DNA of 64,000 nt from Bilabrum cf. latius (Eukaryota). Where the stretch lies: assembly GCA_965178125.1 (NCBI GenBank), contig OZ237735.1, forward strand, positions 2,170,001 through 2,234,000, given 5' to 3'. Below are positions 1 through 64,000 of the stretch, one piece after another. Made by a program: the position numbers and the translations under genes. The notes below the pieces were generated by a model. It worked only from the letters and a program-made list of their open reading frames with translations. It made no database searches and was not told where the DNA came from. The first letter of the stretch is position 1. Each line of letters starts with the position of its first letter.

Positions 1-2685
1 AATACAGCGTTGGCGGTGCTATTGTACCCTGGGTCTGCAGACTCAGAGGAGTGCGAAATCGCGTAAGTCTCCTGGCCCTCTACCACGCCATCCGTGATGG
101 CCTGCACCTGGATCGTCCTGACTGAATTCCAAGCGATGCTGGCGTCCGCGCCGACGTCGACGGTGGGGTCAAACACGAGGATCCTGGGCGAGACGTACAG
201 ATCATCGAGCGTTGCCAGCGACGTGTCTAGCGTCACAGTCACTGTGCTGGTTGGCCTGGAGTCCAGTTGCACAGTATACGTCGCATTCGAAGCGCCCTCC
301 GTAGCACTGACAAGAGCGCTGGATATGGTAATTCCAGCGGTCTGAACATCAAAAATGCTCACACGCACGAAGGGTGAGGGCAGGAACAGCTCGGTCTGGC
401 CAACAAGCGCACTGCTCCAGCGGTTGTCAGTGCTCGTCGTATTGTGGAAGATAATGGCACTCTCCTCCGGCTCTGCCAGCTCGTCAGCCACTGCGGTGAC
501 GGTGACATCCTACCATTGGTCCCAGTTGATTGCCGTGAATGTAAGGAGAGATGGCAGCGCAGTGATCTCAGCAGCCTCGGCAGTGCCTGGGGCGATGCCT
601 ACAGACACGGTGACGGAGTTGGCGGGCTGCGTATCCAACCGGACCGAGTACGTCGCGGTGAGGGTTCCCTCAATCACGTCGACATCTGCATTTGAGATAA
701 GGACGTGGCGCTCCTTCTAGATATCATACACGTTCACGGTCACGTTGGGGCCCGGCAGCACGGCAGCGCCGTCATACTCTCCATCGGCGCTAGACACGTC
801 GTGGGTGATCACGACGGCCTGCTCTTCCACTTCACCCTCAATATCGTCGCTGATGGCCACCACATCCACAGTCACGGGAACGTCATAGTTCCCGGAGTTG
901 AACGTGATGGTGCGAGGGCTCACCCCGACCTGGCCGGCGCGGGTAACGGGAAGCACGTCAAGAGTAATTGTGACCGCAGCTGCCGGCTCAGAGGCAAGGC
1001 GGACAGTGTAGGTATCGTTGTTGCCGCCCTCCGTGACCGAAAGATCTGACCTGGACAGCAGCACGGAAGCTTTGTCGTCGTCGTAGACATCAACGTTCAC
1101 CACACCTCCGGCAGGCCGCAGGACCGCGCTGTCGTACCTCGTGTCATCACCCCGCACGGTATGCACCAGGCCCACGGTCCAGGGTGACACGGCAGCATCC
1201 ATCGGGTCGTTAGAGGCCATCACGCTCACGGTCACAGTCTGGCTGCAATTCGAGTCAGAGAAGACTGTGAACCCGCCGCTAGTGCTTATCGTCGGGCTCC
1301 CCACTGGCACGCCTCCAACAGCAGACACCCAAGAGATCACGCTAGCAGCAGTCGCGGCGTCTCCACCGGGGCCTCCCGTCATGGAAGTGACGCTAGTGTG
1401 AGTCCAGTCCACAACGATCGGCGTGGCTCCGTCTTGCGGGCAGCTCGCCACGGTGATGTCGTAGGTTACCGCCGCACCGGCTTCCACCACGGCCAGCGAA
1501 ACTTCACTGAAGTCCACTGCGGCGTGCTCGTCATCAAAGACTGCAACACCTACGGTTGGCAGTGATAGTGTGCTTGCACCGTCCACGTAGAGCGGGTCCT
1601 GTGTGAGAGTGACGGAAAAGTCCAGCTGAATGGAAGTGCTGGGCGTTACCCTATCTTCATCGTCGTCCACGGCCTGCAGCTGCACCGACTGCGGGGTGGA
1701 CCAATTGCCAGGGCCGTACGTCAGAACAATCGGCAGAGCACCCCCCGCGTCAGCCGGCAATGTAACGGAGAGCAGGCTGTCTGCCAGCGGGCTAACAGAG
1801 CTGATGGTTACCTGAACGAATGAGGCTGGCTGGCTTGCGAGAGACACGTCGAACGAGGCGGAGTCGCTCCCTCCTCCACCACCCTCCACCACGTAGACGA
1901 ATGACTATGAAACCAACACTCCGCTAGCATCATCATCCAGAAGAGTAAGGTTTACGTAAGGCGATGGAGAGAAGAGCCCAGCCGTGCCAGAGAAATTTCC
2001 ATCCGTGCTTGTTGCGGTCAACTCTACCGCCCCCGTGAGTGACGGGTCGCTTGCCGACAGCACATCATCACCTGAGGATGATATAGTGAATATTGCTGGC
2101 GTGCTCCAATTCGACGAGGTAAAGACAACAAAAGACGGGTCCAGCTGAAGCGGTGCCGAGCTGAACTCAATCGACAGCCGAGGGTGCACTGTCACTGGTG
2201 CGGCTGGAGCCTCTGACAGCACCAGTGTGAATGAATCCGTATTGCCAGGCGCGGACTCTCGAACATAAAGATGCGCATCAGACAGGATGACTGCGATGAT
2301 TAAGAAACAAGGTGTTTGGGTTGCATGTGCTTGAGCACGGCGTAGTGCCAGCAAGCTTGAGTATCGCTGCCTTACCCTATGCTGTGCTACATTCTACATT
2401 AGTTACCGAAAACCAGGACCTATCTCTCAGACAATCGCATGAGGTCCTATCCGAGGAGCTCGTGCTGAATGCTGGGCATGGCGTGCACGTGAAGTTTCCC
2501 GAACTGGGCTTGAACGAACCACTCGGGCAACTTGCGCAGGTTCCACTAAAGGTCTGGTTAAATTGACCGGGACCACAAGTGCTTGCATTACTCAAGCCCA
2601 AGAGCGAAGCTGCTACAACTGCAGCATGCCAACGCACGCTGAGGGACCGAGGCGCCCGGGCAGCCTTCTTTGACCGGCAACCCAT
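1..2685 (-). CDS. Large secreted/surface protein: signal peptide, Cys-rich (ephrin-receptor-like/GCC2-GCC3-type) module, then at least 6 tandem Calx-beta/Ig-like repeats; 3' end lies beyond the window
   Basis: ATG at 2685 (MGCRSKK...AAVVAASLLGLSNA, hydrophobic leader), then CGPGQF...CPSGSFKPSSGNFTCTPCPAFS...CDC. Intron 2291-2375. The frame then stays open to position 1, with only TAG interruptions (2377, 1905, 717, 510). Repeats of ~130 aa follow the pattern V.EG...YtV.L...P...VtV...P..L.F...NW..pQ.V.V.a..D. Confidence 0.85.
2291..2375 (-). other. Spliceosomal intron (85 nt)
   Basis: G|GTAAG donor and CGCAG| acceptor. Removal joins ECSTA(TAG)V to ILSDAHLYVRE in frame; unspliced, the upstream frame hits TGA. 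Confidence 0.85.
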
Positions 2686-3054
2686 CGTACGCCCGTGAGA
2701 GCTCAAAAACTGAGATATGTCCCTAATCAAAGCTGCGAACAGCTGCCAGGCAAGACTTTGAGCTCCTGCAAGGCCTGGCTGAATCGAAACGGCGTCGACC
2801 GCTTCCAGCAGCCTCTCTCTGCGCACTCTGTCGCGAACCTGGAGATTAAAGTGACTGGCTTTGTGGTTGTCTGTACGCAAATCTGCAAAACAGCACGAGA
2901 AATCTGAAATGCCAGCCTACTGGCTTGTGTATGCAAGCGATTGCTTTCGGGCGGTTTCAAGCAGCAGGTTGGTCGCGAAATTGAGACGGCGGTCGCATGA
3001 TGTTCCGCAAATTGGTGCGCGGCGACTGAACGCACATTTTCACAATTGAATATC

Positions 3055-6000
3055 ATGAGCTTGCTAACGAATCTGCATGACCTGTCAGATTCTGCCATAT
3101 TGAATGAAGCTAGAAGACGGGCCGGTTTGGTTGTAAAGGAGAGGGTTTCTACGGAAGCCGAACCTAAAATGCATGACAAGAGGCGCCTGGGATCCCAGGT
3201 AGCAGGCCCCGCCAACGTTGACTTCGGTGATTATATGCTAGAAGGTGATGGAAATATATCATTAGACGATCTTGCGTTTGGCAGAAGCTCTGGTGCTTCT
3301 TTCCAGAAGTAGTCGAGTCAAGCCGACTCGAATCAGCACAACAGAGCCGATGCCACTACGGCACGAGCTGCAGGTTCCGTTGGTGATTTGGAGGGATCCA
3401 GTAAGTTCGGAGTGTATGGTTTGTAGCATTCAAAGAGCCCAGATGGCCAAGTGCTGGAGCGTGGCACTGGGTCTGGCTCTCCTTGGACACGCTCGCCTGC
3501 AAGCACACCGGGAAGAAGAAGATCCACACGAGATATAGGTGGGATGAGCTAGGACTTGAGGCAGGCTCCTCGAAGACAACCCCTTACACTTGGAGATGAG
3601 ATTGGACCAATGGGAGCCATTCGCGTGATGCTGTCCCCTGGGGCGCGCGGGTCTGCTGGCGTCGACCAAATTCGCAAGTCGCAAATGGCAGATGATTCCA
3701 AGGCGTACCGTGGCGGCGGCGTGTCGTCGCTCGTGTCTCCACCCGGCAAATCTACCGGTGCATCTCTGCGAGCGATCGCACGCGCTATTCCTGAGGAGAA
3801 TGGCCAGACCCGGCTGCATCTCGTGGCGAGGCTCCGGCAGCTGCTTGGAGGAAAGGTTTCAGATGCGAGGGCATACGCAGCGGCGCTAGCAGCAGACCAG
3901 GAAGGCGCTGATAGCGCCGGCTACGGCGATGATTTCAGTGCGGAAGGGGTGCTGCGGCCTTGGGTCCAGCGCCACGTCGCGCCTGTCCTAAGCATGCTGC
4001 TGCAGCCTGGCTCGTTGCCGGATCCAGTGGCACCAGCTGTAAGTGCGGAAGCTCACAGCGACTCGAAGCAGGCTGTCATGGCCGCCTGGCGGCAGCAAAG
4101 AGCAGAATGGGAATGCATTACAGTGCTGTGCGCTCTGATGATCCACGTGGGGGCTGATGTGTCCGCTGGCTCAGTCGGCGTGCGGACTGCCTGCGTGAGG
4201 TGCGTGCGTTCCTGCTGCTCCGCAGGGGTGCCAGCCCTGCACCCGTCGGCAATCGTTAGCGATACTAGTGCCCTCGAGCGACTAACATGGCCGTCGGTGC
4301 ACCCCACCGACGGTGATGCAGGCGATGTCTCAGGTAGCTAGCAATAGTACGTGCCCTCGGAGGGTCAATCCGTGGTGCCGCCCCACGCAGTTGCGTTGCT
4401 GTGTGCTGTAGCGTTGAGCAGTCGTATCCGTGCCCCAACGGTCGTAGAGGAAAGCCTTGCTGAAGCGTCTGGGCTGCTTTCCCCGGCTCAACGGTAGTCC
4501 AGAGCGTCTTAGCCGCAAAGCCAGGCAGCTCGACGGCAAGCTGGACTCGCTATTGAGCCTAAGGACTCTCCCCTATGGGCAGCCCGCCAGCTGCTTGCTC
4601 TTGGACGCGACTGCACTGATGCAGTCAGCCATGCATGTCTGGCATCCGTGCTGCATTCTAGGGTTGGACAGCTCGCGCTGCTGAGCCCTTTGCTGTGCGG
4701 TACGATACGCGAGGCTGCTGGTGTAGATCTGAAGTCAGGCGAGCGCATCTTGCTGGAAGCCATTCGTGGCACGTACGGCAGCGCTGGAGCTTCTCGTGAG
4801 CAAGCAGTAATTGACAGCATGTCAGTGACATGTGCTGTACTCTCTCGCCGAGCGATACCCCCAAAGAGTGCCAAAGGGCAGGTCTCTGGGGTTGTCGCTG
4901 CTCTGGCTTCCGTGCTGAGCTCGGTGAATGACCAAGCTGGACTGGATGAATCCAGGGGTATACTTCCAATGCTGGGCCTCGCGTCGTTGCTGCGGCAGTA
5001 GACTAAATCTGCTTCCGCTGGATCCGTAGCTGAGTTGGACGCTCACGTTGCGATTCGGCTCGCAGCCAGAACCATTCGCAGTTCGGATGCTATTCCGAGC
5101 GCAATAGCAGACGCAGTTGCTGGTCATGCCTGTGCCGCATCCGGACTGAGTCTTGAGCCGCTGCGCAGCGTAATTGCAGCTAGCGCGGAAAGCCCGAATG
5201 GTGGCTCTGCGGCCCAAGGCATTGATGGTCTTGCGGCGAAACTAGGCAGTCTGAAGTGCGTGTTCCACGCCTTGTCCCCTCAACAGTGCGCGGATGTAGC
5301 CGCTGCGGTTGGCGATCTCGAGTCGAAAATGCAGCAAGCAGCGTAGTAGGGCGTGCCAAGACAGCAACAAAGTCGCACTCTGTCAGCTGCGATGAATTTG
5401 TCCGGAGTTGACGATGGAGTGGATGCCGGCCGAAACAGTGTCGCCAGTGTGCTCGGTCTGGGAAATTTGAAGCCGAGCTCTAGTTCAGATAAGAGCTCAA
5501 TTTGGATGGATGCTGCCAATGGCGCGGTTCCCGCGACTGGTGGCCTGGATGCTTCGGCTCCATCGACGCAATTCTTCGTTGAAGTTGTTGAGCGGTTGGA
5601 ATCATCGCTTGAGGGTATCTTGCTATCATCCTTGCGAAGCCGTGCTAGCGGCAGTGAGCTTGCTACCATGCCGTAGTAGCCGCATGCTGTGAATTCAAGC
5701 GGCGGCCACGCTGCCTTGAGTGCATCGGTTGCGCGGGCGGGGTTTGCAGCGAATTCCAGCATCGATGCTCACAAGAACAGCACGCGTGGGTCACAGCTGC
5801 TTGAAGAAGCGCTGAAAGAGCTAGAGCCAGATGCGCAGGACCTGTCAGCGTCAGTTGATGGCACATAGACACGGTATCCTGATCTGGCGAAGAATCGTGA
5901 CGCTCAGACTGTGGACAAACCGGAGGCACCCAGGACAACCATCATGTACCGAAGGCGATTCTTGGAACTCAGAAGCTTCTTGGATGAACAGCGCAAGGGA

Positions 6001-8934
6001 GACAGCGCCACAAATTCGACGTTTGAATCCGAGCATGCGCGCTGGGTAGAGCATGCAAAGCCACGGCTGCATGTCGTGCTCTCGTCAACCCACTGTGTTG
6101 CGGCTGCGAACGTCTCCTTGGGCGAAGCTGAACATGGCAAGATGATACTCTCGTCACAGGACGACCTCAGCGACGCCCTTCCGTTGCAACGTTCGCCTGA
6201 TGCAGCCACAATTCCAACCGTTCTGGCTCTTGCAGTTCAGCTGGCTTTTGGGGGGTCGCCTGCACAAGCGACAAGCATCTTGAATGCGATTGCTTCGATT
6301 GGCTGTGAGGGCATCTGGTCTCTCTGCGGCGGGGCTTGTGCACCACTGGCTGCTGCAGCAATTTCCTCACATAGTGCTCAGCAGCATCTGCTCCTCCATG
6401 CAAGATCGCTGCGGTTCATCGATTAGGAACAGCTCTCTGGTCGACCCGGTACGAGCAGACTGGGAGCATCGATGGTGCGAGCGAGCAAGGGCTCCCGTGC
6501 AGCCGCAGGGTCACTTGCGCATTCAACGTGGATTGCAGATGCAGATACGGCCGAACTATTGTCTCCAAAGCCTTGGTAGAGTGTCCATCGACCACGTGCT
6601 TCTTCAGACGTTGATAAAAGGGGGGGCACGGAGTCGCCGTTTCGGCACTGGCTGGAACGCTCTGACGAGGTGTTGGTCCGCGTCTGTGAGTGGGATACCG
6701 CATCGCCAGGCTTCGTGTCGGATCATGACGCCTCTATTGCTTGGAATGATGACAGATAGTCCCAGGAGTAGATTGCAACCACTGCTAGAGTCGCGGCATT
6801 AGTTCTCGCCGTGTTGGAAGCCTGCATGAACCGCAGCAACGCTTCTGTCAAAGCGGCCGCGTACCGTGTTTTAGCAGCAATAGGCCCTGCTTCCATGCTT
6901 CTTGCCTGCGATACGGCAGCAGCAATCGGAGCCGCTCTTGCGGTAGGAAAACACGCAGAGGAGTCGCCAGAGGCTAGCGCTCGGAAGCGTACCGCCGGTT
7001 CCATCGTTGTTTCCAGGGTTGCCGCCTGCAATGCGGTCCTTTCCTTTTAGCGTGTGCTTCGCTAGTTGCGGTCTGCATCAGCTGGTGCGTCAAGAGCGTG
7101 GACAGACGATCTTCATACTCATTTGGACCGCTGCCTTCTCAAACCAGTCGCATCTTCTTTCCTGCTTTCTGCCATTCCCCTGGGCCAGGGGGCTGCAGTA
7201 TTGGCAGGCCTGGGCTCCTTTGGGAGAAGCTTCCTCTGCGGCTTGGCCAGCTCGCTTCTTGGATTGTCGCGATTCGAGGACTGGCCAGAGGCAACCATTG
7301 GATACGATCACCGCGAAGCAGTCCGCCTATCAAATCCAAGCCATGCTCGAGCAGCTATTTGTGGTGTTGTTAACATTGCACTCGAGTGTGTGCGCTCCGG
7401 CATGGATGCTGGAGACAATGATTTGCTTGCGCAGGCGGCTGGCCTTGTCTGGCACGTGCTGCAGGCGAGAGGGGGTCACGCACGACCAGCAGCAGGAAGA
7501 GGCACCTTTGGGGCCGTTGGTGTGCCATCTCGCACTGTCTGCTCTGCCATTGATAGCCTGGTTTACTTGCTTTAGGCGGGTGAATAGGCTTCAGAACCAA
7601 GTGCCGCACTGTAGCCTGACTGGATGTCTGGATCAGACGCTAGGTAGCTCCTGTGTGGGCTCTTGCAGGACCCAGACCTGGTCATCGTGCAATCAGCAGC
7701 AAATGCCCTTGCATCCATTGGTAACGAGGGCAGACTTGTGCTAACAGAGCTTCTGCTATAGGGTGTGCGCCACCTTCGCAGAGCGTAGCTTTCAAGCGGC
7801 TTGCGAAAGAGTGCAGCGTCTGCTCCACAAGCGACTCGAACCGGGCTCACGCTGGCCCAAGTTGGTTGCGTGGTGGAGGCACTCGGTGGTTGCAAGCATT
7901 GCATGCCGCGCCCGATTATCCTTGCCCTGCATCTTGCAGCCACTGCTGCCACCACCAGCCTTGCAGAAGGCAGCGAACGCCTTGGACATAGCCGGAGTAG
8001 CCGCTTATTGGCATCTAAATCGGCGAGTGTTGGGTGGCACCGTATGAAACCTGAAGCACTAGGCTTGACTTTGTCTTCATCGCGCAAGCAGCCTGTCCGA
8101 GACACTGGTTTGCGTCGCCCTGCACGCGGTGCGCTCGCCGTGATGGTGTCTGCTTGCAAGGCCATCCACACGGTGGGGGCAGCTAGGTGCCTAGCCGCGG
8201 TGCTGCAAGGGACCCCGGCGGAGCGCGCTCGAGACTTTCGGCGGACTGAAGCTGCTGCCGAACAGCTAAGTATCATGACCCGGGGCATTCCTGCGTCGCA
8301 GGTGCAATCCCGCGTGCTCCAGGGAGCAGTGGACTCTGCACAGCTTCGAAAGCAGGCTAAACTAGCTTTGCGAGTGTTGAATGCTGTGCGCGAAGTCGCA
8401 GTCGCGTTTGGGGATCGTCTTTGTGGCGGATTACCTGTATCAATTACTGGACGACAGAGCACCCTAGGTGACCATGATGGCAGCGTGCCCGGTCAGAGTC
8501 GAGTTAGTCTTGCCCCGAATCGGCCCGACAGGGTTGCTTCAGTCAGCGGCCCGCTTGACTCCACAGTGCACAGTCAGCATCATTACATTGCCGAGAGGCA
8601 CCCATCGCCAGCGTATCGGGCCGGGGGGACGCATACGCAGCCTGAGCTAGCATCGTCTGGGGCAGGCCCTGTATCTGGCTCTGGCGATGCGTCTGGCGGA
8701 GCGCTGGGCGACACCCATGCCTCCATCGACAGCGGGATCATTGGATTTGTAGATCCAACCGAGGGGATGCCGGAAGAAAGTGATGGTGGCAGTGGTACTT
8801 ATTCGAAGGGTGGAGGCGGGACTGTTGCCCCTGCTGCGCAGTCGGCAGCAAGGGGTTAGACTGGTGCAACTGAGCTTGACGAGGCCTTGCTTGGGGATGC
8901 GCTGCGACTGAGTCACTTGATTATGGGAACCTGA
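3055..8934 (+). CDS. Uncharacterised 1959-aa protein, Ala/Leu-rich, probably alpha-helical (HEAT/ARM-like) repeats with low-complexity inserts
   Basis: ATG 3055. ORF pieces at 3046, 3556, 4648, 5035, 5353, 5911, 6811, 7066 and 7801 are all frame 1 and separated only by TAG. First TAA/TGA is TGA 8932-8934, followed by AT-rich sequence. HEAT-like segments include LEACMNRSNASVKAAAYRVLAAIG and LLQDPDLVIVQSAANALASIG. Confidence 0.8.
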
Positions 8935-9237
8935 TGCAACTATTCAGGCTTTTAATTCTATTCTTCGACAATGACTAATCGAAACTGCTGTGCGAGTAAC
9001 ATTGCTAGATTCCACAATCTCGCGTGGTAAGGTGTACTTTTGGCCGAAATGTGGTTTTTACAAACCGAAAACATCGGGATAGGTCGATCAAACTGTCAGC
9101 TAGATCAATTGACATTTCGTTTCGATTTATATCCTCGGAAATCAATAATTGAATAAAGACTGCATCCGCGGGATTTGATAGTTAGTGAACCTCTCCAGTT
9201 TGGGGTCTATTCTTCAGTTGCACCAGTGGATTGCCAT

Positions 9238-12200
9238 ATGTCGCTGCCTCCTATCCCGGGTGCTTCTGCTGCGCCAGCGGGACAACCCTCTGATGCATTC
9301 GGGATTCCACTCAAATAGGATACTCGAGGGGATGATGATTCTCTCATCAGCGGAGGTGTGCCTAGGATTCAGACTGCGACGGATACTAGCACTTCCGGAA
9401 AGGCTGCCGCTGCAGCGGGGGTGACTACTGCGTCCCCAATCAGATCAAGTCGAAGAGAACGCCGCGAAGCTGCTACCCGTCGCCGTGGTTTAGATGTCCG
9501 CCACCGCTGGGTCGCGCAGCACTCGGCTGAGCTCTTGGGGCTAGGAGTTGCATCTGAAGTTGAAGATGCTATCAAGCAGCCAGCGGCGCGTCAACTGCTC
9601 GATTCTTTCTTTGCAGGGGGTGGTGGCTGCCCGGAAGCACTCTATGTCATGTATTAGCCCCCAGCTGTTGAAGGACCGGACGGTCAGCCAGTCCCGGCAG
9701 ACCAGGCACCTCGTGTGCTAATCTCGGACGGCGAGGGCGAGCCTCTGCTTGGTCACGCGGTGTACATCACCCGCAGTGAGATTAGTGGCCAGGGCATGGA
9801 TGGAGATTTCGGTGCTGGCATTGTTGCAGAGCTGGGTCCTGCTCCCATCGACCCCAAAGTGAACGACGATGGTGCGCTACTGATCGGGACAGTCTCACCT
9901 GACATCCTTGGATCCATGGATGGATTGCTGCGCGGTGTGTTTGCTCAAGTTGTGATGGCTGCTCCAAGGGGATCATGGGGTGCTGGTGGCCAGCGGGCTC
10001 GCCAGGATACAATGCAGAACCTGTCGAATTTCGCTTCGGAGATCGTGGATGCCAGGTCAGCCATCGCTGGCGGGCTCAGGCTGCGGCGCCCCGCTCCTGC
10101 CTATCGGGTCACGCCTGAGGTAATGCAAAGCAAGCCAAGCAAACAAGCCCTACTGCACTACGTTGAGCTGCTCGGCGAGTGGTGCAGAGTTATCGATGCT
10201 GCCCTGCAGGACGACGCCTCAGCTGGTTCGCAGGCAGGGTACGCCGAGGAGAAGCGTGACCATGAGGCGCCTGGGCCCGGTGCTGCTGGATTCGGCGACG
10301 GTCTGATTGAGCCCGGGCTTGTGACACCACAGGCTATCCTAGAGGCGGGGCGAAGCTCGACTCACGTGCAGACCACGTTCGGCGAGGGTGGTGGGGCAAC
10401 CGGAGCGTTTGGCATAGACCCAGCAGGTCCTGCTGTTTCTGGAGACCAGGCCGCTGCCCCATTTGGCAGGGGTAAGCAGCCAATAAAGCACCATCAAACT
10501 GCAGTCATTACTGCGGCTGGATCCGTTCACGTGCCGCAGCACGTCGCTGATGCGGTCAAGAAGCACGCTGCCCAGCGTGGTAATTTCACTGGCGATACTC
10601 TGCCTCCTTTGGTGCAGCAGTTCCAGCGAGCGGCCTAGGAACAGCTGCGAGAGGCTGCAAGACCGCCCAATTTGAGCAGTTTGCGCGATCTGCAAGCCCG
10701 TCAAGAATATCTTACAGCACAACTTCCGGGTCCGAAACACGAGGTGGCGCAATGGAGACGCCGCATGCAGCGGCTCACTGCCCTTGCGGAACAGCTGTAG
10801 ACGGAGCACTGCCGGGGCCCTGCAGCCATTCTCGTCGCTGCGGCTAGGCGAACTGGCCTTCTGTCAAACTACGACATCGATGGGCGGAAGGTTGCAGAGC
10901 TGCTGCGGCGTTGGAGAGCGACGGAGCTTCAGGTGCACGAGGCATCTGTGGAGGCCAAGGACAACGTGCGCTACCTGATGACCCTGGATCGGTTTGTCGA
11001 GCCACTGTACTCGCAGCATCCCCGCAGGATTATCGACGCCCTTCCTTCACTGCTGAATTCCTGCAAGATGATTCACACGAGCAGCCGATTCTACAATACC
11101 ACCGAGAGGATGACTAGGCTGCTGCAGCGTGTCGCTAATCAGCTGATTCATGCGTGCAGGCGAGGCATCTTGCAGGGGCAGCATCCTTCTCAGCTTTGGG
11201 TTCGCCCACTTGATGGAGTTCTTGTAGACTTGGAAGCGTGTCTTGCTCTCAGTGAAGCCTTTCAAGAGTAGTATAGGCACGTGAAGCGCGCGCTGATGGC
11301 ACAACCGCGCGGGAAACAGTTTGACTTCAGCGAATAGCAGCTCTTCGGCGAGCTTGATCTGTTCTGCAGGCGGGTGGTTAAGGCCACTGACTTGTTTTCA
11401 AGCGTGCTACAATTCCGAACTCTGGAGGTGCAGCGGATTGATGGCATGGCAAGGCTGTGCGCTGCCTTTGACCGACTAGCAGCTGACTTGCGACGACAAG
11501 GCATCGATATTTTGGATCATAAGCAGTCTGCCTTCGACAAGGCATTTGTCAGTTTTAGTGTTCGCGTAGCTGATCTTGAGACCAGCCTTCAGTTCTTCGT
11601 CAACACGGCCTTTTCAAAGGTGCAAGACGTCCCGCGTGCGATCGAACTTCTGAATCGATTCAGGGCTCTGCTTCGTCGTGACGGGCTCAGGGCTGACCTG
11701 GACGAGAAACTCATCATGATCTTTCACAAGTTCGGTTTGCAACTTCTTGACGTGCAACGAGAGTACCATGAGCGACGGACGGACCCGCCGATTCCCCGCG
11801 ACACGCCTCCCGTAGCAGGCGCAGTAGCTTGGGCTGGGCACCTCTTCTACAGCATCGAGGCTCCGATGAAGTTGTTCGCGGACCACCCGAAGGTTCTCAA
11901 TTCCAGCAAAGAGACCAAAAAAATTGTGAAGACGTACAACAGAGTAGCTCGCGCTCTGCTCGAGTTCTAGACCGCATGGCTGGATGCCTGGTAGGCGCAG
12001 GTGGATCAGCAGCTTGATGCTCTGCGGGCCACCGTGATTGTGCGACATCCAGTAACGAAAGAGCTGCATGTAAACTTCGATGCAGGTCTTTTGCAGCTGC
12101 TCCGTGAAGCTCGTGGCTTGGAGCGACTTGGAATTGAGCTGCCTCAGAAAGTCGGCGATGTGCTTCAGGTCGAGTCTAGGCTAAAGACGACCTTTGGACA

Positions 12201-15200
12201 AGTGTCTTCGCTACTCAACGCGTATAAGGCGGCGCATGACGCAGTTCCTGTCAAGGCTCATGCTTTGTTACAGCCTCTCATTGACGCAGTTCACCACGAG
12301 CTCAGGCCAGCCTTGCTTTCGCTTACCTGGACGAGTCTCGGGGTCGAGGAGTGGCTGCCACGTGCTCGCGCCGCACTGCAGGAGCTCTTGGATCGTTCCA
12401 AAGCAGTCGGTGATTCGATTGAAAACAGACTGGATGCGGTCTTGCGAAGCATGAAAAAGGTTATACTTGTGAATTTGCCGCGTGATGCGTCCTTCACGCT
12501 CGATGAATTCGTCCGCTTGCAGCAAGACAGCGTTAAGAGAGCCACAGCGGAGTTACGAGCTTCAAGTGAGGCCGTCCGGGCGGGAGTAGAAGATGTGATC
12601 GACCTGGCCTTGGGCGACGCGATGGCATCACGTGTCCATGCACTGGAGATTTCAAGGCTACATGACGGCTCTGGCTCGGCCTCTGTGTCACCGAGGACAG
12701 CCGCCGATCCGATGGTCAACCACTTGGCTGATGCGGCTGATGAGCTCAGGTTTATATACGGCGAGCGAGTATACGCTGCGCTGCTTGCGTGCCTGCGAAA
12801 GAGTCTGCAGCAGCTCAAGCGCAGAGTGTGCGCCCGATCCTCGGACTCTTTCTTGTTTATGGAAAAGCCTTTCTTCCTTCTAGAGGTGAAGCTGCAACTT
12901 CCTAGGGTTCGTGTGGTGCCTGCTTTGGAAGACGTGTAGCGTGCCACCAACAAGGCAGCTCTCGCAGTGATCCAAGCGTTCCGGCGCGTTCCAGAATGGG
13001 GGGCAATCGGAAAAAGGTCTCCTATCCGCAGAAAGGCTTCTCTTCGTGATGCTACTGCGGCCAGGCATTCTGCTGCACGACGCGCTGCCGCGGCTCGCCG
13101 AGCCAGTCTTGCCGCAGGTGCCGGCGGTCATGCGTCTGGTGCCGCTGATTCAATGCCGTAGGATGCGTTCAGTTTAGTATAGGCCACCGGTGCAGTCTCT
13201 ACTGCCGAGTTTAGGGCTATCAGTGCCCTCGACCAACACCAGAGCTTCGAGCAAACCATCGCGATTGAGGAACGCATCACCACAGAAGAGGCCATCCTAG
13301 ACGCCCTTGACGATTTTGGCAGCGGTGCGGGTGGCTCGACGCATGACAGAGCATTAACAAAGGGGCAGGCGTTTCGAGTGTTGCGTCGCGATCTGGCGCA
13401 ACTCGCGGACAACGGAGCATCGGGCATGCAGTCCCCAAAGCGTACGTCTGCAGCACAGCGCCCACCAAGCGCGGCTTCCCAGCGCAGCCTGCCAGCGGAA
13501 TCGGATTTCGAAATTCGTATTTCAACGCTGACCAGCCGTCCTTTCTTCGAGCGCGTTGCCTCAGACCTTGAGGTCGTCAAGTATGTGTTGCTGCTGACTG
13601 GTGCGCTGCACGGCACGAAGTCTGCCGTTGAACGATACCTGGATGCGTTCGGCAGGTTCGCGTGGCTGTGGGAGAATGATAGCACGAAATCTCTAAAGAA
13701 ATTTGTCCGCGAGTCGATGCGACGACGACAAGGGAAGAAGAGCGGCAAGTCGAACGATGGTCTGCTGGCGCAGTTCGGATCGGTCGGACTCGGAGACACA
13801 GACAAAGCATATGCGGCAGCTCTTGCAATCGGGCACCCTGACATCCCCGGTGTGTCTACTCGCCGCGTTACGGTCGGGCCAAGAGGTCCATCGCTCGACG
13901 ATTTTGAAAAAGAGCTGGTCAAGTTTGAAGGAGTGCGAGCCGAAGTGCAGGGTGTCCGAAGCGTTGCAGTGGTAGGGGCTCTGAAGCTGAACGCTGTGCC
14001 TCTCAAAGTAGAGCTGGAGAAGTATCGGCATAAGTGGATTCTTACTTACGGGGACTACTTGCACAAAGAGGCTACGCGGCGGCTGAATGGACTGACAAGC
14101 TACATGGACGGGGTTGAGGCAAAGCTTAGAGAGCCGGTAAAGTCACTTGACGACCTCCGTCAGGTAGTTGACTGCCTGCGCGTGCTCAGAGAGCGTGAAT
14201 CATCCAGCGAGTCCGACATTGCGCCAATTTTAGACCTATTTGACGTGCTACACCGCCGAATCCCCGGTCAGTATGATGATGCCAGGGAGCTTGATGCGCA
14301 GGCAATGCTACGAGCCAGATGGACCAGGCTCAGTGACGTTGCGGAGCAGAAGAATGACGACCTGGCAGCGGTACAGGACGGATACAAGCAGGAACTTGAC
14401 CTCCAAATCCGCCAGCTGCTCGATGACTGCAAGGCATTTTGGACAGCCTACCTGCGCAGTGGTCCAGGAATTGATGGCCTAGATCCCAACGAGGCTGTGA
14501 ACCGGCTGCTGTCTTTCCGAAAGCAAAGACAGGCCCTGGAGATTCGTCTAGTAAAGGTCAGGGAATCAGAGGCCCTGTTTGGAACTGGACCGGCCCAATT
14601 TCCAGCTCTGTACCAGTCATAGGAGGAGCTTGACAAGTGCGAGCTAGTGCTAGGCTTGTACAGCGATGTGCGCTCCTGCATGCGAACACTGCGTCAGATG
14701 CCTTGGCCTCGGGTAGCAGGCAGCATAGCTCGGCTCACTGAGACAGCCAAGGCGCTTGAAAACCGTGCCAGGCGGATACCTGCCAATCTGCGTGGATGGC
14801 GGTCGTACAAAGAGCTGCGGCAGATGCTGCAGATTACCCAAGACGCTCTGCCTCTGCTTGATGGTCTCTCGCAGCCGTGTGTCCGACCTAGGCACTGGAC
14901 TACGCTGACTCGTGGCCTGGGCTTGAAGTGGCCACTGGACGATTCGACTGGTGTACCTCTCATCCCAGTGCAGACAGAGAGCCGATCACGAGGAGAAGCG
15001 TTGCAATCATCTCCGCGTGGTGCTGGCCGCTCAATGCAACGCATCCCTTCGCTGGCTGCTGGAGTCCTAACCTCCGCTGGAGAAACGAGACCTTTGGTGG
15101 TCGGAGACCTGCTGGACGCCGGCCTTCTCAAGCGTGGGGATATTGCCGTTGAGGTAGCATCCTCTGCAGAGAAGGAAGATGCAGTTGAGCGCAAGCTGGG

Positions 15201-18200
15201 AGAGATGCAGCGGAAGTGGTAGCAGGAATAGCTTCAATTCGGATAGTGGCGCGTGCGAGGATCGCACGAGAAGGGAGCTCATTCATCAGACAGCTCAAAG
15301 GGCTCGACAGATGCAGGAGCTGGGCAGCCTACTGATGATACTAGTTTGGAAGGCCTGGTTGTGCTAGTCAAGTACACCTCCACTCTTGACGAGCTGGACA
15401 ACTCCCAACTGTAGCTGCAGGCTCTCTTGTCCCTGCGTCATGTGCTTCCCTTCAGATAGCGGGCTGAACAGCTCAACAAGATGCTATCTGAAGTCGGTGA
15501 AACCATGGCGACGTGGTTGCGAGTGCAGTCGCTGTGGTGCTAGCTCGAAAAAGTGTTCATGGGCGGCGACATCGCAAGGCAAATGCCAGCTGAGGCAAGA
15601 AAGTTTGCACGGCTAGACGACGCTTTCATTCGACTAATGCAAACTGCGCAGGACACGAAGCAAGTGGTCCAGTGCTGTGAAACAGATTCGATACGACAAA
15701 CACTCCCTGGACTGCTACGTGAGCTGGAGCAGCACCACCGGAAGCTGCAAGGCTACCTGGAGCACAAGCGGCGCATGTTTCCTAGGTTTTACTTTGTCAG
15801 CAACTCTACCTTGCTCACATATCTTTCACAAGGAAGCGATCCCATGGCAGTGCAGCACCTCTACGACAAGGTGTTCCCTGCCGTTCGGCGAGTCATTCAC
15901 AGCACCGGCTCTGACAATCGGGACCCTTCCTCTGCTGCGGACTCCAGGGGCTCGGGAGTTGCAGCCGGTGCAGGATCTGGCGGCCAAGGCGATGACTCGA
16001 AGCCATCAGGAGGAAGCACCATTGTCTTTGCGGATGGTACTACCCTTGGGCTTGGTTCCCCAAGCGAGAAGTCCCGCGACCAGGACGGCGATGAGGATGC
16101 AATGGGAGGCGGGGCTACTCCCACTAGGACTGGTGACCTCTCCAAGCGATCTAAGAGAAAGAAGAGCAAGAATGACGGCGGCGCAATCATTGCTTTAGTG
16201 TTCCAACCACCGGTTCCTTCTGCCCCTGCGGCCGCCCCGACACGGTCATCCCCTGTTAAGTCTGCACTGTCGGGTTCAGGGCGGTCTGGAAGGTTCGGAT
16301 CCCGCACAGGCGGCGCTTCATTTGAGAAATTCCAGCGCAAGCTTGCCCAGACGGCTTTGCGTGAGCGCGAGGAGCTGCGACTGTCGTACCCGGTGGAGCC
16401 GTCTGGTAACGTCGAGTCTTGGCTCGCAGATGTTGAACGTGCCATGCAAGTCTCCGTGAGGGATGGGTGCCTGGAAGCGAGCGAGCTTGCCACGAGCTGG
16501 GCAAACGGAGAGGTTGCTACGACGTATGCCGTGCGGATGCTCTCATCGTAGCATATCGTAGTCGCATTGCAGGTCGCTTGGACCCAGAGCATTGGAACTG
16601 CAATCACGCTCGCCGAGAGGGGCGCTAGAAGCGTGCTCACGGAGGCAGGCAGGCAGCAGTCGAGGCGTCTCAGTGAACTTTCGCAGCTCGCTCTTGTTGC
16701 GGCTCGCGCTCAGAAGAATGGCAGTGCAGTCATTTCCACATTGATGGCTGGCGAAGATGCCAGCCAACAGATGGATCGTATCCCTGGCGGCGTAAGCGGA
16801 CCCGCAGGACCACCATCGCAATTTTTCGCTCTGCTTGATGAATCAAAGCTCCGAGGCCACGGTGTAGAGCATGGACAATCACTCTAGTCTAGATCGGCTG
16901 CGGAAGATCCGTCAGCCGCACCGGTGCTGCGAGCCTACCTGGATGGTGTGGCGGGAGCTCTCGGTCGTCGGAAGCTGGAAACGCTCGTCACTGTGCAAAT
17001 ACATCAGCGCGATGTGACTCAAGACCTTGTTAAGATGTACCGCGACAGGCAGCTGACATCTCCTCAGGATTTCGAGTGGATCAGGCGCCTGCGTGTATTT
17101 TGGTAGGATGGTGAGGTAGATCCAGTGCTTGGCAAGAAGCAATCCAGGCCATCGCGAAGCCACGGCAGGAAATCCCATGCTGCAGAGCCGGATGCGATGC
17201 AGGGGTACTTGCGCGTTTGTATGAGCGAATGCTCCTTCGGGTACGGTTATGAGTGGTACGGTGTGAGTGACCGATTGGTAATTACACCGCTAACAGAAAG
17301 AGCCTATTTGGCTTTCTGCTAGGCATGCCGCATGAAGCTTGGTGCTGCGCCAACTGGCCCAGCCGGTACGGGAAAGACAGAGACCGTGAAGGACCTAGCC
17401 AAGACGCTCGGAAGGCTATGTATCACAACTAATTGCAGTGAGGCTCTGCGATTCGATGATGTTTCGACTGTGCTGCGAGGGCTGTGCGGCGTTGGCGCTT
17501 GGGGCTGTTTTGATGAGTTTAACCGCATATCGGCTGGTGTCCTCTCCGTCGTAGCTCAGCTGCTGCAGCGGATATCGACCTCAAGGAAATTGGGCCTCCA
17601 GGTCATTGAGATTGCTGATGATAGCCAAAGCGCTGACGCGAGAATTCAGGCAGCCCTATTGGAGCGACTGCAGGAGTCTGGGGTGCTTACGGCCGCTCAG
17701 GTTGCCCAGGCATCCAAACCGAGCAAGTCCAAGGGTAGGGCTAGCAAGAAACACGGCGAACTTAGCCTGCCCGCCCTTCGACTGAGCGATTCGTTCGGCA
17801 TGTTTGCTACCATGAACCCTGCCTCGAAGGACTACGGGGGAAGGAGCCAGCTTCCTGACAGCCTCACTGTGCTGCTGAGACCCGTTTCCATGATGGTTCC
17901 CGACCGGCTCGCGATTCTTCGGGTGCAGCTCTGTGCAGCTGGATTCAATGATTACCAGAATCTTGCCTAGAAGATTGAGCAGACTCACTCGGTTGCCTCG
18001 CAGCAGCTTAGCCGATAGAAGCACTACGACTTTGGGTTGCGAAGTGCCTTGGGTGCAGTGCGGCTAGCTAGCTCAACGCTCCGCTCCAGAACCGATACGG
18101 GTAGCCCAGACCCCGACACTATGTCCGATGCAGTGGCACTGGCTGAGGACAAGATTGTATGTGGTGCCCTGCAAGCGACCCACGAGAGCAGGATGACATC

Positions 18201-21200
18201 CGAGGACTTGCCTGTCCTCAAGGATATCATGGCTCGGGTCTTCCGGACTGCTACCACCGCGTATGAGCCAAAGACGGTCTCGGAATCTGATGTAGACTTA
18301 GCTAGCTTCATTGCCCAGTCTCGAGGTTCATAGAAGGTAGACACTTTGGACCGTTACCTTGCCAGCAACGGTAGTGTTGTGCACGGCGTCGCTGTTCGTC
18401 GCACCATGAATAGCATGAACCTGGCAGGCGGAGACTCCATCTGGTGCTCAAGGCTTATGCAATGCAACCAGATCCTGCAAGTACGTCATGCTGCCATCAT
18501 TGTCGGAGGTGCCGCGTCTGGTAAGTCATCCATGATCGACGTGATGTCTTCGATCCCGGATCACTACGAGTGGGCACGAGAGTTTGTTCGGGCGTCGCCG
18601 ATGCATGTGTCAGCCCAAGACTTGTCAGCCACTCAGTAGACTATCAGCGTGCACAGAGTTCATTCCAAGGCACTTACACCCAGGCAACTCTTCGGTTTCG
18701 TGGACCCAATCGGTGGGGAGTGGGTGCCCGGAGTTTTTTCTGCCCTATTCCAAGCAACGAACGGTGTGACCGCTGGCGGTGCAACAGGCGCTGCTGCAAC
18801 CGCTGACACTGGCTCAAAGTCGGGCGGTGGCAGCCATAACACTGCGCGGAATGCTAATTGGCTGGTATTAGATGGGCCTGTGGATCCGACCTGGGTGGAG
18901 GACCTCAACTCGGTCATGGACGATTCAAAGATGCTCACCCTAGCCAGCGGGGAGCGCATCAAGATGAACCCGAGCACTCGCATCGTGCTTGAAACCGGTG
19001 ACATTCGCAATGCAAGCCCTGCAACAATTTCCAGGGCAGGCGTGGTATACCTTTCCTCATTTGACCTCGGCTGGGTACCGATCGTGGAGTCATTCTGTGC
19101 GATTCTCAGGCCAGAGGCAAGGGACTTGGTCATGGCAATGTTTCGAAGGTATGTCTCTGGTGATGATGTAGCGTTAGCACTGGTGGATGGTGGAGTTAAC
19201 TCAGTGCTGCGGCGGTCTGGCGTTCAAAGTGCCTTGGAATAGTCTCGCCGAGAAGACGGTGTCACAGACACCGTTGTGCACAGGGAACTTCCAACTCGCG
19301 CTTGGTTGCGATTGTCATCCGGGGTTCAAGGTGCCACCGCGGATGCTCACAAGGCAATCACGGAAGCTCGTGCAGCTGCGCTGTGCGGAAACGAGCAGTC
19401 GACGGACTCTCGCAGACGACGGAATCGATCTCAGCGTACCAAATCAAGCATCCTGGCCGAGGTCTCTGAAGGCAAGCTGCTAGCACTGGGCCAGCTCGCC
19501 CAGCAACGCGGCGGCGCGCTGTTCTTGTTCCTGCAGCGGTTCGGCAAGCTCCCATTCGCGCTTCATCCCGTGCAAGTCGTCAGCAGCATCGTGACTCTGC
19601 TGGGTGCTGCGCTCGAAGACCACGATGTGCTGTCATCCCTGCTACTGGCCGCCGACGACTCTGGCCAGGCTTTACCTGATTCAAAGGCTTCGTCTGGCCG
19701 CCCCACAAGAAAGCAGGGTGCGCGGTTCATGTTCCCAGGCGATCGTGCAGGCCGCGATGGCACCAACAGACTGACAGGCCAGAATCTCAACACTGCATTG
19801 GATGGATTGGAACGATACTTCGTTGTTCTGCTGGCCAATTTAGTGGGCTCCCATCTCGACTCAACGCGTGGCCGCCCGTTGTTGGAGGCGTACATGTACG
19901 CCCTTGGCGCTCCACGGCCGCGACCCTCCAGGCATGGAAGCTATCAACGCGGACAACAAGATAGTGATGTGTTAGCTCCCACGGCCAGCTACTTCTGCGC
20001 TTTCCCTAGGCTATTTGTTTCTGGTTCGAGCAGCAAAGGTCAGTCACCTAGGCTCGAAGCACCGTCGACTGCCGTCGAAGTCGTTGAAGATGCTGCTGGG
20101 CCAAATGCAGCTTCGCTGAAGCTTGAATGGCGATTCTGGTCGTCCATATGCCCAGTTGCTCCAGTACCCGCCCTTATATAGTCCCACGATGCGGATTCGT
20201 TTGGTGTGCCAGCCAGAGGGGCTGGTCACAAGCATGCCATGCCTCTGTTTCCGACTGGTGCGAACGGCTCCGTGGGTGGGTTTGACTCTGATGGAATCGT
20301 GATTCCAACAGCGTCATTACTCCGCAACATTTTCTTGCTCAGGCTTGCTGCAGCCGCAGCTGCGCCGATTGCAGCGGTTGGTCCAGTAGGTAGCGGAAGA
20401 TCGACGGCCCTTCGTGCATTCATTAAGTCGGTGCAGAACCAACCGATCATGGTACAAGAGTTCCAGCAAGCCGAGTCGAAAATTGCCATGGCCAAGCGAG
20501 ATCTTGCAATGACCTCGGTAGGTGATAAGGGGGGTGATGATGGCGGTTTAGGAAACAGGCAGAGAACCAGCAGTGATGGCTATGCCAGACAATCTCAGCT
20601 GCTGACGAACGATGGATACTTCTGCCACCGCCTCGACATCGAGGCGAGAGCTATTGAGGCAGCAGAAGGTGGTGATGACGGAACCATTTCGCAGTAGTAG
20701 ATTGAGAGCGCACTAGCAGAATCTGAAGATTGGGTGAGCGGATCCTTTCTCTTGAATTTTGCTCGGGACGGCGCGGGGCGTGCAGCTCCGCCAGGAGAGA
20801 ATTAGACAAGCTTCAGGTCGACAAGCTTTGCCAGTGTCGCGTCTGCTTCCACAGCATAGGCGACGCTGTCAGAAGGGCTAGAGAAAAGAGGGGGTAGAAA
20901 CTATGGTCCTGTCGGAGGTCCAGGAACTTCCATGTGGCTATGGATCGACGATTTGCAGGCGGCCCGGTCCGATGAGTGGGGCGACGCACCAGCCGCAGAG
21001 ATGCTTCGACAGGTCATCGAAGATCGTACCATGCCTTTTTTGGACGCTGATCGCATCGGAAAATAGATGGAAATCAACGGAATGTCCTTCTTGGCAACAC
21101 TTTCTCCGTATGCGGTCAAGCAAATGTCTGACGGTTCGGCCTCAAGAATGCCAGCTACCGGCTGCGTCCCGTCCTCGTTTGGCGCATCGCTGCTTGAGCC

Positions 21201-24200
21201 GACCGGGGTGCCTCAGTGGTCGGTACACGACCAGGCATCTGGATCCGATGATGGTTTTGGCTTTATTGGGACCTTAGAGGAAGATGGACATGCCATGCTG
21301 CACTCCTCAGGATAGCAGGCGGGCTCTTCTTCGCAGGGCCACTGGACGGGCGGCTGCCCTTCGCCATCGTCTCTGTGGGTATCTCCGCGCTTGCTCCGTC
21401 ATTTCGTTATGATTGGCTTCGCTGCCCCAACTTCATAGGAGGCGTTTGATGTGTTTAATCCCGTTCTACGTGCCAGGTTCGACCTTGATACCAGCGACGA
21501 TGAGCTGCTTTCGATTTCATCCGCTGCATCAAAGCTTTTGCCGGCTACACTGCGAGTGTGGGAGTGGGCGCGCAGGCGATACACACCTGGCACGACCGGC
21601 ATGTCGGTTTGCTACAATTTTGGCCTGTAGGATGTTGATAGGGTTGTAAAGGGTTTGTGCAAGGCACCTCTGCCAACGGATGGAGTACAGCAGCAGCGCT
21701 CCGACTACGTGGTCCTGGAACAAGACGCCGACTTGGTCAGCCTGTGGATGCACGAAGTCGAACGTGTATTTGGAGACCGGTTTATCGGGCAATAGAAACA
21801 GGCGTGCGTTCGAGCTGCCGCCACCCTCGCCCTATAGACTGAGCTGCAGCTGGATCGTGCTTCGACTCGACGAGCCCGTGCAGCCGCTGCAAGACGGGCA
21901 GCCGCCTCTGCGGTTGATTCGCCGTCCAAATCCTACTCCGCACACCTGCGATCGCATTGGCTTACCGGTGAAACTGGCTCTGTCACTAGCGCAGTAAGTT
22001 CCGGTGTCAGCCCGACCCGCGGTCATTGGCTGTGCCCAAGTGTGCCGCATGATCGGGCAACTCCGACATCATTTGGTGGCCTATCTGGCTTGATTTGTGA
22101 CGCACTGGATTTGGATCCATCTCAAGACCGATGCAACGTTCAATCTCTCTCTTCAGCAGTAGATGCAGACGGACAGCTTGAGTCTCATCTGTATCCAGCC
22201 CCGCAAGAGCCGTGGTGCAGCTTCATGCTAGCGCCCTCTGAGTCTATGCGAGAGCAACGGGCTGGTGATAAGTCCGCACGCCAGTACGAGTTTGAGCTTG
22301 TCAGTCATGCCGAAGCGTGTGAAGAGTATGGTGTTGTGCCGGGTCGCCCGTTGGTGCGAGTTGCAGCAGTCGCAGGCGAATTTGAGTCCCATGCAGACGG
22401 CGCGGATAGTGCTTCTCGACCTGTCAAAGAGTTCGCAGCAGATCGTGTCCGCGCCTTGCTGCTGGACCTCCAAGCGGGGCTCTCGGCACCGCATTCCACG
22501 ACAAAACTAAATCCTCTGATTCTGTTTGAAGACGCCGTGTCTCAGGTTTTTAAACTCTCTCGCATACTTGCCCTGAGTTCGGGCCACGCCATCGTGTCGG
22601 GAGCTGGAGGGTCTGGCAGACGGTCTCTATCTGCTCTTGCTGCGTACGCAGCAGGGTGCATTATTGTGCAGCCTGCCTTGGAGCTCGAAGGAGATGGGCA
22701 GGAATCGCCTGCCTAGGCTGGCGTAGCTGCATCAGCGTGGGATCCAGCGATTGTGCGGGCGATCCGTATCGCTGGGTTGATGAACCGAGGAGTTTCACTG
22801 ATCATCGCTGACTCTGAGCTGCCACAGGGCAGCAGTGGCCATGCCATTTTGCAGCAGATCGCGCGTCTGCTAACGGCAGATCCGCTGTCAATGCTCCCCC
22901 GAGATGTGCGTGCCTCGATCATTGCAGAGGCCTCCGCAGAACTGCCACGGCTCCGTGCAGCGGTGTCATCTGCTGGTGGGGCTGGTGCCGTGCACTTAGG
23001 AGGGGGAGAAGGTGTTGATTAGCTGCGCTTTGATGATAGCAGGTCCAACTCGAGCGGAGGAACAGATGGGCTTGAGCACGACGGCATGACTGGCTCGGTA
23101 TTCTCAGATGATAGCAGCGACGGCGGCGGCAGACCAGCTGCTCAATCTAGTGAGCACAGCGCTGGTGCTGCGGAGGAGCTGCTGCTGTGCCGCATCAGGG
23201 CAAACTTGCACCTAGTTCTGTGCGTGTCTGAGCGAGCAGCAGCTGGAAGCATGAGTGTTGCAGAAATTGCTCGTCAGTTTCCCTCTCTTCTCGCCAAGTC
23301 TCAGGTGGTCGCTGTGCCGGACTGGTCCACTGCTTCACGGAGGGTGATTGCTTCCCAAGCAGTGATTGACGGATGCTTCGGATGCGTGGAGCTTGGACTG
23401 GCTTTCTAGTCTGCAGGACAGCTGCTCCCTGATGCTGTGAAATCAGCCATCACTAAGCAACACCGACAACCTGCGCGTTCGGGAGGATCTCGCGCCGTAG
23501 TTCACATGTCCGGTATTGAGCTAGGCGTGGCAAGTGCCTCCTAGCTGCTTGCTTCTTGCCATGGCATCGCCGAAAACGCAGCCGCTGCAAGCACAAGTAG
23601 CTAGTGGCTTGCATACACCCCTAGAACGTACTTGGCGTTTCTCAGCATGTACCTTGACCTCTTGCGCCGCGAGTCGTCGCACAGCATGACTGCCAGGGAG
23701 CAAATGCGAGTCGGTCTCCTAAAACTTGAAGAGGCCTCGCAAGGGCTCCGCGAGCTGCAGGTGCAGCTCGAGCGCGATGAAGAAGAGCTGGCTGAAGCGG
23801 ATGCAGCTTGCGCAGAGGTGCTGGAGTCGTTAGAGGAGCGGACCATGGAAGCAAAGAGAGAGCGAAGCGATGTGCTGCGCGTCAGGCAGGACTGTGAGGA
23901 GCGCAGGGCAAGGACGAGTGGAGAGAGAGATGCTGCCGAGTCGGACCTTGCTAGGGCGAAGCCATTCCTCGACGCTGCCAACGATGCAGTCAATTCCATC
24001 AGGCCTCAAGATATTCAGGAACTCCGTGCAATCAAGACGCCAAAAGCAGCGATCAAGCTGGTGCTGGACGCAGTCGCTGTGCTGCTCAGAGAGCCGCTCC
24101 TGCCCACACTGCCCGTTGTCCACGAGATCGGGCAAGGCAGGGGCGATGTTGCTAGAATTTCTCACATAGCAGATTCGTTCGAGCTGCACAAGCGTGGCAT

Positions 24201-27200
24201 GGTCGCCCGAGCGACATTCCTACGTAACATTATGACGTTGAGCCACGAGAAGCGAGACTACATCACTGATGAGGACATTGAGCTGCTGGAACCGTACACT
24301 GAGCTTAGTGCACTTGACGACTCCGCCACTCGAAATGCTTCCTTCGCTGCCCTAGGCCTGCTCAAGTGGGCGCGAGCAATGCGGCGGTACTACTTGGAAT
24401 CGAAGGTGGTCTACCCCAAGTTGGCAGCCCTGAAAGACGCCGAGGCTCGCCTATCCTCGGCAGAAGTGGCACTGTCTAGAGCGGAGAAGCGCTTGCGAGC
24501 ATGTGAAGACGAAGTTGCGTTGTTACAGCGCCGCTACGAGAAGCAGATGGAAGGCAAGACGGCGATTGAGAAGCGAGCCCAAGCATTGAGAGACCGGGCG
24601 AGCAAGGCGTAGGGACTGCTGGATGCCCTTGCGGGCGAGCGGGCTCGCTGGACTGAAGGAATGCAGTCAAGTGCGCTATACCAAGCTTCATTGGTTGCAG
24701 ACTGCAGTGTCGCGGCATTCTTGGTCGTTTATGCCTCTGCGCTCCCGGGCAATGCACGCGAGGCTGTGCTTGGCGTGGGCTCCATTGAGTCCAAGCGAAT
24801 GGCCGACGTTGCCATGAAGCGTTGCAAGGGGCTGAGTGAATCCTTGAGCAGTGAACTCGATGAAGATGGGCTCGATTTGCTTCGTGACTTCATTCCGTAG
24901 CACTACTGTCGGGTGCTTCCTGGCTTGAGGAATGAACCAGCTTCGGATGTACTTCGGTCAACCTTGCTGCTTGGACTCTGTCCCTCAATAGCAACTGCAA
25001 ACGAAGCCGGTGCGTCTCGAAAGCTACTTTGTGGGGCTGACGCATCGGTTACTCTGTAGAGCCTTGGAGTTCCGGCAGATAACGCCACTTTCGATGCTGC
25101 CGCTGCTATTGAGTCCAGCACGCTATACGCTGCGTCCCAAATCGCAGGTGCGAGCTTTGACCGACCAGCTCTTGGTATTGCCAAACTTCCTGCACAGCAG
25201 GCAAAGAAATAGGAGGGTGACACTCGCACCAGGCGCCTCTCCTCGGAGGAGCAAAGCGTCGGAGAGGATGCTGCTTTGCCCGAGTTCACATTCATGCGGA
25301 TTGGGCGGTTCCCTCTTGTCGTGGACCCAGACACGCAAGCGATGCGCTGGATCAAGCGTGCCATTGACACAGAGTTTGAGCGTCAAGTAGCGAGTGTGAA
25401 TCGCAGGCTCGACGCAATGCGAGCCGAAGCGAAGCGCCGTGAAGAGCTGGGTATGCCACCTTTCCGGCAGGCAGATGCAGAGGCCATAATCTATTCCAAT
25501 GAGCACGCAGCGTGGAGCTCAGTTGCGTCCGTGTTGCAGGAACCGAACAGTGGCCCCAGTGGCTCCAGTCGTTTGCACGGAACTAGTCATGCGGCTCCTG
25601 GCTCCTCGCAAAATGCGCTGGAACGAACCATTGCTCAGCAACCATTTCAACTAGCCCACATCGGCCATCCGCGATTCGAGGACGCTTTGGCCATTGCTGT
25701 GGAGACTGGCAGCGTTTTCGTGGCAACTGGGTTTTGCGACGGAAGGCCGAGCCAAAGCACTGTTAAGCTGACCGGTACTCAGGCACAGAGGGCATTGCGC
25801 AATTCAGAGCTGGCTGCCTCTGGCGGAGTGCCGCAATGCCTAGCCAATCTTCTAATCGGTGGCTCACAGGTGCGCGGGAAGACCAGGGTAGACATTGGCG
25901 ACGGGAGAGAATGCGAGGTGCACACACGGTTCCGGCTACTCATGCATTGCAGTGCGATACACCCGGTTGTGGGCTCTACGTTGGCAGGCGTGGTGAATGT
26001 TGTAGATATGGCGACGACGCCCTAGGGCCTGGAGGACCAGCTCGTTGCGGCGAGTGTGAGCAGTGAAGAGCCCCACCTCGAGGCGCAGCTGGCGAAAGCG
26101 CGGGCTTCTGCAGCAGACAGCACTGCAGCTGTCGCTCATCTCGATGAGGAGCTCCTGCAGAGACTAGCCGAATCCAAGCAATCCCTGCTCGAAGATGACC
26201 GCCTGGTGGGTGTGCTGCGCGGGATCAAGCACGAATCGGCAGCCGCCCAATAGCAACTATAGGAGGCTGCGGACGTCGAGGTAGAAATTGCGGCGCAGCG
26301 CAACTTGTATCGCCCGCTGGCGCGCCGTGGCGTCACGCTGTACGTCCTATCCCAGCGCCTGGAGGATGCGGGACTCACACAGTGTCTGTACAGCACGCGA
26401 CTCCAATCATTCTTTGGTGTGTTTCAGGAGGCCCTTGCAGTCTCGAAGGCGCATTCGTCAATTAACGGAGGCCTGCAAGTAGCGCTGAAGCATGCCATCG
26501 CCGGCACAGTGCCGAGCTCGAGCAGTGGTGACCCGAAGGGCACCAGTAGGAAGGACGAGGAACCAGAAGTGCCGGCTGGAGTTGTCGCGAACGCCTCGTG
26601 GGTTGGAGCGTGGCAGCTCGCAGCCAATAGCGTCAAGCAGGCGGACAACATGGCCTTCGACGAAGACAGCTCCAAGGCGAACACCAACATCGGAGTCCCT
26701 CCTGGTGTCCTGCTTGAAAGTGCCCAATACAGGATAGCCACAGCCCCCGACTCTGTTGATGTTGAGCCGTCTCACGGTGGCTCTGACATTGCTCCCCTCG
26801 GGTCGACTTCCAGGCGCGTGCAGAGCATTTGTCATGCTCTCACACAGCTAGTTGCCGGTCGTACCCTTCGCATGGTGCTGCCGAAGCACCGCGATGGGAT
26901 CCGGCTGGCGTTGCTCGTGGCTGTGCTGCTGGAAGCCAGGAGGATTTCGGCCGCGACTGCGGCTTTCCTTCTCGGCGACGAGTCTGCAGCACTTGCGGGG
27001 GTATCAAAGGTGCGGTCTGGTCTTCGCAGCGGGAGTGCCGAGCCGCAAGGTGGAGAAGCTGCACCGGGCCCTTGGCTGCCTTCTTCTGTCTGGCAATCTG
27101 TCCTCACGCTGTCTCGCTTCCATGCAGGACTAGCAGGGTTGCGCCAGAGCCTGCACAAGCAGCAGGCAGATTGGCACGATTGGATGCAAGACACCTCGCC

Positions 27201-30200
27201 AGAGTCTCGTCCATTGCCTGACTTTGACCTTGAACGCACACTGAGACAATCTGGTCCAGAAGAAAGTGTTCTTCGCATGGTCTTGGTTCGTGCCTTACGG
27301 CCCGACCGGTTGGAGGCAACGGTGCTGCAGTGCAGCGCGCAACTAGCATGGATTCGCCCTCTGCAGCGGGTGGCTCTTCAGCCGGAAGCTCCTGTCCTTA
27401 CCATTCTTGGTGGCTGCAGGGGGCGACCTGGACCTCTACAGAGCGTTGCGCCAGGAGACATGCCTCGCAAGCCTGGCACTGACCTGTTTGCAATTCTAGA
27501 GACTGACGAGCGCGCCGGGGCCGGTGGCTCCATGTCCGTAGCGGCTCAAATGACACCATAGATGGTGAGTCTGACGGGCACCTCAGGCGGAGCGATCCCT
27601 TCAGACAGCTACGAGGACGACGTTTAGCAGAAACGAGGGTATGCGCTGTTATCTGGGACGTCTATGCCTGGAATTGGGGCAGATAGTATATCTGATGACC
27701 GCATCAACGCCATTAGCTAGCCAGCTGTTCTTGCTGCCGAAGCAGGCAGCTACCGGCCTGTGCTTGTCCTGCTTCCACCGGGCTCTGAGAACCCCAGGCT
27801 GACGCTAGAGACCGCTGCTCGCAAGGCCCAATCAACGCTTGTTGTGGCTCCCGTGGGTGGCGGCAGCGGTAAGGAAATGAGCAGCCTTGTGAGAGGTGCT
27901 GCCAAAGAAGGGGCCTGGCTGCTTCTTGAGAATTGCCATTTGGACCCGCGGTCGACAGCCGCGCTGATGCCCACCATTGAATTCCTCGCAAATGCGCCAC
28001 GGCTGACCGATTCATCAGAGAGTGGAGAGGAGCAACAGCAGCGAAGGGAGGCTATTTAGATTCCAAACGCGCCAGAGCCATCCAGCCACATGCTTCCGCT
28101 CGAGCATTGGGAACGGAAGCACCTGCTTGGGGGAGCCGATATGCAGCAGGAGGATGCAGGCGGTGATGCTTCGGCTCAATCGGCTCACCGTCCGTCGCAT
28201 GCCGACGAGTGCGTGCACCCATCGTTTCGACTGTTCCTTACAACCTCCTCCGCCGGCTACCTGCCAAGAGAAGTCGTGGAAATGTGCGTGGTGGCCTCGG
28301 CCAGCGTGCGTCAGGGCGTGCGCGCCGCTCTGCAGATTGCCACGGCTGACGGTGGTCCGATATCTCGGGACACGCTGGACTATGCAGAAGAAAGCGGAGA
28401 TGAGGACCAAGCGAGGGTGTACCTTGCTACCATTTACAGCCTTGCCTTTACGCATGCGGCCCTGCAAGAGCGCGGGCATTTCGGTCCCGTCGGGTGGCAG
28501 GCGCCGTATTCGTTCCAGACGTCAGACCTTGCGTCATCACTTGACTTCTTGCAGGTGTCCACAGGGCTGGCGGAGGCGTGCTCAGAGAAGCTAAGGATTG
28601 CGCGTCTGGCGGAAGAGCGTCGTCGAAGGGAGCTGCGGCTGGAGGAGCAGCGCCAAGACTCCGCTGGTGCGCCGGCTATGCCTGAGGATGCGGTAGCAGA
28701 CAGGCTTCTGAGCGCCGCCGAAGGAAGGCTCGATGCCACAGTAGAAGAGAAAAGTTCGTCCTCCAGGGCAGCGTCAGATGCATTCCAGATCCAGCCGATG
28801 GACGGGGTGCTCGCTGTCGCTGCCCGGGCAGGGGCTGGTGGGATTGCGTGGTCCTCCTTGAGCCACGTTGTCGGCGCCATCCAATTTGGCGGTCGTGTGT
28901 CCGAGTCAATCGACTCGCAGGTGCTCATGGCGATGACTAGCCGGTGGGTGCAGCCGAGCATCATGGAACCAACGTTCTCGTTCTTGCCTTCGTTGTTGGA
29001 TCCTCAGGATCCCATTGGGAGCACCCCAATGGAGATCCGAGGCGGGATGACTCCATCCATGTCGGCATGGTCGCCCACTGGAGCTTCGCCTGGTGGTGCC
29101 CTTGGAAGCAGGCAGCCCTACGGGGTTCCGATCGCTCCCGATATGGCCACACTTCGGAGAGAGATCGCACAGCTGCCGGAGCGCGACCCGCCGGAACTTC
29201 TCGGCTTGCACCATGCAGCCGCGGAGGATGCCTCTTCAGCCCGTGTTGCGTCCTCGCAAACGACAGCAGCGGCTCTCGTCCCAACCCAGGCATTAGTGAC
29301 CGGTGTTGCGGGCGGAAAAAGTACCGCAGCAACAGCCGAGGGCGCTCCAGACCTATCCCAGCCTACGTGGTTGGCCACCGTTCTGTCGCTGCTCCCAGCA
29401 CCGTCGTTGCGCCTGGATGACGCAATCGCGCAGTCTAGGAGGCTCGAAGTTCGCACTGGTTAGCCCGCACTTGCGCGCTTCGTCCTTGCTGAAACGCAGC
29501 GCGTCGCGTTGCTCAGTGGCTTGGTTCGGGCATCTGTGAACCTGATAGCTGACGGGCCCGGCAGGGGCGGGAATTCAGGTGTGGACGAGTCCTCTGGTGC
29601 GCTGAAGAGGCAGCTTTCCGATGACTTCGCGGCGGGGCGGACCCCTCAGGCATGGTTGCGACTGGAAGAGTCTTTAGGTGAATCTGGCGGTGGCCTGTGC
29701 CACAGGTCTCGGAGCGCGGTGATCGCCGACGACGGCTCTGACGTGTCCTCTGTTCCGCTGGTACGATGGATGTCGGCGCATGCCTCGCGAGAGGAACAAA
29801 TGCGGAGCTGGCTGAGAGATGGGCCCCCCAGGGTGATTTGGTTGGCTGCAATTCTGTCGCCGCAGGCCATGCTTAGCGCACTAAAGCAAGACGCGCTTGT
29901 CTCCCTGGAGTCCGACCGTGTCAAGCAGTCTGGGTTCGGTGGAGATCCATCTGGAAGCGCGGCTAGAATGCCTGCGACTAAGCTCACGCTCGTGGATCTG
30001 CAACTAGCCGTTGTACCGACCGACGCGTTCGAGGATGGAGACATCAAGTCATATCCAAGCCGAGCGCTGCTGCTGGGTGGTCTGGTGCTGGAGGGGGCGC
30101 AATGGTCCTCGGAGGAACGTACGCTGAGCGACCTGCCACTTGGAGGACGGGTCCATCGCGCGCATGCGCCTCTTGTTGCGGTGGTTGCGAGGGCCGTGGA

Positions 30201-30486
30201 TGAGTCTGCCAGGCTTGCAAGGGAAGGGAACCTGTCGGTGACGCAGGGGCTCGCTGCAGCGGATGGAAGCAGCGGTCGGCGAGCTGGGCGGGGCGATGGA
30301 GGTGGAGCTGCTGGCGGGGCAGGTGGCAGTCCTTTCGACTCGTACCGCTGCCCACTGTACAAGTCACCCGCTAGGGGCAAGGCTGCGATGGTGACGACCA
30401 TTTCGATGACCACGCGGGACTAGCCGCCGGAGCACTGGGCGATGAGGGGGGTCGCCATGTTGCTTGGCGATCCCGACCTGGCTTGA
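9238..30486 (+). CDS. Axonemal dynein heavy chain, outer-arm gamma/DNAH5-8-like, divergent and insertion-rich (~7082 aa, apparently intronless)
   Basis: Single frame-1 ORF from ATG 9238 to TGA 30484 with about 55 in-frame TAG and no in-frame TAA/TGA. Motifs: EAKDNVRYL and SRFYNTTERMT (DHC_N1); FPRFYFVSN (DHC_N2); AAA1 GPAGTGKT, WGCFDEFNRI, HYDFGLR; AAA2 [25 protein letters not shown]; stalk coiled coil ~23700-24660; GLEDQL; GAWLLLENCHL; C-terminal YRCPLYK...HWAMRGVAML. Confidence 0.95.
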
Positions 30487-30677
30487 TTCGTGGCACTCTG
30501 CGCAGCAGCAACGAAGAAGTGCGACTTCAGCTCGCAGTTCATGGCTGTGGTTCAAGGCAGAGGCCGGGTTGGCGACGGCATTATCTGTCACCCACTGCCA
30601 GTGGAATGTGATGAATGAGCCGAGAACATACCATTTGTGTATTCAACCTGTCACACTTCCTTTCTTCGAGCAAAATT

Positions 30678-32399
30678 ATGGACGTCATTCAGAACTTATG
30701 CGGAGATTAGTTGGTTCAGTGCAAGCAACATGTTGATGACGTTGTAAGCGAAGCAAGAGGACTTGGGATCGAAGTTGGTGGCGCGGCGGACCTCCTCACT
30801 GAAACCACGAGAGAGAGATTACCGCTCGCAGAAACGACATCAAAGGCATTTTTGGTTTGTATACTATCAGTCATGTCCAACTCGGCGTCTGCGGGGGCAT
30901 GTGCAAAGCTGGCCAAGCTTCGGGAAGAGGTTGGCAGAGAGAGCATCGTGGTAATCCTGCTTCAGCAGGATGGGCTCAAGGCAGCAGAAGACATAGCGCT
31001 GAAGCATTGTTTCATGTTGCCAGTGGCCGCCTACGGCTCGGCTGATACGTACAGACAGTGTGAACTCGAGTTCCGCCAAGCCGCGGGCCTCGGACTAGCC
31101 TGCCAACCGCCAGAACTTGTCGTGTTTGGACGCCAAGATCTTGCGGATAGCTTCTGTTTATTTGGTACTGATGGTGCCGCTGCGCTTGCGGGCGGCTCGT
31201 ACAATGTTGCTCGATTTCCAGACTGGACGACCAACGCGCTCCTCACAAGCAATCCCATGCGGCCCGTGGCACCGGCCGAGGAACCTGACGGCGTGCTTGC
31301 TGCAACGATTGCCCATGAGTCTGCCATCCGATCTGGCATCATGCCTGGAGATACTTGCGTGGTTCGTATTGGTCCCTGTCGCGTGCCGGTGTGGGTAAAT
31401 CGCTCGGACGACCAGGACTCGGGCAGTGACGATGAAGTCGCCGCAGAGGGAGCAGCATCAAGCTCGGCTACGGAAGCATCCAGAGCTGCAGGCGCCAAGT
31501 CGAGCATGCCGGACCCCCTCGAGCTGCCTGTGGGCCGCTTGGTCCTGTCTCCCACCGCGACAGCCTGGCTGGTGCGCGACCTCAACAAGCGATCTGAACT
31601 TGAAATGCAGAGATCAGAACGTGCCGCTCCTTTCGATTCTTCTGCGGGTACACGGGGGCCAAGCGCTACCACAGAGAGCAAGATTGATGATGCGAAAGCT
31701 GGCGGTGAAACCGGTCCGGCCACGCGGACCCTGCGGCAGCTAGCCAAAGCTAGTGAATCGAAGGCGAGTGCGGCTGATGGATCTAGCGGCGCTACCAAGG
31801 ATGAAGTTAGCGTGGTCGTAGACCGGATAGATGAAGCACCAGTCGCCGATTGCGTGTGCATTAGTCCGATCGGTGCAGCGGGCAGCATGGCGCACTTGCT
31901 CGCACAGGAGGCCAAGGACCGAGCACCGGCGGCAAGTTCGAGGTCTAGCAGCGATACCAGCCAATCTGCTGCAAGCATTGCCATTGGTCACACGAGTCCA
32001 CTATTCTCCAAGTGTTTGGCGCAGCATTTTGGGCTCAAAGTGCACGGCGGTGGCAGTGCGGGAGGGATGACCGCAGCGGAGAAAGTCATGGCCGCATTGA
32101 CTGCCCAACAGCAGGCTCTTGATTCCAGTACCGGTGAATCTGGCGGGGACGGGAGCGGCTTGAACCTCGGTGGCTTGCAGACGGCAACCCTCAGTTGGCT
32201 AGAGCGGCTGGCCGGGGAGGCCGAGTGCAAGCAACGGCTGATCCAGTTTGGGGGGATCATCAGCGTGCGGGTGCCTGCTGGTGCGATGGGAGTTTCTTCC
32301 CCGAGCACTGACGAGGTAGCTCAGTTCACCGTGAGCGGGCTATGGCCCAGGTGCTCTGTGGCGTCGGTGGGGCCAAGCACACGATTTGAGCTGCTTTGA
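30678..32399 (+). CDS. 573-aa protein: N-terminal degenerate thioredoxin/nucleoredoxin-like region plus a CDC48/p97 N-domain-like region, no AAA ATPase
   Basis: ATG 30678 (MDVIQNLCGD-TAG-LVQC) extends the 562-aa ORF; TGA 32397. C-terminal half resembles CDC48_N/CDC48_2 (GIMPGDTCVVRIG...RLVLSP...CVCISPI...LFSKCLAQHF...RLIQFGGIISV...AQFTVSGLWP..VASVGPSTRF). Domain calls are by eye. Confidence 0.6.
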
Positions 32400-32921
32400 G
32401 TGACTGTCTCTAACACAACGTAGATTCAGATTGAATTGCCATTAGAGACAATGAATTTCAATACTTCAACAATTGGACAAACCCAGATTTGCTACTGCTT
32501 GCCCGTCAACAGCCTGTTGCCGCATTGGGGGGCACAGCACCTGCCTGCGAAGCACACGACAAAAATAGATTGGAAGATGGGAACTTGCAGATCCGACGAG
32601 GCGTTCCATACAACAACCCCACATTGACACCTAACACAAGCGTCCGATGTCCCAAAATGGCTCAGAGGGATCGATTAAGAGTGTTTTCATGCACGTGCAG
32701 CGCTAACAGCACGCTCTAAAACGAGGAATTGTGTCGACGATCGCTCGCCGACACAACATCATCGCCAAGAACACCGGACCAAACAGGGGCACACACAGCA
32801 TCAACACGCAGCAGTCAGCAAGCAAATGGATGGGTACTCTCTCACTGTTCTTGTTCGGCCATCGACCAAATGGGGTGCGCGTTGCCGCGGTCCCCAGGTT
32901 CGCCCTGCACGCGGTGCTGCA

Positions 32922-34741
32922 TTAAATGGGCACAATGGACATGCCTCCGCCGAGCTTCTTTCGCTTCTTCTTCTTTGGAGGGCCATCTTTCTTTCCTCCT
33001 CCCTTGGATTTGCCCTTGCTACCTTTCGTGTCGCCGGCGCCAGCGGCTGCAGCACCTGACTGGTCCCTGGCTGCAGCTTTCTTGCTGCCCTTTTTCTTCT
33101 GCGACTTTCGCTTGCCAGGCTTAACGACTTGCGCGGGCTGTGTCGCAGTGAGCCCGCCAGCCTGGCTCTCCTCCACTGCATCGGGGTTTGCGATGAGATC
33201 CACTACAGAGATGGGCACCTCGCCGGCCGCTCTGGCTGCCTCCTCCAGCTCTGCGGTGGCGGCTGCAGCAGCCTCTGGGAGTGCGTTGGCTGGGATCAGC
33301 ACGATTCGCCTGAACTCCACGATGGAAGATGGCTTGTCGGCTCCCGTGGTGACCGACGGTGCCTCGGATGCGATTCTTTCCGCATCCCCAGTTGCAGACG
33401 CAGACGAGGATGAGGACGACGCCTGGGCTGCAGGGCCTTGGCCATCGTCCGCGGCATCTGGCTTCCTTTTCTTGCCCTTAGCAGGCACGAGCACAGAGGC
33501 GATGGCATGGCTGCAGAGGTGCGCCTCGTCAAAGTGGAGGTGGTGCACGCCAGGATGGCCAGGCACGTCTCCCTCGGGCCCTGCAGCTGCAGCAGAGGAC
33601 GCAGACGGTGCACTGCTGGCACTGTGCCCAAAAGAAGACGACTCAGCTGCTGCCGCCGCCGACATTGCCGACTTGTCTTTGAAGCAGCGAAACGACGCCA
33701 CGAAGTGTGTGTACCTCGGTGGCGGCTGCTTCGGCAAGCCTTTCGAGCTGGAATTTGACGATGCTGCTGCCTTGCTTGATGCAGATTTACCAGTCAAATT
33801 ACTACCATCTGAATCTGGCTGGTGTAGATAGCTCCACTCGAGGTCATCGGAGAGCGATTTGAGCAGGGTAGGAGCGAGCTCCGCTGGCATGTTGATGATG
33901 CGCTCCGAAACGAGCAGCCCGACCCTGCCGAAGCCGTGGCGGTCGCCTCGTTTAGATGATGCCCCGGAGTCTTCATCGGACTCGCTGTCGCTGCCAACGC
34001 TCTTTGCAGAAGCTGACAAGGCGCCGCTACCGGCAGATGCGAGCCGGAGGAATCTCTCCGCAGTGCGAAGCAACAGCCTCGCAGACTTTCCAGCAGTCAA
34101 AGACTTCTTCCTAATAAAGTGCAATATTTGTTGCACGTATCGATCTTTCTGCAATGGCAGCAAAAAGGCAAGAAATGGAGGAGTACAGATTTGACAGCGG
34201 CTTTTTGGTGCCCTGGTACGATCACGCTGGCATTCAGACTCACGCAATTCTCTTCCAAGTCCAAGACGGTCGCTAGACTGTACACATCATCATCGCCAGG
34301 GACTTTCACTGTCGTGCCGACTTCCGGCTGCGCTACGATCGCGTCAGACATCTTGCTGCTGTCGAAAGCGTCTGATTCACCGGGGATGTAGTCGACCAGC
34401 AACCGCTTGACCGAATGAAAATCAATAGGGGCAGGATCGTAGAAGTTAAAGTCGAACATGCTATGGCTTGCTTCGGTGTTGCCTTGGTTGGGGCCCAAGG
34501 GAATGTCCTCCTCTTCCGAATCGCTGTCGCTCGAGTCATCCGCGTATGCCTCTGATGCACCCTACTGCGCACCCTTATCCTTAGCGTGACTGTAATCATC
34601 GCTTTCAGTGCCATCGCTGAGAGGCAAAGCATCCTCTTCCGGCTCTGCACTTCGCTTCCGACCTTGTTCTTTCGCCCCTGCTGACATCTCCTTGCGAGAC
34701 CGCTTTCGCCCGATGCTTCGAGATACAGGCTTACCTGACAT
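32922..34741 (-). CDS. BCP1: BCP1/BCCIP family protein (574 aa, 2 exons)
   Basis: ATG 34741, acidic N-terminus with one TAG (34562), FDFNFYDPAPIDFHSVKRLL, IVAQPEVGTTVK..DDDVYSLATVL, VGLLVSERIINMPAELAPTLLKSL, HFDEAHL. Intron 34149-34243. Ends at TAA 32922-32924. Confidence 0.92.
34149..34243 (-). other. Spliceosomal intron (95 nt) in BCP1
   Basis: GTGAGT donor, pyrimidine tract, TTGCAG acceptor; joins LDLEENC to KDRYVQQIL and links the two ORF frames. Confidence 0.88.
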
Positions 34742-35216
34742 TGCTAATATACAATAAAAGAGCGAATGTGTAAATATTTGGCGCAGTATTCGGCGGCACT
34801 GCGCTTTGCGCCGCCGCTTTATGTGTTCGTGCGACGATCGTGCGGTGTGCGGCGCCGCGCATGGAACGTTCGATTTCATGTGGTTCCGCAACGTCGAACC
34901 AACCCAGGCGCGAGTGCCCAGATTGGCGGCCCCTGGCTGTTCCTCTCGCTTGTGTACCGTGATATACGGTCTATATCTCGAAATTTCTGTCTTGTTTGCA
35001 CTTTCTGGCTGATACTGTAAAAAGAGAGAACCATTAGGGATACTCTGACCTTGATCCATTGCAATGGGTGATGCAAGCGCGTCCAGGCGATTAGCGGAAA
35101 TTATTTCTAGCCTCAAAGGAGGCAGATAGATCATGCTTAGTAATTAGCTCGTGCGAGCGAGTCAGAGATCGTCAAGGTCCACAAAACGGAGCAGGGCACG
35201 AATCGGCCAGCGAGAG

Positions 35217-38165
35217 ATGGAAGCGAACCAAGACGAGCACTTGATCTCTGCACTGGAAGCCGTCAACCTCATCAGAAGATAGGAAGGAGATAGTATGCAT
35301 ATCCAATGGAACGGTGCAGCTGGCTTGAGAGAGTTTGGAAATCCAGATTGCTCGGCAGCCGCGCTGCGAGCGCTGCGAGCGGTTGAGGGTGCGCATCGAT
35401 CCGCCGATTCCATTGAAGCCTAGCGGCAACGGATCGCTAAAAAGCTATTAGCTCTAGTTGCAGTCCGTGAGGTCAACCGAGAGCTATCGCAGGAACAGCG
35501 AGAAGGCCAGAGCACGGTCGCGCCTAGCACGCCACCCCGAAAGACAAGCACTTCCCCGCGCGGCCAGGCCGCAGCAATCGAAGCGGCCCAGACTCTGTGG
35601 TCGCTAGCTGCCACGCCAAGCGTAGCACCAGCCAGCCCCAAGTCGGCGCGCAGTTTTGGCATGTCGCCGCACCGGGGAGACACCGAGCGTCACAGCCGGC
35701 AAGGGGTGCTTGCTGGCTCGGGGGCCCGTAGAGGCAGGGACCGCGCGGGAAGTATAGAGCTAGATGGCACGTCCTGGGATTAGGTGCAGCTGCAAATGAC
35801 GAGCGCTAGCAGCTAGGACGGTTCAGATGACGACGGTGCTGCGGGTCTGGTCGCGCCGGACAGCCAAGGCGGTGGCGGTGCCGGTGGCACGTCTCGCCAC
35901 CAGCGCAGCCTCAGCATCGACTGGTAGGAGCCCTTAGTGGGGCAGCATTCTGCCCAATCAACAGGCCAATCGAAGAGTGCAGCGTCCGTAGGATCGGCAA
36001 TGATGACGCACGATCGCGAAAACGGTCACGAGCATGGTGAATACGGCACGCGTGCTGGAGGTGAGCCAGCGTTTGGCGCCGGAACTGGGTGGGATTCCCC
36101 GCAGCTCACACCACAGCGGCTCGAGGCAGCCGCTGACAGCGCAGTAACGCCAATGCGCATGAATGATGCTGCTCTGCAAGCCAGTGGCGCCGCTGCTCGA
36201 TCTGACAGCGCGGTCGGGCAGCCACCTCAGCTCCAGGCTAACGTTAGGCTGCCCGCGTCTGCGGTGCTGCTACCGCGGCTGCAACCTGCGATCTTGTCGA
36301 CTGGTCTCAGGTATACCAACAGTGGAGGCCATTCCGAGTCTGGTGCCTGGCAAGCGCATGCCACCGCTGCGTAGCTTGGCTTCGATCGGATTCACGTTCG
36401 ACCTGCGTTGTGCCCAGACGCGCTGCGGCAGGCCAGGAGCTTCAGCCTCCCAGGGGATTTCGACGCCGAGGTTCTGTCAGAAAAGGCCACGGCTGCAGCT
36501 GCTGCAGTTGCCTGGGTCGCATCCATCGGAAATTTGGAAGCCGGCGCGGCCAGATCAGCTCTGCGCTCGGCTGCGTCAACTGCCGGACATCCGGCTCCTG
36601 CGTTGGCCGCAGACCGCATCCTCTCGGCCGTGCAGCAGGCGCATGGGGCACAGGGAGATAAGCTCGAAAAAGTGCGTTTGCTGCTGTCCCAAGAGAAGCA
36701 ACCGGGATCCGCTGCCGCCTCTCTGTCCGGCCACGAGCAAGATTGTTTCTCTGCCGCCATGTGCGACATCGTTTCTGACTTCGACAGCGCCGTGCGCGGC
36801 GCACTATTGAGCGGCAGAGCGGAGCAGCTCCGTGCGCAGAGCAAATAGGCTAGAGAAGCATTGCTGCAGACGCCTTTGCTGGTTTCGGCACCTGGTGGCA
36901 GCCACCGGCGGCCGTCTGCATCTGCATCTACCCCAAGACGCTCCCGTGAGGGCGGACCATAGGGGCATTCACCGCAGCTGCACGACGCTCTCGTGATGTA
37001 CGCAACTGCGCTGGGAGTGGAAGCAACAGTGGCGTAGAGTACTGTTACTGCAGTCCTTTCGGCCATGCGCCGTCAGGGCAAGGTACTTGCAAGCGCGGCA
37101 ATACATGCTATGCGAGATGTGGCCAAGCGCTACGGCACAGGCAGGCAAGCCACGGAAGCAGAGCAGGCAAGGGTCGAGTCCCTGATCAGATCCATTGCAA
37201 CGCAATCGGCATTGCCCTCCGCGGTATCTGCTTCAGCCCCGAGACGTGCCTCGCAAGCGCCCTCGATGCAGGCTGCTGGGAGTGCATCGAAGGCACGGCA
37301 GAGCAAAAGTGCATCTAGGCTATCCGCTGCCCGACCGCCTGGCAGTTCTCCAGGCACATCTTTGAAGCCCAACGCTCGAAGCGGTGGGGAAAAGAAGGCG
37401 ATGAGTGATGACAAAGAGACAGGTGCACAGTCTGGAACCGGGGGTGGGCAAGGCGATGGTTCCTTGCCGGGCGTGCCACAAGTACGTCGCCGCGGTGGGG
37501 CACTTCAAGCGCTGTCCCAGGCCGCCGGTGGTCCCCACGAGCGAACTGCGCGTGCCTCATCTAGTAGCTCATCGGGAGCTGCGGCCGTTCTGAGCGGCGA
37601 GGTGCTTGCTGTGGAGGATCCTGCCAGGTCCTAGCAGGCGAGCGGAGCGGCGGGTGCCGTCGCACACTCCGCTACTAGTACCCCGCCGGAGACTGCGCGC
37701 TCTGCCAGCTCATCCACTGCTGCTGCATCCAATAAGAGCGAATCAGTCGCCCCGCCGCCACCTGGCGATTCTCAAACCGATGGGGATGGGGCACGCGGCG
37801 ATACCACGGCCGACGTGATGCGCCTTGCGGAAGCGACCGCGGTGCGAGCAGTTAGGGCGGCGCAAGCAGTTGGGCTCTCGCTCGGGCAAGTGCTAGAGAG
37901 GGAGGAAGCAGACCCTGACTCGATAATTGCGCGACATAACTCGCGGGGAAGTGACGGAGAGGGTGGGTTGAAACAATCTGTTTATCGAGAAGCAGAGGCC
38001 GCGAAGCAAACGGCTGTGTAGCTGGTGGACGAGATGAAGGCGCTGCTCGCGACTGCCGAGCAAGTGCCTGAGGATGCAAGGGCGGGACTACTCAAGCAGC
38101 ACACAGCTGCAGCTTAGGTGCTTGCTCGTTCCATGGTTCTAGCAGCCATAAAATTGGAAGAATAA
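35217..38165 (+). CDS. Uncharacterised 982-aa Ala/Ser-rich protein
   Basis: ATG 35217. ORF pieces at 35937, 36408, 37065 and 37815 share one frame, joined only by TAG. Ends at TAA 38163-38165, followed by AT-rich intergenic DNA. No family recognised. Confidence 0.75.
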
Positions 38166-38355
38166 CCTGCATATCTTGAATAGGTCTGTTAGCAAACATC
38201 AAAATACGGACAGACACAGCATCACGCTGCCTTTGCACACAAAACGATGGGTCGCCTACCTCTGTTGACATGTTTCCAATCGCTGCTAAACAAAGATACT
38301 CGCGAAGACGCTGCGAGGCGGGGCCAGCGACTCTGCCGACAGTCACCTGCATCGC

Positions 38356-38935
38356 TCACGCGATCTGCTGCAGCCGAACAGCGAGCCAAACAGCAGATAT
38401 CGTTGCGATAATCCCAGGAGAAGCAATGTTCCCGATGGTCATATTTCCGAAAACCGTGAACTCGATTCCGAAAAACGTAAGGGCGGCGACGAAAGATCCG
38501 AAAGTTGCAGCCAGAATCGGAATGCTATCAATGTACACAATCGATAGGACACAAAGGAGACACGTGATTGTAGTCCATACGGCAAACAGTCTTGCCAGCA
38601 GTAGACGGACTGCGCGAATCGGGAGTGATCGGCGCAAAGTGGAGTGTGAGGGAGACACCATTTCGTACAAGCAAGCTGCCACACCGAATCCGTATCTTAC
38701 CACGCTTCAGGGCAGAGACTGCGTCCATCAAGCTCTTTGTTTGAGTTGATTCAGAGTCTTCACCAGTCTTCTTGTCATTGATCAACTCAATGGCCTGCAA
38801 CGAGGCATCCTCGACCGGGCTGAAGACCTTCCCCAAAAGCAAGCCCGGCACAGCGTATCCGAGCACCACAGACAGCGTCCGAAACCCCGCCACGATCCCT
38901 AGCCAAATTTTCAATAACAAAACGGCATCCACCAT
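38356..38935 (-). CDS. ERG28: Ergosterol biosynthesis protein 28 family membrane protein (162 aa, 2 exons)
   Basis: WLGIVAGFR...LARLFAVWTTITCLLC...ATFGSFVAALTFFGIEFTVFGNM....SPGIIATISAVWL matches the ERG28 pattern. Intron 38610-38700; TGA 38356-38358. Confidence 0.9.
38610..38700 (-). other. Spliceosomal intron (91 nt) in ERG28
   Basis: G|GTAAG donor and CGCGCAG| acceptor; joins ALKR-V-RLLLARLF in frame. Confidence 0.88.
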
Positions 38936-39062
38936 TTCGTTTCTCTATTTATCCGTATGGAAGGTGCTGAGGTTACCCGAGCCGAACGAAAGTTCGTTCC
39001 CCTACTGCAACTTGATTGAAGTCCCTCATCGAAAACATTCCCAATTGACAAGCGGTTACCGA
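38936..39062. promoter_or_regulatory. Putative compact bidirectional promoter (127 bp) between ERG28 and the Asteroid-like gene
   Basis: Divergent ATGs at 38935 (-) and 39063 (+); AT-richer than the flanks; contains CAATTG at 39042. Confidence 0.5.
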
Positions 39063-41990
39063 ATGGGAGTCTAGGGACTGCTTCGTTGGGTACGATGCTA
39101 GCCTCTCCTATTCGGTGGTCCGATCGCGTTGTAGCCCGGAGATCACGTCTCGATCGATGCGGCCGCGCTTGCCCATTACCTTTGCTTGGCAAGCAGCGGC
39201 GATCTGCTGTCTATTATTGATGACGATGGCCTTGGAACGCTAGATAGGCAGTTTGGGGGTGAATATGCTGAGTTGTGCGATAGGGTACGGTGCTTCTTCT
39301 TGCGGCTACGATCAAGCGGAATCAAGTCGACCTTCGTGCTCGACGGCAACAAGTCTGCGCTGAAGCACGGGACTCATCTGTCGAGGAGAGAATCCCTTAT
39401 TTCAGAGTGCAAGCATGCACAGCTTGCCAACTCGCAGTCCCTTCTTCGAGGCCCCGTTTCCGGACGGGCGACCGCTCGCGAGGAACTGAACCGAGCGAAG
39501 CGGGGCCGCGCGCCGAAACCATTGCTGCTTGTTGAAGCCGCCGCTGTGGCACTGGCGGAATTAGGGGCCCATCTTGTTGTGTCTGCGTCTGAGGGAGACA
39601 GAGCTGTGGCGCATGTAGCAAGAAAGTACCGAAGCCGCTGCATCCTATCGAACGACAGCGACTTTCTCGTGTATGACACGGGGGCGCCACTGGTCCCGCT
39701 TGATTCCTTGAATTTTACGCCCGTGCCACCGCCCCAAGGCTGTGCCAGCGTGACAAGTAGCGGTAGCACAGATCCTGCTGCGGCAGGCGGCAAGCAAGCA
39801 CCTGGCTATGTTGATGCAGCGACTGGCACGGCGCACACATTCACCATGCATGGACTTGCTCTGCGCAGAGACAAACTCGTTTCAGTGCTGCGCGTGCCCG
39901 GTGACTCTCTCGGAGCCCTTGCTTTGCTCACTGGGTGCGACTACAGTCCCATGGCGAGCGTTGACTTGGCCTGGCTGCACGGGGCAATGCAGGCAGCCCT
40001 GCTGGACCATGCTCGCTGGGACCCGAGCAAGCGCAAGAAAACGGGAAAGCCTGCACAAACGGAAGCTAGCTCAGGTGCTTGTGCGGGGTCAGGCAGTACC
40101 GACCAAGGCGACAAACCCCCGGGCGGTGAGGTCCTGGTGGCAGGCAAGATTCCTGATAAATACCACGGCAAGATATGCAACGCAAAGCAGGCGCTGGAAC
40201 TCACCTCGGCGTATCTTCGGGCATTTTGGCCCGAAGTATGCAGCCCTGAAGAAGGAATCGTGTTGGTCGTGGCGTGCCTGTCTCGCGCGATCCGAAGGCA
40301 CGAAGCAATACACCAGTACTGGACGATGAAAAGATCAAAGCAGCGAATGGCAGCAGAGCGTGCCGCTGCCGAGAGGAGAACGGCCGGAGCGAAGCACAAA
40401 GTAAGCAAGCACAAGCATAGAGGGCGTGGCAAAAAGAGGCGCACGGAGCATAGCGCGCAAGGCGGTGGAGCTGGTACTGACAGCACCCAGCAAGCCGACC
40501 AGCCTGAGGATGCTCGTGCTGAGGCTCTCCAGGCAGCTGTGGCTGACGCAGCCCGGGCTGCAACACAGCTGCTTGTGCCAGCTGCCGGAGCTTCACAGCA
40601 ACCACTGGCAGCAACAACAACTGGTGGATAGAGCTCTGCAATGAAGCCTAATCCTGCTGCTGAGTCTGCCGATGGGTGGTTGTTGGGCACTCTCCGCGGC
40701 GTGCTCGGGCTCTTGCACAAGGTCCAGCACGAGTACACTGGATTTGGCTCTCACGATCTTCTTGGTGCAGACAGTTCGGCTAACGCTCTATCGTTGCTGT
40801 GCAAAACGTGCGACATGCACGAATCTAGAGTCTACATGTCTTTCGCGCTGCCGGCGCTGATGGAACCGGCGGGGGAACGGAGGCTAGACAAGGACAGACT
40901 GCTGGACTCTGAACGCGGCAATCTCACACCATCATCGGACATGGCTGATGAAGTGAGCTCCGTCATGCGTGCATTGGATTCAGCTGGTGCAGAGTAGAAG
41001 GAGGATGTGGGCAGCCGAGATTCTGCGACGCTAACTTCTGGTGGCTCGGTAGAGCCTTTCAACACGGTGATGGATGCCTCCAGAGCCATCATCGCGGGCT
41101 TTCCTTGGCATATGCGATCACTTGGAGAGGCACTGCTGCTTGGACCTGCAGTGCAGATGGCCGGCATGAAGCGCAGCTTGGATGCTTGTGCTGCTACTGC
41201 GTTGGCGCCAGCAAATCGCGCCCTTAGGCTGTCGCTGAAGGCTGTAGTATCGCAGCTGATCGTCAACATTCTTACTAGTTGTGATGGTAATGGCTTGAAG
41301 TCGGCCGCAGGGGGCCACATGGACCGCCCAACAACCCAGAGCTAGGATCAAACAACCACTCACAGCTCCGAGCTCGCTGAGGCGTTCCGGGCCGTAGTCC
41401 GAGTGGCATGCGACGAATTACACGATATGTGCCGAAGAGGCCAGATTCCGCAACGAAGCAGTTCAACTGGCGATATACTATTCAGAAATGCATCGGAACC
41501 AGGTTATGAATCGTCGTCTAGCTCGTCTGCGGGTAGTGGCACTCGTTGGAGACTTCCAGCCTGGTGCGTGGCGGATTCATGCGTCTGTATCGCTGTTGGC
41601 TGTCTGCGGTGGGAACAACGCAGACAGTTTGACGGTGTTACTGTGCCTGAGGCTGCGCTCGTTGGCACTGGCAGCACGACGGTAGTCCGAGCTGGTGCGG
41701 GGGTATTGCCGACGGCGTCATCGTCCAGCAGCAATAGCGGTGGCAGCGGCAGCGGCGATTTACCGGCCACGCCGGTGGCAGTTGGCACCTTGACTTCGGT
41801 GGAAGGGGCCGAGGGCTCGCAGATGGTCCCATACCGGATAGCTGGCTGCATGGACTGGCTGCCTATGCTAAGTTCGACTTCAATTGCCGAGATACTGCTA
41901 GCTGACGGAGCAGAGCCACGGGCAGCAGTGGCCCGAACAAAAACTGGCGCGGTCATTCAATAGTGGGCTGTGGCGTTTGAGTGCTTCTGA
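39063..41990 (+). CDS. ASTE1: Asteroid-like (XPG/FEN1 PIN-fold) structure-specific nuclease, 975 aa
   Basis: Starts MGV(TAG)GL. Motifs VSIDAAAL, FGGEYAELCDRVRCFFLRLRSSGIKSTFVLDG, SEGDRAVA, ILSNDSDFLVYD, LALLTGCDY. One frame joined by TAG to TGA 41988-41990. Confidence 0.85.
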
Positions 41991-42109
41991 CCACTAATGC
42001 GACCGTCATCTGGCCCATGGATCAATCCGCGTCGTGCCACAGTGCAGTGCAATCCATCCGTTGCCGATGGGTGGATTGATGACAAATCTCGAATTACTAC
42101 TCCACTTCA

Positions 42110-45100
42110 ATGAAAAGGCAGTCCAGGCAACAATAGTCTTGGAAGGTAGATGTTGCTCCTTCTGCTTCGCTGCCTGTTGTTTTGACAGAGAGTGCCCTCC
42201 GCGAGCAGTCCAACTTTGCGCCTGTACAGCCCTTGCTCGACTGCGCTGTGGAGTTACGCCCACTGATTGCAAAGCCTTCTATATCTGGAGCACGCAGAGG
42301 GTCGGAATTCTACCATTAGAAAGGGTATACATTACGCACGCAGGGCAACCTTGATGGTGCCATCGTCGCATATTCCAAAGCGATTGAGGCAGACCCGTCG
42401 AACAGCTTTCCTAGCGTTTTCAATCGTGGATATGCGCACGATCGAGCAGGGCATTTGTCCCTGGCACTTGAAGACTATGATCTGGCCAGCAAACTACAGA
42501 CTTAGAATGCCTTTGCTCATTTCAATCGAGCAACCATTCTCTTGCGCTTGAACCGACCGGGCGAGGCAGCGAAAGCCCTTGATCGGGCAATAGGCATCGA
42601 GAAGATTGTAGAATTTTATCGAATGAGAGCCATTGCACGGCGCAAGACTGGAGATTTCATGGGCGCGGCGGCTGATGTTGTTTCGTCTCGTCAGATATCA
42701 GGAGCTGCTGCGCGTGCTACTAAAGCCGACAAGGCAGCCGCTAAGGCGATGGCAGACGCAGAAAAGAAGGCTAAAAAGGCAAAGATGAGCGTTTTGTCAG
42801 CCGCAAAGTCGTGGGGCAAGCAATTTGGCGGTTTAATGAAGCATGCAGGGTCGGACGGGGGCGGTTCGGGCAGCAGCAGCGGCAGCAGCAGCGATGAAGA
42901 GATCGATGCTGGTGACCTGCGCGTGCTTGCAACTGGATCCGAGCAAGCACCTAGCTCTCCAAGAGCTGGCGGAAAGGGCGCCCCTCGCTCTAAGTTCACA
43001 GCAGCACGCGAGGCGAGGCTTGCTCGCACGGGTGTGGACTGCGCTGCTGACCGCTCGTCTGGCACTGCGTGGGTGCGAGCGGCGGCGGCTGCACCACGGG
43101 GCAGTGAATAGGCCGTGCCAGGAGCATCGCGCTGGTCCTCCGGCTTTGGAAAGCTGTCTGACCGTCCTCTGTTGGGGCTCGGCTTGACCGGTGGCGCAAC
43201 GGCAGCGGCCCCCGTTCTGCCTGTCGTTGACACGCCCAAGAATGCCCCCAGTAGGAGCAAGCCGAACGGCTGGGACGCGCTTGGCGGGGCAATGAGCACG
43301 GCTGGGGGTACCACATCGCGACGAAGTTCCCCCACAGCTGCAAATCTGCTTCGAAAGACGACAGGGCTTCAGCGCAAGCAGACCGGAGGGTTGCAGCGCA
43401 AGAACACGAGTGCGCTAGAACGGCTCGTGCGGAAGAGGGGAGCAGGGCGGGAGGTGCGACGAGCAGCCAATGCGGTTGCAAGCGCAGCATCTGAAGCGGC
43501 AACCATGTATGCAGAGGGCGGGGCAGTTGCGAGCATGGGCCTGTTCGGCGCTGTCATGGAAGAGCCAGGTAGCGCCACAACAGAATCAGACTCTGGTTCA
43601 CCCAACGTGCAAGGACGGCATGCAGCGGATGCCGGCACCGACACAGACGCGCGTGCTAGTCGTGATAAGACGGCCCCTGCGCGTGTTCCTTTCCTTCGGA
43701 TCCCTGAGCAGACTGAGGGCACTGATGCTAGCAGCGAGATTGGCAGCTTCACCTCGGGGATACCCGGGTCGCCAGTTAGCCCAGTGAGACTAGGGTCAGC
43801 GCGCGTACCGTTCAGGCTCGGGGTTCGTAGTCTTGCAACTGACAGGCCGCACTCGGCCCGGCCAACAATGGCAGCCGCAGCTTCAGCTAGTAGTAGGGTC
43901 ATGTCTCGAGCACAGCAACTGCGTGCCGAGACACGGTCATTCCAACGAAAGCTTTCTCCGCGCCTTCGCAAGGTCATCCGAGGGCACAAGTCTGCACTGC
44001 GGCCTCGTACCGCCACAGTGCAGACATGGGAAATCCAGGACGAACGCAGCCGAGCTGATAGACTCGTGCACGAATCTGAACTTGCGGGATTGCACCCTGG
44101 GACAGGCAGTGCGATACAATATAGAGCTCGGCCGCAAACCGTTGACGCCTCAGCACCAAGGGTGCCGCGACCGCCTCTCTAGGCCAAGCCAAGTGCGTCA
44201 AGGCACCACCGTCAGCCTCCTGGTAGGAGGCCAGTCTCCCTGCAGCATGCTCGACGCAATCTGTCGATCATGGAGAGTCAGGAGTAGCAGAAGAAAGACA
44301 GAAAGCGAGCCGCTTCTGCCACTAAGAGTGGGAGGTAGTTCACCAAGCAGATCAACGCTGTTGTGCAGCGACGAAGAGAAATCGAGGCGTAGCAGGTCAG
44401 GCCGGGCAAGGTGGGTGAAAAAGCCGACACTGCTGCCCTTGCGGTTGCAGCCAAGCATGGCACAAGCGATATTGTGGCCCGAACCAAACGTGCACGGGAG
44501 CTGGCTGTGGCGGATAGGCTCGTGTTTGCCCAAGGCAGCACCTTTGCCCCGTTTGCGGTACGGCCCGCAGAGTCCACTGCAACGTCCAGCTCTATGGCGG
44601 CCAGGTGTCTGCGCATACTGCCTCTATACCTCACAGAGAAAGAGAAGAAGAGGCACTCAATCTCCAAGTTCGGGTACAGTCGTCGACAGGAAGGCCTGGC
44701 AGCCAAACGAAGGCAGCGAGAAGTGCTGGCGCGTGGGGGCACGGGCGCTTCGATGCTTGGTATTGGAATGTCGATGGACGATATGACGTCTGGGAAAACA
44801 GCACAGCTCACAGCTCACAGTGTCATGGGTGCAGATTCCAGAGCGGAACTTGGCAGCCCCTCAATGGCTAGCAGAGAAAGCGATGGGCAGGAAATACCCA
44901 GCGTCGACCTTCATGGTGTATTGTCCAAGCCTTCCGAGCTAAGCATCACTGATATATCTCGCGCAATCGACCGCGGAGATGCTGGAGCACAGGACTTGGC
45001 AACCCATTCTCTTCTGTACCATGCGGGAGTGCAAGGTGTCTCTGTAGACCTTACGTCTGAAGATATCACATTTCTGTGTGGCCTAGCTCAGAACGCCAAG

Positions 45101-48100
45101 GTCTTGTCCCAGCTACCCATGCCGGTGCTCCGAGCCCTCTGTCGCGGACTACAGGTGAGGAAAGTCCCTGCAAACAAGATCGTATTTAAGCAAGGCTCAA
45201 AGTCGGACGACTTGCTCTACATCATCGTGCAGGGGAGTGTAGACGTTCACATGAAATTCGGATCAAGGGAGAAGAAAGAACAGGTTCAAACTGCGACCCT
45301 GTCTGCTATCAAAGCAGCTCGGAAGTGGGCACAGAAAGTTCGCGATCGTGCCGCTAAACGCCATGCCGAGGCCCAGGCGAGAAGAGGTTCCACGGTCCTG
45401 CCTCGCTGGATGAACTCTGTTATGGCAGCTGAGCCTGCACAGGCGAGCCCTTCGCCCCAGAAACGTTCCCTTTTGCCTCCGCCTTCTTAGAAGGAATCTG
45501 CTAGTGGTGGTGCATAGGAGTCGGATGATGACAAGTCTGCGACGAGCAGCGACAGTGATGTGCCGGATGCAGCCTCTGATATTCATCTTCTATCGTCAAC
45601 TGCAAGCTAGCAACCGGACAGCACAGGAGAGGACCCACGGGGGGTGTTTTGTGGCATCCTGTACCAAGGGGAGTCGTTCGGGCAGCTCGCGCTTACCGAA
45701 AACTCCGGGTAGAGAAGGCTTAGTGTCGCCGGCATGGGCGGCAACGACTCTGACTCTGGTATGTCTGGCGCCTCCAATCGAGACAAGCCTAGATTTCGAC
45801 GGGTGACGATCAGCACCAAGGAGGAACCTGCGGTGTTTCTGGTGCTGCCGCGGTCAACCTTCTTGTAGACGGTGGAGACGATGCGAAAGGCAATGCTGGA
45901 CACCACGACTCGCTTCCTTCGCAAGCTGTCCATGTTTGAGGCATGCTCTGACGAAGAACTCTCGCGGCTCTCTGACATGTGCGAGCACCGACGCTATAGG
46001 TCGGGGCACGAGGTGGTAAAGCAAGGCGCACGGCTTGCCGGGCTTGTGCTCATTAGGCGTGGCAGATGCATTGTCAAGCAAGTGGTCAAATCAAAATCCA
46101 AGGATTCTGACTCTAAGCAAAACTAGCAGACGTGGCAGTAGCGGCGGGTGCCACCCGGTCCAACAATCGTGGCTGAGACCCGCAGGACCAGCCCCAGCAG
46201 CCCGCCAGCTGCTGCTGGTGGCTACACTTCACCTACGTTTAGCGCCGCCGACAGATAGGATCCCCGAGCTGCACTGTCAGCTGCAACGTATACGCTGCCC
46301 GCGAGTAGTCACGACGATGATTCTAGGGCCCAAGGAGCCCCTGCACCCCGCGGCCTTCCTCCTGCCCCGACCATGCGAAGAAGCAGCGTTGGAAATGGGG
46401 CTCAGATCGGCCAGTCACGACGATTGTAGCAATATGCGACCGCCGTGGAGACCGCAATTCGGCGACGACGAAGGTCCTCTTTGAATGCTGAGGTCCTCCT
46501 GCGCCGCGCCTCAGCTGCAGGTATGATTGACTTGCGGCTGCGCGACAGAGCCAAGCTTGCCGGCTGGACCGATGCAGATGCTGTGCAGGCCATGGCCCCC
46601 GATGCCTCTGATCAAGCGGTTTCAAGCAGCACAAGCGTCCCACAGTCTCTCACTCCGTTTGCAACCGGCCTGATACCGGACACGCCGGCTGTGCGACGCT
46701 TGGCTAGGCCACCTGGGTCTCCAGCACCGCCTCTGCGAAGGCCCACAGCCCCAGCTAGACCCAGGGGGTCCCCGTCATTGCTAGATTAGAGGCGGCCAAA
46801 GGCACTGGACGTCACCGAGCCGGCAGGCGCGAGCCCATCTAGCAGGGGATGGACTCCCTTTCGAGTCACCGACCGAAAGAGACGGGCATCTATTGGTATT
46901 GTTCCTACGATGGGCAAGTCAAACACCCCATCCCTTTCTGCGAGTAGTCCAAGAAGCAGCCAGCTCAAAGAGCGCACCCTTAAGAAACAGTCTAGTTTCT
47001 CGGATCGAATGGGAGCTTTGCGGCGAGAGTTGTCGACCCCAGATCAACCGTCCCAGGGCAGCCAAGGAGGGGAAGAGGATGAACCGACCGTGGTGCCCCC
47101 GTCTATACAGAACGCGCTCAGGTCAAGAGAAGCAAAGAAGCGTCGATCGCGGCGGGCCCACTACCCCGCACTGCAGATGGTGTCTCCCAGGGCAGGAAAG
47201 CGTCCTTCGATGACGCAGGAGCTATTGGGCTTGGACGACCGCAGTCAGCTGCTCAGGGACTTTGGCGTCTCTGCATCATCCGAAGCCAGTTCACACGGCG
47301 TGCATGATCCACCGGTCCATGATGACGTCGATAGCGACGTCATCGCGGGTCAGTCCGGGGAGGCTCTGGAGGCCGCCCTCGTGGATCCGAGTCAAGCAGA
47401 ACGTGACGTGAAGCCAACTCGAGTTATGATGACGCAGCGGAGGGGCTCCCTCTTGGCGCTGCAAGGAGCTGTTGGTGGACTGGACGGGATGCGTGCAAAA
47501 CCTCCGAGAGACCCCGCAGTAAAGTCCAGAAGGGCATCGTTCTCCAGACCGCCCTCACCACGAGCACGAAAGTCAGCCACGCAGCCAGCCGAGAAGGTGC
47601 AGGTGATCGAGCTCGGGAACCTTCTGCCCGGGGACTACGTGGGTGAGAGTTCTATCCTGAGTGTGGCTCATGGTGTACAGAAGCTAGATATGATGGCGCT
47701 GGAGGCCTCAGGAGCTGGCATGCCGGAGACAACTTCCGGCAATGTATCTGAACCTACTAGAGGCCCAAAGGCATCCCATCAAGAGGCTTCGAGACGTAGA
47801 AGAGCTGCTTTGAGGGAAGTGCTGGAGCAAACAGCTCCAGCTAGCGTGGTTGCCGATACTGCTGTCGAGATTGTGCTCATCAAGCGGGATGTCTTCTATC
47901 ATGCCGTGAGCTTTGCAACAAGGCAGTCGATGCGCGAGGCTGCAATGAAGGCGGCATATGACCGCAAAGTAATCACCTCAGAAATGAGGGTGAAGTGGAC
48001 GCAGTACTGCAAGCAGCTTAGGAATGCAGTGTTGGCAGACACGACCAGGATGAGGAAGGCTCTCTCGGGCTTAAGAATGCCAAGGAAGCTAGAGGAGATG

Positions 48101-48277
48101 GCAGCGCCTGCCGTGCCAGGCAGTGGAGATCCTTTCACTCTCGCAATCGATGCCCACGATCCTAGTAGACAGGATGATCGGCTCTACGATCCACTGGAGA
48201 GGTCCACATTTGTAGAGCAAGCACTGTCTGGGATGAGAAGGTAGCCATTTGTTGTCCGAAACAAGGTCCGGCGGTGA
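42110..48277 (+). CDS. ~2055-aa protein with N-terminal TPR repeats and two insertion-split cyclic-nucleotide-binding domains
   Basis: Frame 2 is open from ATG 42110 to TGA 48275 except for TAG. TPRs: KGYTLRTQGNLDGAIVAYSKAI, FNRGYAHDRAGHLSLALEDY, FNRATILLRLNRPGEA. CNB1: VFKQGSKSDDLLYIIVQGSV...GESFGQLAL. CNB2: FLRKLSMFEAC...VVKQGARLAGLVLIRRGRC...GDYVGE. Start is uncertain because a small 5' intron is possible. Confidence 0.85.
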
Positions 48278-48422
48278 TAGCCCAAACTCCGGATGCCAGG
48301 GCGCCGACTCAGACAGCCTGAGGGTCGCGATGTGCAAGACATCAAGTCGGAACATGACATGTGCGTACACTGAACTAAATTTGACGAATCCTGGATGAAA
48401 CAATTGATAAAATCTAAAGAAA

Positions 48423-51400
48423 TCAAACCACTGTCTGGCCATAGTCATCTGCCTCGACATGATCGTCAGGGCGTTGCTGCAGCTTCGTGATCCGAAGTAG
48501 TACCTCTGGCGACCTGTGAAGCCGTAGGAGGAGCCTGTACAGGTACATCTCATTCTCCAGATGCCGCTAGAATCGCACCTCGTTCTGAGCCAGACGGATG
48601 CCGTCACACAGCTCCAACAGATCTAGCACCTACTCCATCTCCTGGTACGGAACGCGCTCGACAGGCAAGACGAAGAGGCCGCGGATGAGTCCGCCGAGGG
48701 TCACAATGATCAGGGTGTAGACCGCAAGGATCGAGTTGCCTCCGAGAGTCTGTACCAGAATGTCGGGCGCAACCCTATCGTTGATCAGGTTGAACTCGAG
48801 ACCATCGTTGGCGATCGGACCGAACGGGTCCAAGTTGGGCCCTTGCGGTGCCATCTGCAGTGTCCACCACATCGAAGTCGTCACAACCTGGCCGGAACCC
48901 CCACCAGTTCCAGTCTGTCCAGCTGCATGCAGCTAGAGGGCAACTGCTCTCTAAAGGCCAGCTGTGAATGACACTGGGTCTGTCGTTGCAGGGTTTCGCA
49001 GAACGTACGCGTACGAATTCGGTAGGTACGTCGGCGGCCCCGCCGTAGTGGTCAGCACACCTGCGGCGTCCGCTGTGAGCAGCGAGGCGTTCAAGGACTG
49101 CACGGTCGACACAATGTTGCTCACAGCATTGTACAACGACAGGGCGTTCCCGACCGTAAGTTCCACTGATGCAGTCTTCCCAATCGTTTCGAAGGTTTGG
49201 GGCCCATCTCGCGTGAATGTGTAGTCAAGCTGTGCCACAACCCGAGGCAATGTAGAATCGGTCGCGTTGCCACTGACGTTGCCAGCGCGGCTCAAGAGCT
49301 CCACCAGCTGGCTAAGTGCAGGGGGGGCAATGTCCCAAGACTGTACAGGGTATGGCTCCATCCCAATAAATTGCGCCTGGGATCGCATTTCGCCGGAAAA
49401 TTCTAAGCTCTCTTTGCTTGTTACGTTCTCTAACAATCCGTTCCAGTACCCCTCCGTGAAATTGCTCGACACACGGCTTTGCTTTATCGTGTCTGTCTGA
49501 AACAAATCAAAGACTCCGATCTGAGCCCCGCCCGCCTCGAAACCCCGTAAGGAGAGGTCCACTGAAGCATGAAGCACGGGGTTCTGGACGAGCACAGGAT
49601 TGAGCGTGCTGAAGACAATGATGGGCGCGATGATGATGGCCAGAAGCAAGAGCACGATGAGCCACCCGTTCAAAAGCTTCATGTAGAACGGCAGCGCCTC
49701 CCTGCCGTTGAACACAGATTTCATAGACCGACGGTATGTCATGTCTACCTGCACACGGAACAAGTTTGCCTGGATTGCAGCCAGCTTTAGCCACATCCAC
49801 ACATCCATGCTTGTGCTCGCCGTGGTCCAATCTAGGATCTGCCTTAACTCGAATAGGAACGGAATTGCCGTGTATATATTGAAGATAACTCCTCGAACCC
49901 AGTGGTACCCGTGGGAAAACATCGAGTCGGTCGGCGGGGTTCTGCCATAGCCCACTTGAATCTGCTTTGCGCCCACCAGGAAATACACTACCCAGAGGCA
50001 GTAGTAAATGATCAAGGAATTGCGGTCAGAGAACTCAGAGTTGGTCTGCAGAGGAGTCTGGAAGAAGACCACCCAATGCACAGCAATTACGCTTGCCCAG
50101 TGAATCAATACCTTGAGCAGAAGCGATCTCCACAGGTACGCCAGCCTTTCGCACACGATGCAAAGAATCTGCAGGATGGCAGCGAGAACCATTCGCCCGC
50201 TGAACTGATTCTATGCCAGCTCTTGGCCGATATCGGTTCCACCTCCTGTCATGGCACCATAGAACAGCACGGTGTAGAGGAGAATAAACAGCTGTATACT
50301 GGCAGTCCAGACGTACAGGTCACGTCCAGGCTTGGTTGGCCTCATTCGCTCCTCTTTCTGCTTGCTATGCCCAGCTCCAAGAGTCCTGGCATTGGACGCA
50401 ACTGATGGCATCGTGTTCAAGGTGGTTCCGGTGGTCGTCGCCATGCCGCTGGGACCCCCACGCATATGGCGAACCACCGGGGTTGAAGCCTGGCTTGGGC
50501 CAGCCTCACCGTCAGGCTCACGAGGGGCCTGCAGAGCAGCAGGGCCTAGGCTAAGCTGAACCACAGCGGCCTAACGTCGCTGCGCTACTGCCTCACGCGG
50601 AGTCCACGCGTGCAAGATAGCTCCGTTCTGGACCCACGCCCAGGTGCCTCCCCTGTGGTCTGGGTCAACCGTCGAGAAATAGTAATCGCTCAGCCCCCAG
50701 ACAAACAGCGTCACCGAATACCACACGAACTACATCACCAAGTCGCACACGGGGATATCATGTGGATCGAAGCTGTCCCTAAAAATGCCCCTATCCGCGT
50801 CGATCCTGGAAGTGGTGCCAAGCCTGTGTGCCTCGAGATGTTCCGTCATATCCTTGACCGAGTAATGCTTGTCAACTTTCTTCACGGCGCCTGCGTCGGT
50901 GCCTTGGTCCCGAGTTTCGCTGTCGCTTTCCTCTGAGGTCACAGGACGGCAACAGCATCCACAAGACAGAACGCAGCACAGCTTGGCACAGCAGGACCTG
51001 GTGTCGGCAGGCACGCGCCTGGCCGCACCTCGGCCATGCCCTTGTCCTTGCCCGCGCATCCCAGGAGAAGCCGCATTCAAGCGATGGCTGTAGCCCGTGC
51101 GACGCCGAAGTCCAAATGATTGACCTTGAATTTCGCCTGCCGCTGCGCCTGCATCCTCAATGTCGTCCAGATCATTGTCGCTGTCATCTGACGATGTCGC
51201 CTCTGCAGCACGGGTGGGTCTGCCTGCTGCTGATCCCTAATCGCTGCTTGTCTGCACTGTATCCAACGTGGGCACAATCTGCGGGCCAGTAGTCTGCCGC
51301 GAGATGGTACCACCGGATTGGCCAGGCGACGGCGACGCTTGGCTAGTCTACACGCCGTCTTGTCCAAGGTCACCCTTTGCAGCCTGCTGGCTCCCGTCAA

Positions 51401-54400
51401 CCTGAGTAGACTCATCAACCACGTCCACAGGAGGAGACAAGTCGAGTGGAGTCATCTGAGCATCAAGCTGATGCTCATCGTTTGTTAATTCTTCGTGCTA
51501 TACGGCATCAGTGCTGTCACCAGTCAACCACGTGATCCACGATCTAGCATGATTCGACTCCGTGTCAATCCAGATTCCACGCTGTCGCAGCGTCTCTCTG
51601 TGGAGAATGACCGCCAAAAGTGACAAAAGGTCCCACAATACAGATTTCACAAAGCCTCGACCCCCATACACTGCCTGATACTTAAATAAGCCAAACAGAA
51701 CGAGCGGCTGAATCCCAGCGCCTTCGATGATGCTCGTTGGCGGCTGGTAGTCTGCTCCGCAGAACGAGGACGTCCGCAACTCCCATTCAGTGTTCGTGCT
51801 GCCCGCTCCAACCATGCAGAAGAAGGGAAGCTGTACCGCGAATTTCAGCAGCAGCACTACGATCAAATACACAATCACGAAGTCCCACTGGGCAGCGGAA
51901 GGTCTCGGGTAAGCTGCTAGATGCACGAGAACGTATGCCCCGAATGGTGCCATCGAGAGGAAATTGGCCTGGGTCACCGCAGATACAAAAAGAACGAACC
52001 CGGTTAGAGCTTTCGTGTGGCTGAGCATGACTCTGACGAAGAGGAAGCAGACGAGCACCACCTTCGACACAGCGGATTCTGGATAGGCTGCCCGGTCAAT
52101 GTCTGCGTCATTCTGCCGCTATACGAGCGTTGATATCACCGTTGATTCACCGTCGGCAATTCGTACCCGCAGCGCGCTTCTTCGCGGCGGCGTGGGCTGC
52201 GCGGCTTGCGGTTCAGGATTCGCCGGGGGTGCTGTGGGTGATGCAGCTACGCCGTCATTCCCAGTGTTTCGGAACACCGGCTCCGACCGAGAGGAGTCCT
52301 GATTGTGCGCGCGGTCTGCCGCACCAGCTGCGGCTCCTCCTGAGCCCGTTTGGTTCGAGGCTCTCGCGAAGCCCTAGCCAGTTTCGCTTTCGAGACCAGC
52401 CCCGATGCTCTATCCCGTGGAAGCACTTGCATAGGAGCGGATGGAGAGTCTGCGGACATCGGCTATCGTTGGGGCGCGGGGGCGACCCCCTCCAAAGGAA
52501 AGCATCTCAGCATCAGCACCTGACATGCCCCGCCCTCTCGCATCGCTGAATACGGAGTGGGCAGCTAACCTGCCTTCCTCGTCCTCGGCACGATCAGCAT
52601 CGGAGAGCTCTCTTTCTCTGCCGCTCTCACCCCGTGCAGATGATCCTGTCGGAGTTGTACCAGTCGTACCAAGCGCCATGGATTCACGGGCTGCCAGGCG
52701 TAAGTCCTCCAATTTGTCTCTATTAGAGTCCATCCAAACCTGCCAAGCCAAGCTGTCCTCCTCGTCATCAGACGATTCCGCGCCAACCTCTTCCTCCTCT
52801 GGTGAAAGTTGATCGGGCACGGTTTCGCCCGCGCCACAAATGCCACACACCATCCAAGACCACCATACAGGCCCATCGTCACCGACAGTGGTATCAGTCA
52901 TCCCATCATCTAGGTTGAAATCGGCCGTAGCATGCCCACAGTACGAGCAGCACCCGGCCGCAGGCTCGTCCTTCTCGCGGGTTCCAGCTCCTTCTTCAAC
53001 TCCACCCTCCTCGAGGCTGTTCTGCTGATCATCCAATCGTTTCGGTCCAGTTGCCACAGCCTCGAAAATCAGACTCAAAGCGTTCGAAAACTTGCTGTAG
53101 TCAACGATGCTCTTGGGATAGAGAATCCTGTCAACGCTGTCGTGCAGCGCATGGATAATGCTGTCCAGCATCCACACCATGAAACCGGAGCAGCCATTCT
53201 CGCAGCCGCAACTGCCCTCTTCAAGCGCTGCTATGGCGTCATCCGATCCCTCGTCGGCATCTGCGCTGTCCTGGGATGCCCGAGTAGACGATCGTCGAAT
53301 GGCACCAGCCTGTTCATTGCTTCGATCCCGACGAATCGATGCTCGCCGCTGGCTAGGTTCCTTGGCTTTTGGATACGCAGCAATTTTCTTCGCCTTCTCC
53401 TTCACATCATCACGGAGGGCAAGTCTACGGTCGACGAATGCTGCTGGGCGCTCCCCATACTGCAATGCCGACTCCAAGTTCCCAGTCGTGGCAGCGACAC
53501 CGCCATCGACCCAGCTAGACATCGTGATCTGAATAGGGTCACTGAATCGTCCCATGCCAGCTTCCGTCTGTGCGGCTACCTTGATTCGATAGTCGAAGGC
53601 CGGGTTGAGGCCTCTGACAAGCGCAACCTTCACGCCAGGCTCCGTTCTCTTTGCTACTGTGTATCCGAACATGGAGTGACTCACAGCAGTCTCGGAGTGC
53701 ACTCTCATCTTGCGCTGCCATGCCACGATGTACTGCACGTTGTCGTCATTTGTCTCACCACGTGCCTCGCTCAACTCGCTGCCGGTGGAGTTGGTCACAG
53801 AGGAGCGATCGTCATCCGCCTCCCCCTACTCGTCCTCCTCAGCTGGATCAGGCTGCTCTCGGCGAAGACCCGGGGTGTCGTCCGCGGCAGCACTCGGGCC
53901 TCTGCTAGGCGAACCACTGTTCTGATCAGGTTCAGCGGCTCTGAAGCCTTTTGGCGGAGTCCATTGCACTCGAACACTGCTATCTGGCAGCACATCAGCG
54001 CAGACATCCTGTGGCGGTGCGGGTGGCGAGAAGCTGGACCCACCCTCGTCGATGTCACCAGAGAGCAAGTTGTGCCACTTCTCCGTTTTCTGAACCAGCT
54101 TTGACAGTCGCATCCTGAGGCGTTTTTGCTGCCGTGCTAGTGATCGAGACTGATGTGCTCGCTCGTCTGCCTCCATCTCCATCCAGACCTTGCCACGGCG
54201 CTTAGCGCGTTGCTAAGACGTACTAAGATACGCCCGAACAGACATGTATGAATCCGACTGGTACAGCTGCAGCTGCATCGACACCAAAATGAGAAGGATA
54301 AATGACGTGAGAATGCCATTCTGCGCGTTAAACGGGGATGGACAGTCTCCGTTGTTCGTAAGTCCGTCAGAACTCGAACTGATAGACGCATTGCCTGCGG

Positions 54401-57400
54401 GTGCCGCGCTCGCTTGCATGGAGCGCGCACCGTGAGCAAACTGGTGCAAATCTCCATCGCTGAAGCCATCATGCAGAACCTCCATGGAAGTGAAATCGAC
54501 GAACGATGCTGCGTCTTCAAGCCAGCCATCCGCTGCAGCAGTGTCGACATCTTCTGACAAATAAACTGATGCCAATTGGCGCCCGGTCCCACCCGCTGGT
54601 CCAGTGTCATCGAAGTCGCCCAAGCTGTCGAGGGCAAGGCAAGGATCCGAGCCATTGATCGTGATGACTCTGAACTTCTGCAGTCCAATGACCGTCTGCC
54701 ACGAGAAGCAAAGGCTTGTGGTAGAACACTGCTCTGGGGGAGGGATGAATGGAGCTTGGTACACGATCTAGAGGAAGATGACCAGCATGTTGAACCATCT
54801 CAGTCCAGTGAACATCGGGTCGGATGCCAGCCTAGACCTCGTCGCTTCCGGGCTGTACATGAACCACAAAGAGAACACAAAGTAGCCGCCAATGATGATG
54901 TTCTGCTCAGACTGAATGGAAGCCACCAAGAAGAGGACCAGGATGACTAGGTTCCAGCTGAGCAGACCGATCTTCATCTGGATCCAATCCCAGGCGCTCG
55001 CCATGGTTTGAGCTAGTGCAAGGTCTTGGGTAAGATCCGCTTGCCCAGCGCCGGAATTGCTGGAGATGCCCGTGCGTACAGATCGCGCCCCGGCGGCAGA
55101 AGCTACCGGGGTATCAACTGAGTCCGAACCCCGAGCCACAGAAGCAGCTGCCGAGGCGGAAGATGCGGCCTACCCGTTCTAGATCCCTTTGCCTGCACTA
55201 CTACTGCCGGCAGCAGCTTCACTCTAGGGCTCATGATTTCCATCGCGCTCGACGTCATTCAGAAGCCTCGGTTGGAATCTTCGGCTTCTGCTTCGATGAG
55301 GGTGGTGGTGCTTTTTGGACTTCACATTGAAAGCTGCGTCGGTTCCAGTTCGCTGCGCTTGCTGCAACGCCGAAGCGATTCGATTCGCGTACTTGTCTAG
55401 CCGCTCAGTCTTTGCTTCTTGCTGGCGGTTGAAGGCTCTCGACAGAGCCCCGGCTAGCACCTCGCCGGCATACAGGTGCAGAGCAGATTGCCTGAACCGC
55501 CGGATCTGCTGGCGTTCGACACTTGCGTCCGCACGGCAAAGCCAGTCCAGGTCTTCCGTGCTGAGCACCGGGAACTCTGCTTTTATCTGCCTCCTCATGA
55601 TCTCAAGATCGAGACTGTCGCCAGCGCTGTCCGTGTCTTGGCGACGGACCGACCCAGGAAGCAAGCTCGCCGACTCGGAGTCGGCAATGGTATCGCCGCT
55701 CTTTGAGTCGTCGTCTGCAGCACTCTGCGACCGTTGCATTGCCTACGATCTCGCGCTCTCCTACTCGATACGAGAGAAACCTGCCGTAAGCTGCAGCAGA
55801 GCCTCTGCTGCCCTTTGATCCGTCCACCATTGGCGCTTCGTGAGGCTGGCGATGAGCAGTGCAATGAAATCCGGCAAGAGCTGAAGCCCGGTCACAGTTT
55901 CGCCGACCCCAAAGTAGTACTGCAGGCTTGCGTCTTGAGACCACGGCCACACAGTGTTTCTAGTCGAGTGCAAGAACGGGGGCCAGCCAACTGTAGCAAT
56001 GTAGCGAATAGTAATCATTACAGCAAGCATCGTTGTGAGAGTAGGCCATAGCCATGACCGCACAACGCCTTGGTTCGCCGCCAGATGCTATTGCACAGCA
56101 GCCTTGGCAAAGCTCTGAGCCGGAGACGCAGGCTTGTCATCATCGTCATCTGCTGATGTCACATTCCGGTGGTGGCTCTTTTGAAGCTTTCTCTTCGTGG
56201 CGGGTTTGAACAGATGTGCAGCTGCCTTGTCATCACCCGCGACAAGCAGTGCAAACACTGCCATTAGCAAAAGTATGACGGACCAGATATCAAGGTGGCA
56301 GAACGCGGCCACCACAAGCGCTACCGCGGTCAAATCGTTAAAAACCCGCGCTGAATGACGCTGCAAAGCTTTTCGGAGTCCTTGCCACAAGGACACCTTG
56401 TTGCGATTCAAACGGGCTCGCAGCGCAAGAACGTGCTTTCCGGCGGCCAGAATTGCGCGGTCTCTGGCGCATAGGCCTTGGCGAAACTAGTAGCTGGAAG
56501 CAGCCGCCGATATTCCCTACTGTTGCGAATCAATGTCCTCGACGGCTTCGCTCACGCTGCGGCGCAGCTTTGGGCTACCGTCGAGTAGCGCCGCAATCGC
56601 AGCAGCAGATTCGCTTCCATCTGCAGCGACGAGACGATGCAGAATCGGGGCGTTGTACATAACATCGTACCACGCAGCTAGGCCCAACACGAGTCTAGGA
56701 TCTGCAAGGTCGATGTCCGAATCCTCTGTGATCTGAATGGGCGGCAGCGACTCTTTGGGGGGCAAAGGTCCGTAGTACGACTGCACAGAGGATGACACAA
56801 ACCGGCTTGGTGTGATCACATTCGCTCTTGACGTCCCGGCATCAGGGTTCTGTCGCGTTGAATCCGGCGAATCGCCCGCCGTCGCTGCCGCAGCAGCACC
56901 ACCTGTAGATTCTGGGGAAGATGTCGGGCTCCTCCGTTTCGAGTCTGCGCCTGTTGGGCTCCCAGTGCGTCTGGCCGGCGTGCTACTATCCTTTCTATCT
57001 TGTGTGGAATCCGCTGAACCGCTCGTTCCAGACCCTCCAAGCGCCCTGAGACGAATTCGCTGTATCCGTTGCTCCCCGACGCGACGAAGCAGCTCGACAG
57101 CCGCCCGTTCATGGGACCGCACAGAAACTTCGGTCTCATCTACTAGTCGCTCCATAGCAAGCGCATCCAACGAGCCTGTGCGTTCCAGCTCTCGAAGCTC
57201 CATTGATTCCGCTCTCATTACGTACGATTCGTAGTCATGCGACCAACGCTGCAGGATGCATGCGGCTATTATCACGGCATAACCGACTAGTAGCGACCAC
57301 ATATCATCATAGGAGATCTTGGAGGGGTCTCCGCTTTGCCCGTTGAACTTCGACTCGATGCGGTAAAATCCAATCCACTAGGTCTCATCGCTCTCCCCGT

Positions 57401-60400
57401 ACCAAGTGCCGCTACGGAAGACCTGGAACTGGTAGGCAAAGCTTAGTAGGCACATTATAACACCATACAGAATCACAAGCAGCCAAACGTCCCTGAACGG
57501 GCGTCGTGGTGCTGACGCAATGCGCTCTCGACGCAATAGCTGTGGCATGTAGCCTGCCCTGTAAGCTGAGATAGGTGCTGGAGGCAGGCGCACCGATGAA
57601 GCGGCGTGTCGCAGCAGATGCTCGGTTGCTGCCTCGATCCCTGAGGTAGCTCCATGGCCAGCTGCAAAAGCACCTTCTAGTCTCCTTGCTGCTGCACGAC
57701 GTGCCGCGGCTGCTGACGACCTGCTGCCGTCTGAACCGCTGCTGGAGCCTCCTCCGCTCTCCGACTTGTCATCAAGAGCGACATATCCGTCAAAACCTGG
57801 CTGCACACCCTCCTATTCCGCAATCTTGCGGGCTGCGTGTTGCATATCTGCGTCAATTTTCGCGAACATCGTCACACTGGATCCGGTGCGGGCACGCTGC
57901 CTACCCGTCTCGGCAGCCAGAGTATCAGCAAAGAACTGCACCAGAACTGAGGTAAGGCTCCGACTCGCTCGGAGCTGCTTGCGCCGACGGTAGCCACGAA
58001 TTCGACCGGTGGGTCCCGATGCTGCCCCACTGCCATCCTCGTCATCAGAGGAGGCGTTAGCCTGTTCCCACACCCTAGCAGGGTCCGGCAGTTCGTCAAC
58101 TAGGCGACGAATCTGCCTGGCTGGCATCCCACCTATTTGAACGGCACGTTCAACGGTCATTGCAGACATCTAGCTACGTCGCCTGTCTGTGACGTCAGCA
58201 TCGGACACATCTTGGTCTTGCTGCGTGCTGCACAACCAGCAGCAGCAGCAGAGGCACCGACAAGTCAGCACGTAGTTCAAGCAGGACGTATCAAGTCCAG
58301 CAGGGTCCTACCGATACGTCATGACTGCGGCAAAGATTGTGGATCCTACCGCCAGCATAGTTCCTGTCACAGTGTCTTGAAGAGTCGCAACGACAAATGC
58401 CAACAGGAGCGTCAGCTTTCCGGAGTGATAGAACGCGACTTTGCGGTACCAGTCATACGCGCTGTACAAGAAACGCATGCAAGGATCGTCCGCCCTGAGC
58501 ACATCCTCGTCGTTTTCGATCTGCAGGGTGGCCTCCTGGTCGACTTGCCCGACAGAGTTAGAGGAGCCAGGAGTGAGGCTAGAGGTATCGTACAGGCTGC
58601 TCCGGATCGCAACTCCTCTCCGGCCACGAACGGAGGCAGAAACGGAGCCCGAAGCTCGAGCAGCCCTGACGAACTCTTCCTTGCGGGCAAGCTGAGTCGC
58701 CAAGTCGCTCAAGAAACCTATCTGAACGACCGTTAGCAGCAGCATGGCGAACGAGTCGAGCAACGACACATACAGATCACCAGAGTAGTTGTCGTCCACG
58801 TATCGTTCCAAACCCAATTCCCTGACGGTCAGGAACCGCTGTAGGTCTAGCTGCTTCCAGAAACGGTCTTCAAACCAATTTGCAAGCCCACCGAACTAGA
58901 AAACGTACCGCGCGATCAAATACCCGGCCTAGATTGCGGCCATCACAGTCATGAGGTACATAATCGCTGCAGTCGCAGAACTGCGCTTGATCGGCGCTCG
59001 GACTCCCATCGACAGGTGGGTCCCCATGAGGACAAACAGCATGATCAGTGTCACCAATCCAAGGCAGTCTGGCTCTGGAAGTAAAGATAAGCAGAAGTAG
59101 ACAGCATAGCAAAGCCAAACGCCGTACCTCTGCATAGTCTTTGCTACAAATGTACCGCCGCCGGCCAGCCATTCGTACCTTGCAGTGAGTTCCTCCAGCT
59201 GTTGAGAGTAGACACCTTCTTGCTCGTCAATGTACTGTGGAAGCTGGATCATGCTAAACACGAGGATGATTCCATTCGATACGAACGTGGTCCTCCACAA
59301 CGGACTGCTGTTTGGCCCCACGACCAGCCCGACCACCCACGGAGGCGTGTTTGCCGTCGCGGGGTTGATGTGGTGCGCAGCCACGTGCCAAATGAACAGG
59401 AACGTTATCGCCAGGCTCGTATAGATCACCAGCCAGCGCCAGTAGTCTCTTCTCAGACTGCTTGACACGAAGAAGACGATAAAGATGATCACATACCCCG
59501 TGTGAATCAAGTCTACGTGCGAAAGTCCCAGCACGTACAGGACCGTGAGAGCGACAACAAACGCGTAACCTCGCAACAGGACCAGCGCCGCTGCCACGAG
59601 TGAGTACAGGCTGTACGGCCCAGGTCCACATGAAATGTCCCAACAGGTGTTGTAGCGGAAGTTGCCATGCGTTGAACTTCCGGCCGATGACTCTGTCTCC
59701 GTTGTGGAGTACGAACGCAGGGCACGCTGTGGTTTCGCTGGACTTGGGTGATTCCTGTCGCCGCTTCGCTGTCCAATCAGTGAGCTTGAAAATACAGACA
59801 TTCTCTTTCCTGCGAAAACCCACGACGAAGAGAATGCATGGCGACGATGAAACGTAGCCAGAAGTCAGTGATGGTCTTGTGCGAGTTCATCGTGTCTATC
59901 TCACCTCTTGTAGCCTTTGGAGAAGGTGCTGGGCTATCTGCGAGCAGAGATAAGGATGAGGGGCACACATGGGCGGTAGGGGGGTAAATTCACGAGGGTA
60001 TGAATATGATAAGGTAGATGGGGATTAGCTCACTGACGCTGCTGTTGTCGAGCGGATTGGCCGCAGGGCCGATCTCATCGTCCGAAACGCCCACAGCGGA
60101 CGATAACACACCGCCTCTGTCGGATTTTGAAGCATGCGGCGCATCGTTGTTCGGTGCAACCAGAGCGTGCAAGGGGCTATGAGGCCCTTGGCCAGAAAGA
60201 CCTCCGAAATCCTACTCTGCATCGTCGTGCTGCCCAGCAGACATCCTGTCGGCTTCTCGCGCGGACTGCTGCAGCAGCGTGACCTTGTGGTAGAGAGCCA
60301 AGATCATGAGCAAAGCGAAATTCAGCAAGAGCCGGACGACCGGTCGTAGCAGAGGTACCATACCGCACAACTACCAGACCACATCAAACTCGTCCCGGAT

Positions 60401-62720
60401 GACCCCGCGGCTGTCGTATGGCCCGCCCTGCAGACGATTGGATTCCAAGATGGCGTCCGGCTGCCGCCAGGCGCCAAAAATGCAAGCAGCATAGAATGCT
60501 ACCGCTAGAGCAGCAAGATAAGGAACAAACAGGTACAGCTCTACCCGAGGCCGATCAAACTTCTGCTAGCGGCTATAACAACTGGCCGTCCACAGAACCC
60601 AAAGGAGCAGAGGCAGAGTGGTCAGGCTGGGGTAGGTAGTGCACCAAGCTATCACGAGAACCCCAAGGATAGAAAAGCCTAGCTTTCCTGCGATAATCCT
60701 ACCAGCGACTTCACCTACTAGACCGGATATGCTAGTAATCCGGTCACCGGATCTTGATTTGATCAGCCCCCAGCAGTTGACGCATGTTGCAGCATCCTCG
60801 AGTTCCGTCGACCGATATAGGTCAACTTCGCCCGCATACCCTGACTTAGAGACAACAGAGGCTGGTACACTCACGACACTCATTCTAGTATCCTGACGCG
60901 ACCTGTACCCAAGGTGCCGCATCGCATTATAATCAGATGCCGAGCCAATTCCCAGTTCACCAGGTCGGCTGGATTGCGGCGGCATCTCGAGAGAGCTCAT
61001 GTGAGCCGAATCCCTTCGGACTCCCTCGCGCTCCAGCAAGTCGTGGTCATCAGGGTGCTCTGAAAAGGACCCTTGGCCTCCGCGAGGCGGACTGGCCGAC
61101 CCTTGTCCCGACTCACTCGAATCCTCTCCTATCGTTGCAAGCGGCGAGGAGCCGCCAATTGCGGCCACGGCCGAGTTCCTCCCGGCGATACCGCGATTCG
61201 GGGGACGAGGGGGCGTCGCTCTCCGCTTTGGAATAGCAACAGAAGCGGAACGACCACCCCCAGACATTGCGATGCCGGACCGGCCAGCCATAGCCTTGGC
61301 GCCGCCAGCTGCTGCGGCAGCACCGCCACCTTGAATTGTAGAATTGCTGCCCATGTGAGATGCCCTCGCAGCGCCTCCGCCTGTAGAGCCTTTCCTTTCT
61401 CCAGATGGGTCGTTTTGACCATCGAGCAAAGGGGCCGCGCGATCGGCGGCTGAAGAGTCAAGCCATGCGCTAACTTCAGTGTCGCGACGCGATTTCTGAG
61501 CGGATGACGACGAACCACCCTTGGAGGAGACCCCGCTGATGGCGGAACCGCGCTTTCCAAGCGCCCCGTGGGCATCTGGCAATAGGGATGGAGAGCTGGC
61601 CAAGCTGCTTGGCTTTGTCTCATTCTGCAGCCTTTCTGCTTCGAGTGCAATCCTTCTCACTCGCTCCTTGGCTTCGTGGTACCGCTCTCCCTGCTTGCGG
61701 GCCTGGTCGACTTTCCCGAGCACGCGCTGCGACACGGCCGCGGCAAACGCGTGTAACAGGCCCATGGCGGCGTAGCTTGCGTACACCGTCCAATCAGCTG
61801 CGTCTGTCTGCAGCTGAAGCAGACCCAGGCTCGCACCGACCCTTCGCAGTCGCAAGCGGTCACCCTCTGAAGCGCCCTAGGCGTCAAGGATGCTGGGCAT
61901 GAGCTACCAGAGGTGCCTGTGAAAGGGAAAGATAATAAGGATTCATACGACAGGCGGTACGTGTGCTGGTGTGATCAACTTTGTGCGAGGCAAGGGACTA
62001 GTAACTAGGACGGCTGGGTGAGCAGTTGCATTCTCACAACAGTATCAGCAGGCCACCTGAATACACGTAAATCAGGTGCGCAAACAACTAATCGTGTGAA
62101 ATGAATGGTTCGCGGAAACTCTTCGTCTGTGTCAGGCTCCATCGCAAAACCTGCAGTAGCAGCCCAACGAACAGCGGAGCTGTCAGAGTCGTCGGACGAA
62201 GAATGGATGCGGCTATCAGAGCACAAATGAAAGACGTGGAGGTAAGGCCACGTGCTGATCCTAGAATTGTCCAAGACTTGCGAATCCGATGGTGCTGGAT
62301 AGACTAAGTGAACGCCACCCAGGTAGCGGAGACTATCAGTACGATAGCATCCGGTGCTACTGCCATGAACCAGTCTCCGAGGTTTTCATTCTTGAAAAAT
62401 CCAGCTATGCGCCAAGCAATCAAGCTCCCACTTGTCCCAGATTCGGCGAGAAGGGCTTGAAATATGACGTGCAGCAGGCAAGCGATAGCTGCAGTGCATG
62501 TGGACACCAGCGCAACAATGTACTGCTACTTCGGCTTCCGGCCGAAAAGGCTCAACGGAGACGAAAATACGGGAGCTAACCCGAATGACGCAATTGCAAG
62601 CATGCCATAGACAAGAGAGAATATGGATGGGCGCACCGCAGCGGCAGCCACAAGAACTACCCTTGCTACCCAAGTCGATATCAGGTATCCCTGCGGGGAT
62701 ACACGAGACCGTCTGGCCAT
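48423..62720 (-). CDS. PIEZO: Piezo-type mechanosensitive channel (~4661 aa, 4 exons)
   Basis: ATG 62720 (in-frame TAA upstream), N-terminal VVLVAAAAVRPSIFSLVY, many TM clusters, PFEW-type motif IPFLFELRQILDWT..TSMDVWMWL, inner helix SILAVYTLIIVTLGGLIR, C-terminal LLELCDGIRLAQ...LYRLLLRLHRSPEVLLRIT, TGA 48423-48425. Introns at 61917-62037, 59938-60033 and 59810-59904; all other breaks are TAG. Confidence 0.95.
59810..59904 (-). other. Spliceosomal intron (95 nt) in Piezo
   Basis: AG|GTGAGA donor, CTGAC branch-like motif, TTTTCGCAG acceptor; restores the frame into KRMSVFSS. Confidence 0.8.
59938..60033 (-). other. Spliceosomal intron (96 nt) in Piezo
   Basis: GTGAGC donor, C/T-rich body containing an in-frame TGA, CTCGCAG acceptor. 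Confidence 0.78.
61917..62037 (-). other. Spliceosomal intron (121 nt) in Piezo
   Basis: GTGAGA donor, long pyrimidine tract TCTTTCCCTTTCACAG; joins GLLIL-L-HLW(TAG)L in frame. Confidence 0.88.
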
Positions 62721-63102
62721 GGCCACTTTGGCTTCAAATGCGTCTTATTGGCTTGCGAGTATCTCAGACCAGTCAACTGTGCTTGAAAACGCGGCGGCGA
62801 TCACTGGATTCCGCAACTGCAAGGTGTGTTTCTCCTCAGACACAAGCTCCTTCGAGACCAATTGCCGATTCAACAATGTCTTAATAGGTATCTGTATTTC
62901 CGAAACCTTGATTGAGGGGCAGTTTATTGCCCCAAACCCACTCAGATTTGCATGCCAGCGCCTGGTCTTTTTGCCGATGATCTTCGCACGCAACAATTAT
63001 TTGAACAAACCAGATTTCAGTACCAGCCTTTGGCAGCCGTATACTCAGCATTCAATACTAGTACGACGCCCTTTATTTCCCCAATTCGTTGATAGTTGTG
63101 TT

Positions 63103-64000
63103 ATGGTGTTGTCTATCAGGCAAGATGTGCAGGATGAGCTAGATGTGATTCAAGCGACCTTCCCACAAGGTGACTGCGAAGTTCTACAGGAACTGAGGGA
63201 AAATGCCTCAACACATCATGATGGATTGCCAACGTGGCCGCATCTAACATTAAAATGCATTCTGCAGCCACGAGATGCCATGACAACCAGCGGTCTGCTG
63301 TCTCGACGAGTGACAGCAACCATGTATCTCGGATTTGGATATGCAAAGTATCCCGACGCAGAGCAGCTGCCCGTATTCGTATCCTCAGAAGGAATTGGTT
63401 TGGAGCCACGCCAGCAACAAGTGGTAGCTGAGGCTGCGAGGCGAGCAGCACAAGCCGGCCTAGGCAGCACGTGTGGATGGGCAGTGGTCGCAGCTGCGAG
63501 TGAGGAGCTGGAACGGCTCGTAAAGAATCCACAGTGCGCATCTGCGTCACGAGATAGGGTAGAACGTGCAACCCTCGTGCTGCCTTGCATGCATGTTAGC
63601 CACGCCCGCTGCTGGCACGCATGGACCGCCGCACACACGGATCTTTGGCGCACAGGAAAGGCTGGACGAAGTGCAATGGAGCGTATCAAGTAGAGAATTG
63701 TGGCGGAGCTCGGCTCGGTGGCAGAGTAGCAGCATTCAGTCGACCAGGCTCGCAAGAACGCGCAGGCCAAAGCTGCTGCCACTTAGCGCGCCAAAGGTAT
63801 CGTATCAGGTTTTAAAGGTTCGATTGGGAAGCTCCAGAAAGACATGGAAGATATGAAGGGCAAGCACCGCGACCAGGCAGGGCAAGAGCTGGCAAGCCTT
63901 CAGAGCCGCTTGAGGAAAGCAGAACACACTCTCAGCAGCGCGACCAAGTCGCAATCAGGTGCAGAAAGAGAGCTTGCACGGCTTTCAGAGAGGCTCAGTG
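63103..64000 (+). CDS. RWD domain + RING-H2-like E3 ligase (RNF25/AO7-like), 3' partial
   Basis: ATG 63103. RWD pattern QDELDVIQATFP...KYPDAEQLP...GLGSTCGWAVVAAASEEL, then C...LPCMHVSHARC and a long coiled coil continuing through TAGs (first at 63691) to the window end. Confidence 0.7.

What the first reader, a model, noticed from the sequence alone, without database searches (positions are those of the whole stretch)
1..64000. Nuclear genetic code variant: TAG is a sense codon (glutamine) throughout the window
Seen: every long gene is one continuous frame broken only by TAG (about 55 in the dynein, dozens more elsewhere, on both strands), with no frameshifts or in-frame TAA/TGA outside splice-bounded introns. 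From family knowledge, TAG sits at conserved Gln positions: MGV*GL (39072; XPG/FEN1 MG[VI]QGL); dynein VMY*P (9655; FYYQ), FQE*Y (11269; YQEQY), LEDV*R (12937; LEDVQ), LSS*H (16549; PAQV), AFC*A (17320; TLAQA before the AAA1 P-loop), LSR*KHYDFGLR (18016; LSKQxHYDFGLR), STA*AT (20857; FQRT); Piezo YVF*F (58896) and LW*L. TAG also clusters with CAA/CAG (TAG CAA TAG 4339, CAG TAG TAG 20692). A few TAGs fall where homologues usually have other residues (EF*TAW, LWC*LE), which is expected in such a divergent dynein but is noted. This implies a tRNA-Gln(CUA) and an altered eRF1 elsewhere in the genome.
Basis: partly seen in the sequence, partly recalled or inferred. Interest (0 to 1): 0.97.

Follow-up and report, generated by a model that had tools for sequence, protein, structure and literature searches.

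The report
UAG read as glutamine, nuclear genome
This stretch of a protist's nuclear genome uses the stop codon TAG as an ordinary amino-acid codon, most likely glutamine, while TAA and TGA still end genes, a rare variant of the genetic code already known from a few other protists.

Summary
With TAG read through, ten long frames (19,531 codons) contain 166 in-frame TAG, 0 TAA and 0 TGA. The dynein frame alone is 7,109 codons with 56 TAG.

Contigs from three runs in two studies lack two GT..AG introns that the DNA contig keeps, so they derive from RNA. They match the DNA letter for letter, and their listed pieces cover 40 of the 46 in-frame TAGs in the 20 kb laid. Editing and assembly error are therefore excluded.

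A codon-meaning inference on the dynein against 274 homologues gives Gln as best in 8 of 8 analyses. Bootstraps are 729-992 of 1000, and 59-61 of 60-61 sense codons were decoded correctly as controls.

TAA and TGA end every gene. This is the "table 15" type of code: UAG=Gln, UAA/UGA=stop.

The mechanism, a tRNA-Gln(CUA) plus an eRF1 that ignores UAG, is inferred only. No tRNA gene lies in the window and no genome is held.

A dynein tree places the organism among stramenopiles. I found no report of a nuclear code change in that group. Verdict: real, and a new member of a known kind.

The parts
9157..30486 (+). Axonemal outer-arm-type dynein heavy chain: one frame of 7,109 codons with 56 in-frame TAG, ending in TGA
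   Evidence: Pfam DHC_N1, DHC_N2, AAA_6, AAA_7, AAA_8, MT, AAA_9, AAA_lid_11 and Dynein_C.
18016..18018 (+). TAG at dynein residue 2954 (LSR*KHYDFGLR), in a column that is 96% Gln across 266 homologues
20857..20859 (+). TAG at dynein residue 3901, in a column that is 92% Gln across 51 homologues
12937..12939 (+). TAG at dynein residue 1261 (LEDV*R), in a column that is 68% Gln across 86 homologues
17320..17322 (+). TAG at dynein residue 2722, just before the AAA1 P-loop, in a column that is 55% Gln across 274 homologues
30421..30423 (+). TAG 20 codons before the dynein TGA. It is followed by the conserved dynein C-terminus (HW.RGV), so TAG is sense even close to the 3' end
   Evidence: compare the end of P0006; column.
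21628..21630 (+). TAG at dynein residue 4158, in a column that is 95% Arg. This is the strongest single site against Gln
48423..59864 (-). Piezo-type channel gene: 3,813 codons with 30 in-frame TAG, ending in TGA
   Evidence: Pfam Piezo_THU9_anchor, Piezo_cap and THU_Piezo1.
3001..8934 (+). Frame of 1,977 codons with 26 in-frame TAG, ending in TGA; no Pfam family
42083..48277 (+). TPR and cyclic-nucleotide-binding protein: 2,064 codons with 19 in-frame TAG, ending in TGA
   Evidence: RNA-derived contig covers 43112-49999.
35055..38165 (+). Frame of 1,036 codons with 14 in-frame TAG, ending in TAA
   Evidence: RNA-derived contig covers 34947-37997 with 0 differing letters.
39063..41990 (+). FEN1/XPG-superfamily nuclease-like gene starting MGV(TAG)GL, with 7 in-frame TAG, ending in TGA
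   Evidence: RNA-derived contigs start at 39043/39049 and end at 42097.
32922..35143 (-). BCCIP-domain gene with two exons (intron 34149-34243, GT..AG), 1 in-frame TAG at 34562-34564, ending in TAA at 32922-32924
   Evidence: Two RNA-derived contigs end at 32845, 77 nt past the TAA.
38142..38945 (-). Small membrane-protein gene with intron 38610-38700 (GT..AG), no TAG, ending in TGA
30615..32399 (+). Gene of unknown family with 1 in-frame TAG (30708), ending in TGA. Transcript contigs span about 30656-32429
59990..61942 (-). Membrane-protein frame with 5 in-frame TAG; possibly an upstream exon of the Piezo gene
   Evidence: the intron is only a candidate; no RNA was laid here.
3..2402 (-). Repeat protein with a weak Calx-beta match, running off the window, with 4 in-frame TAG
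62461..63999 (+). Frame running off the window, with 4 in-frame TAG

Best explanation
The window is nuclear DNA of a eukaryote whose genetic code reads UAG as glutamine and keeps UAA and UGA as the only terminators; this is the pattern of NCBI translation table 15. Shown here: TAG is in frame, is present in transcripts, occupies one residue position in homologues, and behaves statistically like CAG/CAA. Inferred, not shown: a tRNA-Gln with anticodon CUA, one base change away from the normal CUG anticodon, decodes UAG, and the single eukaryotic release factor eRF1 has lost recognition of UAG while keeping UAA and UGA. In a GC-rich genome where TGA is the main stop (8 of the 10 gene ends here), UAG would have been a rarely used terminator and so cheap to capture. 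That evolutionary route is also inference.
For: 1. Reading frames. There are 166 TAG, 0 TAA and 0 TGA in 19,531 in-frame codons. The dynein's two wrong frames hold 137 and 253 TAA+TGA.

2. Real genes. Pfam dynein and Piezo domains are spread along the whole frames, across many TAGs.

3. Not editing or assembly error. The DNA run X1 is identical to the window. X5, X6 and X7 (two studies) carry spliced joins at two GT..AG introns that X1 lacks, and show no differing letters. Listed pieces of X5 cover 40 of the 46 in-frame TAGs in 30000-49999, and X6 or X7 cover 13.

4. TAG takes one residue position. The fraction of homologue gaps opposite TAG is 0.112, against 0.127 for CAA/CAG and 0.136 for all other codons.

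5. The meaning is Gln. With 274 dynein homologues, Gln is best in 8 of 8 analyses (4 depth cut-offs x 2 scores). Bootstraps are 729-992 of 1000. The same procedure decodes 59-61 of 60-61 sense codons correctly. Results were the same with 156 homologues. The mean residue profile of TAG columns (Q .152, E .114, K .102, R .100) resembles that of CAG (Q .195, E .137, K .088) and not that of Glu, Arg or Lys codons (E .335, R .270, K .294). TAG columns are as conserved (mean top frequency .384) and as often alignable (32 of 56) as CAA/CAG columns (.391; 184 of 321).

6. TAA is a stop. It occurs 0 times in frame, where about 90 would be expected if TAA stood to TAG as CAA stands to CAG (292:537; arithmetic). 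It ends two frames, and two transcript contigs stop 77 nt past the BCCIP TAA.

7. No dependence on position. TAGs are evenly spread along genes. The TAG 20 codons before the dynein stop is followed by the conserved C-terminus.
Against: 1. The Gln inference comes from one gene.

2. Among TAG columns with a dominant residue, four are not Gln: R .95, Y .70, E .68 and R .59.

3. A raw emission score without background correction preferred Glu at three of four cut-offs.

4. The Gln-over-Arg likelihood margin (2.56) is below the 5th percentile (3.7) of same-size draws of true Gln codons.

5. Bootstrap support in the background-corrected score is only 63-91%.

6. The test of which codons sit next to TAG does not discriminate; the top four amino acids lie within 1 log unit.

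7. The one Piezo homologue has L, F, R, D, V, K and G opposite TAG.

8. No tRNA(CUA), eRF1 or peptide evidence exists here.

9. Whether UAG also terminates some genes cannot be excluded. Two frames have a TAG within 10 codons of their TGA.
Confidence: 0.88

Rival explanations
1. UAG is a sense codon but stands for another amino acid. Glu is the nearest rival, followed by Arg or Lys. Known alternatives in other organisms are Leu, Tyr and Ser.
For: The uncorrected emission score favoured Glu at cut-offs 10, 20 and 40. Single conserved columns show E .68, R .95, R .59 and Y .70. Bootstrap replicates pick E in up to 26% and R in up to 9%.
Against: Once column frequencies are divided by background, Gln beats Glu by 5 to 22 log units at every cut-off. 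True Glu, Arg and Lys codons show their own residue at .29-.34 in aligned columns, whereas TAG columns show E, R and K at only .10-.11. Leu, Tyr and Ser never rank in the top three of the corrected score. Draws of Glu, Arg or Lys codons of the same size are decoded correctly in 96.5-100% of trials.
Confidence: 0.07
2. UAG has a dual meaning: sense inside genes and terminator in some contexts, as in Condylostoma, karyorelict ciliates or Blastocrithidia.
For: In two frames the last TAG lies 8-10 codons before the TGA. Those proteins could therefore end at TAG, and nothing here shows their true C-termini.
Against: The dynein TAG 20 codons before the stop is followed by conserved C-terminal sequence. 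TAGs are evenly spread over gene deciles, with no depletion towards 3' ends. TGA and TAA are available and close every frame.
Confidence: 0.04
3. The TAGs are not translated at all: the genes are pseudogenes, the TAGs are sequencing errors, RNA editing restores CAG, or the codon is skipped.
For: None found.
Against: The frames are free of TAA and TGA over thousands of codons. RNA-derived contigs from two studies carry the same letters. Homologues have a residue, not a gap, opposite TAG as often as at other codons.
Confidence: 0.01

Closest known systems
Iotanema spirale (Fornicata) nuclear code: UAG=Gln, UAA and UGA stops (PMC5304391; abstract and passages read)
   Same: UAG has the same codon meaning, both other stop codons are retained, and the organism is not a ciliate.
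   Different: In I. spirale UAA is the predominant terminator; here TGA ends 8 of the 10 genes. The dynein tree places this organism among stramenopiles, not metamonads. The T32G change reported in I. spirale eRF1 could not be looked for here.
Protocruzia tuzeti and two phyllopharyngean ciliate lineages with UAG (not UAA) = Gln (PMC11687900; passages read)
   Same: UAG alone is reassigned to Gln.
   Different: Those are ciliates. This window is a 64 kb multi-gene stretch at 57% GC, lying within a 117,792-base contig of the DNA run, and its dynein branches away from the alveolate rows.
UAR=Gln codes (NCBI table 6): many ciliates, ulvophycean algae, hexamitin diplomonads, Streblomastix, and Amoeboaphelidium protococcarum as cited in PMC5304391, PMC11687900 and PMC6299283
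   Same: UAG is read as Gln; a tRNA-Gln-derived suppressor is the presumed adaptor.
   Different: UAA is also Gln in those codes. Here UAA is never in frame (0 of 19,531 codons) and ends two genes.
Rhizarian exLh nuclear code: UAG=Leu, UAA and UGA stops (PMC5304391)
   Same: Only UAG is reassigned.
   Different: The amino acid differs. Leu is not among the top candidates here.
Genetic code 15 in crAss-like and Lak phages (PMC9523058, PMC11210395; search listing only)
   Same: TAG is read as Gln.
   Different: Those are bacteriophages. This window has spliceosomal introns, a dynein and a Piezo gene.

Membership tests
UAG=Gln, UAA/UGA=stop nuclear code (NCBI table 15 pattern) | UAG occurs in frame inside conserved protein-coding genes | tested here: met
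   166 in-frame TAG in 19,531 codons. Pfam domains span them. The TAGs are present in RNA-derived contigs.
UAG=Gln, UAA/UGA=stop nuclear code (NCBI table 15 pattern) | UAG is decoded as glutamine | tested here: met
   Gln is best in 8 of 8 analyses with 274 dynein homologues; bootstraps 729-992 of 1000; 59-61 of 60-61 control codons decoded correctly. This is statistical evidence from one gene, with no peptide evidence.
UAG=Gln, UAA/UGA=stop nuclear code (NCBI table 15 pattern) | UAA remains a terminator | tested here: met
   0 in-frame TAA, against about 90 expected from the CAA:CAG ratio. TAA closes two frames. Two transcript contigs end 77 nt after one of them.
UAG=Gln, UAA/UGA=stop nuclear code (NCBI table 15 pattern) | UGA remains a terminator | tested here: met
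   0 in-frame TGA in 19,531 codons. TGA closes 8 frames. Transcript contigs end 20-107 nt after two of them.
UAG=Gln, UAA/UGA=stop nuclear code (NCBI table 15 pattern) | A cognate tRNA with anticodon CUA and glutamine identity | not testable with these tools
   ARAGORN finds no tRNA gene in the window. Rfam finds nothing. No genome is held.
UAG=Gln, UAA/UGA=stop nuclear code (NCBI table 15 pattern) | An eRF1 that no longer recognises UAG | not testable with these tools
   There is no eRF1 gene in the window and no genome is held.
UAR=Gln code (NCBI table 6) | UAA is also used as a Gln codon | tested here: not met
   0 of 19,531 in-frame codons are TAA.
Ambiguous stop/sense codes (Condylostoma, karyorelicts, Blastocrithidia) | The reassigned codon also terminates, depending on its position near the 3' end | tested here: inconclusive
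   One TAG 20 codons before a stop is clearly sense, and TAG is spread evenly along genes. The true C-termini of two genes with a late TAG are unknown.
Stramenopiles (taxon of the organism) | Genes branch inside stramenopile clades | tested here: met
   One gene only. The dynein sits inside a clade whose identifiable rows are Cafeteria, Hondaea, oomycetes and Chrysophaeum; one row's name was cut off in the listing. Support is SH-like 100 (FastTree, 31 rows) and SH-aLRT 100 (IQ-TREE quick, 20 rows). The query branch is long (1.56-1.7) and I chose the rows myself.

The most novel reading that the evidence does not exclude
This would be the first nuclear stop-codon reassignment in a stramenopile. 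It would be an independent origin of the rare UAG-only-to-Gln code, in a GC-rich, intron-poor genome where TGA is the dominant terminator. That setting is the opposite of the AT-rich ciliates in which most such codes arose.
Probability: 0.4. Interest if true: 0.75.

Novelty: new member of a known kind. Interest (0 to 1): 0.62.

Why it matters
Nuclear code changes that separate UAG from UAA are very rare. The papers I read name Iotanema, one rhizarian, Scotinosphaera, Protocruzia and a few phyllopharyngean ciliates (PMC5304391, PMC11687900). Each new independent case tests how one release factor can drop a single stop codon, and whether rarity of a stop codon precedes its capture.

There is also a practical consequence. 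Gene prediction with the standard code would shatter this genome's proteins; the dynein alone would break into 57 pieces. The assembly needs TAG=Gln for annotation, for phylogenomics and for expressing its genes in another host.

Tried and rejected
- Whole genome: none is held, so a search for tRNA(CUA) and eRF1 was impossible.
- Close relatives for TAG-versus-CAG comparison: the scan of metagenome contigs returned only distant dyneins, 38% identity at most. The word-index searches gave 6 dynein hits and 1 Piezo hit.
- The single Piezo homologue (23% identity) is uninformative for TAG columns.
- PDB search with the nuclease-like gene: only weak archaeal FEN-1 matches (E=0.001) that do not reach the N-terminal MGV(TAG)GL.
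- Codon-neighbour test: TAG has the highest share of Gln neighbours (.078 against a background of .042), but the likelihoods do not discriminate.
- Raw emission score: it favoured Glu. I rejected it because it ignores background residue frequency.
- No listed holder is on record as RNA. That X5-X7 derive from RNA rests on the spliced joins.
- Cluster look-up of the nearest unnamed homologues gave no names.
- Rfam scan of the window: no match.
- Literature searches for a stramenopile, labyrinthulid or aphelid UAG-only nuclear code found none. Supplements were closed, so taxon lists kept there were not seen.
Full report
**What is in the window.**
The window is 57% GC throughout. Under the standard code it breaks into 100 frames of 150 aa or more. 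With TAG read through, a few giant frames appear on both strands:
- 9157-30486 +: 7,109 codons, 56 TAG
- 48423-59864 -: 3,813 codons, 30 TAG
- 42083-48277 +: 19 TAG
- 3001-8934 +: 26 TAG
- 35055-38165 +: 14 TAG
- 38745-41990 +: 7 TAG
- 59990-61942 -: 5 TAG
- two frames that run off the window, with 4 TAG each

Ten long frames total 19,531 codons, with 166 TAG, 0 TAA and 0 TGA in frame. The same frames hold 537 CAG and 292 CAA. In the dynein stretch the two wrong frames hold 24+113 and 30+223 TAA+TGA. A 7,109-codon frame free of both cannot be chance.

The frames are real genes:
- The first carries the full set of dynein heavy chain domains from DHC_N1 to Dynein_C.
- The second carries three Piezo domains.
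- Others carry TPR plus cyclic-nucleotide-binding domains, a BCCIP domain, and a weak XPG/FEN1 match.

**The TAGs are in the RNA.**
One DNA run (X1) holds the laid 20 kb (30000-49999) in one contig with no difference from the window. Contigs of X5, X6 and X7, from two studies, skip 34149-34243 (95 nt) and 38610-38700 (91 nt). Both intervals begin GT and end AG on the minus strand, and X1 retains both. These contigs also begin and end at gene borders, and their depths differ by gene from 8 to 180. They therefore derive from spliced RNA, even though the runs are not on record as RNA.

No differing letter was reported in any run. Listed pieces of X5 cover 40 of the 46 in-frame TAGs in that stretch, and X6 or X7 cover 13. 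Only the listed pieces could be counted; 47 further pieces were not shown. RNA editing to CAG and assembly error are excluded for those sites.

**Which amino acid.**
I translated the dynein with X at TAG and aligned it by BLASTP to homologues. The first set was 156 proteins: 6 and 150. The second set was 274, after adding 118 new ones. For each query position I collected the homologues' residues.

I used two scores. One is a substitution model learned from the gene's own sense codons. The other is a Codetta-like sum of the log of column frequency over background frequency.

With 274 homologues, Gln ranks first at all four depth cut-offs with both scores. Bootstraps over columns are 729-905 of 1000 for the background-corrected score and 889-992 of 1000 for the substitution score. 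The same procedure assigns 59-61 of 60-61 sense codons correctly. The 156-homologue set gave the same answer. Random columns almost never return Gln: at most 36 of 500 draws.

The mean profile of the 32 TAG columns is Q .152, E .114, K .102, R .100. This looks like CAG (Q .195, E .137, K .088) and CAA. It does not look like Glu, Arg or Lys codons, whose own residue stands at .335.270 and .294.

TAG columns are as conserved as CAA/CAG columns (mean top frequency .384 against .391). They are also alignable as often (32 of 56 against 184 of 321). Homologues show a gap opposite TAG no more often than elsewhere.112, against .127 for CAA/CAG and .136 for all other codons. So the codon occupies one residue.

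The clearest sites are nt 18016 (Q .96), 20857 (Q .92), 12937 (Q .68) and 17320 (Q .55).

**What speaks against Gln.**
- Four TAG columns with a dominant residue are not Gln: nt 21628 (R .95), 15541 (Y .70), 11968 (E .68) and 23602 (R .59).
- A raw emission score preferred Glu at three of four cut-offs. This is expected, because Glu is simply commoner in all columns, and the preference vanishes after division by background.
- The Gln-over-Arg margin of the TAG set (2.56) lies just below the 5th percentile (3.7) of equal-sized draws of true Gln codons.
- The inference rests on one gene. The only Piezo homologue (23% identity) is uninformative. The nuclease match does not reach the MGV(TAG)GL start. 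The codon-neighbour test does not discriminate.

I put Gln at about 0.9.

**TAA and TGA.**
Neither occurs in frame. If TAA were a Gln codon used relative to TAG as CAA is relative to CAG (292:537), about 90 would be expected. TGA closes 8 frames and TAA closes 2.

Transcript contigs end 20-30 nt past the TGA at 32399, 107 nt past the TGA at 41990, and 77 nt past the TAA at 32922 in two runs. TAGs are evenly spread over gene deciles. The TAG 20 codons before the dynein stop is followed by the conserved C-terminal HW.RGV stretch, so sense reading does not depend on distance from the 3' end.

A dual role for UAG in some genes cannot be excluded. Two frames have a TAG 8-10 codons before their TGA.

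**How it most likely works.**
By analogy with every studied case, a tRNA-Gln with anticodon CUA decodes UAG, and eRF1 has lost UAG recognition. Neither could be examined. The window has no tRNA gene and no Rfam match, no genome is held, and the notes of earlier sessions were closed. In this GC-rich genome TGA is the usual stop, so UAG may have been rare as a terminator before its capture. That is inference.

**Who it is.**
A scan of metagenome contigs found only distant dyneins, 38% identity at most. In a FastTree of 31 rows that I chose (named hits plus top unnamed ones), the dynein sits inside a clade of 14 rows with local support of 100. The identifiable named members of that clade are all stramenopiles: Cafeteria, Hondaea, Albugo, Pythium, Chrysophaeum, Achlya and Phytophthora. 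One further named row, whose organism name was cut off in the listing, branches with Phytophthora. A Plasmodium-containing clade is sister to it. IQ-TREE (quick, LG+G4, 20 rows) gives the same placement with SH-aLRT 100. The query branch is long (1.56-1.7) and this is one gene, so the placement is tentative.

**Comparison with what is known.**
UAG-only-to-Gln with UAA and UGA as stops is described for:
- Iotanema spirale (PMC5304391; abstract and passages read)
- Protocruzia tuzeti and two phyllopharyngean ciliate lineages (PMC11687900; passages read)

Amoeboaphelidium protococcarum is cited as reading both TAG and TAA as Gln (PMC6299283, PMC5304391; passages read). That does not fit this window.

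Nine full-text searches found no nuclear code change in a stramenopile. They found only mitochondrial ones in Labyrinthulea, as a reference cited within PMC12152300. Supplements were closed. The sequence has been present in public runs of several studies since 2019-2025, so its owners may already know.

**Verdict.**
This is a new member of a known kind of code variant. It matters for correct annotation of the genome, and it would be another independent origin of a rare reassignment.

Noticed in passing
window 9157-30486: The dynein heavy chain frame is 7,109 codons, against about 4,600 in its homologues. The excess is long Ala/Ser/Gly/Arg-rich inserts between conserved domains; only about 4,000-5,000 positions align to homologues.
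   Followed up: partly
window 30656-30678, 39043-39063, 32399-32429, 41990-42097, 32845-32922: Untranslated regions look very short. Transcript contigs start 3-22 nt before the likely start codons and end 20-107 nt after the stop codons. Contig ends are not true RNA ends, so this is only a hint.
   Followed up: partly
window 59810-60033 (minus strand): The frame 59990-61942 may be an upstream exon of the Piezo gene. A GTGAGC...TCGCAG interval of 224 nt (60033 to 59810) would join the two frames in phase. No RNA was laid here.
   Followed up: partly
window 44734: One RNA-derived contig (X5) lacks one G of a run of five G. In the window's frame that would shift the TPR/cNMP gene into a stop 17 codons later. 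It is probably a homopolymer error or an allele.
   Followed up: partly
window 43112-49999: A single 19.5 kb contig of X5 bridges the 3' ends of two convergent genes, whose stops at 48277 and 48423 are 145 nt apart. This suggests overlapping 3' ends, or DNA carry-over in that run.
   Followed up: no
window 34149-34243 and 38610-38700: Both confirmed introns are of similar size (95 and 91 nt), begin GTGAG/GTAAG and end GCAG. No other intron was seen in the 20 kb laid, so genes are nearly intron-free.
   Followed up: partly
window 3-2402 (minus strand): A protein made of repeated roughly 100-residue units with a weak Calx-beta match (E=5e-5, below Pfam's cut-off), running off the window.
   Followed up: no

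What the first reader, a model, noticed from the sequence alone, without database searches (positions are those of the whole stretch)
32922..38165. UAA and UAG are decoupled: TAA still terminates while TAG codes
Seen: BCP1 (32922) and the 982-aa gene (38163) end in TAA, seven other genes end in TGA, and none ends in TAG. I saw no in-frame TAA in ~60 kb of coding sequence. Established: most nuclear reassignments move UAA and UAG together (ciliate/dasycladacean/hexamitid code 6). UAG-only changes are rare, e.g. the fornicate Iotanema spirale, a rhizarian, and some phyllopharyngean ciliates. Inference: the GC-rich, intron-poor, Ala/Ser-insert-rich genes do not look ciliate or fornicate and may be stramenopile (bicosoecid-like). 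That would be an independent, possibly undescribed origin needing an eRF1 that reads UAA/UGA but not UAG.
Basis: partly seen in the sequence, partly recalled or inferred. Interest (0 to 1): 0.9.

Follow-up and report, generated by a model that had tools for sequence, protein, structure and literature searches.

The report
Stramenopile reads UAG as glutamine
This piece of a protist (stramenopile) chromosome uses the stop codon TAG as an ordinary glutamine codon while TAA and TGA still end genes, a rare split of the two codons that seems not to have been reported in this major group of eukaryotes.

Summary
With TAG read as sense, the window resolves into a compact row of long genes, including a 7109-codon outer-arm dynein heavy chain and a Piezo channel. 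About 20,200 in-frame codons hold 166 TAG, 0 TAA and 0 TGA. Of 9 complete gene ends, 7 are TGA, 2 are TAA and none is TAG.

Both TAA codons are real ends. Coding signal collapses behind them. Spliced transcript-like contigs of the BCCIP gene stop before the next in-frame TGA.

TAG aligns best with glutamine. Five dynein TAG columns are at least 97% Gln in 39 homologues, and Gln beats the next residue by 7.8 natural-log units. Transcript-like contigs carry TAG unchanged, so RNA editing is unlikely.

Dynein trees place the organism inside stramenopiles, beside Cantina and Hondaea (Bigyra grade), on a very long branch.

The code itself (NCBI table 15) is already known from Iotanema, Protocruzia and some phyllopharyngean ciliates. 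Eight literature searches found no stramenopile with a changed nuclear code. The tRNA-Gln(CUA) and eRF1 could not be examined because no whole genome is held.

Verdict: a new, independent member of a known kind of code.

The parts
32922..32924 (-). TAA stop codon of the BCCIP/BCP1 gene
   Evidence: First in-frame TAA/TGA of the spliced ORF. The coding score falls from +0.24 in the last 150 codons to -0.155 in the 151 codons up to the next in-frame TGA; the first percentile of coding windows is -0.021. Spliced transcript-like contigs end at 32845 (runs X7, X8) or 32515 (X5), before the next in-frame TGA near 32469.
32922..34741 (-). BCCIP/BCP1 gene: exon 1 is 34741-34244 (one in-frame TAG at 34564), the 95-nt GT..AG intron is 34149-34243, exon 2 is 34148-32922
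   Evidence: Pfam BCCIP (PF13862) hits on both ORF pieces. The intron is skipped in contigs of 3 runs and kept in a DNA-like contig of run X6. The spliced frame is open. TAG position.
38163..38165 (+).
   Evidence: The coding score is +0.25 in the last 98 codons and -0.09 in the 97 codons up to the next in-frame TGA. A convergent spliced gene (Erg28-like) has transcript-like contigs that begin at 38142-38191, directly at or behind it.
35064..38165 (+). Gene of unknown family with 14 in-frame TAG, ending in TAA
   Evidence: No Pfam family. Transcript-like contig 34947-37997 in run X5 has no differing letters.
9238..30486 (+). Outer-arm axonemal dynein heavy chain: about 7080 codons, unspliced, 56 in-frame TAG, ends in TGA. 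About 2500 residues are Ala/Ser/Gly-rich inserts compared with homologues of about 4600 aa
   Evidence: Pfam DHC_N1, DHC_N2, AAA_6, AAA_7. Best hits are stramenopile dyneins at about 40% identity. A 21,535-nt contig in run X5 reaches 30632. The C-terminus aligns to within 4 residues of the homologues' ends, and the conserved HW..RGVALL motif lies behind a TAG 20 codons before the TGA.
48423..61900 (-). Piezo-type channel gene: 35 in-frame TAG, ends in TGA at 48423-48425. Two inferred introns (60033-59938 and 59904-59810) flank a 33-nt exon (59937-59905)
   Evidence: Pfam Piezo_THU9_anchor, Piezo_cap, THU_Piezo1. PDB Piezo1/2 matches. Intron model from the sequence: GTGAG...TCGCAG, 96 and 95 nt, frame kept over 4442 codons. 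The introns are inferred and have no read support.
3055..8934 (+). Gene of unknown family with 26 in-frame TAG, ending in TGA
   Evidence: No Pfam family.
30678..32399 (+). Gene of unknown family, ending in TGA. The ORF's single TAG, at codon 32 (about 30708-30710), lies downstream of the inferred start at 30678
   Evidence: Transcript-like contig 30656-32419 in run X5 ends 20 nt behind the TGA.
38356..38945 (-). Erg28-like gene with a 91-nt GT..AG intron (38610-38700), no TAG, ending in TGA at 38356-38358
   Evidence: Joint seen in 3 runs. Spliced ORF. Pfam Erg28 (PF03694), E 5e-14, profile positions 40-110 of 111.
39063..41990 (+). XPG/Asteroid-like nuclease gene with in-frame TAG (including the 4th codon, MGV-TAG-GL), ending in TGA
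   Evidence: Pfam XPG_I_2, weak: E 3e-5, just under the cut-off. Transcript-like contig 39049-42097. Start codon.
42110..48277 (+). TPR plus cyclic-nucleotide-binding protein gene with 19 in-frame TAG, ending in TGA
   Evidence: Pfam TPR_1/2 and cNMP_binding..

Best explanation
The window is nuclear DNA of a fast-evolving stramenopile of the Bigyra grade, with a compact, intron-poor genome. The organism translates UAG as glutamine and still terminates at UGA (the main stop here) and at UAA. This is the code of NCBI table 15.

Shown here:
- UAG is an ordinary sense codon, about 0.8% of codons and about 16% of the inferred Gln codons.
- It is present unchanged in spliced transcript-like contigs.
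- It is read through even 20 codons before a true stop.
- UAA and UGA never occur in frame, and both close genes.

Inferred from what is established for other UAG-only lineages (PMC5304391, section 9):
- A tRNA-Gln with anticodon CUA, probably a mutated copy of tRNA-Gln(CUG), reads UAG. It cannot read UAA because C34 does not pair with A. That is what separates the two codons.
- eRF1 has lost or weakened its recognition of UAG while keeping UAA and UGA.
- The change arose independently of the ciliate, fornicate, rhizarian and green-algal cases.
For: TAG is sense. ORFs of 7109, 3813, 2064 and 1977 codons are open only if TAG is read. There are 166 TAG in 20,193 in-frame codons. Pfam and PDB homology runs across the TAGs in the dynein and in Piezo.

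TAG is Gln. In a MAFFT alignment with 39 dynein homologues, 34 of the 56 TAG columns were occupied in at least 70% of rows.
- Gln has the best likelihood, 7.8 natural-log units over Lys and 8.6 over Arg.
- Five TAG columns are at least 97% Gln (37/38, then 39/39 four times). Two more are mostly Gln (23/30 and 30/38).
- BLAST-based versions give the same ranking: 7.1 units with the 6 closest homologues and 2.9 with all 21.
- Of 56 columns that are at least 80% Gln in the homologues, the window has Q at 25 and TAG at 5.

No RNA editing. 22 of the 24 in-frame TAG in 30000-42500 lie in transcript-like contigs of run X5, and no differing letters were listed.

TAA is a stop. There are two gene ends, a sharp drop in coding score behind each, BCCIP contigs that end before the next in-frame TGA, and 0 in-frame TAA against about 65-105 expected if the two codons were coupled.

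TGA is a stop. There are 7 of 9 gene ends. The dynein ends 7 residues after the last aligned column, where the homologues have 4. The Erg28-like gene ends at profile position 110 of 111.

TAG is not a context-dependent stop in the dynein. Conserved C-terminal sequence follows a TAG that lies 20 codons before the TGA.

Stramenopile placement.
- Named best hits are Achlya, Triparma, Aphanomyces, Pelagophyceae, Ectocarpus, Phytophthora and Cantina.
- IQ-TREE with LG+C20 PMSF puts the sequence in an 8-row stramenopile clade (100) and a 3-row clade with Cantina and the unnamed P0072 (96).
- A 40-row FastTree gives a 6-row clade with Cantina, P0072, Hondaea and two unnamed rows (99).
- The sequence stays with Cantina (99) when P0072 and P0058 are left out.
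Against: - The evidence comes from one 64-kb window: 9 complete gene ends, only 2 of them TAA.
- Four conserved TAG columns are not Gln: Arg 38/39 and 36/39, Lys 32/36, Glu 37/38. With all 21 homologues in the BLAST version, Gln leads Lys by only 2.9 log units.
- The amino acid rests on one protein. Piezo TAG positions fall at unconserved sites, and the other genes have no usable homologues.
- In two genes the last TAG is 8 or 10 codons before the TGA, with tail scores of +0.03 and -0.08. TAG could end those genes.
- The runs taken as RNA are labelled only 'RNA?', and X5 'probably DNA', by the tool. I read them as transcripts from the removed introns, the gene-sized pieces and the gene-wise depth.
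- The placement rests on one gene with a very long branch (2.46 changes per column) and an odd composition.
- No tRNA gene lies in the window, and eRF1 could not be reached.
Confidence: 0.8

Rival explanations
1. Ambiguous code: UAG is both sense and stop, decided by context such as closeness to the mRNA 3' end, as in Condylostoma, karyorelicts or Blastocrithidia for other codons.
For: In the XPG-like and the TPR-cNMP genes the last TAG lies 8 and 10 codons before the TGA. The tails behind them score +0.03 and -0.08, which is not clearly coding. With only 9 gene ends, 0 TAG ends is weak evidence.
Against: In the dynein a TAG lies 20 codons before the stop and is followed by the conserved HW..RGVALL C-terminal motif. 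In the 1977-aa and 1036-aa genes the tails behind the last TAG (24 and 15 codons) score +0.32 and +0.22, which is coding-like. No gene needs a TAG end.
Confidence: 0.07
2. Ordinary ciliate-type code 6: both UAA and UAG mean Gln, and UAA is merely rare in this G+C-rich genome.
For: G+C is 0.57, and G-ending codons are preferred over A-ending ones.
Against: - A-ending synonyms are common: CAA 299 against CAG 550, GAA 387 against GAG 619. About 65-105 TAA would be expected beside the 166 TAG, and 0 are seen.
- Two genes end at TAA, with loss of coding signal behind it and transcript-like contigs that stop before any TGA.
- Loci of code-6-like organisms at G+C 0.51-0.53 still carry in-frame TAA beside TAG in the same gene family.
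Confidence: 0.02
3. UAG is sense but encodes another amino acid: Lys, Arg or Glu, or Leu or Ser as in the rhizarian exLh and Scotinosphaera.
For: Four conserved TAG columns hold Arg (2), Lys (1) or Glu (1). With the 21-homologue BLAST set, Lys is only 2.9 log units behind Gln. AAG and GAG are one mutation away from TAG.
Against: - Gln leads by 7.8 log units over Lys, 8.6 over Arg, 9.0 over Glu and 10.3 over Ser. Leu is not among the best eight.
- Five TAG columns are at least 97% Gln.
- TAG is found at 5 of 56 Gln-conserved columns. It is not among the five commonest window residues at the 88 Lys-, 97 Glu- and 89 Arg-conserved columns. An earlier count gave 1 of 52 Lys and 1 of 55 Glu columns.
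- Ordinary Q codons of this divergent protein also sit at Lys and Arg columns (6 of 88 and 3 of 89).
Confidence: 0.07
4. Not a code change: pseudogenes, assembly errors, or UAG edited to CAG in the mRNA.
For: None found. It is listed because in-frame stops can arise in these ways.
Against: - 166 TAG and no TAA or TGA in 20,193 codons is not the pattern of decay.
- The same sequence is held at 99% or more in contigs of several runs from several studies.
- Spliced transcript-like contigs carry TAG unchanged at 22 of 24 sites.
Confidence: 0.01
5. The code change is real, but the lineage and its code are already described in a paper outside the searched library, so nothing is new.
For: - The sequence is held by at least 8 public runs of 2025 from 4 studies (P1-P4) with shares of 0.47-1.00, so the organism has been sequenced deliberately or repeatedly.
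- Subscription journals are largely missing from the library.
Against: - Eight full-text searches found no stramenopile nuclear code change.
- The December 2024 discussion of UAG-only codes lists no stramenopile, and 'stramenopil' has 0 occurrences in it (PMC11687900).
- No protein above 44% identity to the dynein was found among 1.84 billion representatives.
Confidence: 0.25

Closest known systems
Iotanema spirale (Fornicata): UAG=Gln with UAA and UGA as stops (Panek et al. 2017, PMC5304391; abstract and section 9 read)
   Same: The same reassignment: UAG to glutamine while UAA stays a stop. It implies the same mechanism: a tRNA-Gln(CUA) that cannot read UAA, and an eRF1 with weakened UAG recognition.
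   Different: Iotanema is a metamonad; this organism is a stramenopile, so the origin is independent. In Iotanema UAA is the primary stop (abstract); here TGA closes 7 of 9 genes. The T32G change in the GTS motif of Iotanema eRF1 could not be looked for here.
Phyllopharyngean ciliates Hartmannula sinica and Trochilia petrani, and Protocruzia tuzeti: UAG=Gln, table 15 (McGowan et al. 2024, PMC11687900; passages read)
   Same: UAG is translated as glutamine and UAA is kept as a stop. The evidence is of the same kind: internal UAG at conserved Gln positions (58-70% there).
   Different: These are ciliates (Alveolata). 93.5-100% of their C-terminal alignments end at UAA (passage). Here TGA dominates and G+C is 0.57.
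Rhizarian exLh (UAG=Leu) and Scotinosphaera (UAG=Ser)
   Same: UAG is separated from UAA in a nuclear code.
   Different: A different amino acid. Leu and Ser fit the TAG columns here much worse than Gln: Ser is 10.3 log units behind, and Leu is not among the best eight.
Code 6 (UAA and UAG both Gln: many ciliates, hexamitids, some ulvophytes, oxymonads, an aphelid)
   Same: UAG to Gln, probably by the same route of a mutated tRNA-Gln.
   Different: UAA is not reassigned here: 0 in frame, and 2 gene ends.
Mitochondrial code changes in Labyrinthulea (Stramenopiles), Zihala et al. 2020 (seen only as a cited reference)
   Same: The same supergroup.
   Different: That is an organellar code with other codons involved. 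The genes here are nuclear: dynein, Piezo, and spliceosomal introns.

Membership tests
NCBI translation table 15 type code (UAG=Gln; UAA and UGA stops) | UAG occurs in frame inside conserved protein-coding genes | tested here: met
   166 in-frame TAG in 20,193 codons. 56 of them lie inside a dynein heavy chain whose Pfam domains and homologue alignments span them.
NCBI translation table 15 type code (UAG=Gln; UAA and UGA stops) | In-frame UAG corresponds to glutamine in homologues | tested here: met
   Gln has the best likelihood, by 7.8 log units over Lys across 34 columns and 39 homologues. Five columns are at least 97% Gln; four conserved columns are Arg, Lys or Glu. One protein only.
NCBI translation table 15 type code (UAG=Gln; UAA and UGA stops) | UAA is absent from reading frames and terminates genes | tested here: met
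   0 in-frame TAA. 2 of 9 gene ends are TAA, with a drop in coding score and transcript-like contigs that end before the next TGA. The sample is small.
NCBI translation table 15 type code (UAG=Gln; UAA and UGA stops) | UGA terminates and is not in frame | tested here: met
   0 in-frame TGA and 7 of 9 gene ends. The ends of the dynein and the Erg28-like gene agree with their homologues or profile.
NCBI translation table 15 type code (UAG=Gln; UAA and UGA stops) | UAG is not used as a terminator | tested here: inconclusive
   0 of 9 ends need TAG, and the dynein reads through a TAG 20 codons before its stop. In two genes a TAG lies 8-10 codons before the TGA and cannot be judged.
NCBI translation table 15 type code (UAG=Gln; UAA and UGA stops) | A tRNA-Gln with anticodon CUA | not testable with these tools
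   No tRNA gene in the window (ARAGORN; Rfam). No whole genome is held.
NCBI translation table 15 type code (UAG=Gln; UAA and UGA stops) | eRF1 N-domain altered at the positions that read the third base (GTS, NIKS, YxCxxxF) | not testable with these tools
   eRF1 is not in the window and no genome is held. The motif list is taken from PMC5304391, section 9.
Code 6 (UAR=Gln) | UAA in frame at Gln positions | tested here: not met
   0 TAA in 20,193 codons, against about 65-105 expected from A/G-ending codon ratios.
Stramenopiles (Bigyra grade) | Orthologous protein nests within the stramenopile clade | tested here: met
   Dynein heavy chain: stramenopile clade 100, with Cantina, Hondaea and unnamed rows 96-99. 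This is a single gene on a very long branch. No 18S or multi-gene test was possible.
   No sequence named as a bicosoecid was among the rows of any tree. The nearest named row is Cantina marsupialis.

The most novel reading that the evidence does not exclude
[quoted passage not shown] It is an independent, so far unpublished origin of the rare UAG-only reassignment (UAG=Gln; UAA and UGA stops). It occurs in a fast-evolving Bigyra-grade flagellate with a compact, intron-poor genome in which TGA, not TAA, is the main terminator. No close relative of this organism was found in the protein and contig collections searched.
Probability: 0.55. Interest if true: 0.75.

Novelty: new member of a known kind. 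Interest (0 to 1): 0.7.

Why it matters
UAA and UAG nearly always change meaning together. Each independent case in which only UAG changed is a natural experiment on how eRF1 and a tRNA(CUA) can separate the two codons. That question also bears on engineering eukaryotic codes.

A stramenopile case would add a whole supergroup to the map of nuclear code variants. It would also differ from the other UAG=Gln lineages in relying mainly on UGA for termination. This helps test whether the choice of the remaining stop codon, or G+C content, steers such changes.

There is a practical consequence. Gene callers that use the standard code shred this organism's genes. That may be why no close relative of its dynein appears among 1.84 billion protein representatives. 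Its sequence is present in runs filed under several different organism labels, so mis-annotation could spread.

Tried and rejected
- Whole genome: none is held for this window, so eRF1, tRNA genes, 18S and genome-wide stop counts were out of reach.
- tRNA and Rfam scans of the window found nothing.
- Relatives that share the code:
  - The search for related loci with the dynein AAA1 region kept 80 of 588 confirmed stretches in metagenome contigs, at 28-40% identity.
  - In genome contigs it gave 26 loci, all at or below 49% identity.
  - None of the 106 loci is a close relative, and none shows in-frame TAG without TAA beyond a single codon.
- Piezo as a second protein for the meaning of TAG: one weak homologue only, and PDB alignments put the TAGs at unconserved sites.
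- RNA evidence: no run is on record as RNA, so 'no RNA holder listed'. I used three runs labelled 'RNA?' that behave like transcript assemblies. A poly(A) tail or exact 3' ends cannot be read from contigs.
- Considered and rejected:
  - Phage-type TAG recoding or a prokaryotic origin, because the genes are a dynein, Piezo and spliceosomal introns.
  - A mitochondrial origin, for the same reason.
  - Pyrrolysine- or selenocysteine-like rare recoding, because TAG is 0.8% of all codons.

Full report
WHAT THE WINDOW IS

The window has G+C of 0.56-0.60 throughout. Under the standard code it breaks into 50 ORFs of at least 200 aa, the longest 562 aa. With TAG read as sense it becomes a tight row of long frames of 7109, 3813, 2064, 1977, 1081 and 1036 aa and others. 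These hold 56, 30, 19, 26, 7 and 14 in-frame TAG.

Pfam identifies several of them:
- an axonemal dynein heavy chain (DHC_N1, E 6e-130; AAA_6; DHC_N2)
- a Piezo channel (THU9-anchor, E 4e-54; cap, E 3e-34)
- BCCIP/BCP1
- a TPR plus cNMP-binding protein
- a weak XPG-like match
- a Calx-beta-like repeat protein

These are nuclear eukaryotic genes. No tRNA gene or Rfam family is present.

GENE MODELS FROM PUBLIC RUNS

Twelve listed runs hold the stretch 31500-39500 or part of it, eight of them with a share of 0.47 or more. I laid four of them on 30000-42500.

Runs X5, X7 and X8 come from two studies. The tool labels them only 'RNA?', and X5 'probably DNA'. They give gene-sized pieces whose depth differs by gene (8 to 180 in X5).

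Two short GT..AG introns are cut out in all three of these runs. One is 34149-34243 (95 nt) in BCCIP.

Run X6 carries a colinear 6990-nt piece that keeps the BCCIP intron, so it behaves as DNA. I therefore read X5, X7 and X8 as transcript assemblies. That is an inference.

The dynein appears as one unspliced 21,535-nt contig that reaches 30632.

No differing letters were listed for any run. 22 of the 24 in-frame TAG in this stretch lie inside X5 pieces. Editing of UAG in the mRNA is therefore unlikely.

The small gene is Erg28-like (PF03694, E 5e-14, profile positions 40-110 of 111) and ends in TGA.

The ORF 59990-61942 is most likely the N-terminal part of the Piezo gene. Two GTGAG...TCGCAG introns of 96 and 95 nt flank a 33-nt exon and keep the frame open over 4442 codons. 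This is inferred from the sequence and has no read support. It moves the TGA at 59990 into an intron.

THE OBSERVATION

In 20,193 in-frame codons there are 166 TAG, 0 TAA and 0 TGA. Complete gene ends number 9: 7 TGA, 2 TAA (BCCIP at 32922-32924; the 1036-codon gene at 38163-38165) and 0 TAG.

A-ending synonyms are not rare: CAA 299 against CAG 550, GAA 387 against GAG 619, AAA 171 against AAG 440. A TAA with the same meaning as TAG should therefore appear about 65-105 times.

I compared this with 106 dynein loci fetched from metagenomes and from contaminated MAGs. Forty-seven of them carry in-frame stop codons, and most of those have both TAA and TAG, also at G+C 0.51-0.53. None has more than one TAG without TAA.

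ARE THE TWO TAA REAL ENDS?

I built a codon log-odds score trained on four long genes against their off-frames. It averages +0.14 in coding windows, with a first percentile of -0.021. The results are:
- BCCIP: +0.24 in the last 150 codons; -0.155 from the TAA to the next in-frame TGA.
- The 1036-codon gene: +0.25 in the last 98 codons; -0.09 from the TAA to the next in-frame TGA.

The spliced BCCIP contigs end at 32845 (X7, X8) or 32515 (X5). The next in-frame TGA would be near 32469, so no alternative stop lies within them.

Directly behind the other TAA, contigs of the convergent Erg28-like gene begin at 38142-38191.

TGA ends are supported by homology. The dynein aligns to within 4 residues of its homologues' ends and stops 7 residues later.

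IS TAG EVER A STOP?

In the dynein a TAG lies 20 codons before the TGA, and the conserved HW..RGVALL motif follows it. In two other genes the tails behind the last TAG (24 and 15 codons) score as coding.

In the XPG-like and the TPR-cNMP genes the tails are 8 and 10 codons long and score +0.03 and -0.08. For these two, a TAG end cannot be excluded. A dual meaning remains a minor rival.

WHICH AMINO ACID?

I translated TAG as X and aligned the dynein with its homologues.

BLAST version:
- At columns at least 90% conserved in 21 homologues, TAG falls on Q four times, K once and E once.
- Gln has the best likelihood, by 7.1 natural-log units with the 6 closest homologues (27 columns) and by 2.9 with all 21 (24 columns).

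MAFFT version with 39 homologues, 34 of 56 TAG columns usable:
- Gln leads Lys by 7.8 units, Arg by 8.6, Glu by 9.0 and Ser by 10.3.
- Five TAG columns are 37/38 or 39/39 Gln. Two more are 23/30 and 30/38 Gln.
- Against this, two columns are Arg (38/39, 36/39), one is Lys (32/36) and one is Glu (37/38).
- Ordinary Q codons of this very divergent protein also sit at Lys- and Arg-conserved columns (6 of 88 and 3 of 89). I therefore read these four as substitutions.
- TAG makes up 5 of the 30 Q-or-TAG positions at Gln-conserved columns. This is close to its 16% share of CAA+CAG+TAG.

Piezo gave no usable columns. Glutamine is thus well supported, but from one protein.

WHO IS IT?

The best named dynein hits are all stramenopiles: Achlya, Triparma, Aphanomyces and Pelagophyceae, and Ectocarpus, Phytophthora and Cantina. 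Identity is about 40%.

A full HMMER pass over 1.84 billion representatives found nothing above 44% identity. No close relative with a predicted orthologue is therefore in that library.

Trees:
- FastTree with 33 rows puts the sequence in an 11-row stramenopile clade (100), with Cantina and the unnamed metagenomic P0072 (99).
- IQ-TREE with LG+C20 PMSF on 16 rows and 3913 columns gives a stramenopile clade at 100 and Cantina + P0072 + window at 96.
- With 40 rows that include two Hondaea paralogues, oomycetes, diatoms, chrysophytes and outgroups, two stramenopile outer-arm paralogues appear. The window's protein sits in a 6-row clade with Cantina, P0072, Hondaea_2 and two unnamed rows (99), apart from a 15-row oomycete + ochrophyte clade.
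- With P0072 and P0058 left out it stays with Cantina (99).
- Bigelowiella (Rhizaria), Cyanophora and the animals fall outside.

The branch is very long (1.4-2.5 changes per column) and the composition is odd. I take 'stramenopile' as well supported, 'Bigyra grade near Cantina' as probable, and 'bicosoecid' as untested.

HOW IT MOST LIKELY WORKS

The decoding itself is shown. The machinery is inferred from what is established for the other UAG-only lineages (PMC5304391, section 9, read).

A tRNA that reads UAG but not UAA must carry anticodon CUA. For glutamine the simplest source is a mutated copy of tRNA-Gln(CUG). eRF1 must stop releasing at UAG while keeping UAA and UGA. In Iotanema a T32G change in the GTS motif is the candidate. 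None of this could be tested here, because no genome is held and the one read-laying run can only lay reads on sequence that I already hold.

COMPARISON WITH WHAT IS KNOWN, AND NOVELTY

UAG-only reassignments in print are:
- a rhizarian (Leu) and Iotanema (Gln) (PMC5304391, abstract)
- Scotinosphaera (Ser), Protocruzia tuzeti (Gln) and several phyllopharyngean ciliates (Gln twice, Leu) (PMC11687900, passages)

In that paper 'stramenopil' occurs 0 times.

Eight full-text searches combined UAG, genetic code and reassignment with stramenopile, Bigyra, bicosoecid, Opalozoa, heterotrophic flagellate or 'translation table 15'. They found no stramenopile with a changed nuclear code. The only hit was a reference to mitochondrial changes in Labyrinthulea.

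The library lacks most subscription journals, and supplements were closed, so a report elsewhere cannot be excluded.

The code is therefore a known kind (table 15), found in a new and independent lineage. One difference stands out. Here TGA closes 7 of 9 genes, whereas UAA is the main stop in Iotanema and in Hartmannula and Trochilia.

VERDICT

It is a new member of a known kind. Interest is 0.7, limited by the single window, the single protein behind 'Gln', the untested tRNA and eRF1, and the chance that the organism's code is already in print.

Noticed in passing
window 9238-30486 (+): The outer-arm dynein heavy chain is about 7080 codons long, against about 4600 in homologues. The excess is many Ala/Ser/Gly/Arg-rich low-complexity inserts between conserved blocks. 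The gene is unspliced and appears as one 21.5-kb contig in run X5. Its branch in the trees is 1.4-2.5 changes per column.
   Followed up: partly
window 59810-60033 (-): Two inferred introns of 96 and 95 nt (GTGAG...TCGCAG) flank a 33-nt mini-exon. They join ORF 59990-61942 to the Piezo ORF and give a protein of about 4430 aa. There is no read support, because the region lay outside the stretch on which reads were laid.
   Followed up: partly
window 38356-38945 (-): A small spliced Erg28-like gene (PF03694) lies tail to tail with the TAA-terminated gene. Its transcript-like contigs begin within about 25 nt of that gene's stop codon, and in run X7 they overlap it. This shows very tight gene packing.
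   Followed up: yes
window 34149-34243, 38610-38700, 59810-59904, 59938-60033: All four introns, two seen in contigs and two inferred, are 91-96 nt long. They start with GTAAG or GTGAG and end with GCAG (TCGCAG, TTGCAG or GCGCAG). This uniform short class could help gene prediction in this organism.
   Followed up: partly
window 30656-32419, 39049-42097, 30000-30632: Transcript-like contigs end only 20-146 nt behind the stop codons, and neighbouring pieces are 24-254 nt apart. This fits very short UTRs and intergenic spacers.
   Followed up: no
runs X1-X12: Near-identical sequence is held by runs filed under at least four different coded organism labels, in four studies. The organism may travel with other cultures or samples. 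I did not pursue where it comes from.
   Followed up: no
window 3-2402 (-): An open-ended ORF encodes repeated modules of about 100 aa with weak Calx-beta, fn3 and LapA-like matches, all below the Pfam cut-offs. It looks like a large extracellular adhesin-like protein and has 4 in-frame TAG.
   Followed up: no
window 39063-39074 (+): The XPG/Asteroid-like gene has a TAG as its fourth codon (MGV-TAG-GL). The position is variable in the family as I recall it, which comes from no call. It shows that TAG is read right at the start of an ORF too.
   Followed up: no
loci L001-L106: Several MAGs filed as bacteria (rumen Bacilli, Clostridia and Elusimicrobia bins, and others) hold dynein heavy-chain contigs. 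Among the metagenome loci L001-L080, many dynein loci carry in-frame TAA and TAG. Both point to eukaryotic, probably ciliate, DNA; in the MAGs it is contamination of the bins.
   Followed up: partly

Follow-up and report, generated by a model that had tools for sequence, protein, structure and literature searches.

A fibronectin type III domain upstream of THU8 in a Piezo protein of Bilabrum cf. latius and its relatives

Background

Is a fibronectin type III (FN3) domain, predicted at 53520..54026 of the 64,000-nucleotide stretch of Bilabrum cf. latius DNA analysed here (the window), truly part of a Piezo channel, where in the channel would it lie, and is the fusion peculiar to this gene? What is known of the structure and mechanism of Piezo proteins comes from animal channels, in which the beam, plug and latch beneath the pore are believed to relay force and to modulate conductance. 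A folded domain inserted at such a position in another eukaryotic lineage would bear on that picture. We have followed the host gene, the domain, the linker in which it lies and its distribution.

Results and discussion

The host gene encodes a Piezo protein

The domain lies in a long minus-strand open reading frame, P0001, which has the following features together with an open reading frame upstream of it:

48423..59801, minus strand: Piezo open reading frame (P0001), 3792 codons with 30 in-frame TAG and a TGA stop
51570..52025, minus strand: THU8 (Pfam THU_Piezo1, aa 2593-2744), aligning to the helical unit that precedes THU9 in solved Piezo chains
49608..50324, minus strand: THU9 and anchor (aa 3160-3398), from Pfam and phmmer to solved chains
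48483..49397, minus strand: cap, inner helix and C-terminal domain region (aa 3469-3773), from Pfam and phmmer to solved chains
59990..61900, minus strand: upstream open reading frame of 636 aa, N-terminal helical units, BLASTP match to P0003 aa 604-744 (E 1e-9)

The frame of P0001 is continuous over its 3792 codons only when TAG is read as sense; no tRNA gene, TAG-reading or otherwise, was found in the 64-kb window. Pfam matches to Piezo_THU9_anchor (4.2e-54), Piezo_cap (3e-34) and THU_Piezo1 (1.2e-15) occur in the canonical Piezo order (PF23188 at 2593-2744, PF24874 at 3160-3398 and PF12166 at 3469-3773), and a phmmer comparison with solved Piezo chains gave an E-value of 2.2e-32 across aa 3169-3781. 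The motif PF(X2)E(X6)W, which is conserved in the Piezo anchor region, is present in the translation as PFLFELRQILDW and aligns with IPFLYELRTILDW of a solved chain. Judged by these profiles and alignments the host protein is a Piezo, and would as such be expected to form a trimeric, mechanically gated cation channel, and the presence of the THU8, THU9-anchor and cap profiles in one reading frame bears out the prediction that the FN3 domain is embedded in such a protein. Two candidate introns of about 95 nt (59810-59904 and 59938-60033), with GT..AG pairs that restore the frame, would join the upstream open reading frame to P0001, and the two are probably one gene. The window also displays a strand-switch-like GC skew, for which a trypanosomatid origin was weighed and then rejected, the closest relatives being Cafeteria and oomycetes.

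The FN3 domain and its acidic insert

Translation of the minus strand over 53400-54230 yields the sequence on which the original prediction was based (PPAPPQDVCADVLPDSSVRVQWTPP, then VQYIVAWQ, up to FSDPIQIT), and 53520-54026 corresponds exactly to aa 1926-2094 of P0001, which divide as follows:

53952..54026, minus strand: FN3 strands A-B (aa 1926-1950), with the PPxPP start and the B-strand Trp1947, from Pfam, alignment and AlphaFold2 (AF2)
53742..53951, minus strand: acidic low-complexity insert in the B-C loop (aa 1951-2020), from pLDDT, composition and length comparison
53520..53741, minus strand: FN3 strands C-G (aa 2021-2094), from Pfam fn3 profile positions 24-83, AF2 and fold matches

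The Pfam fn3 profile (PF00041) matched the whole of P0001 with 25.0 bits (E 2.3e-5), which is exactly the 25-bit cut-off, and the isolated 277-aa segment with 33.4 bits (E 5.2e-8), above that cut-off; in P0001 the match comes as two stretches divided by the insert. Hallmarks of FN3 domains are a Pro-rich start, a Trp in strand B, a Tyr in strand C, the pattern Tyr-x-hydrophobic-x-Val-x-Ala in strand F and Gly-x-Gly before strand G, and in P0001 these are represented by PPAPP, W1947, Y2024, DYRIKVAA and AGMG. The hallmark columns are invariant or nearly so among the 13 and 18 homologues of two alignments, with P2116, P2117, P2120, W2137, V2201, A2203, G2208 and G2210 (P0018 numbering) invariant in all 18 sequences. 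An AF2 model built from a 13-row alignment gave a seven-strand sandwich (aa 1931-1937, 1943-1948, 2023-2031, 2048-2052, 2059-2062, 2070-2079 and 2082-2086/2090-2093), with a block-mean pLDDT of about 81-93 over most of it, dropping to 60 in the block that links strand C to C'. The sandwich is also seen in a second model covering aa 1600-2110. Foldseek returned 126 PDB matches at E<=0.001 (best E 4.4e-6), the top matches listed being FN3 or cytokine-receptor FN3-type domains with target-normalised TM-scores up to 0.79, and the VIA list for the second model was filled entirely by FN3 domains, with a Z of 13.7 and an rmsd of 2.1-2.6 A over 98 residues to those of LAR and PTPRZ. Multi-FN3 proteins were also matched in a phmmer search of 1.84 billion representatives, and generic examples of these made up most of what an alignment-based search limited to proteins of 505-2000 aa returned. 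By profile, hallmark residues and modelled fold, aa 1926-2094 is thus a genuine FN3 domain inside a Piezo, at the place predicted for it.

The acidic insert of about 70 aa that was part of the same prediction is also present: aa 1951-2020 contain 19 acidic and 7 basic residues, have a pLDDT below 50 and are predicted to be disordered, and one of the 30 in-frame TAG codons (53826-53828) sits within them. The distance from the B-strand Trp to the C-strand Tyr is 76 residues in P0001 versus 12 in 11/11 oomycete orthologues compared, which puts the net insert at about 64 residues. Long inserts recur at the same B-C site in P0002, P0003, P0004, P0024 and P0032, and an acidic disordered B-C loop of 64-81 residues is common to the subclade of the window gene; the sequence of the insert is not conserved between relatives. 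An intron at this position was considered and rejected, as there is no GTRAG donor at the start of the insert and the inserts of relatives are in frame. The only coding-strand GTRAG motifs are at 53758 and 53684, where splicing would cost conserved FN3 strands rather than the insert, and P0060, a relative with 94% identity, keeps the entire insert in frame.

Architecture of the linker and likely side of the membrane

Two further elements precede the FN3 domain in the protein:

54258..54323, minus strand: transmembrane (TM) helix (aa 1827-1848), the last hydrophobic segment before a long soluble linker, from a KD hydropathy scan, an AF2 helix and a weak hhalign match
54060..54254, minus strand: single 65-residue helix (aa 1850-1914), beam-like and Arg/Lys-rich, in both AF2 models

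The 65-residue helix (residues 25-89 of the first model) has a block-mean pLDDT of 95-98, down to 77 in its last turns, and was recovered as helix 251-314 of the second model; it would be about 97 A long if straight, and the FN3 domain begins about 12 residues beyond it. In the PEZO-1 report the beam is about 88 A long, joins TM28 to TM29 and lies beneath the pore (PMC12951647), and in human PIEZO1 the beam is at 1305-1367, followed by the central plug, the lateral plug and the latch (PMC12308237). A profile of the TM helix plus the long helix found no Piezo chain among solved structures at E<=10, only chance helical matches, and the single best hhalign match of the TM-helix profile was weak (mussel Piezo P0007 aa 1273-1313, E 0.031, probability 1.6%), falling inside Pfam Piezo_TM25-28 (1146-1359) and before THU8 (1628-1746). 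The same profile also matches P0011, a Piezo without FN3, upstream of its THU8. The TM helix is probably TM28 of THU7, and the helix after it is beam-like, corresponding to the Piezo beam by position and length and not by sequence homology. This agrees with the original prediction, which had placed the FN3 domain after a beam-like coiled segment and before the last TM units, as THU8, THU9 and the pore all lie downstream.

The hydropathy scan gave no KD segment of >=1.5 between aa 1843 and 2571. Since there is no hydrophobic segment between FN3 and THU8, the domain is best placed on the cytoplasmic side by analogy with solved Piezos, as had been proposed, and the PH domain that P0046 and P0052 have directly downstream of FN3 agrees with a cytosolic placement.

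Distribution of FN3-bearing Piezos

The original prediction implied that the fusion was unique, which does not hold: 19/28 database matches were oomycete proteins with Piezo Pfam domains plus PF00041, many of them named "Fibronectin type-III domain-containing protein" in UniRef, and the TM-helix-FN3 block is also present in a Cafeteria roenbergensis protein and in metagenome proteins. Full-length matches to a contiguous TM-helix-FN3 profile were obtained for P0002, P0003, P0004, P0018, P0024 (Cafeteria), P0032 and oomycete proteins. The Pfam fn3 profile itself is weak in the relatives with long inserts (14.5 bits in P0002; for P0004 and for P0024 from Cafeteria, no match with E<=0.1), and the assignment of FN3 to P0002, P0004 and P0024 rests on alignment to the window protein and to clearer homologues. 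An ESM Atlas search with part of P0046 gave no usable match.

In a tree of the C-terminal core, from which the FN3 columns were excluded, 22/22 FN3-bearing Piezos fell on one side of one branch (SH-aLRT 99), in a sample that is biased because the FN3-bearing rows were gathered with FN3-containing queries and the tree had only 5 FN3-less rows. The related claim that animal and plant Piezos lack FN3 found support in a small non-stramenopile sample, in which fn3 was absent from the Pfam matches of mussel P0007, P0009, Stentor P0006 and P0005, Leptomonas P0008, P0010 and P0011. The fusion is thus common among stramenopile database entries, and a literature search found no paper describing FN3-bearing Piezos; as far as searched, the window gene is a further real member of an architecture that is present in databases and undescribed in print. 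As the same design is found in the Piezos of oomycetes and Cafeteria, it reads as a lineage trait rather than a one-off. We therefore favour, as on balance the better explanation though by no means a secure one, that the FN3-bearing Piezo was inherited in a stramenopile clade comprising the oomycetes, Cafeteria, the window organism and relatives, instead of being an accident of one gene, and that its FN3 domain, in the THU7-THU8 linker, is a module at a gating position.

Possible roles of the domain

If the architecture of solved animal Piezos applies, the linker would be cytoplasmic with the C-terminal end of the beam directed toward the pore axis, and one FN3 domain per subunit would sit beneath the cytoplasmic pore exit, at the site that the central plug, the lateral plug and the latch occupy in animal Piezo1. 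The domain could thereby act as a rigid folded module at a gating-relevant position, docking on the cytoplasmic face of the channel itself or binding a cytosolic partner; the most likely mechanism is that such a module under the pore, at the plug/latch position, would tune gating or permeation. In oomycetes the PH domain after FN3 suggests a link back to inner-leaflet lipids, and the subclade of the window gene may instead display its acidic disordered loop of 64-81 residues from the B-C loop. A bolder version, in which FN3 replaced the animal plug-and-latch in stramenopile Piezos, with three FN3 domains forming a folded cytoplasmic gate or vestibule under the pore, the long acidic loop a tethered plug or cation funnel in the Cafeteria-type subclade, which includes the window gene, and the oomycete PH domain making the gate sensitive to inner-leaflet phosphoinositides, we regard as improbable, but if it is true, Piezo channels would have evolved a way of gating from inside the cell for a second time, independently of the first.

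The original prediction had proposed that the domain is an inbuilt tether or spring and could link the channel with the cytoskeleton; gating would then be of the force-from-filament kind. Cytoplasmic FN3 domains of cytoskeleton-linked proteins are indeed among the structural matches (integrin beta-4 at rank 8 in Foldseek, titin and twitchin in VIA), but no partner or binding motif is known, a lone FN3 is ill suited to act as a spring, its likely place is beneath the pore, where the beam-like helix has its pore-proximal end, and not at the blade periphery, the PIEZO2 element cited in its favour is a different linker, and the residues conserved in the clade are those of an ordinary FN3 core with no obvious surface patch; a tether is accordingly unlikely, though still worth considering. 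It is also rather improbable that the FN3 domain serves mainly as a scaffold that holds the acidic B-C loop where ions leave the channel, the loop working as a cation funnel or tethered plug and thus as a counterpart of the animal plug with an origin of its own. The charge and predicted disorder of the insert, its recurrence at matching sites in five relatives and its place in a loop of a domain whose presumed site is that of the plugs of animal Piezo1 (PMC12308237) all speak for such a role, but the loop is only 12 residues long in the 11 oomycete orthologues and can therefore not explain the conservation of FN3, nor is its sequence conserved across relatives.

An extracellular FN3, in a divergent Piezo with a topology different from that of animals, would match the location of most FN3 domains of membrane proteins, as the structural matches are mostly ectodomains, and toward the N-terminus of P0001 the hydropathy scan showed fewer unambiguous TM segments than a 38-TM Piezo should have. 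The absence of a hydrophobic segment between FN3 and THU8, a unit that in solved Piezos has its N-terminus on the cytoplasmic side, the Arg/Lys-rich flanking helix and the adjoining PH domain in oomycete orthologues nevertheless make this very unlikely. Least credible is an artefact, with an intron, a separate transcript or a chimeric assembly accounting for the segment or for its insert: the gene seems to have short introns further upstream, but the frame is uninterrupted for all codons of P0001, splicing at the two GTRAG motifs would delete FN3 strands and leave the insert, which P0060 holds in full and in frame, the order of elements is repeated in independent genomes (Cafeteria and at least 11 oomycetes), and contigs of four public runs, probably of DNA, are collinear with the window over 52500-55500 without joints or differences. 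The FN3 domain as an inherited, gating-position module of the THU7-THU8 linker thus remains our preferred reading.

For the window alone the gain is modest, being one more member of the group, from an organism with an unusual genetic code. The wider point is that a whole eukaryotic lineage, in which there are important pathogens of plants and fish as well as abundant grazers of the sea, has a folded FN3 domain at what is probably the plug and latch position, plus a PH domain or an acidic loop. It seems not to have been published so far, even though the sequences with their automatic FN3 labels are publicly available. Stramenopile FN3 Piezos thus represent a natural experiment on that position, with a compact domain that lends itself to deletion or exchange.

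Comparison with known Piezos and FN3 proteins

The nearest relatives of P0001 are Cafeteria roenbergensis FNF28_05732 (KAA0159725.1, P0024), P0002 and P0003 (SH-aLRT 100), with P0002 and P0003 having 38-40% identity to it in the C-terminal core by BLASTP and up to 45% in the tree alignment. All three share with P0001 an FN3 domain with a long B-C insert of 64-81 residues, but have greater lengths (4653-5734 aa) and apparently use the standard code. Their FN3 domains stay below the Pfam threshold, and for this reason the Cafeteria entry takes its name from the Piezo cap domain alone. Oomycete Piezos, such as Saprolegnia parasitica SPRG_20361 and SPRG_03633, Achlya hypogyna ACHHYP_07195, Pythium oligandrum Poli38472_000268, Phytophthora ramorum PRNP1_014867 and those of Aphanomyces spp., share with P0001 the TM helix, the 65-residue helix, the FN3 domain between THU7 and THU8, the Piezo core and the clade in the core tree. 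Their FN3 domains are uninterrupted, score 45-61 bits with Pfam and are about 21-27% identical to the window segment. Several of them have a PH domain after FN3. No such domain could be detected in the window clade: when the oomycete PH region was used as a profile, P0052, P0046 and P0039 matched (E 1e-41 to 1e-78), whereas P0001-P0004, P0018, P0024 and P0032 did not, and Pfam PH likewise gave no match there.

Intracellular FN3 domains are also found in the cytoskeleton-linked proteins integrin beta-4, titin and twitchin, those of integrin beta-4 binding plectin and those of titin and twitchin serving in sarcomere scaffolding; they match the domain of P0001 by fold and compartment only, without a specific sequence relationship. 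Profile searches of solved chains detected no sequence similarity between the TM-plus-helix segment of P0001 and the animal beam linker, which consists of short, partly disordered elements (beam, central plug, lateral plug, latch and clasp) without FN3. Animal PIEZO1 is like P0001 in having a long cytoplasmic helix right after the last TM helix of THU7 and then a long linker before THU8, and the FN3 domain of P0001 stands at the place in the linker where PIEZO1 has its plug and latch after the beam (PMC12308237, PMC12951647).

Reading frame, genetic code and identity of the host protein

With the standard or bacterial code the FN3/Piezo region falls apart into short ORFs, while reading TAG as sense gives a single Piezo ORF of 3792 codons (48423-59801, minus strand) with 30 TAG codons and a TGA stop. 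More very long ORFs emerge in the same way, for example one of 7082 codons and 56 TAGs at 9238-30486 (plus strand), the largest ORF of the window, and when TAA is also read as sense the ends of 15 of the 17 long TAG-sense ORFs, including the Piezo ORF, are unchanged. TAG is a sense codon throughout the window and TGA still terminates ORFs, as apparently does TAA. In this organism TAG most likely encodes glutamine, since one TAG column of the Piezo alignment is glutamine in 12/12 homologues, the other TAG columns are mostly glutamine, and the 94%-identical P0060 (which may itself come from translation with a recoded table) has glutamine at six of eight TAG positions. Because the Piezo's nearest named relative is from Cafeteria, the organism is probably a bigyran stramenopile, and it may be a stramenopile with UAG read as glutamine; our literature search turned up no account of UAG reassignment in a stramenopile nuclear genome, and there was no tRNA gene within the 64-kb window.

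P0060 is a public piece (761 aa) of the same Piezo region. Two shorter public fragments of this region, P0012 (106 aa) and P0014 (59 aa), are 75-78% identical, and may be ORFs of a related recoded species that standard gene calling truncated at TAG.

By its sequence the product of the ORF is a Piezo homologue, with the following Pfam domains:

aa 2016-2092, minus strand: fn3 on the whole ORF, 25.0 bits, exactly the cut-off
aa 2593-2744, minus strand: THU_Piezo1, E 1.2e-15
aa 3160-3398, minus strand: Piezo_THU9_anchor, E 4.2e-54
aa 3469-3773, minus strand: Piezo_cap, E 3e-34

In a phmmer comparison with solved structures, aa 3169-3781 align with the part of solved Piezo chains from THU9 to the C-terminus (E 2.2e-32), and aa 2590-2746 are weakly aligned with the helical unit preceding THU9. 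Upstream, a 636-aa ORF (59990-61900, minus strand) matches the N-terminal helical units of the related protein P0003 (E 1e-9), and two GT..AG intervals with a short exon would connect it with the Piezo ORF in frame (59805-61900):

60033-59938, minus strand: candidate intron 1, GT..AG, 96 nt
59937-59905, minus strand: candidate exon between both candidate introns, 33 nt
59904-59810, minus strand: candidate intron 2, GT..AG, 95 nt

Because of this match and the in-frame joining, the full Piezo probably has about 4,400 residues, and the genome probably has short introns.

The Piezo gene is convergent with a plus-strand ORF of 2055 codons for a TPR and cNMP-binding protein, the two ending 145 bases apart (48277-48423), and the cumulative GC skew turns over at this point. 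Elsewhere in the window, an open-ended ORF of repeated units (3-2399, minus strand) matches Calx-beta (24.5 bits) and fn3_6 below threshold and may encode a repetitive surface or adhesion-type protein, and a 1066-aa ORF (38790-41990, plus strand) has a borderline match to the XPG_I_2 nuclease domain (24.1 bits, cut-off 24.2).

The FN3 domain and its acidic insert

The peptide on which the original prediction of an FN3 domain was based was recovered from the minus-strand translation of 53400-54230, with one in-frame TAG within the acidic stretch, and the predicted coordinates were exact, ORF residues 1926-2094 corresponding to 53520-54026 (minus strand). The isolated 277-aa segment matches Pfam fn3 with 33.4 bits (E 5.2e-8), the match being in two parts as the insert interrupts the domain. 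An AlphaFold2 model from a 13-row alignment of homologous segments has, in order, a TM helix, a single 65-residue helix (block-mean pLDDT 95-98 over most of its length, 77 at the last turns) and a beta-sandwich with strands at aa 1931-1937, 1943-1948, 2023-2031, 2048-2052, 2059-2062, 2070-2079 and 2082-2093, the stretch from strand B to strand C having a pLDDT under 50. Foldseek gave 126 matches in the PDB at E<=0.001, and the top matches listed are FN3 domains or cytokine-receptor domains of the FN3 type (neogenin, Robo3, LAR, integrin beta-4). A second model, covering aa 1600-2110 and built from a 20-row alignment, was compared with single FN3 domains using VIA-align (Z 13.7, rmsd 2.1-2.6 A, 98 residues), and titin and twitchin, whose FN3 domains are intracellular, were among the matches. 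Given the Pfam score, the predicted sandwich and the Foldseek and VIA-align matches, the FN3 assignment is secure and the domain prediction was borne out.

From the B-strand Trp (1947) to the C-strand Tyr (2024) there are 76 residues in the window Piezo versus 12 in 11/11 oomycete orthologues, so the insert lengthens this stretch by about 64 residues; 19 acidic residues and 7 basic ones occur in it, and Ser, Thr, Pro, Gly and Ala together account for half of it. The reading frame is continuous across FN3 and insert, P0060 retains the insert in frame, and contigs of four public runs (none a confirmed RNA run) are collinear with 52500-55500 without joints. Splicing of the insert as an intron was rejected, as GTRAG occurs on the coding strand only at sites whose use would remove conserved strands and not the insert.

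Conservation of the helix-FN3 block

Three close relatives came up when the C-terminal core was used as query: P0002 (40% identity), P0003 and P0004. They align with the window over the same helix-FN3 block and have a long insert at the same FN3 loop. The C-terminal core also picked up more distant Piezos, of Stentor, a mussel and Leptomonas. With aa 1826-2110 as query, an exhaustive phmmer search yielded 44 matches at E<=0.001. Twelve of them match the query in its TM-helix and/or FN3 parts, eleven doing so in one or two stretches and P0024 (by exact look-up a Cafeteria roenbergensis hypothetical protein) in three; seven of these 12 are >1,000 residues long, and the remainder of the 44 are multi-FN3 proteins. 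Pfam detects an uninterrupted full fn3 in P0039 (54.5 bits), P0046 (61.3 bits) and P0052 (45.7 bits; an Aphanomyces invadans protein by exact look-up), with a PH domain directly after it in P0046 (FN3 and PH region, aa 895-1121) and P0052 (FN3 and PH region, aa 1584-1806). Among insert-bearing proteins the Pfam fn3 match is borderline in P0018 (21.1 bits) and P0032 (25.3 bits), P0002 scores 14.5 bits, and no match was found in P0024 and P0004.

The Aphanomyces helix-FN3-PH query returned 28 proteins, and 19 of these have PF00041 alongside Piezo Pfam domains, many under the UniRef name 'Fibronectin type-III domain-containing protein'. The 19 belong to Aphanomyces, Achlya, Saprolegnia, Thraustotheca, Pythium oligandrum and Phytophthora ramorum; the other nine comprise two fragments or chimeras and seven FN3 proteins of animals. 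The Saprolegniales have at least two paralogues with FN3 and then PH in the THU7-THU8 linker, and the oomycete PH region was not detectable in the window's subclade. The whole-block profile matches all of these FN3-bearing Piezos end to end, and the FN3 core residues are invariant across 18 full-length sequences.

A tree of the C-terminal core only (IQ-TREE quick search, 27 rows, 578 columns) left out P0005, P0006, P0078, P0081 and P0083, which have too short a C-terminal match. All 22 FN3-bearing rows are on one side of one branch (SH-aLRT 99), and the window Piezo clusters together with P0002, P0003 and the Cafeteria protein (SH-aLRT 100). This supports a single origin of the FN3-bearing Piezos within the sampled rows, which are biased to FN3-bearing proteins with five FN3-less rows and do not represent the complete distribution.

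Position and possible role in the channel

A Kyte-Doolittle scan found no segment >=1.5 between aa 1843 and 2571, and therefore the FN3 lies in a soluble linker of ~730 residues from the TM block to THU8. The 65-residue helix runs straight on from the last TM helix, and the FN3 starts ~12 residues past it. In human PIEZO1, according to the excerpted text of PMC12308237, THU7 (1117-1304) is followed by the beam (1305-1367), then by the central plug, the lateral plug, the latch and the clasp, and finally by THU8 (1657-1802), all intracellular; the beam is described in an excerpt of PMC12951647 as a helix of ~88 A from TM28 to TM29, beneath the pore, and plug and latch as conductance modulators. 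Searched against the PDB, a profile of the TM plus helix hit no Piezo chain, and its only hhalign match in the mussel Piezo (aa 1273-1313) was weak (E 0.031, low probability) and falls within Pfam Piezo_TM25-28 (1146-1359), ahead of THU8 (1628-1746). In P0011, a Piezo that lacks FN3, the TM-helix part of the block profile likewise has a match, ahead of THU8. Order, hydropathy and model agree with the predicted cytoplasmic location after a beam-like helix, whose direct homology to the beam the profile searches could not establish. From the domain order we infer, on good grounds, that the FN3 follows the beam, is cytoplasmic and occupies the place of plug and latch.

If the helix acts like the beam, its C-terminal end would be near the cytoplasmic pore mouth, putting one FN3 per subunit at the place that plug and latch take in animal Piezo1. 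There it could be a folded module docking on the cytoplasmic face of the channel or on a partner, tuning gating or permeation, and we favour this reading because the placement at the plug-latch site is the informative part. The conserved residues are those of an ordinary FN3 core, which argues for a kept fold and reveals no binding surface. The earlier suggestion of a cytoskeletal tether is possible, and a cytoplasmic linker of PIEZO2 is reportedly needed for force-from-filament gating (excerpt of bioRxiv 10.1101/2021.01.13.426495), but that is a different linker from the FN3-bearing one, and nothing specific supports the tether. We favour the docking module over it.

As to novelty, no mention of an FN3 in a Piezo was found in open-access PMC and bioRxiv, and the excerpted text of an oomycete calcium-signalling review merely counts Piezo homologues (PMC4820453), but many public, automatically labelled oomycete entries share the architecture, so the window adds a member to an existing one. 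The lineage-wide FN3-Piezo pattern and the position at the plug-latch site appear to be unreported so far. The PH domain of the oomycetes and the acidic disordered loop of the Cafeteria-type subclade are lineage-specific additions beside the FN3: oomycete Piezos have an uninterrupted FN3 with a PH domain next, whereas in the window Piezo, with no detectable PH domain, the FN3 is split by the acidic insert.
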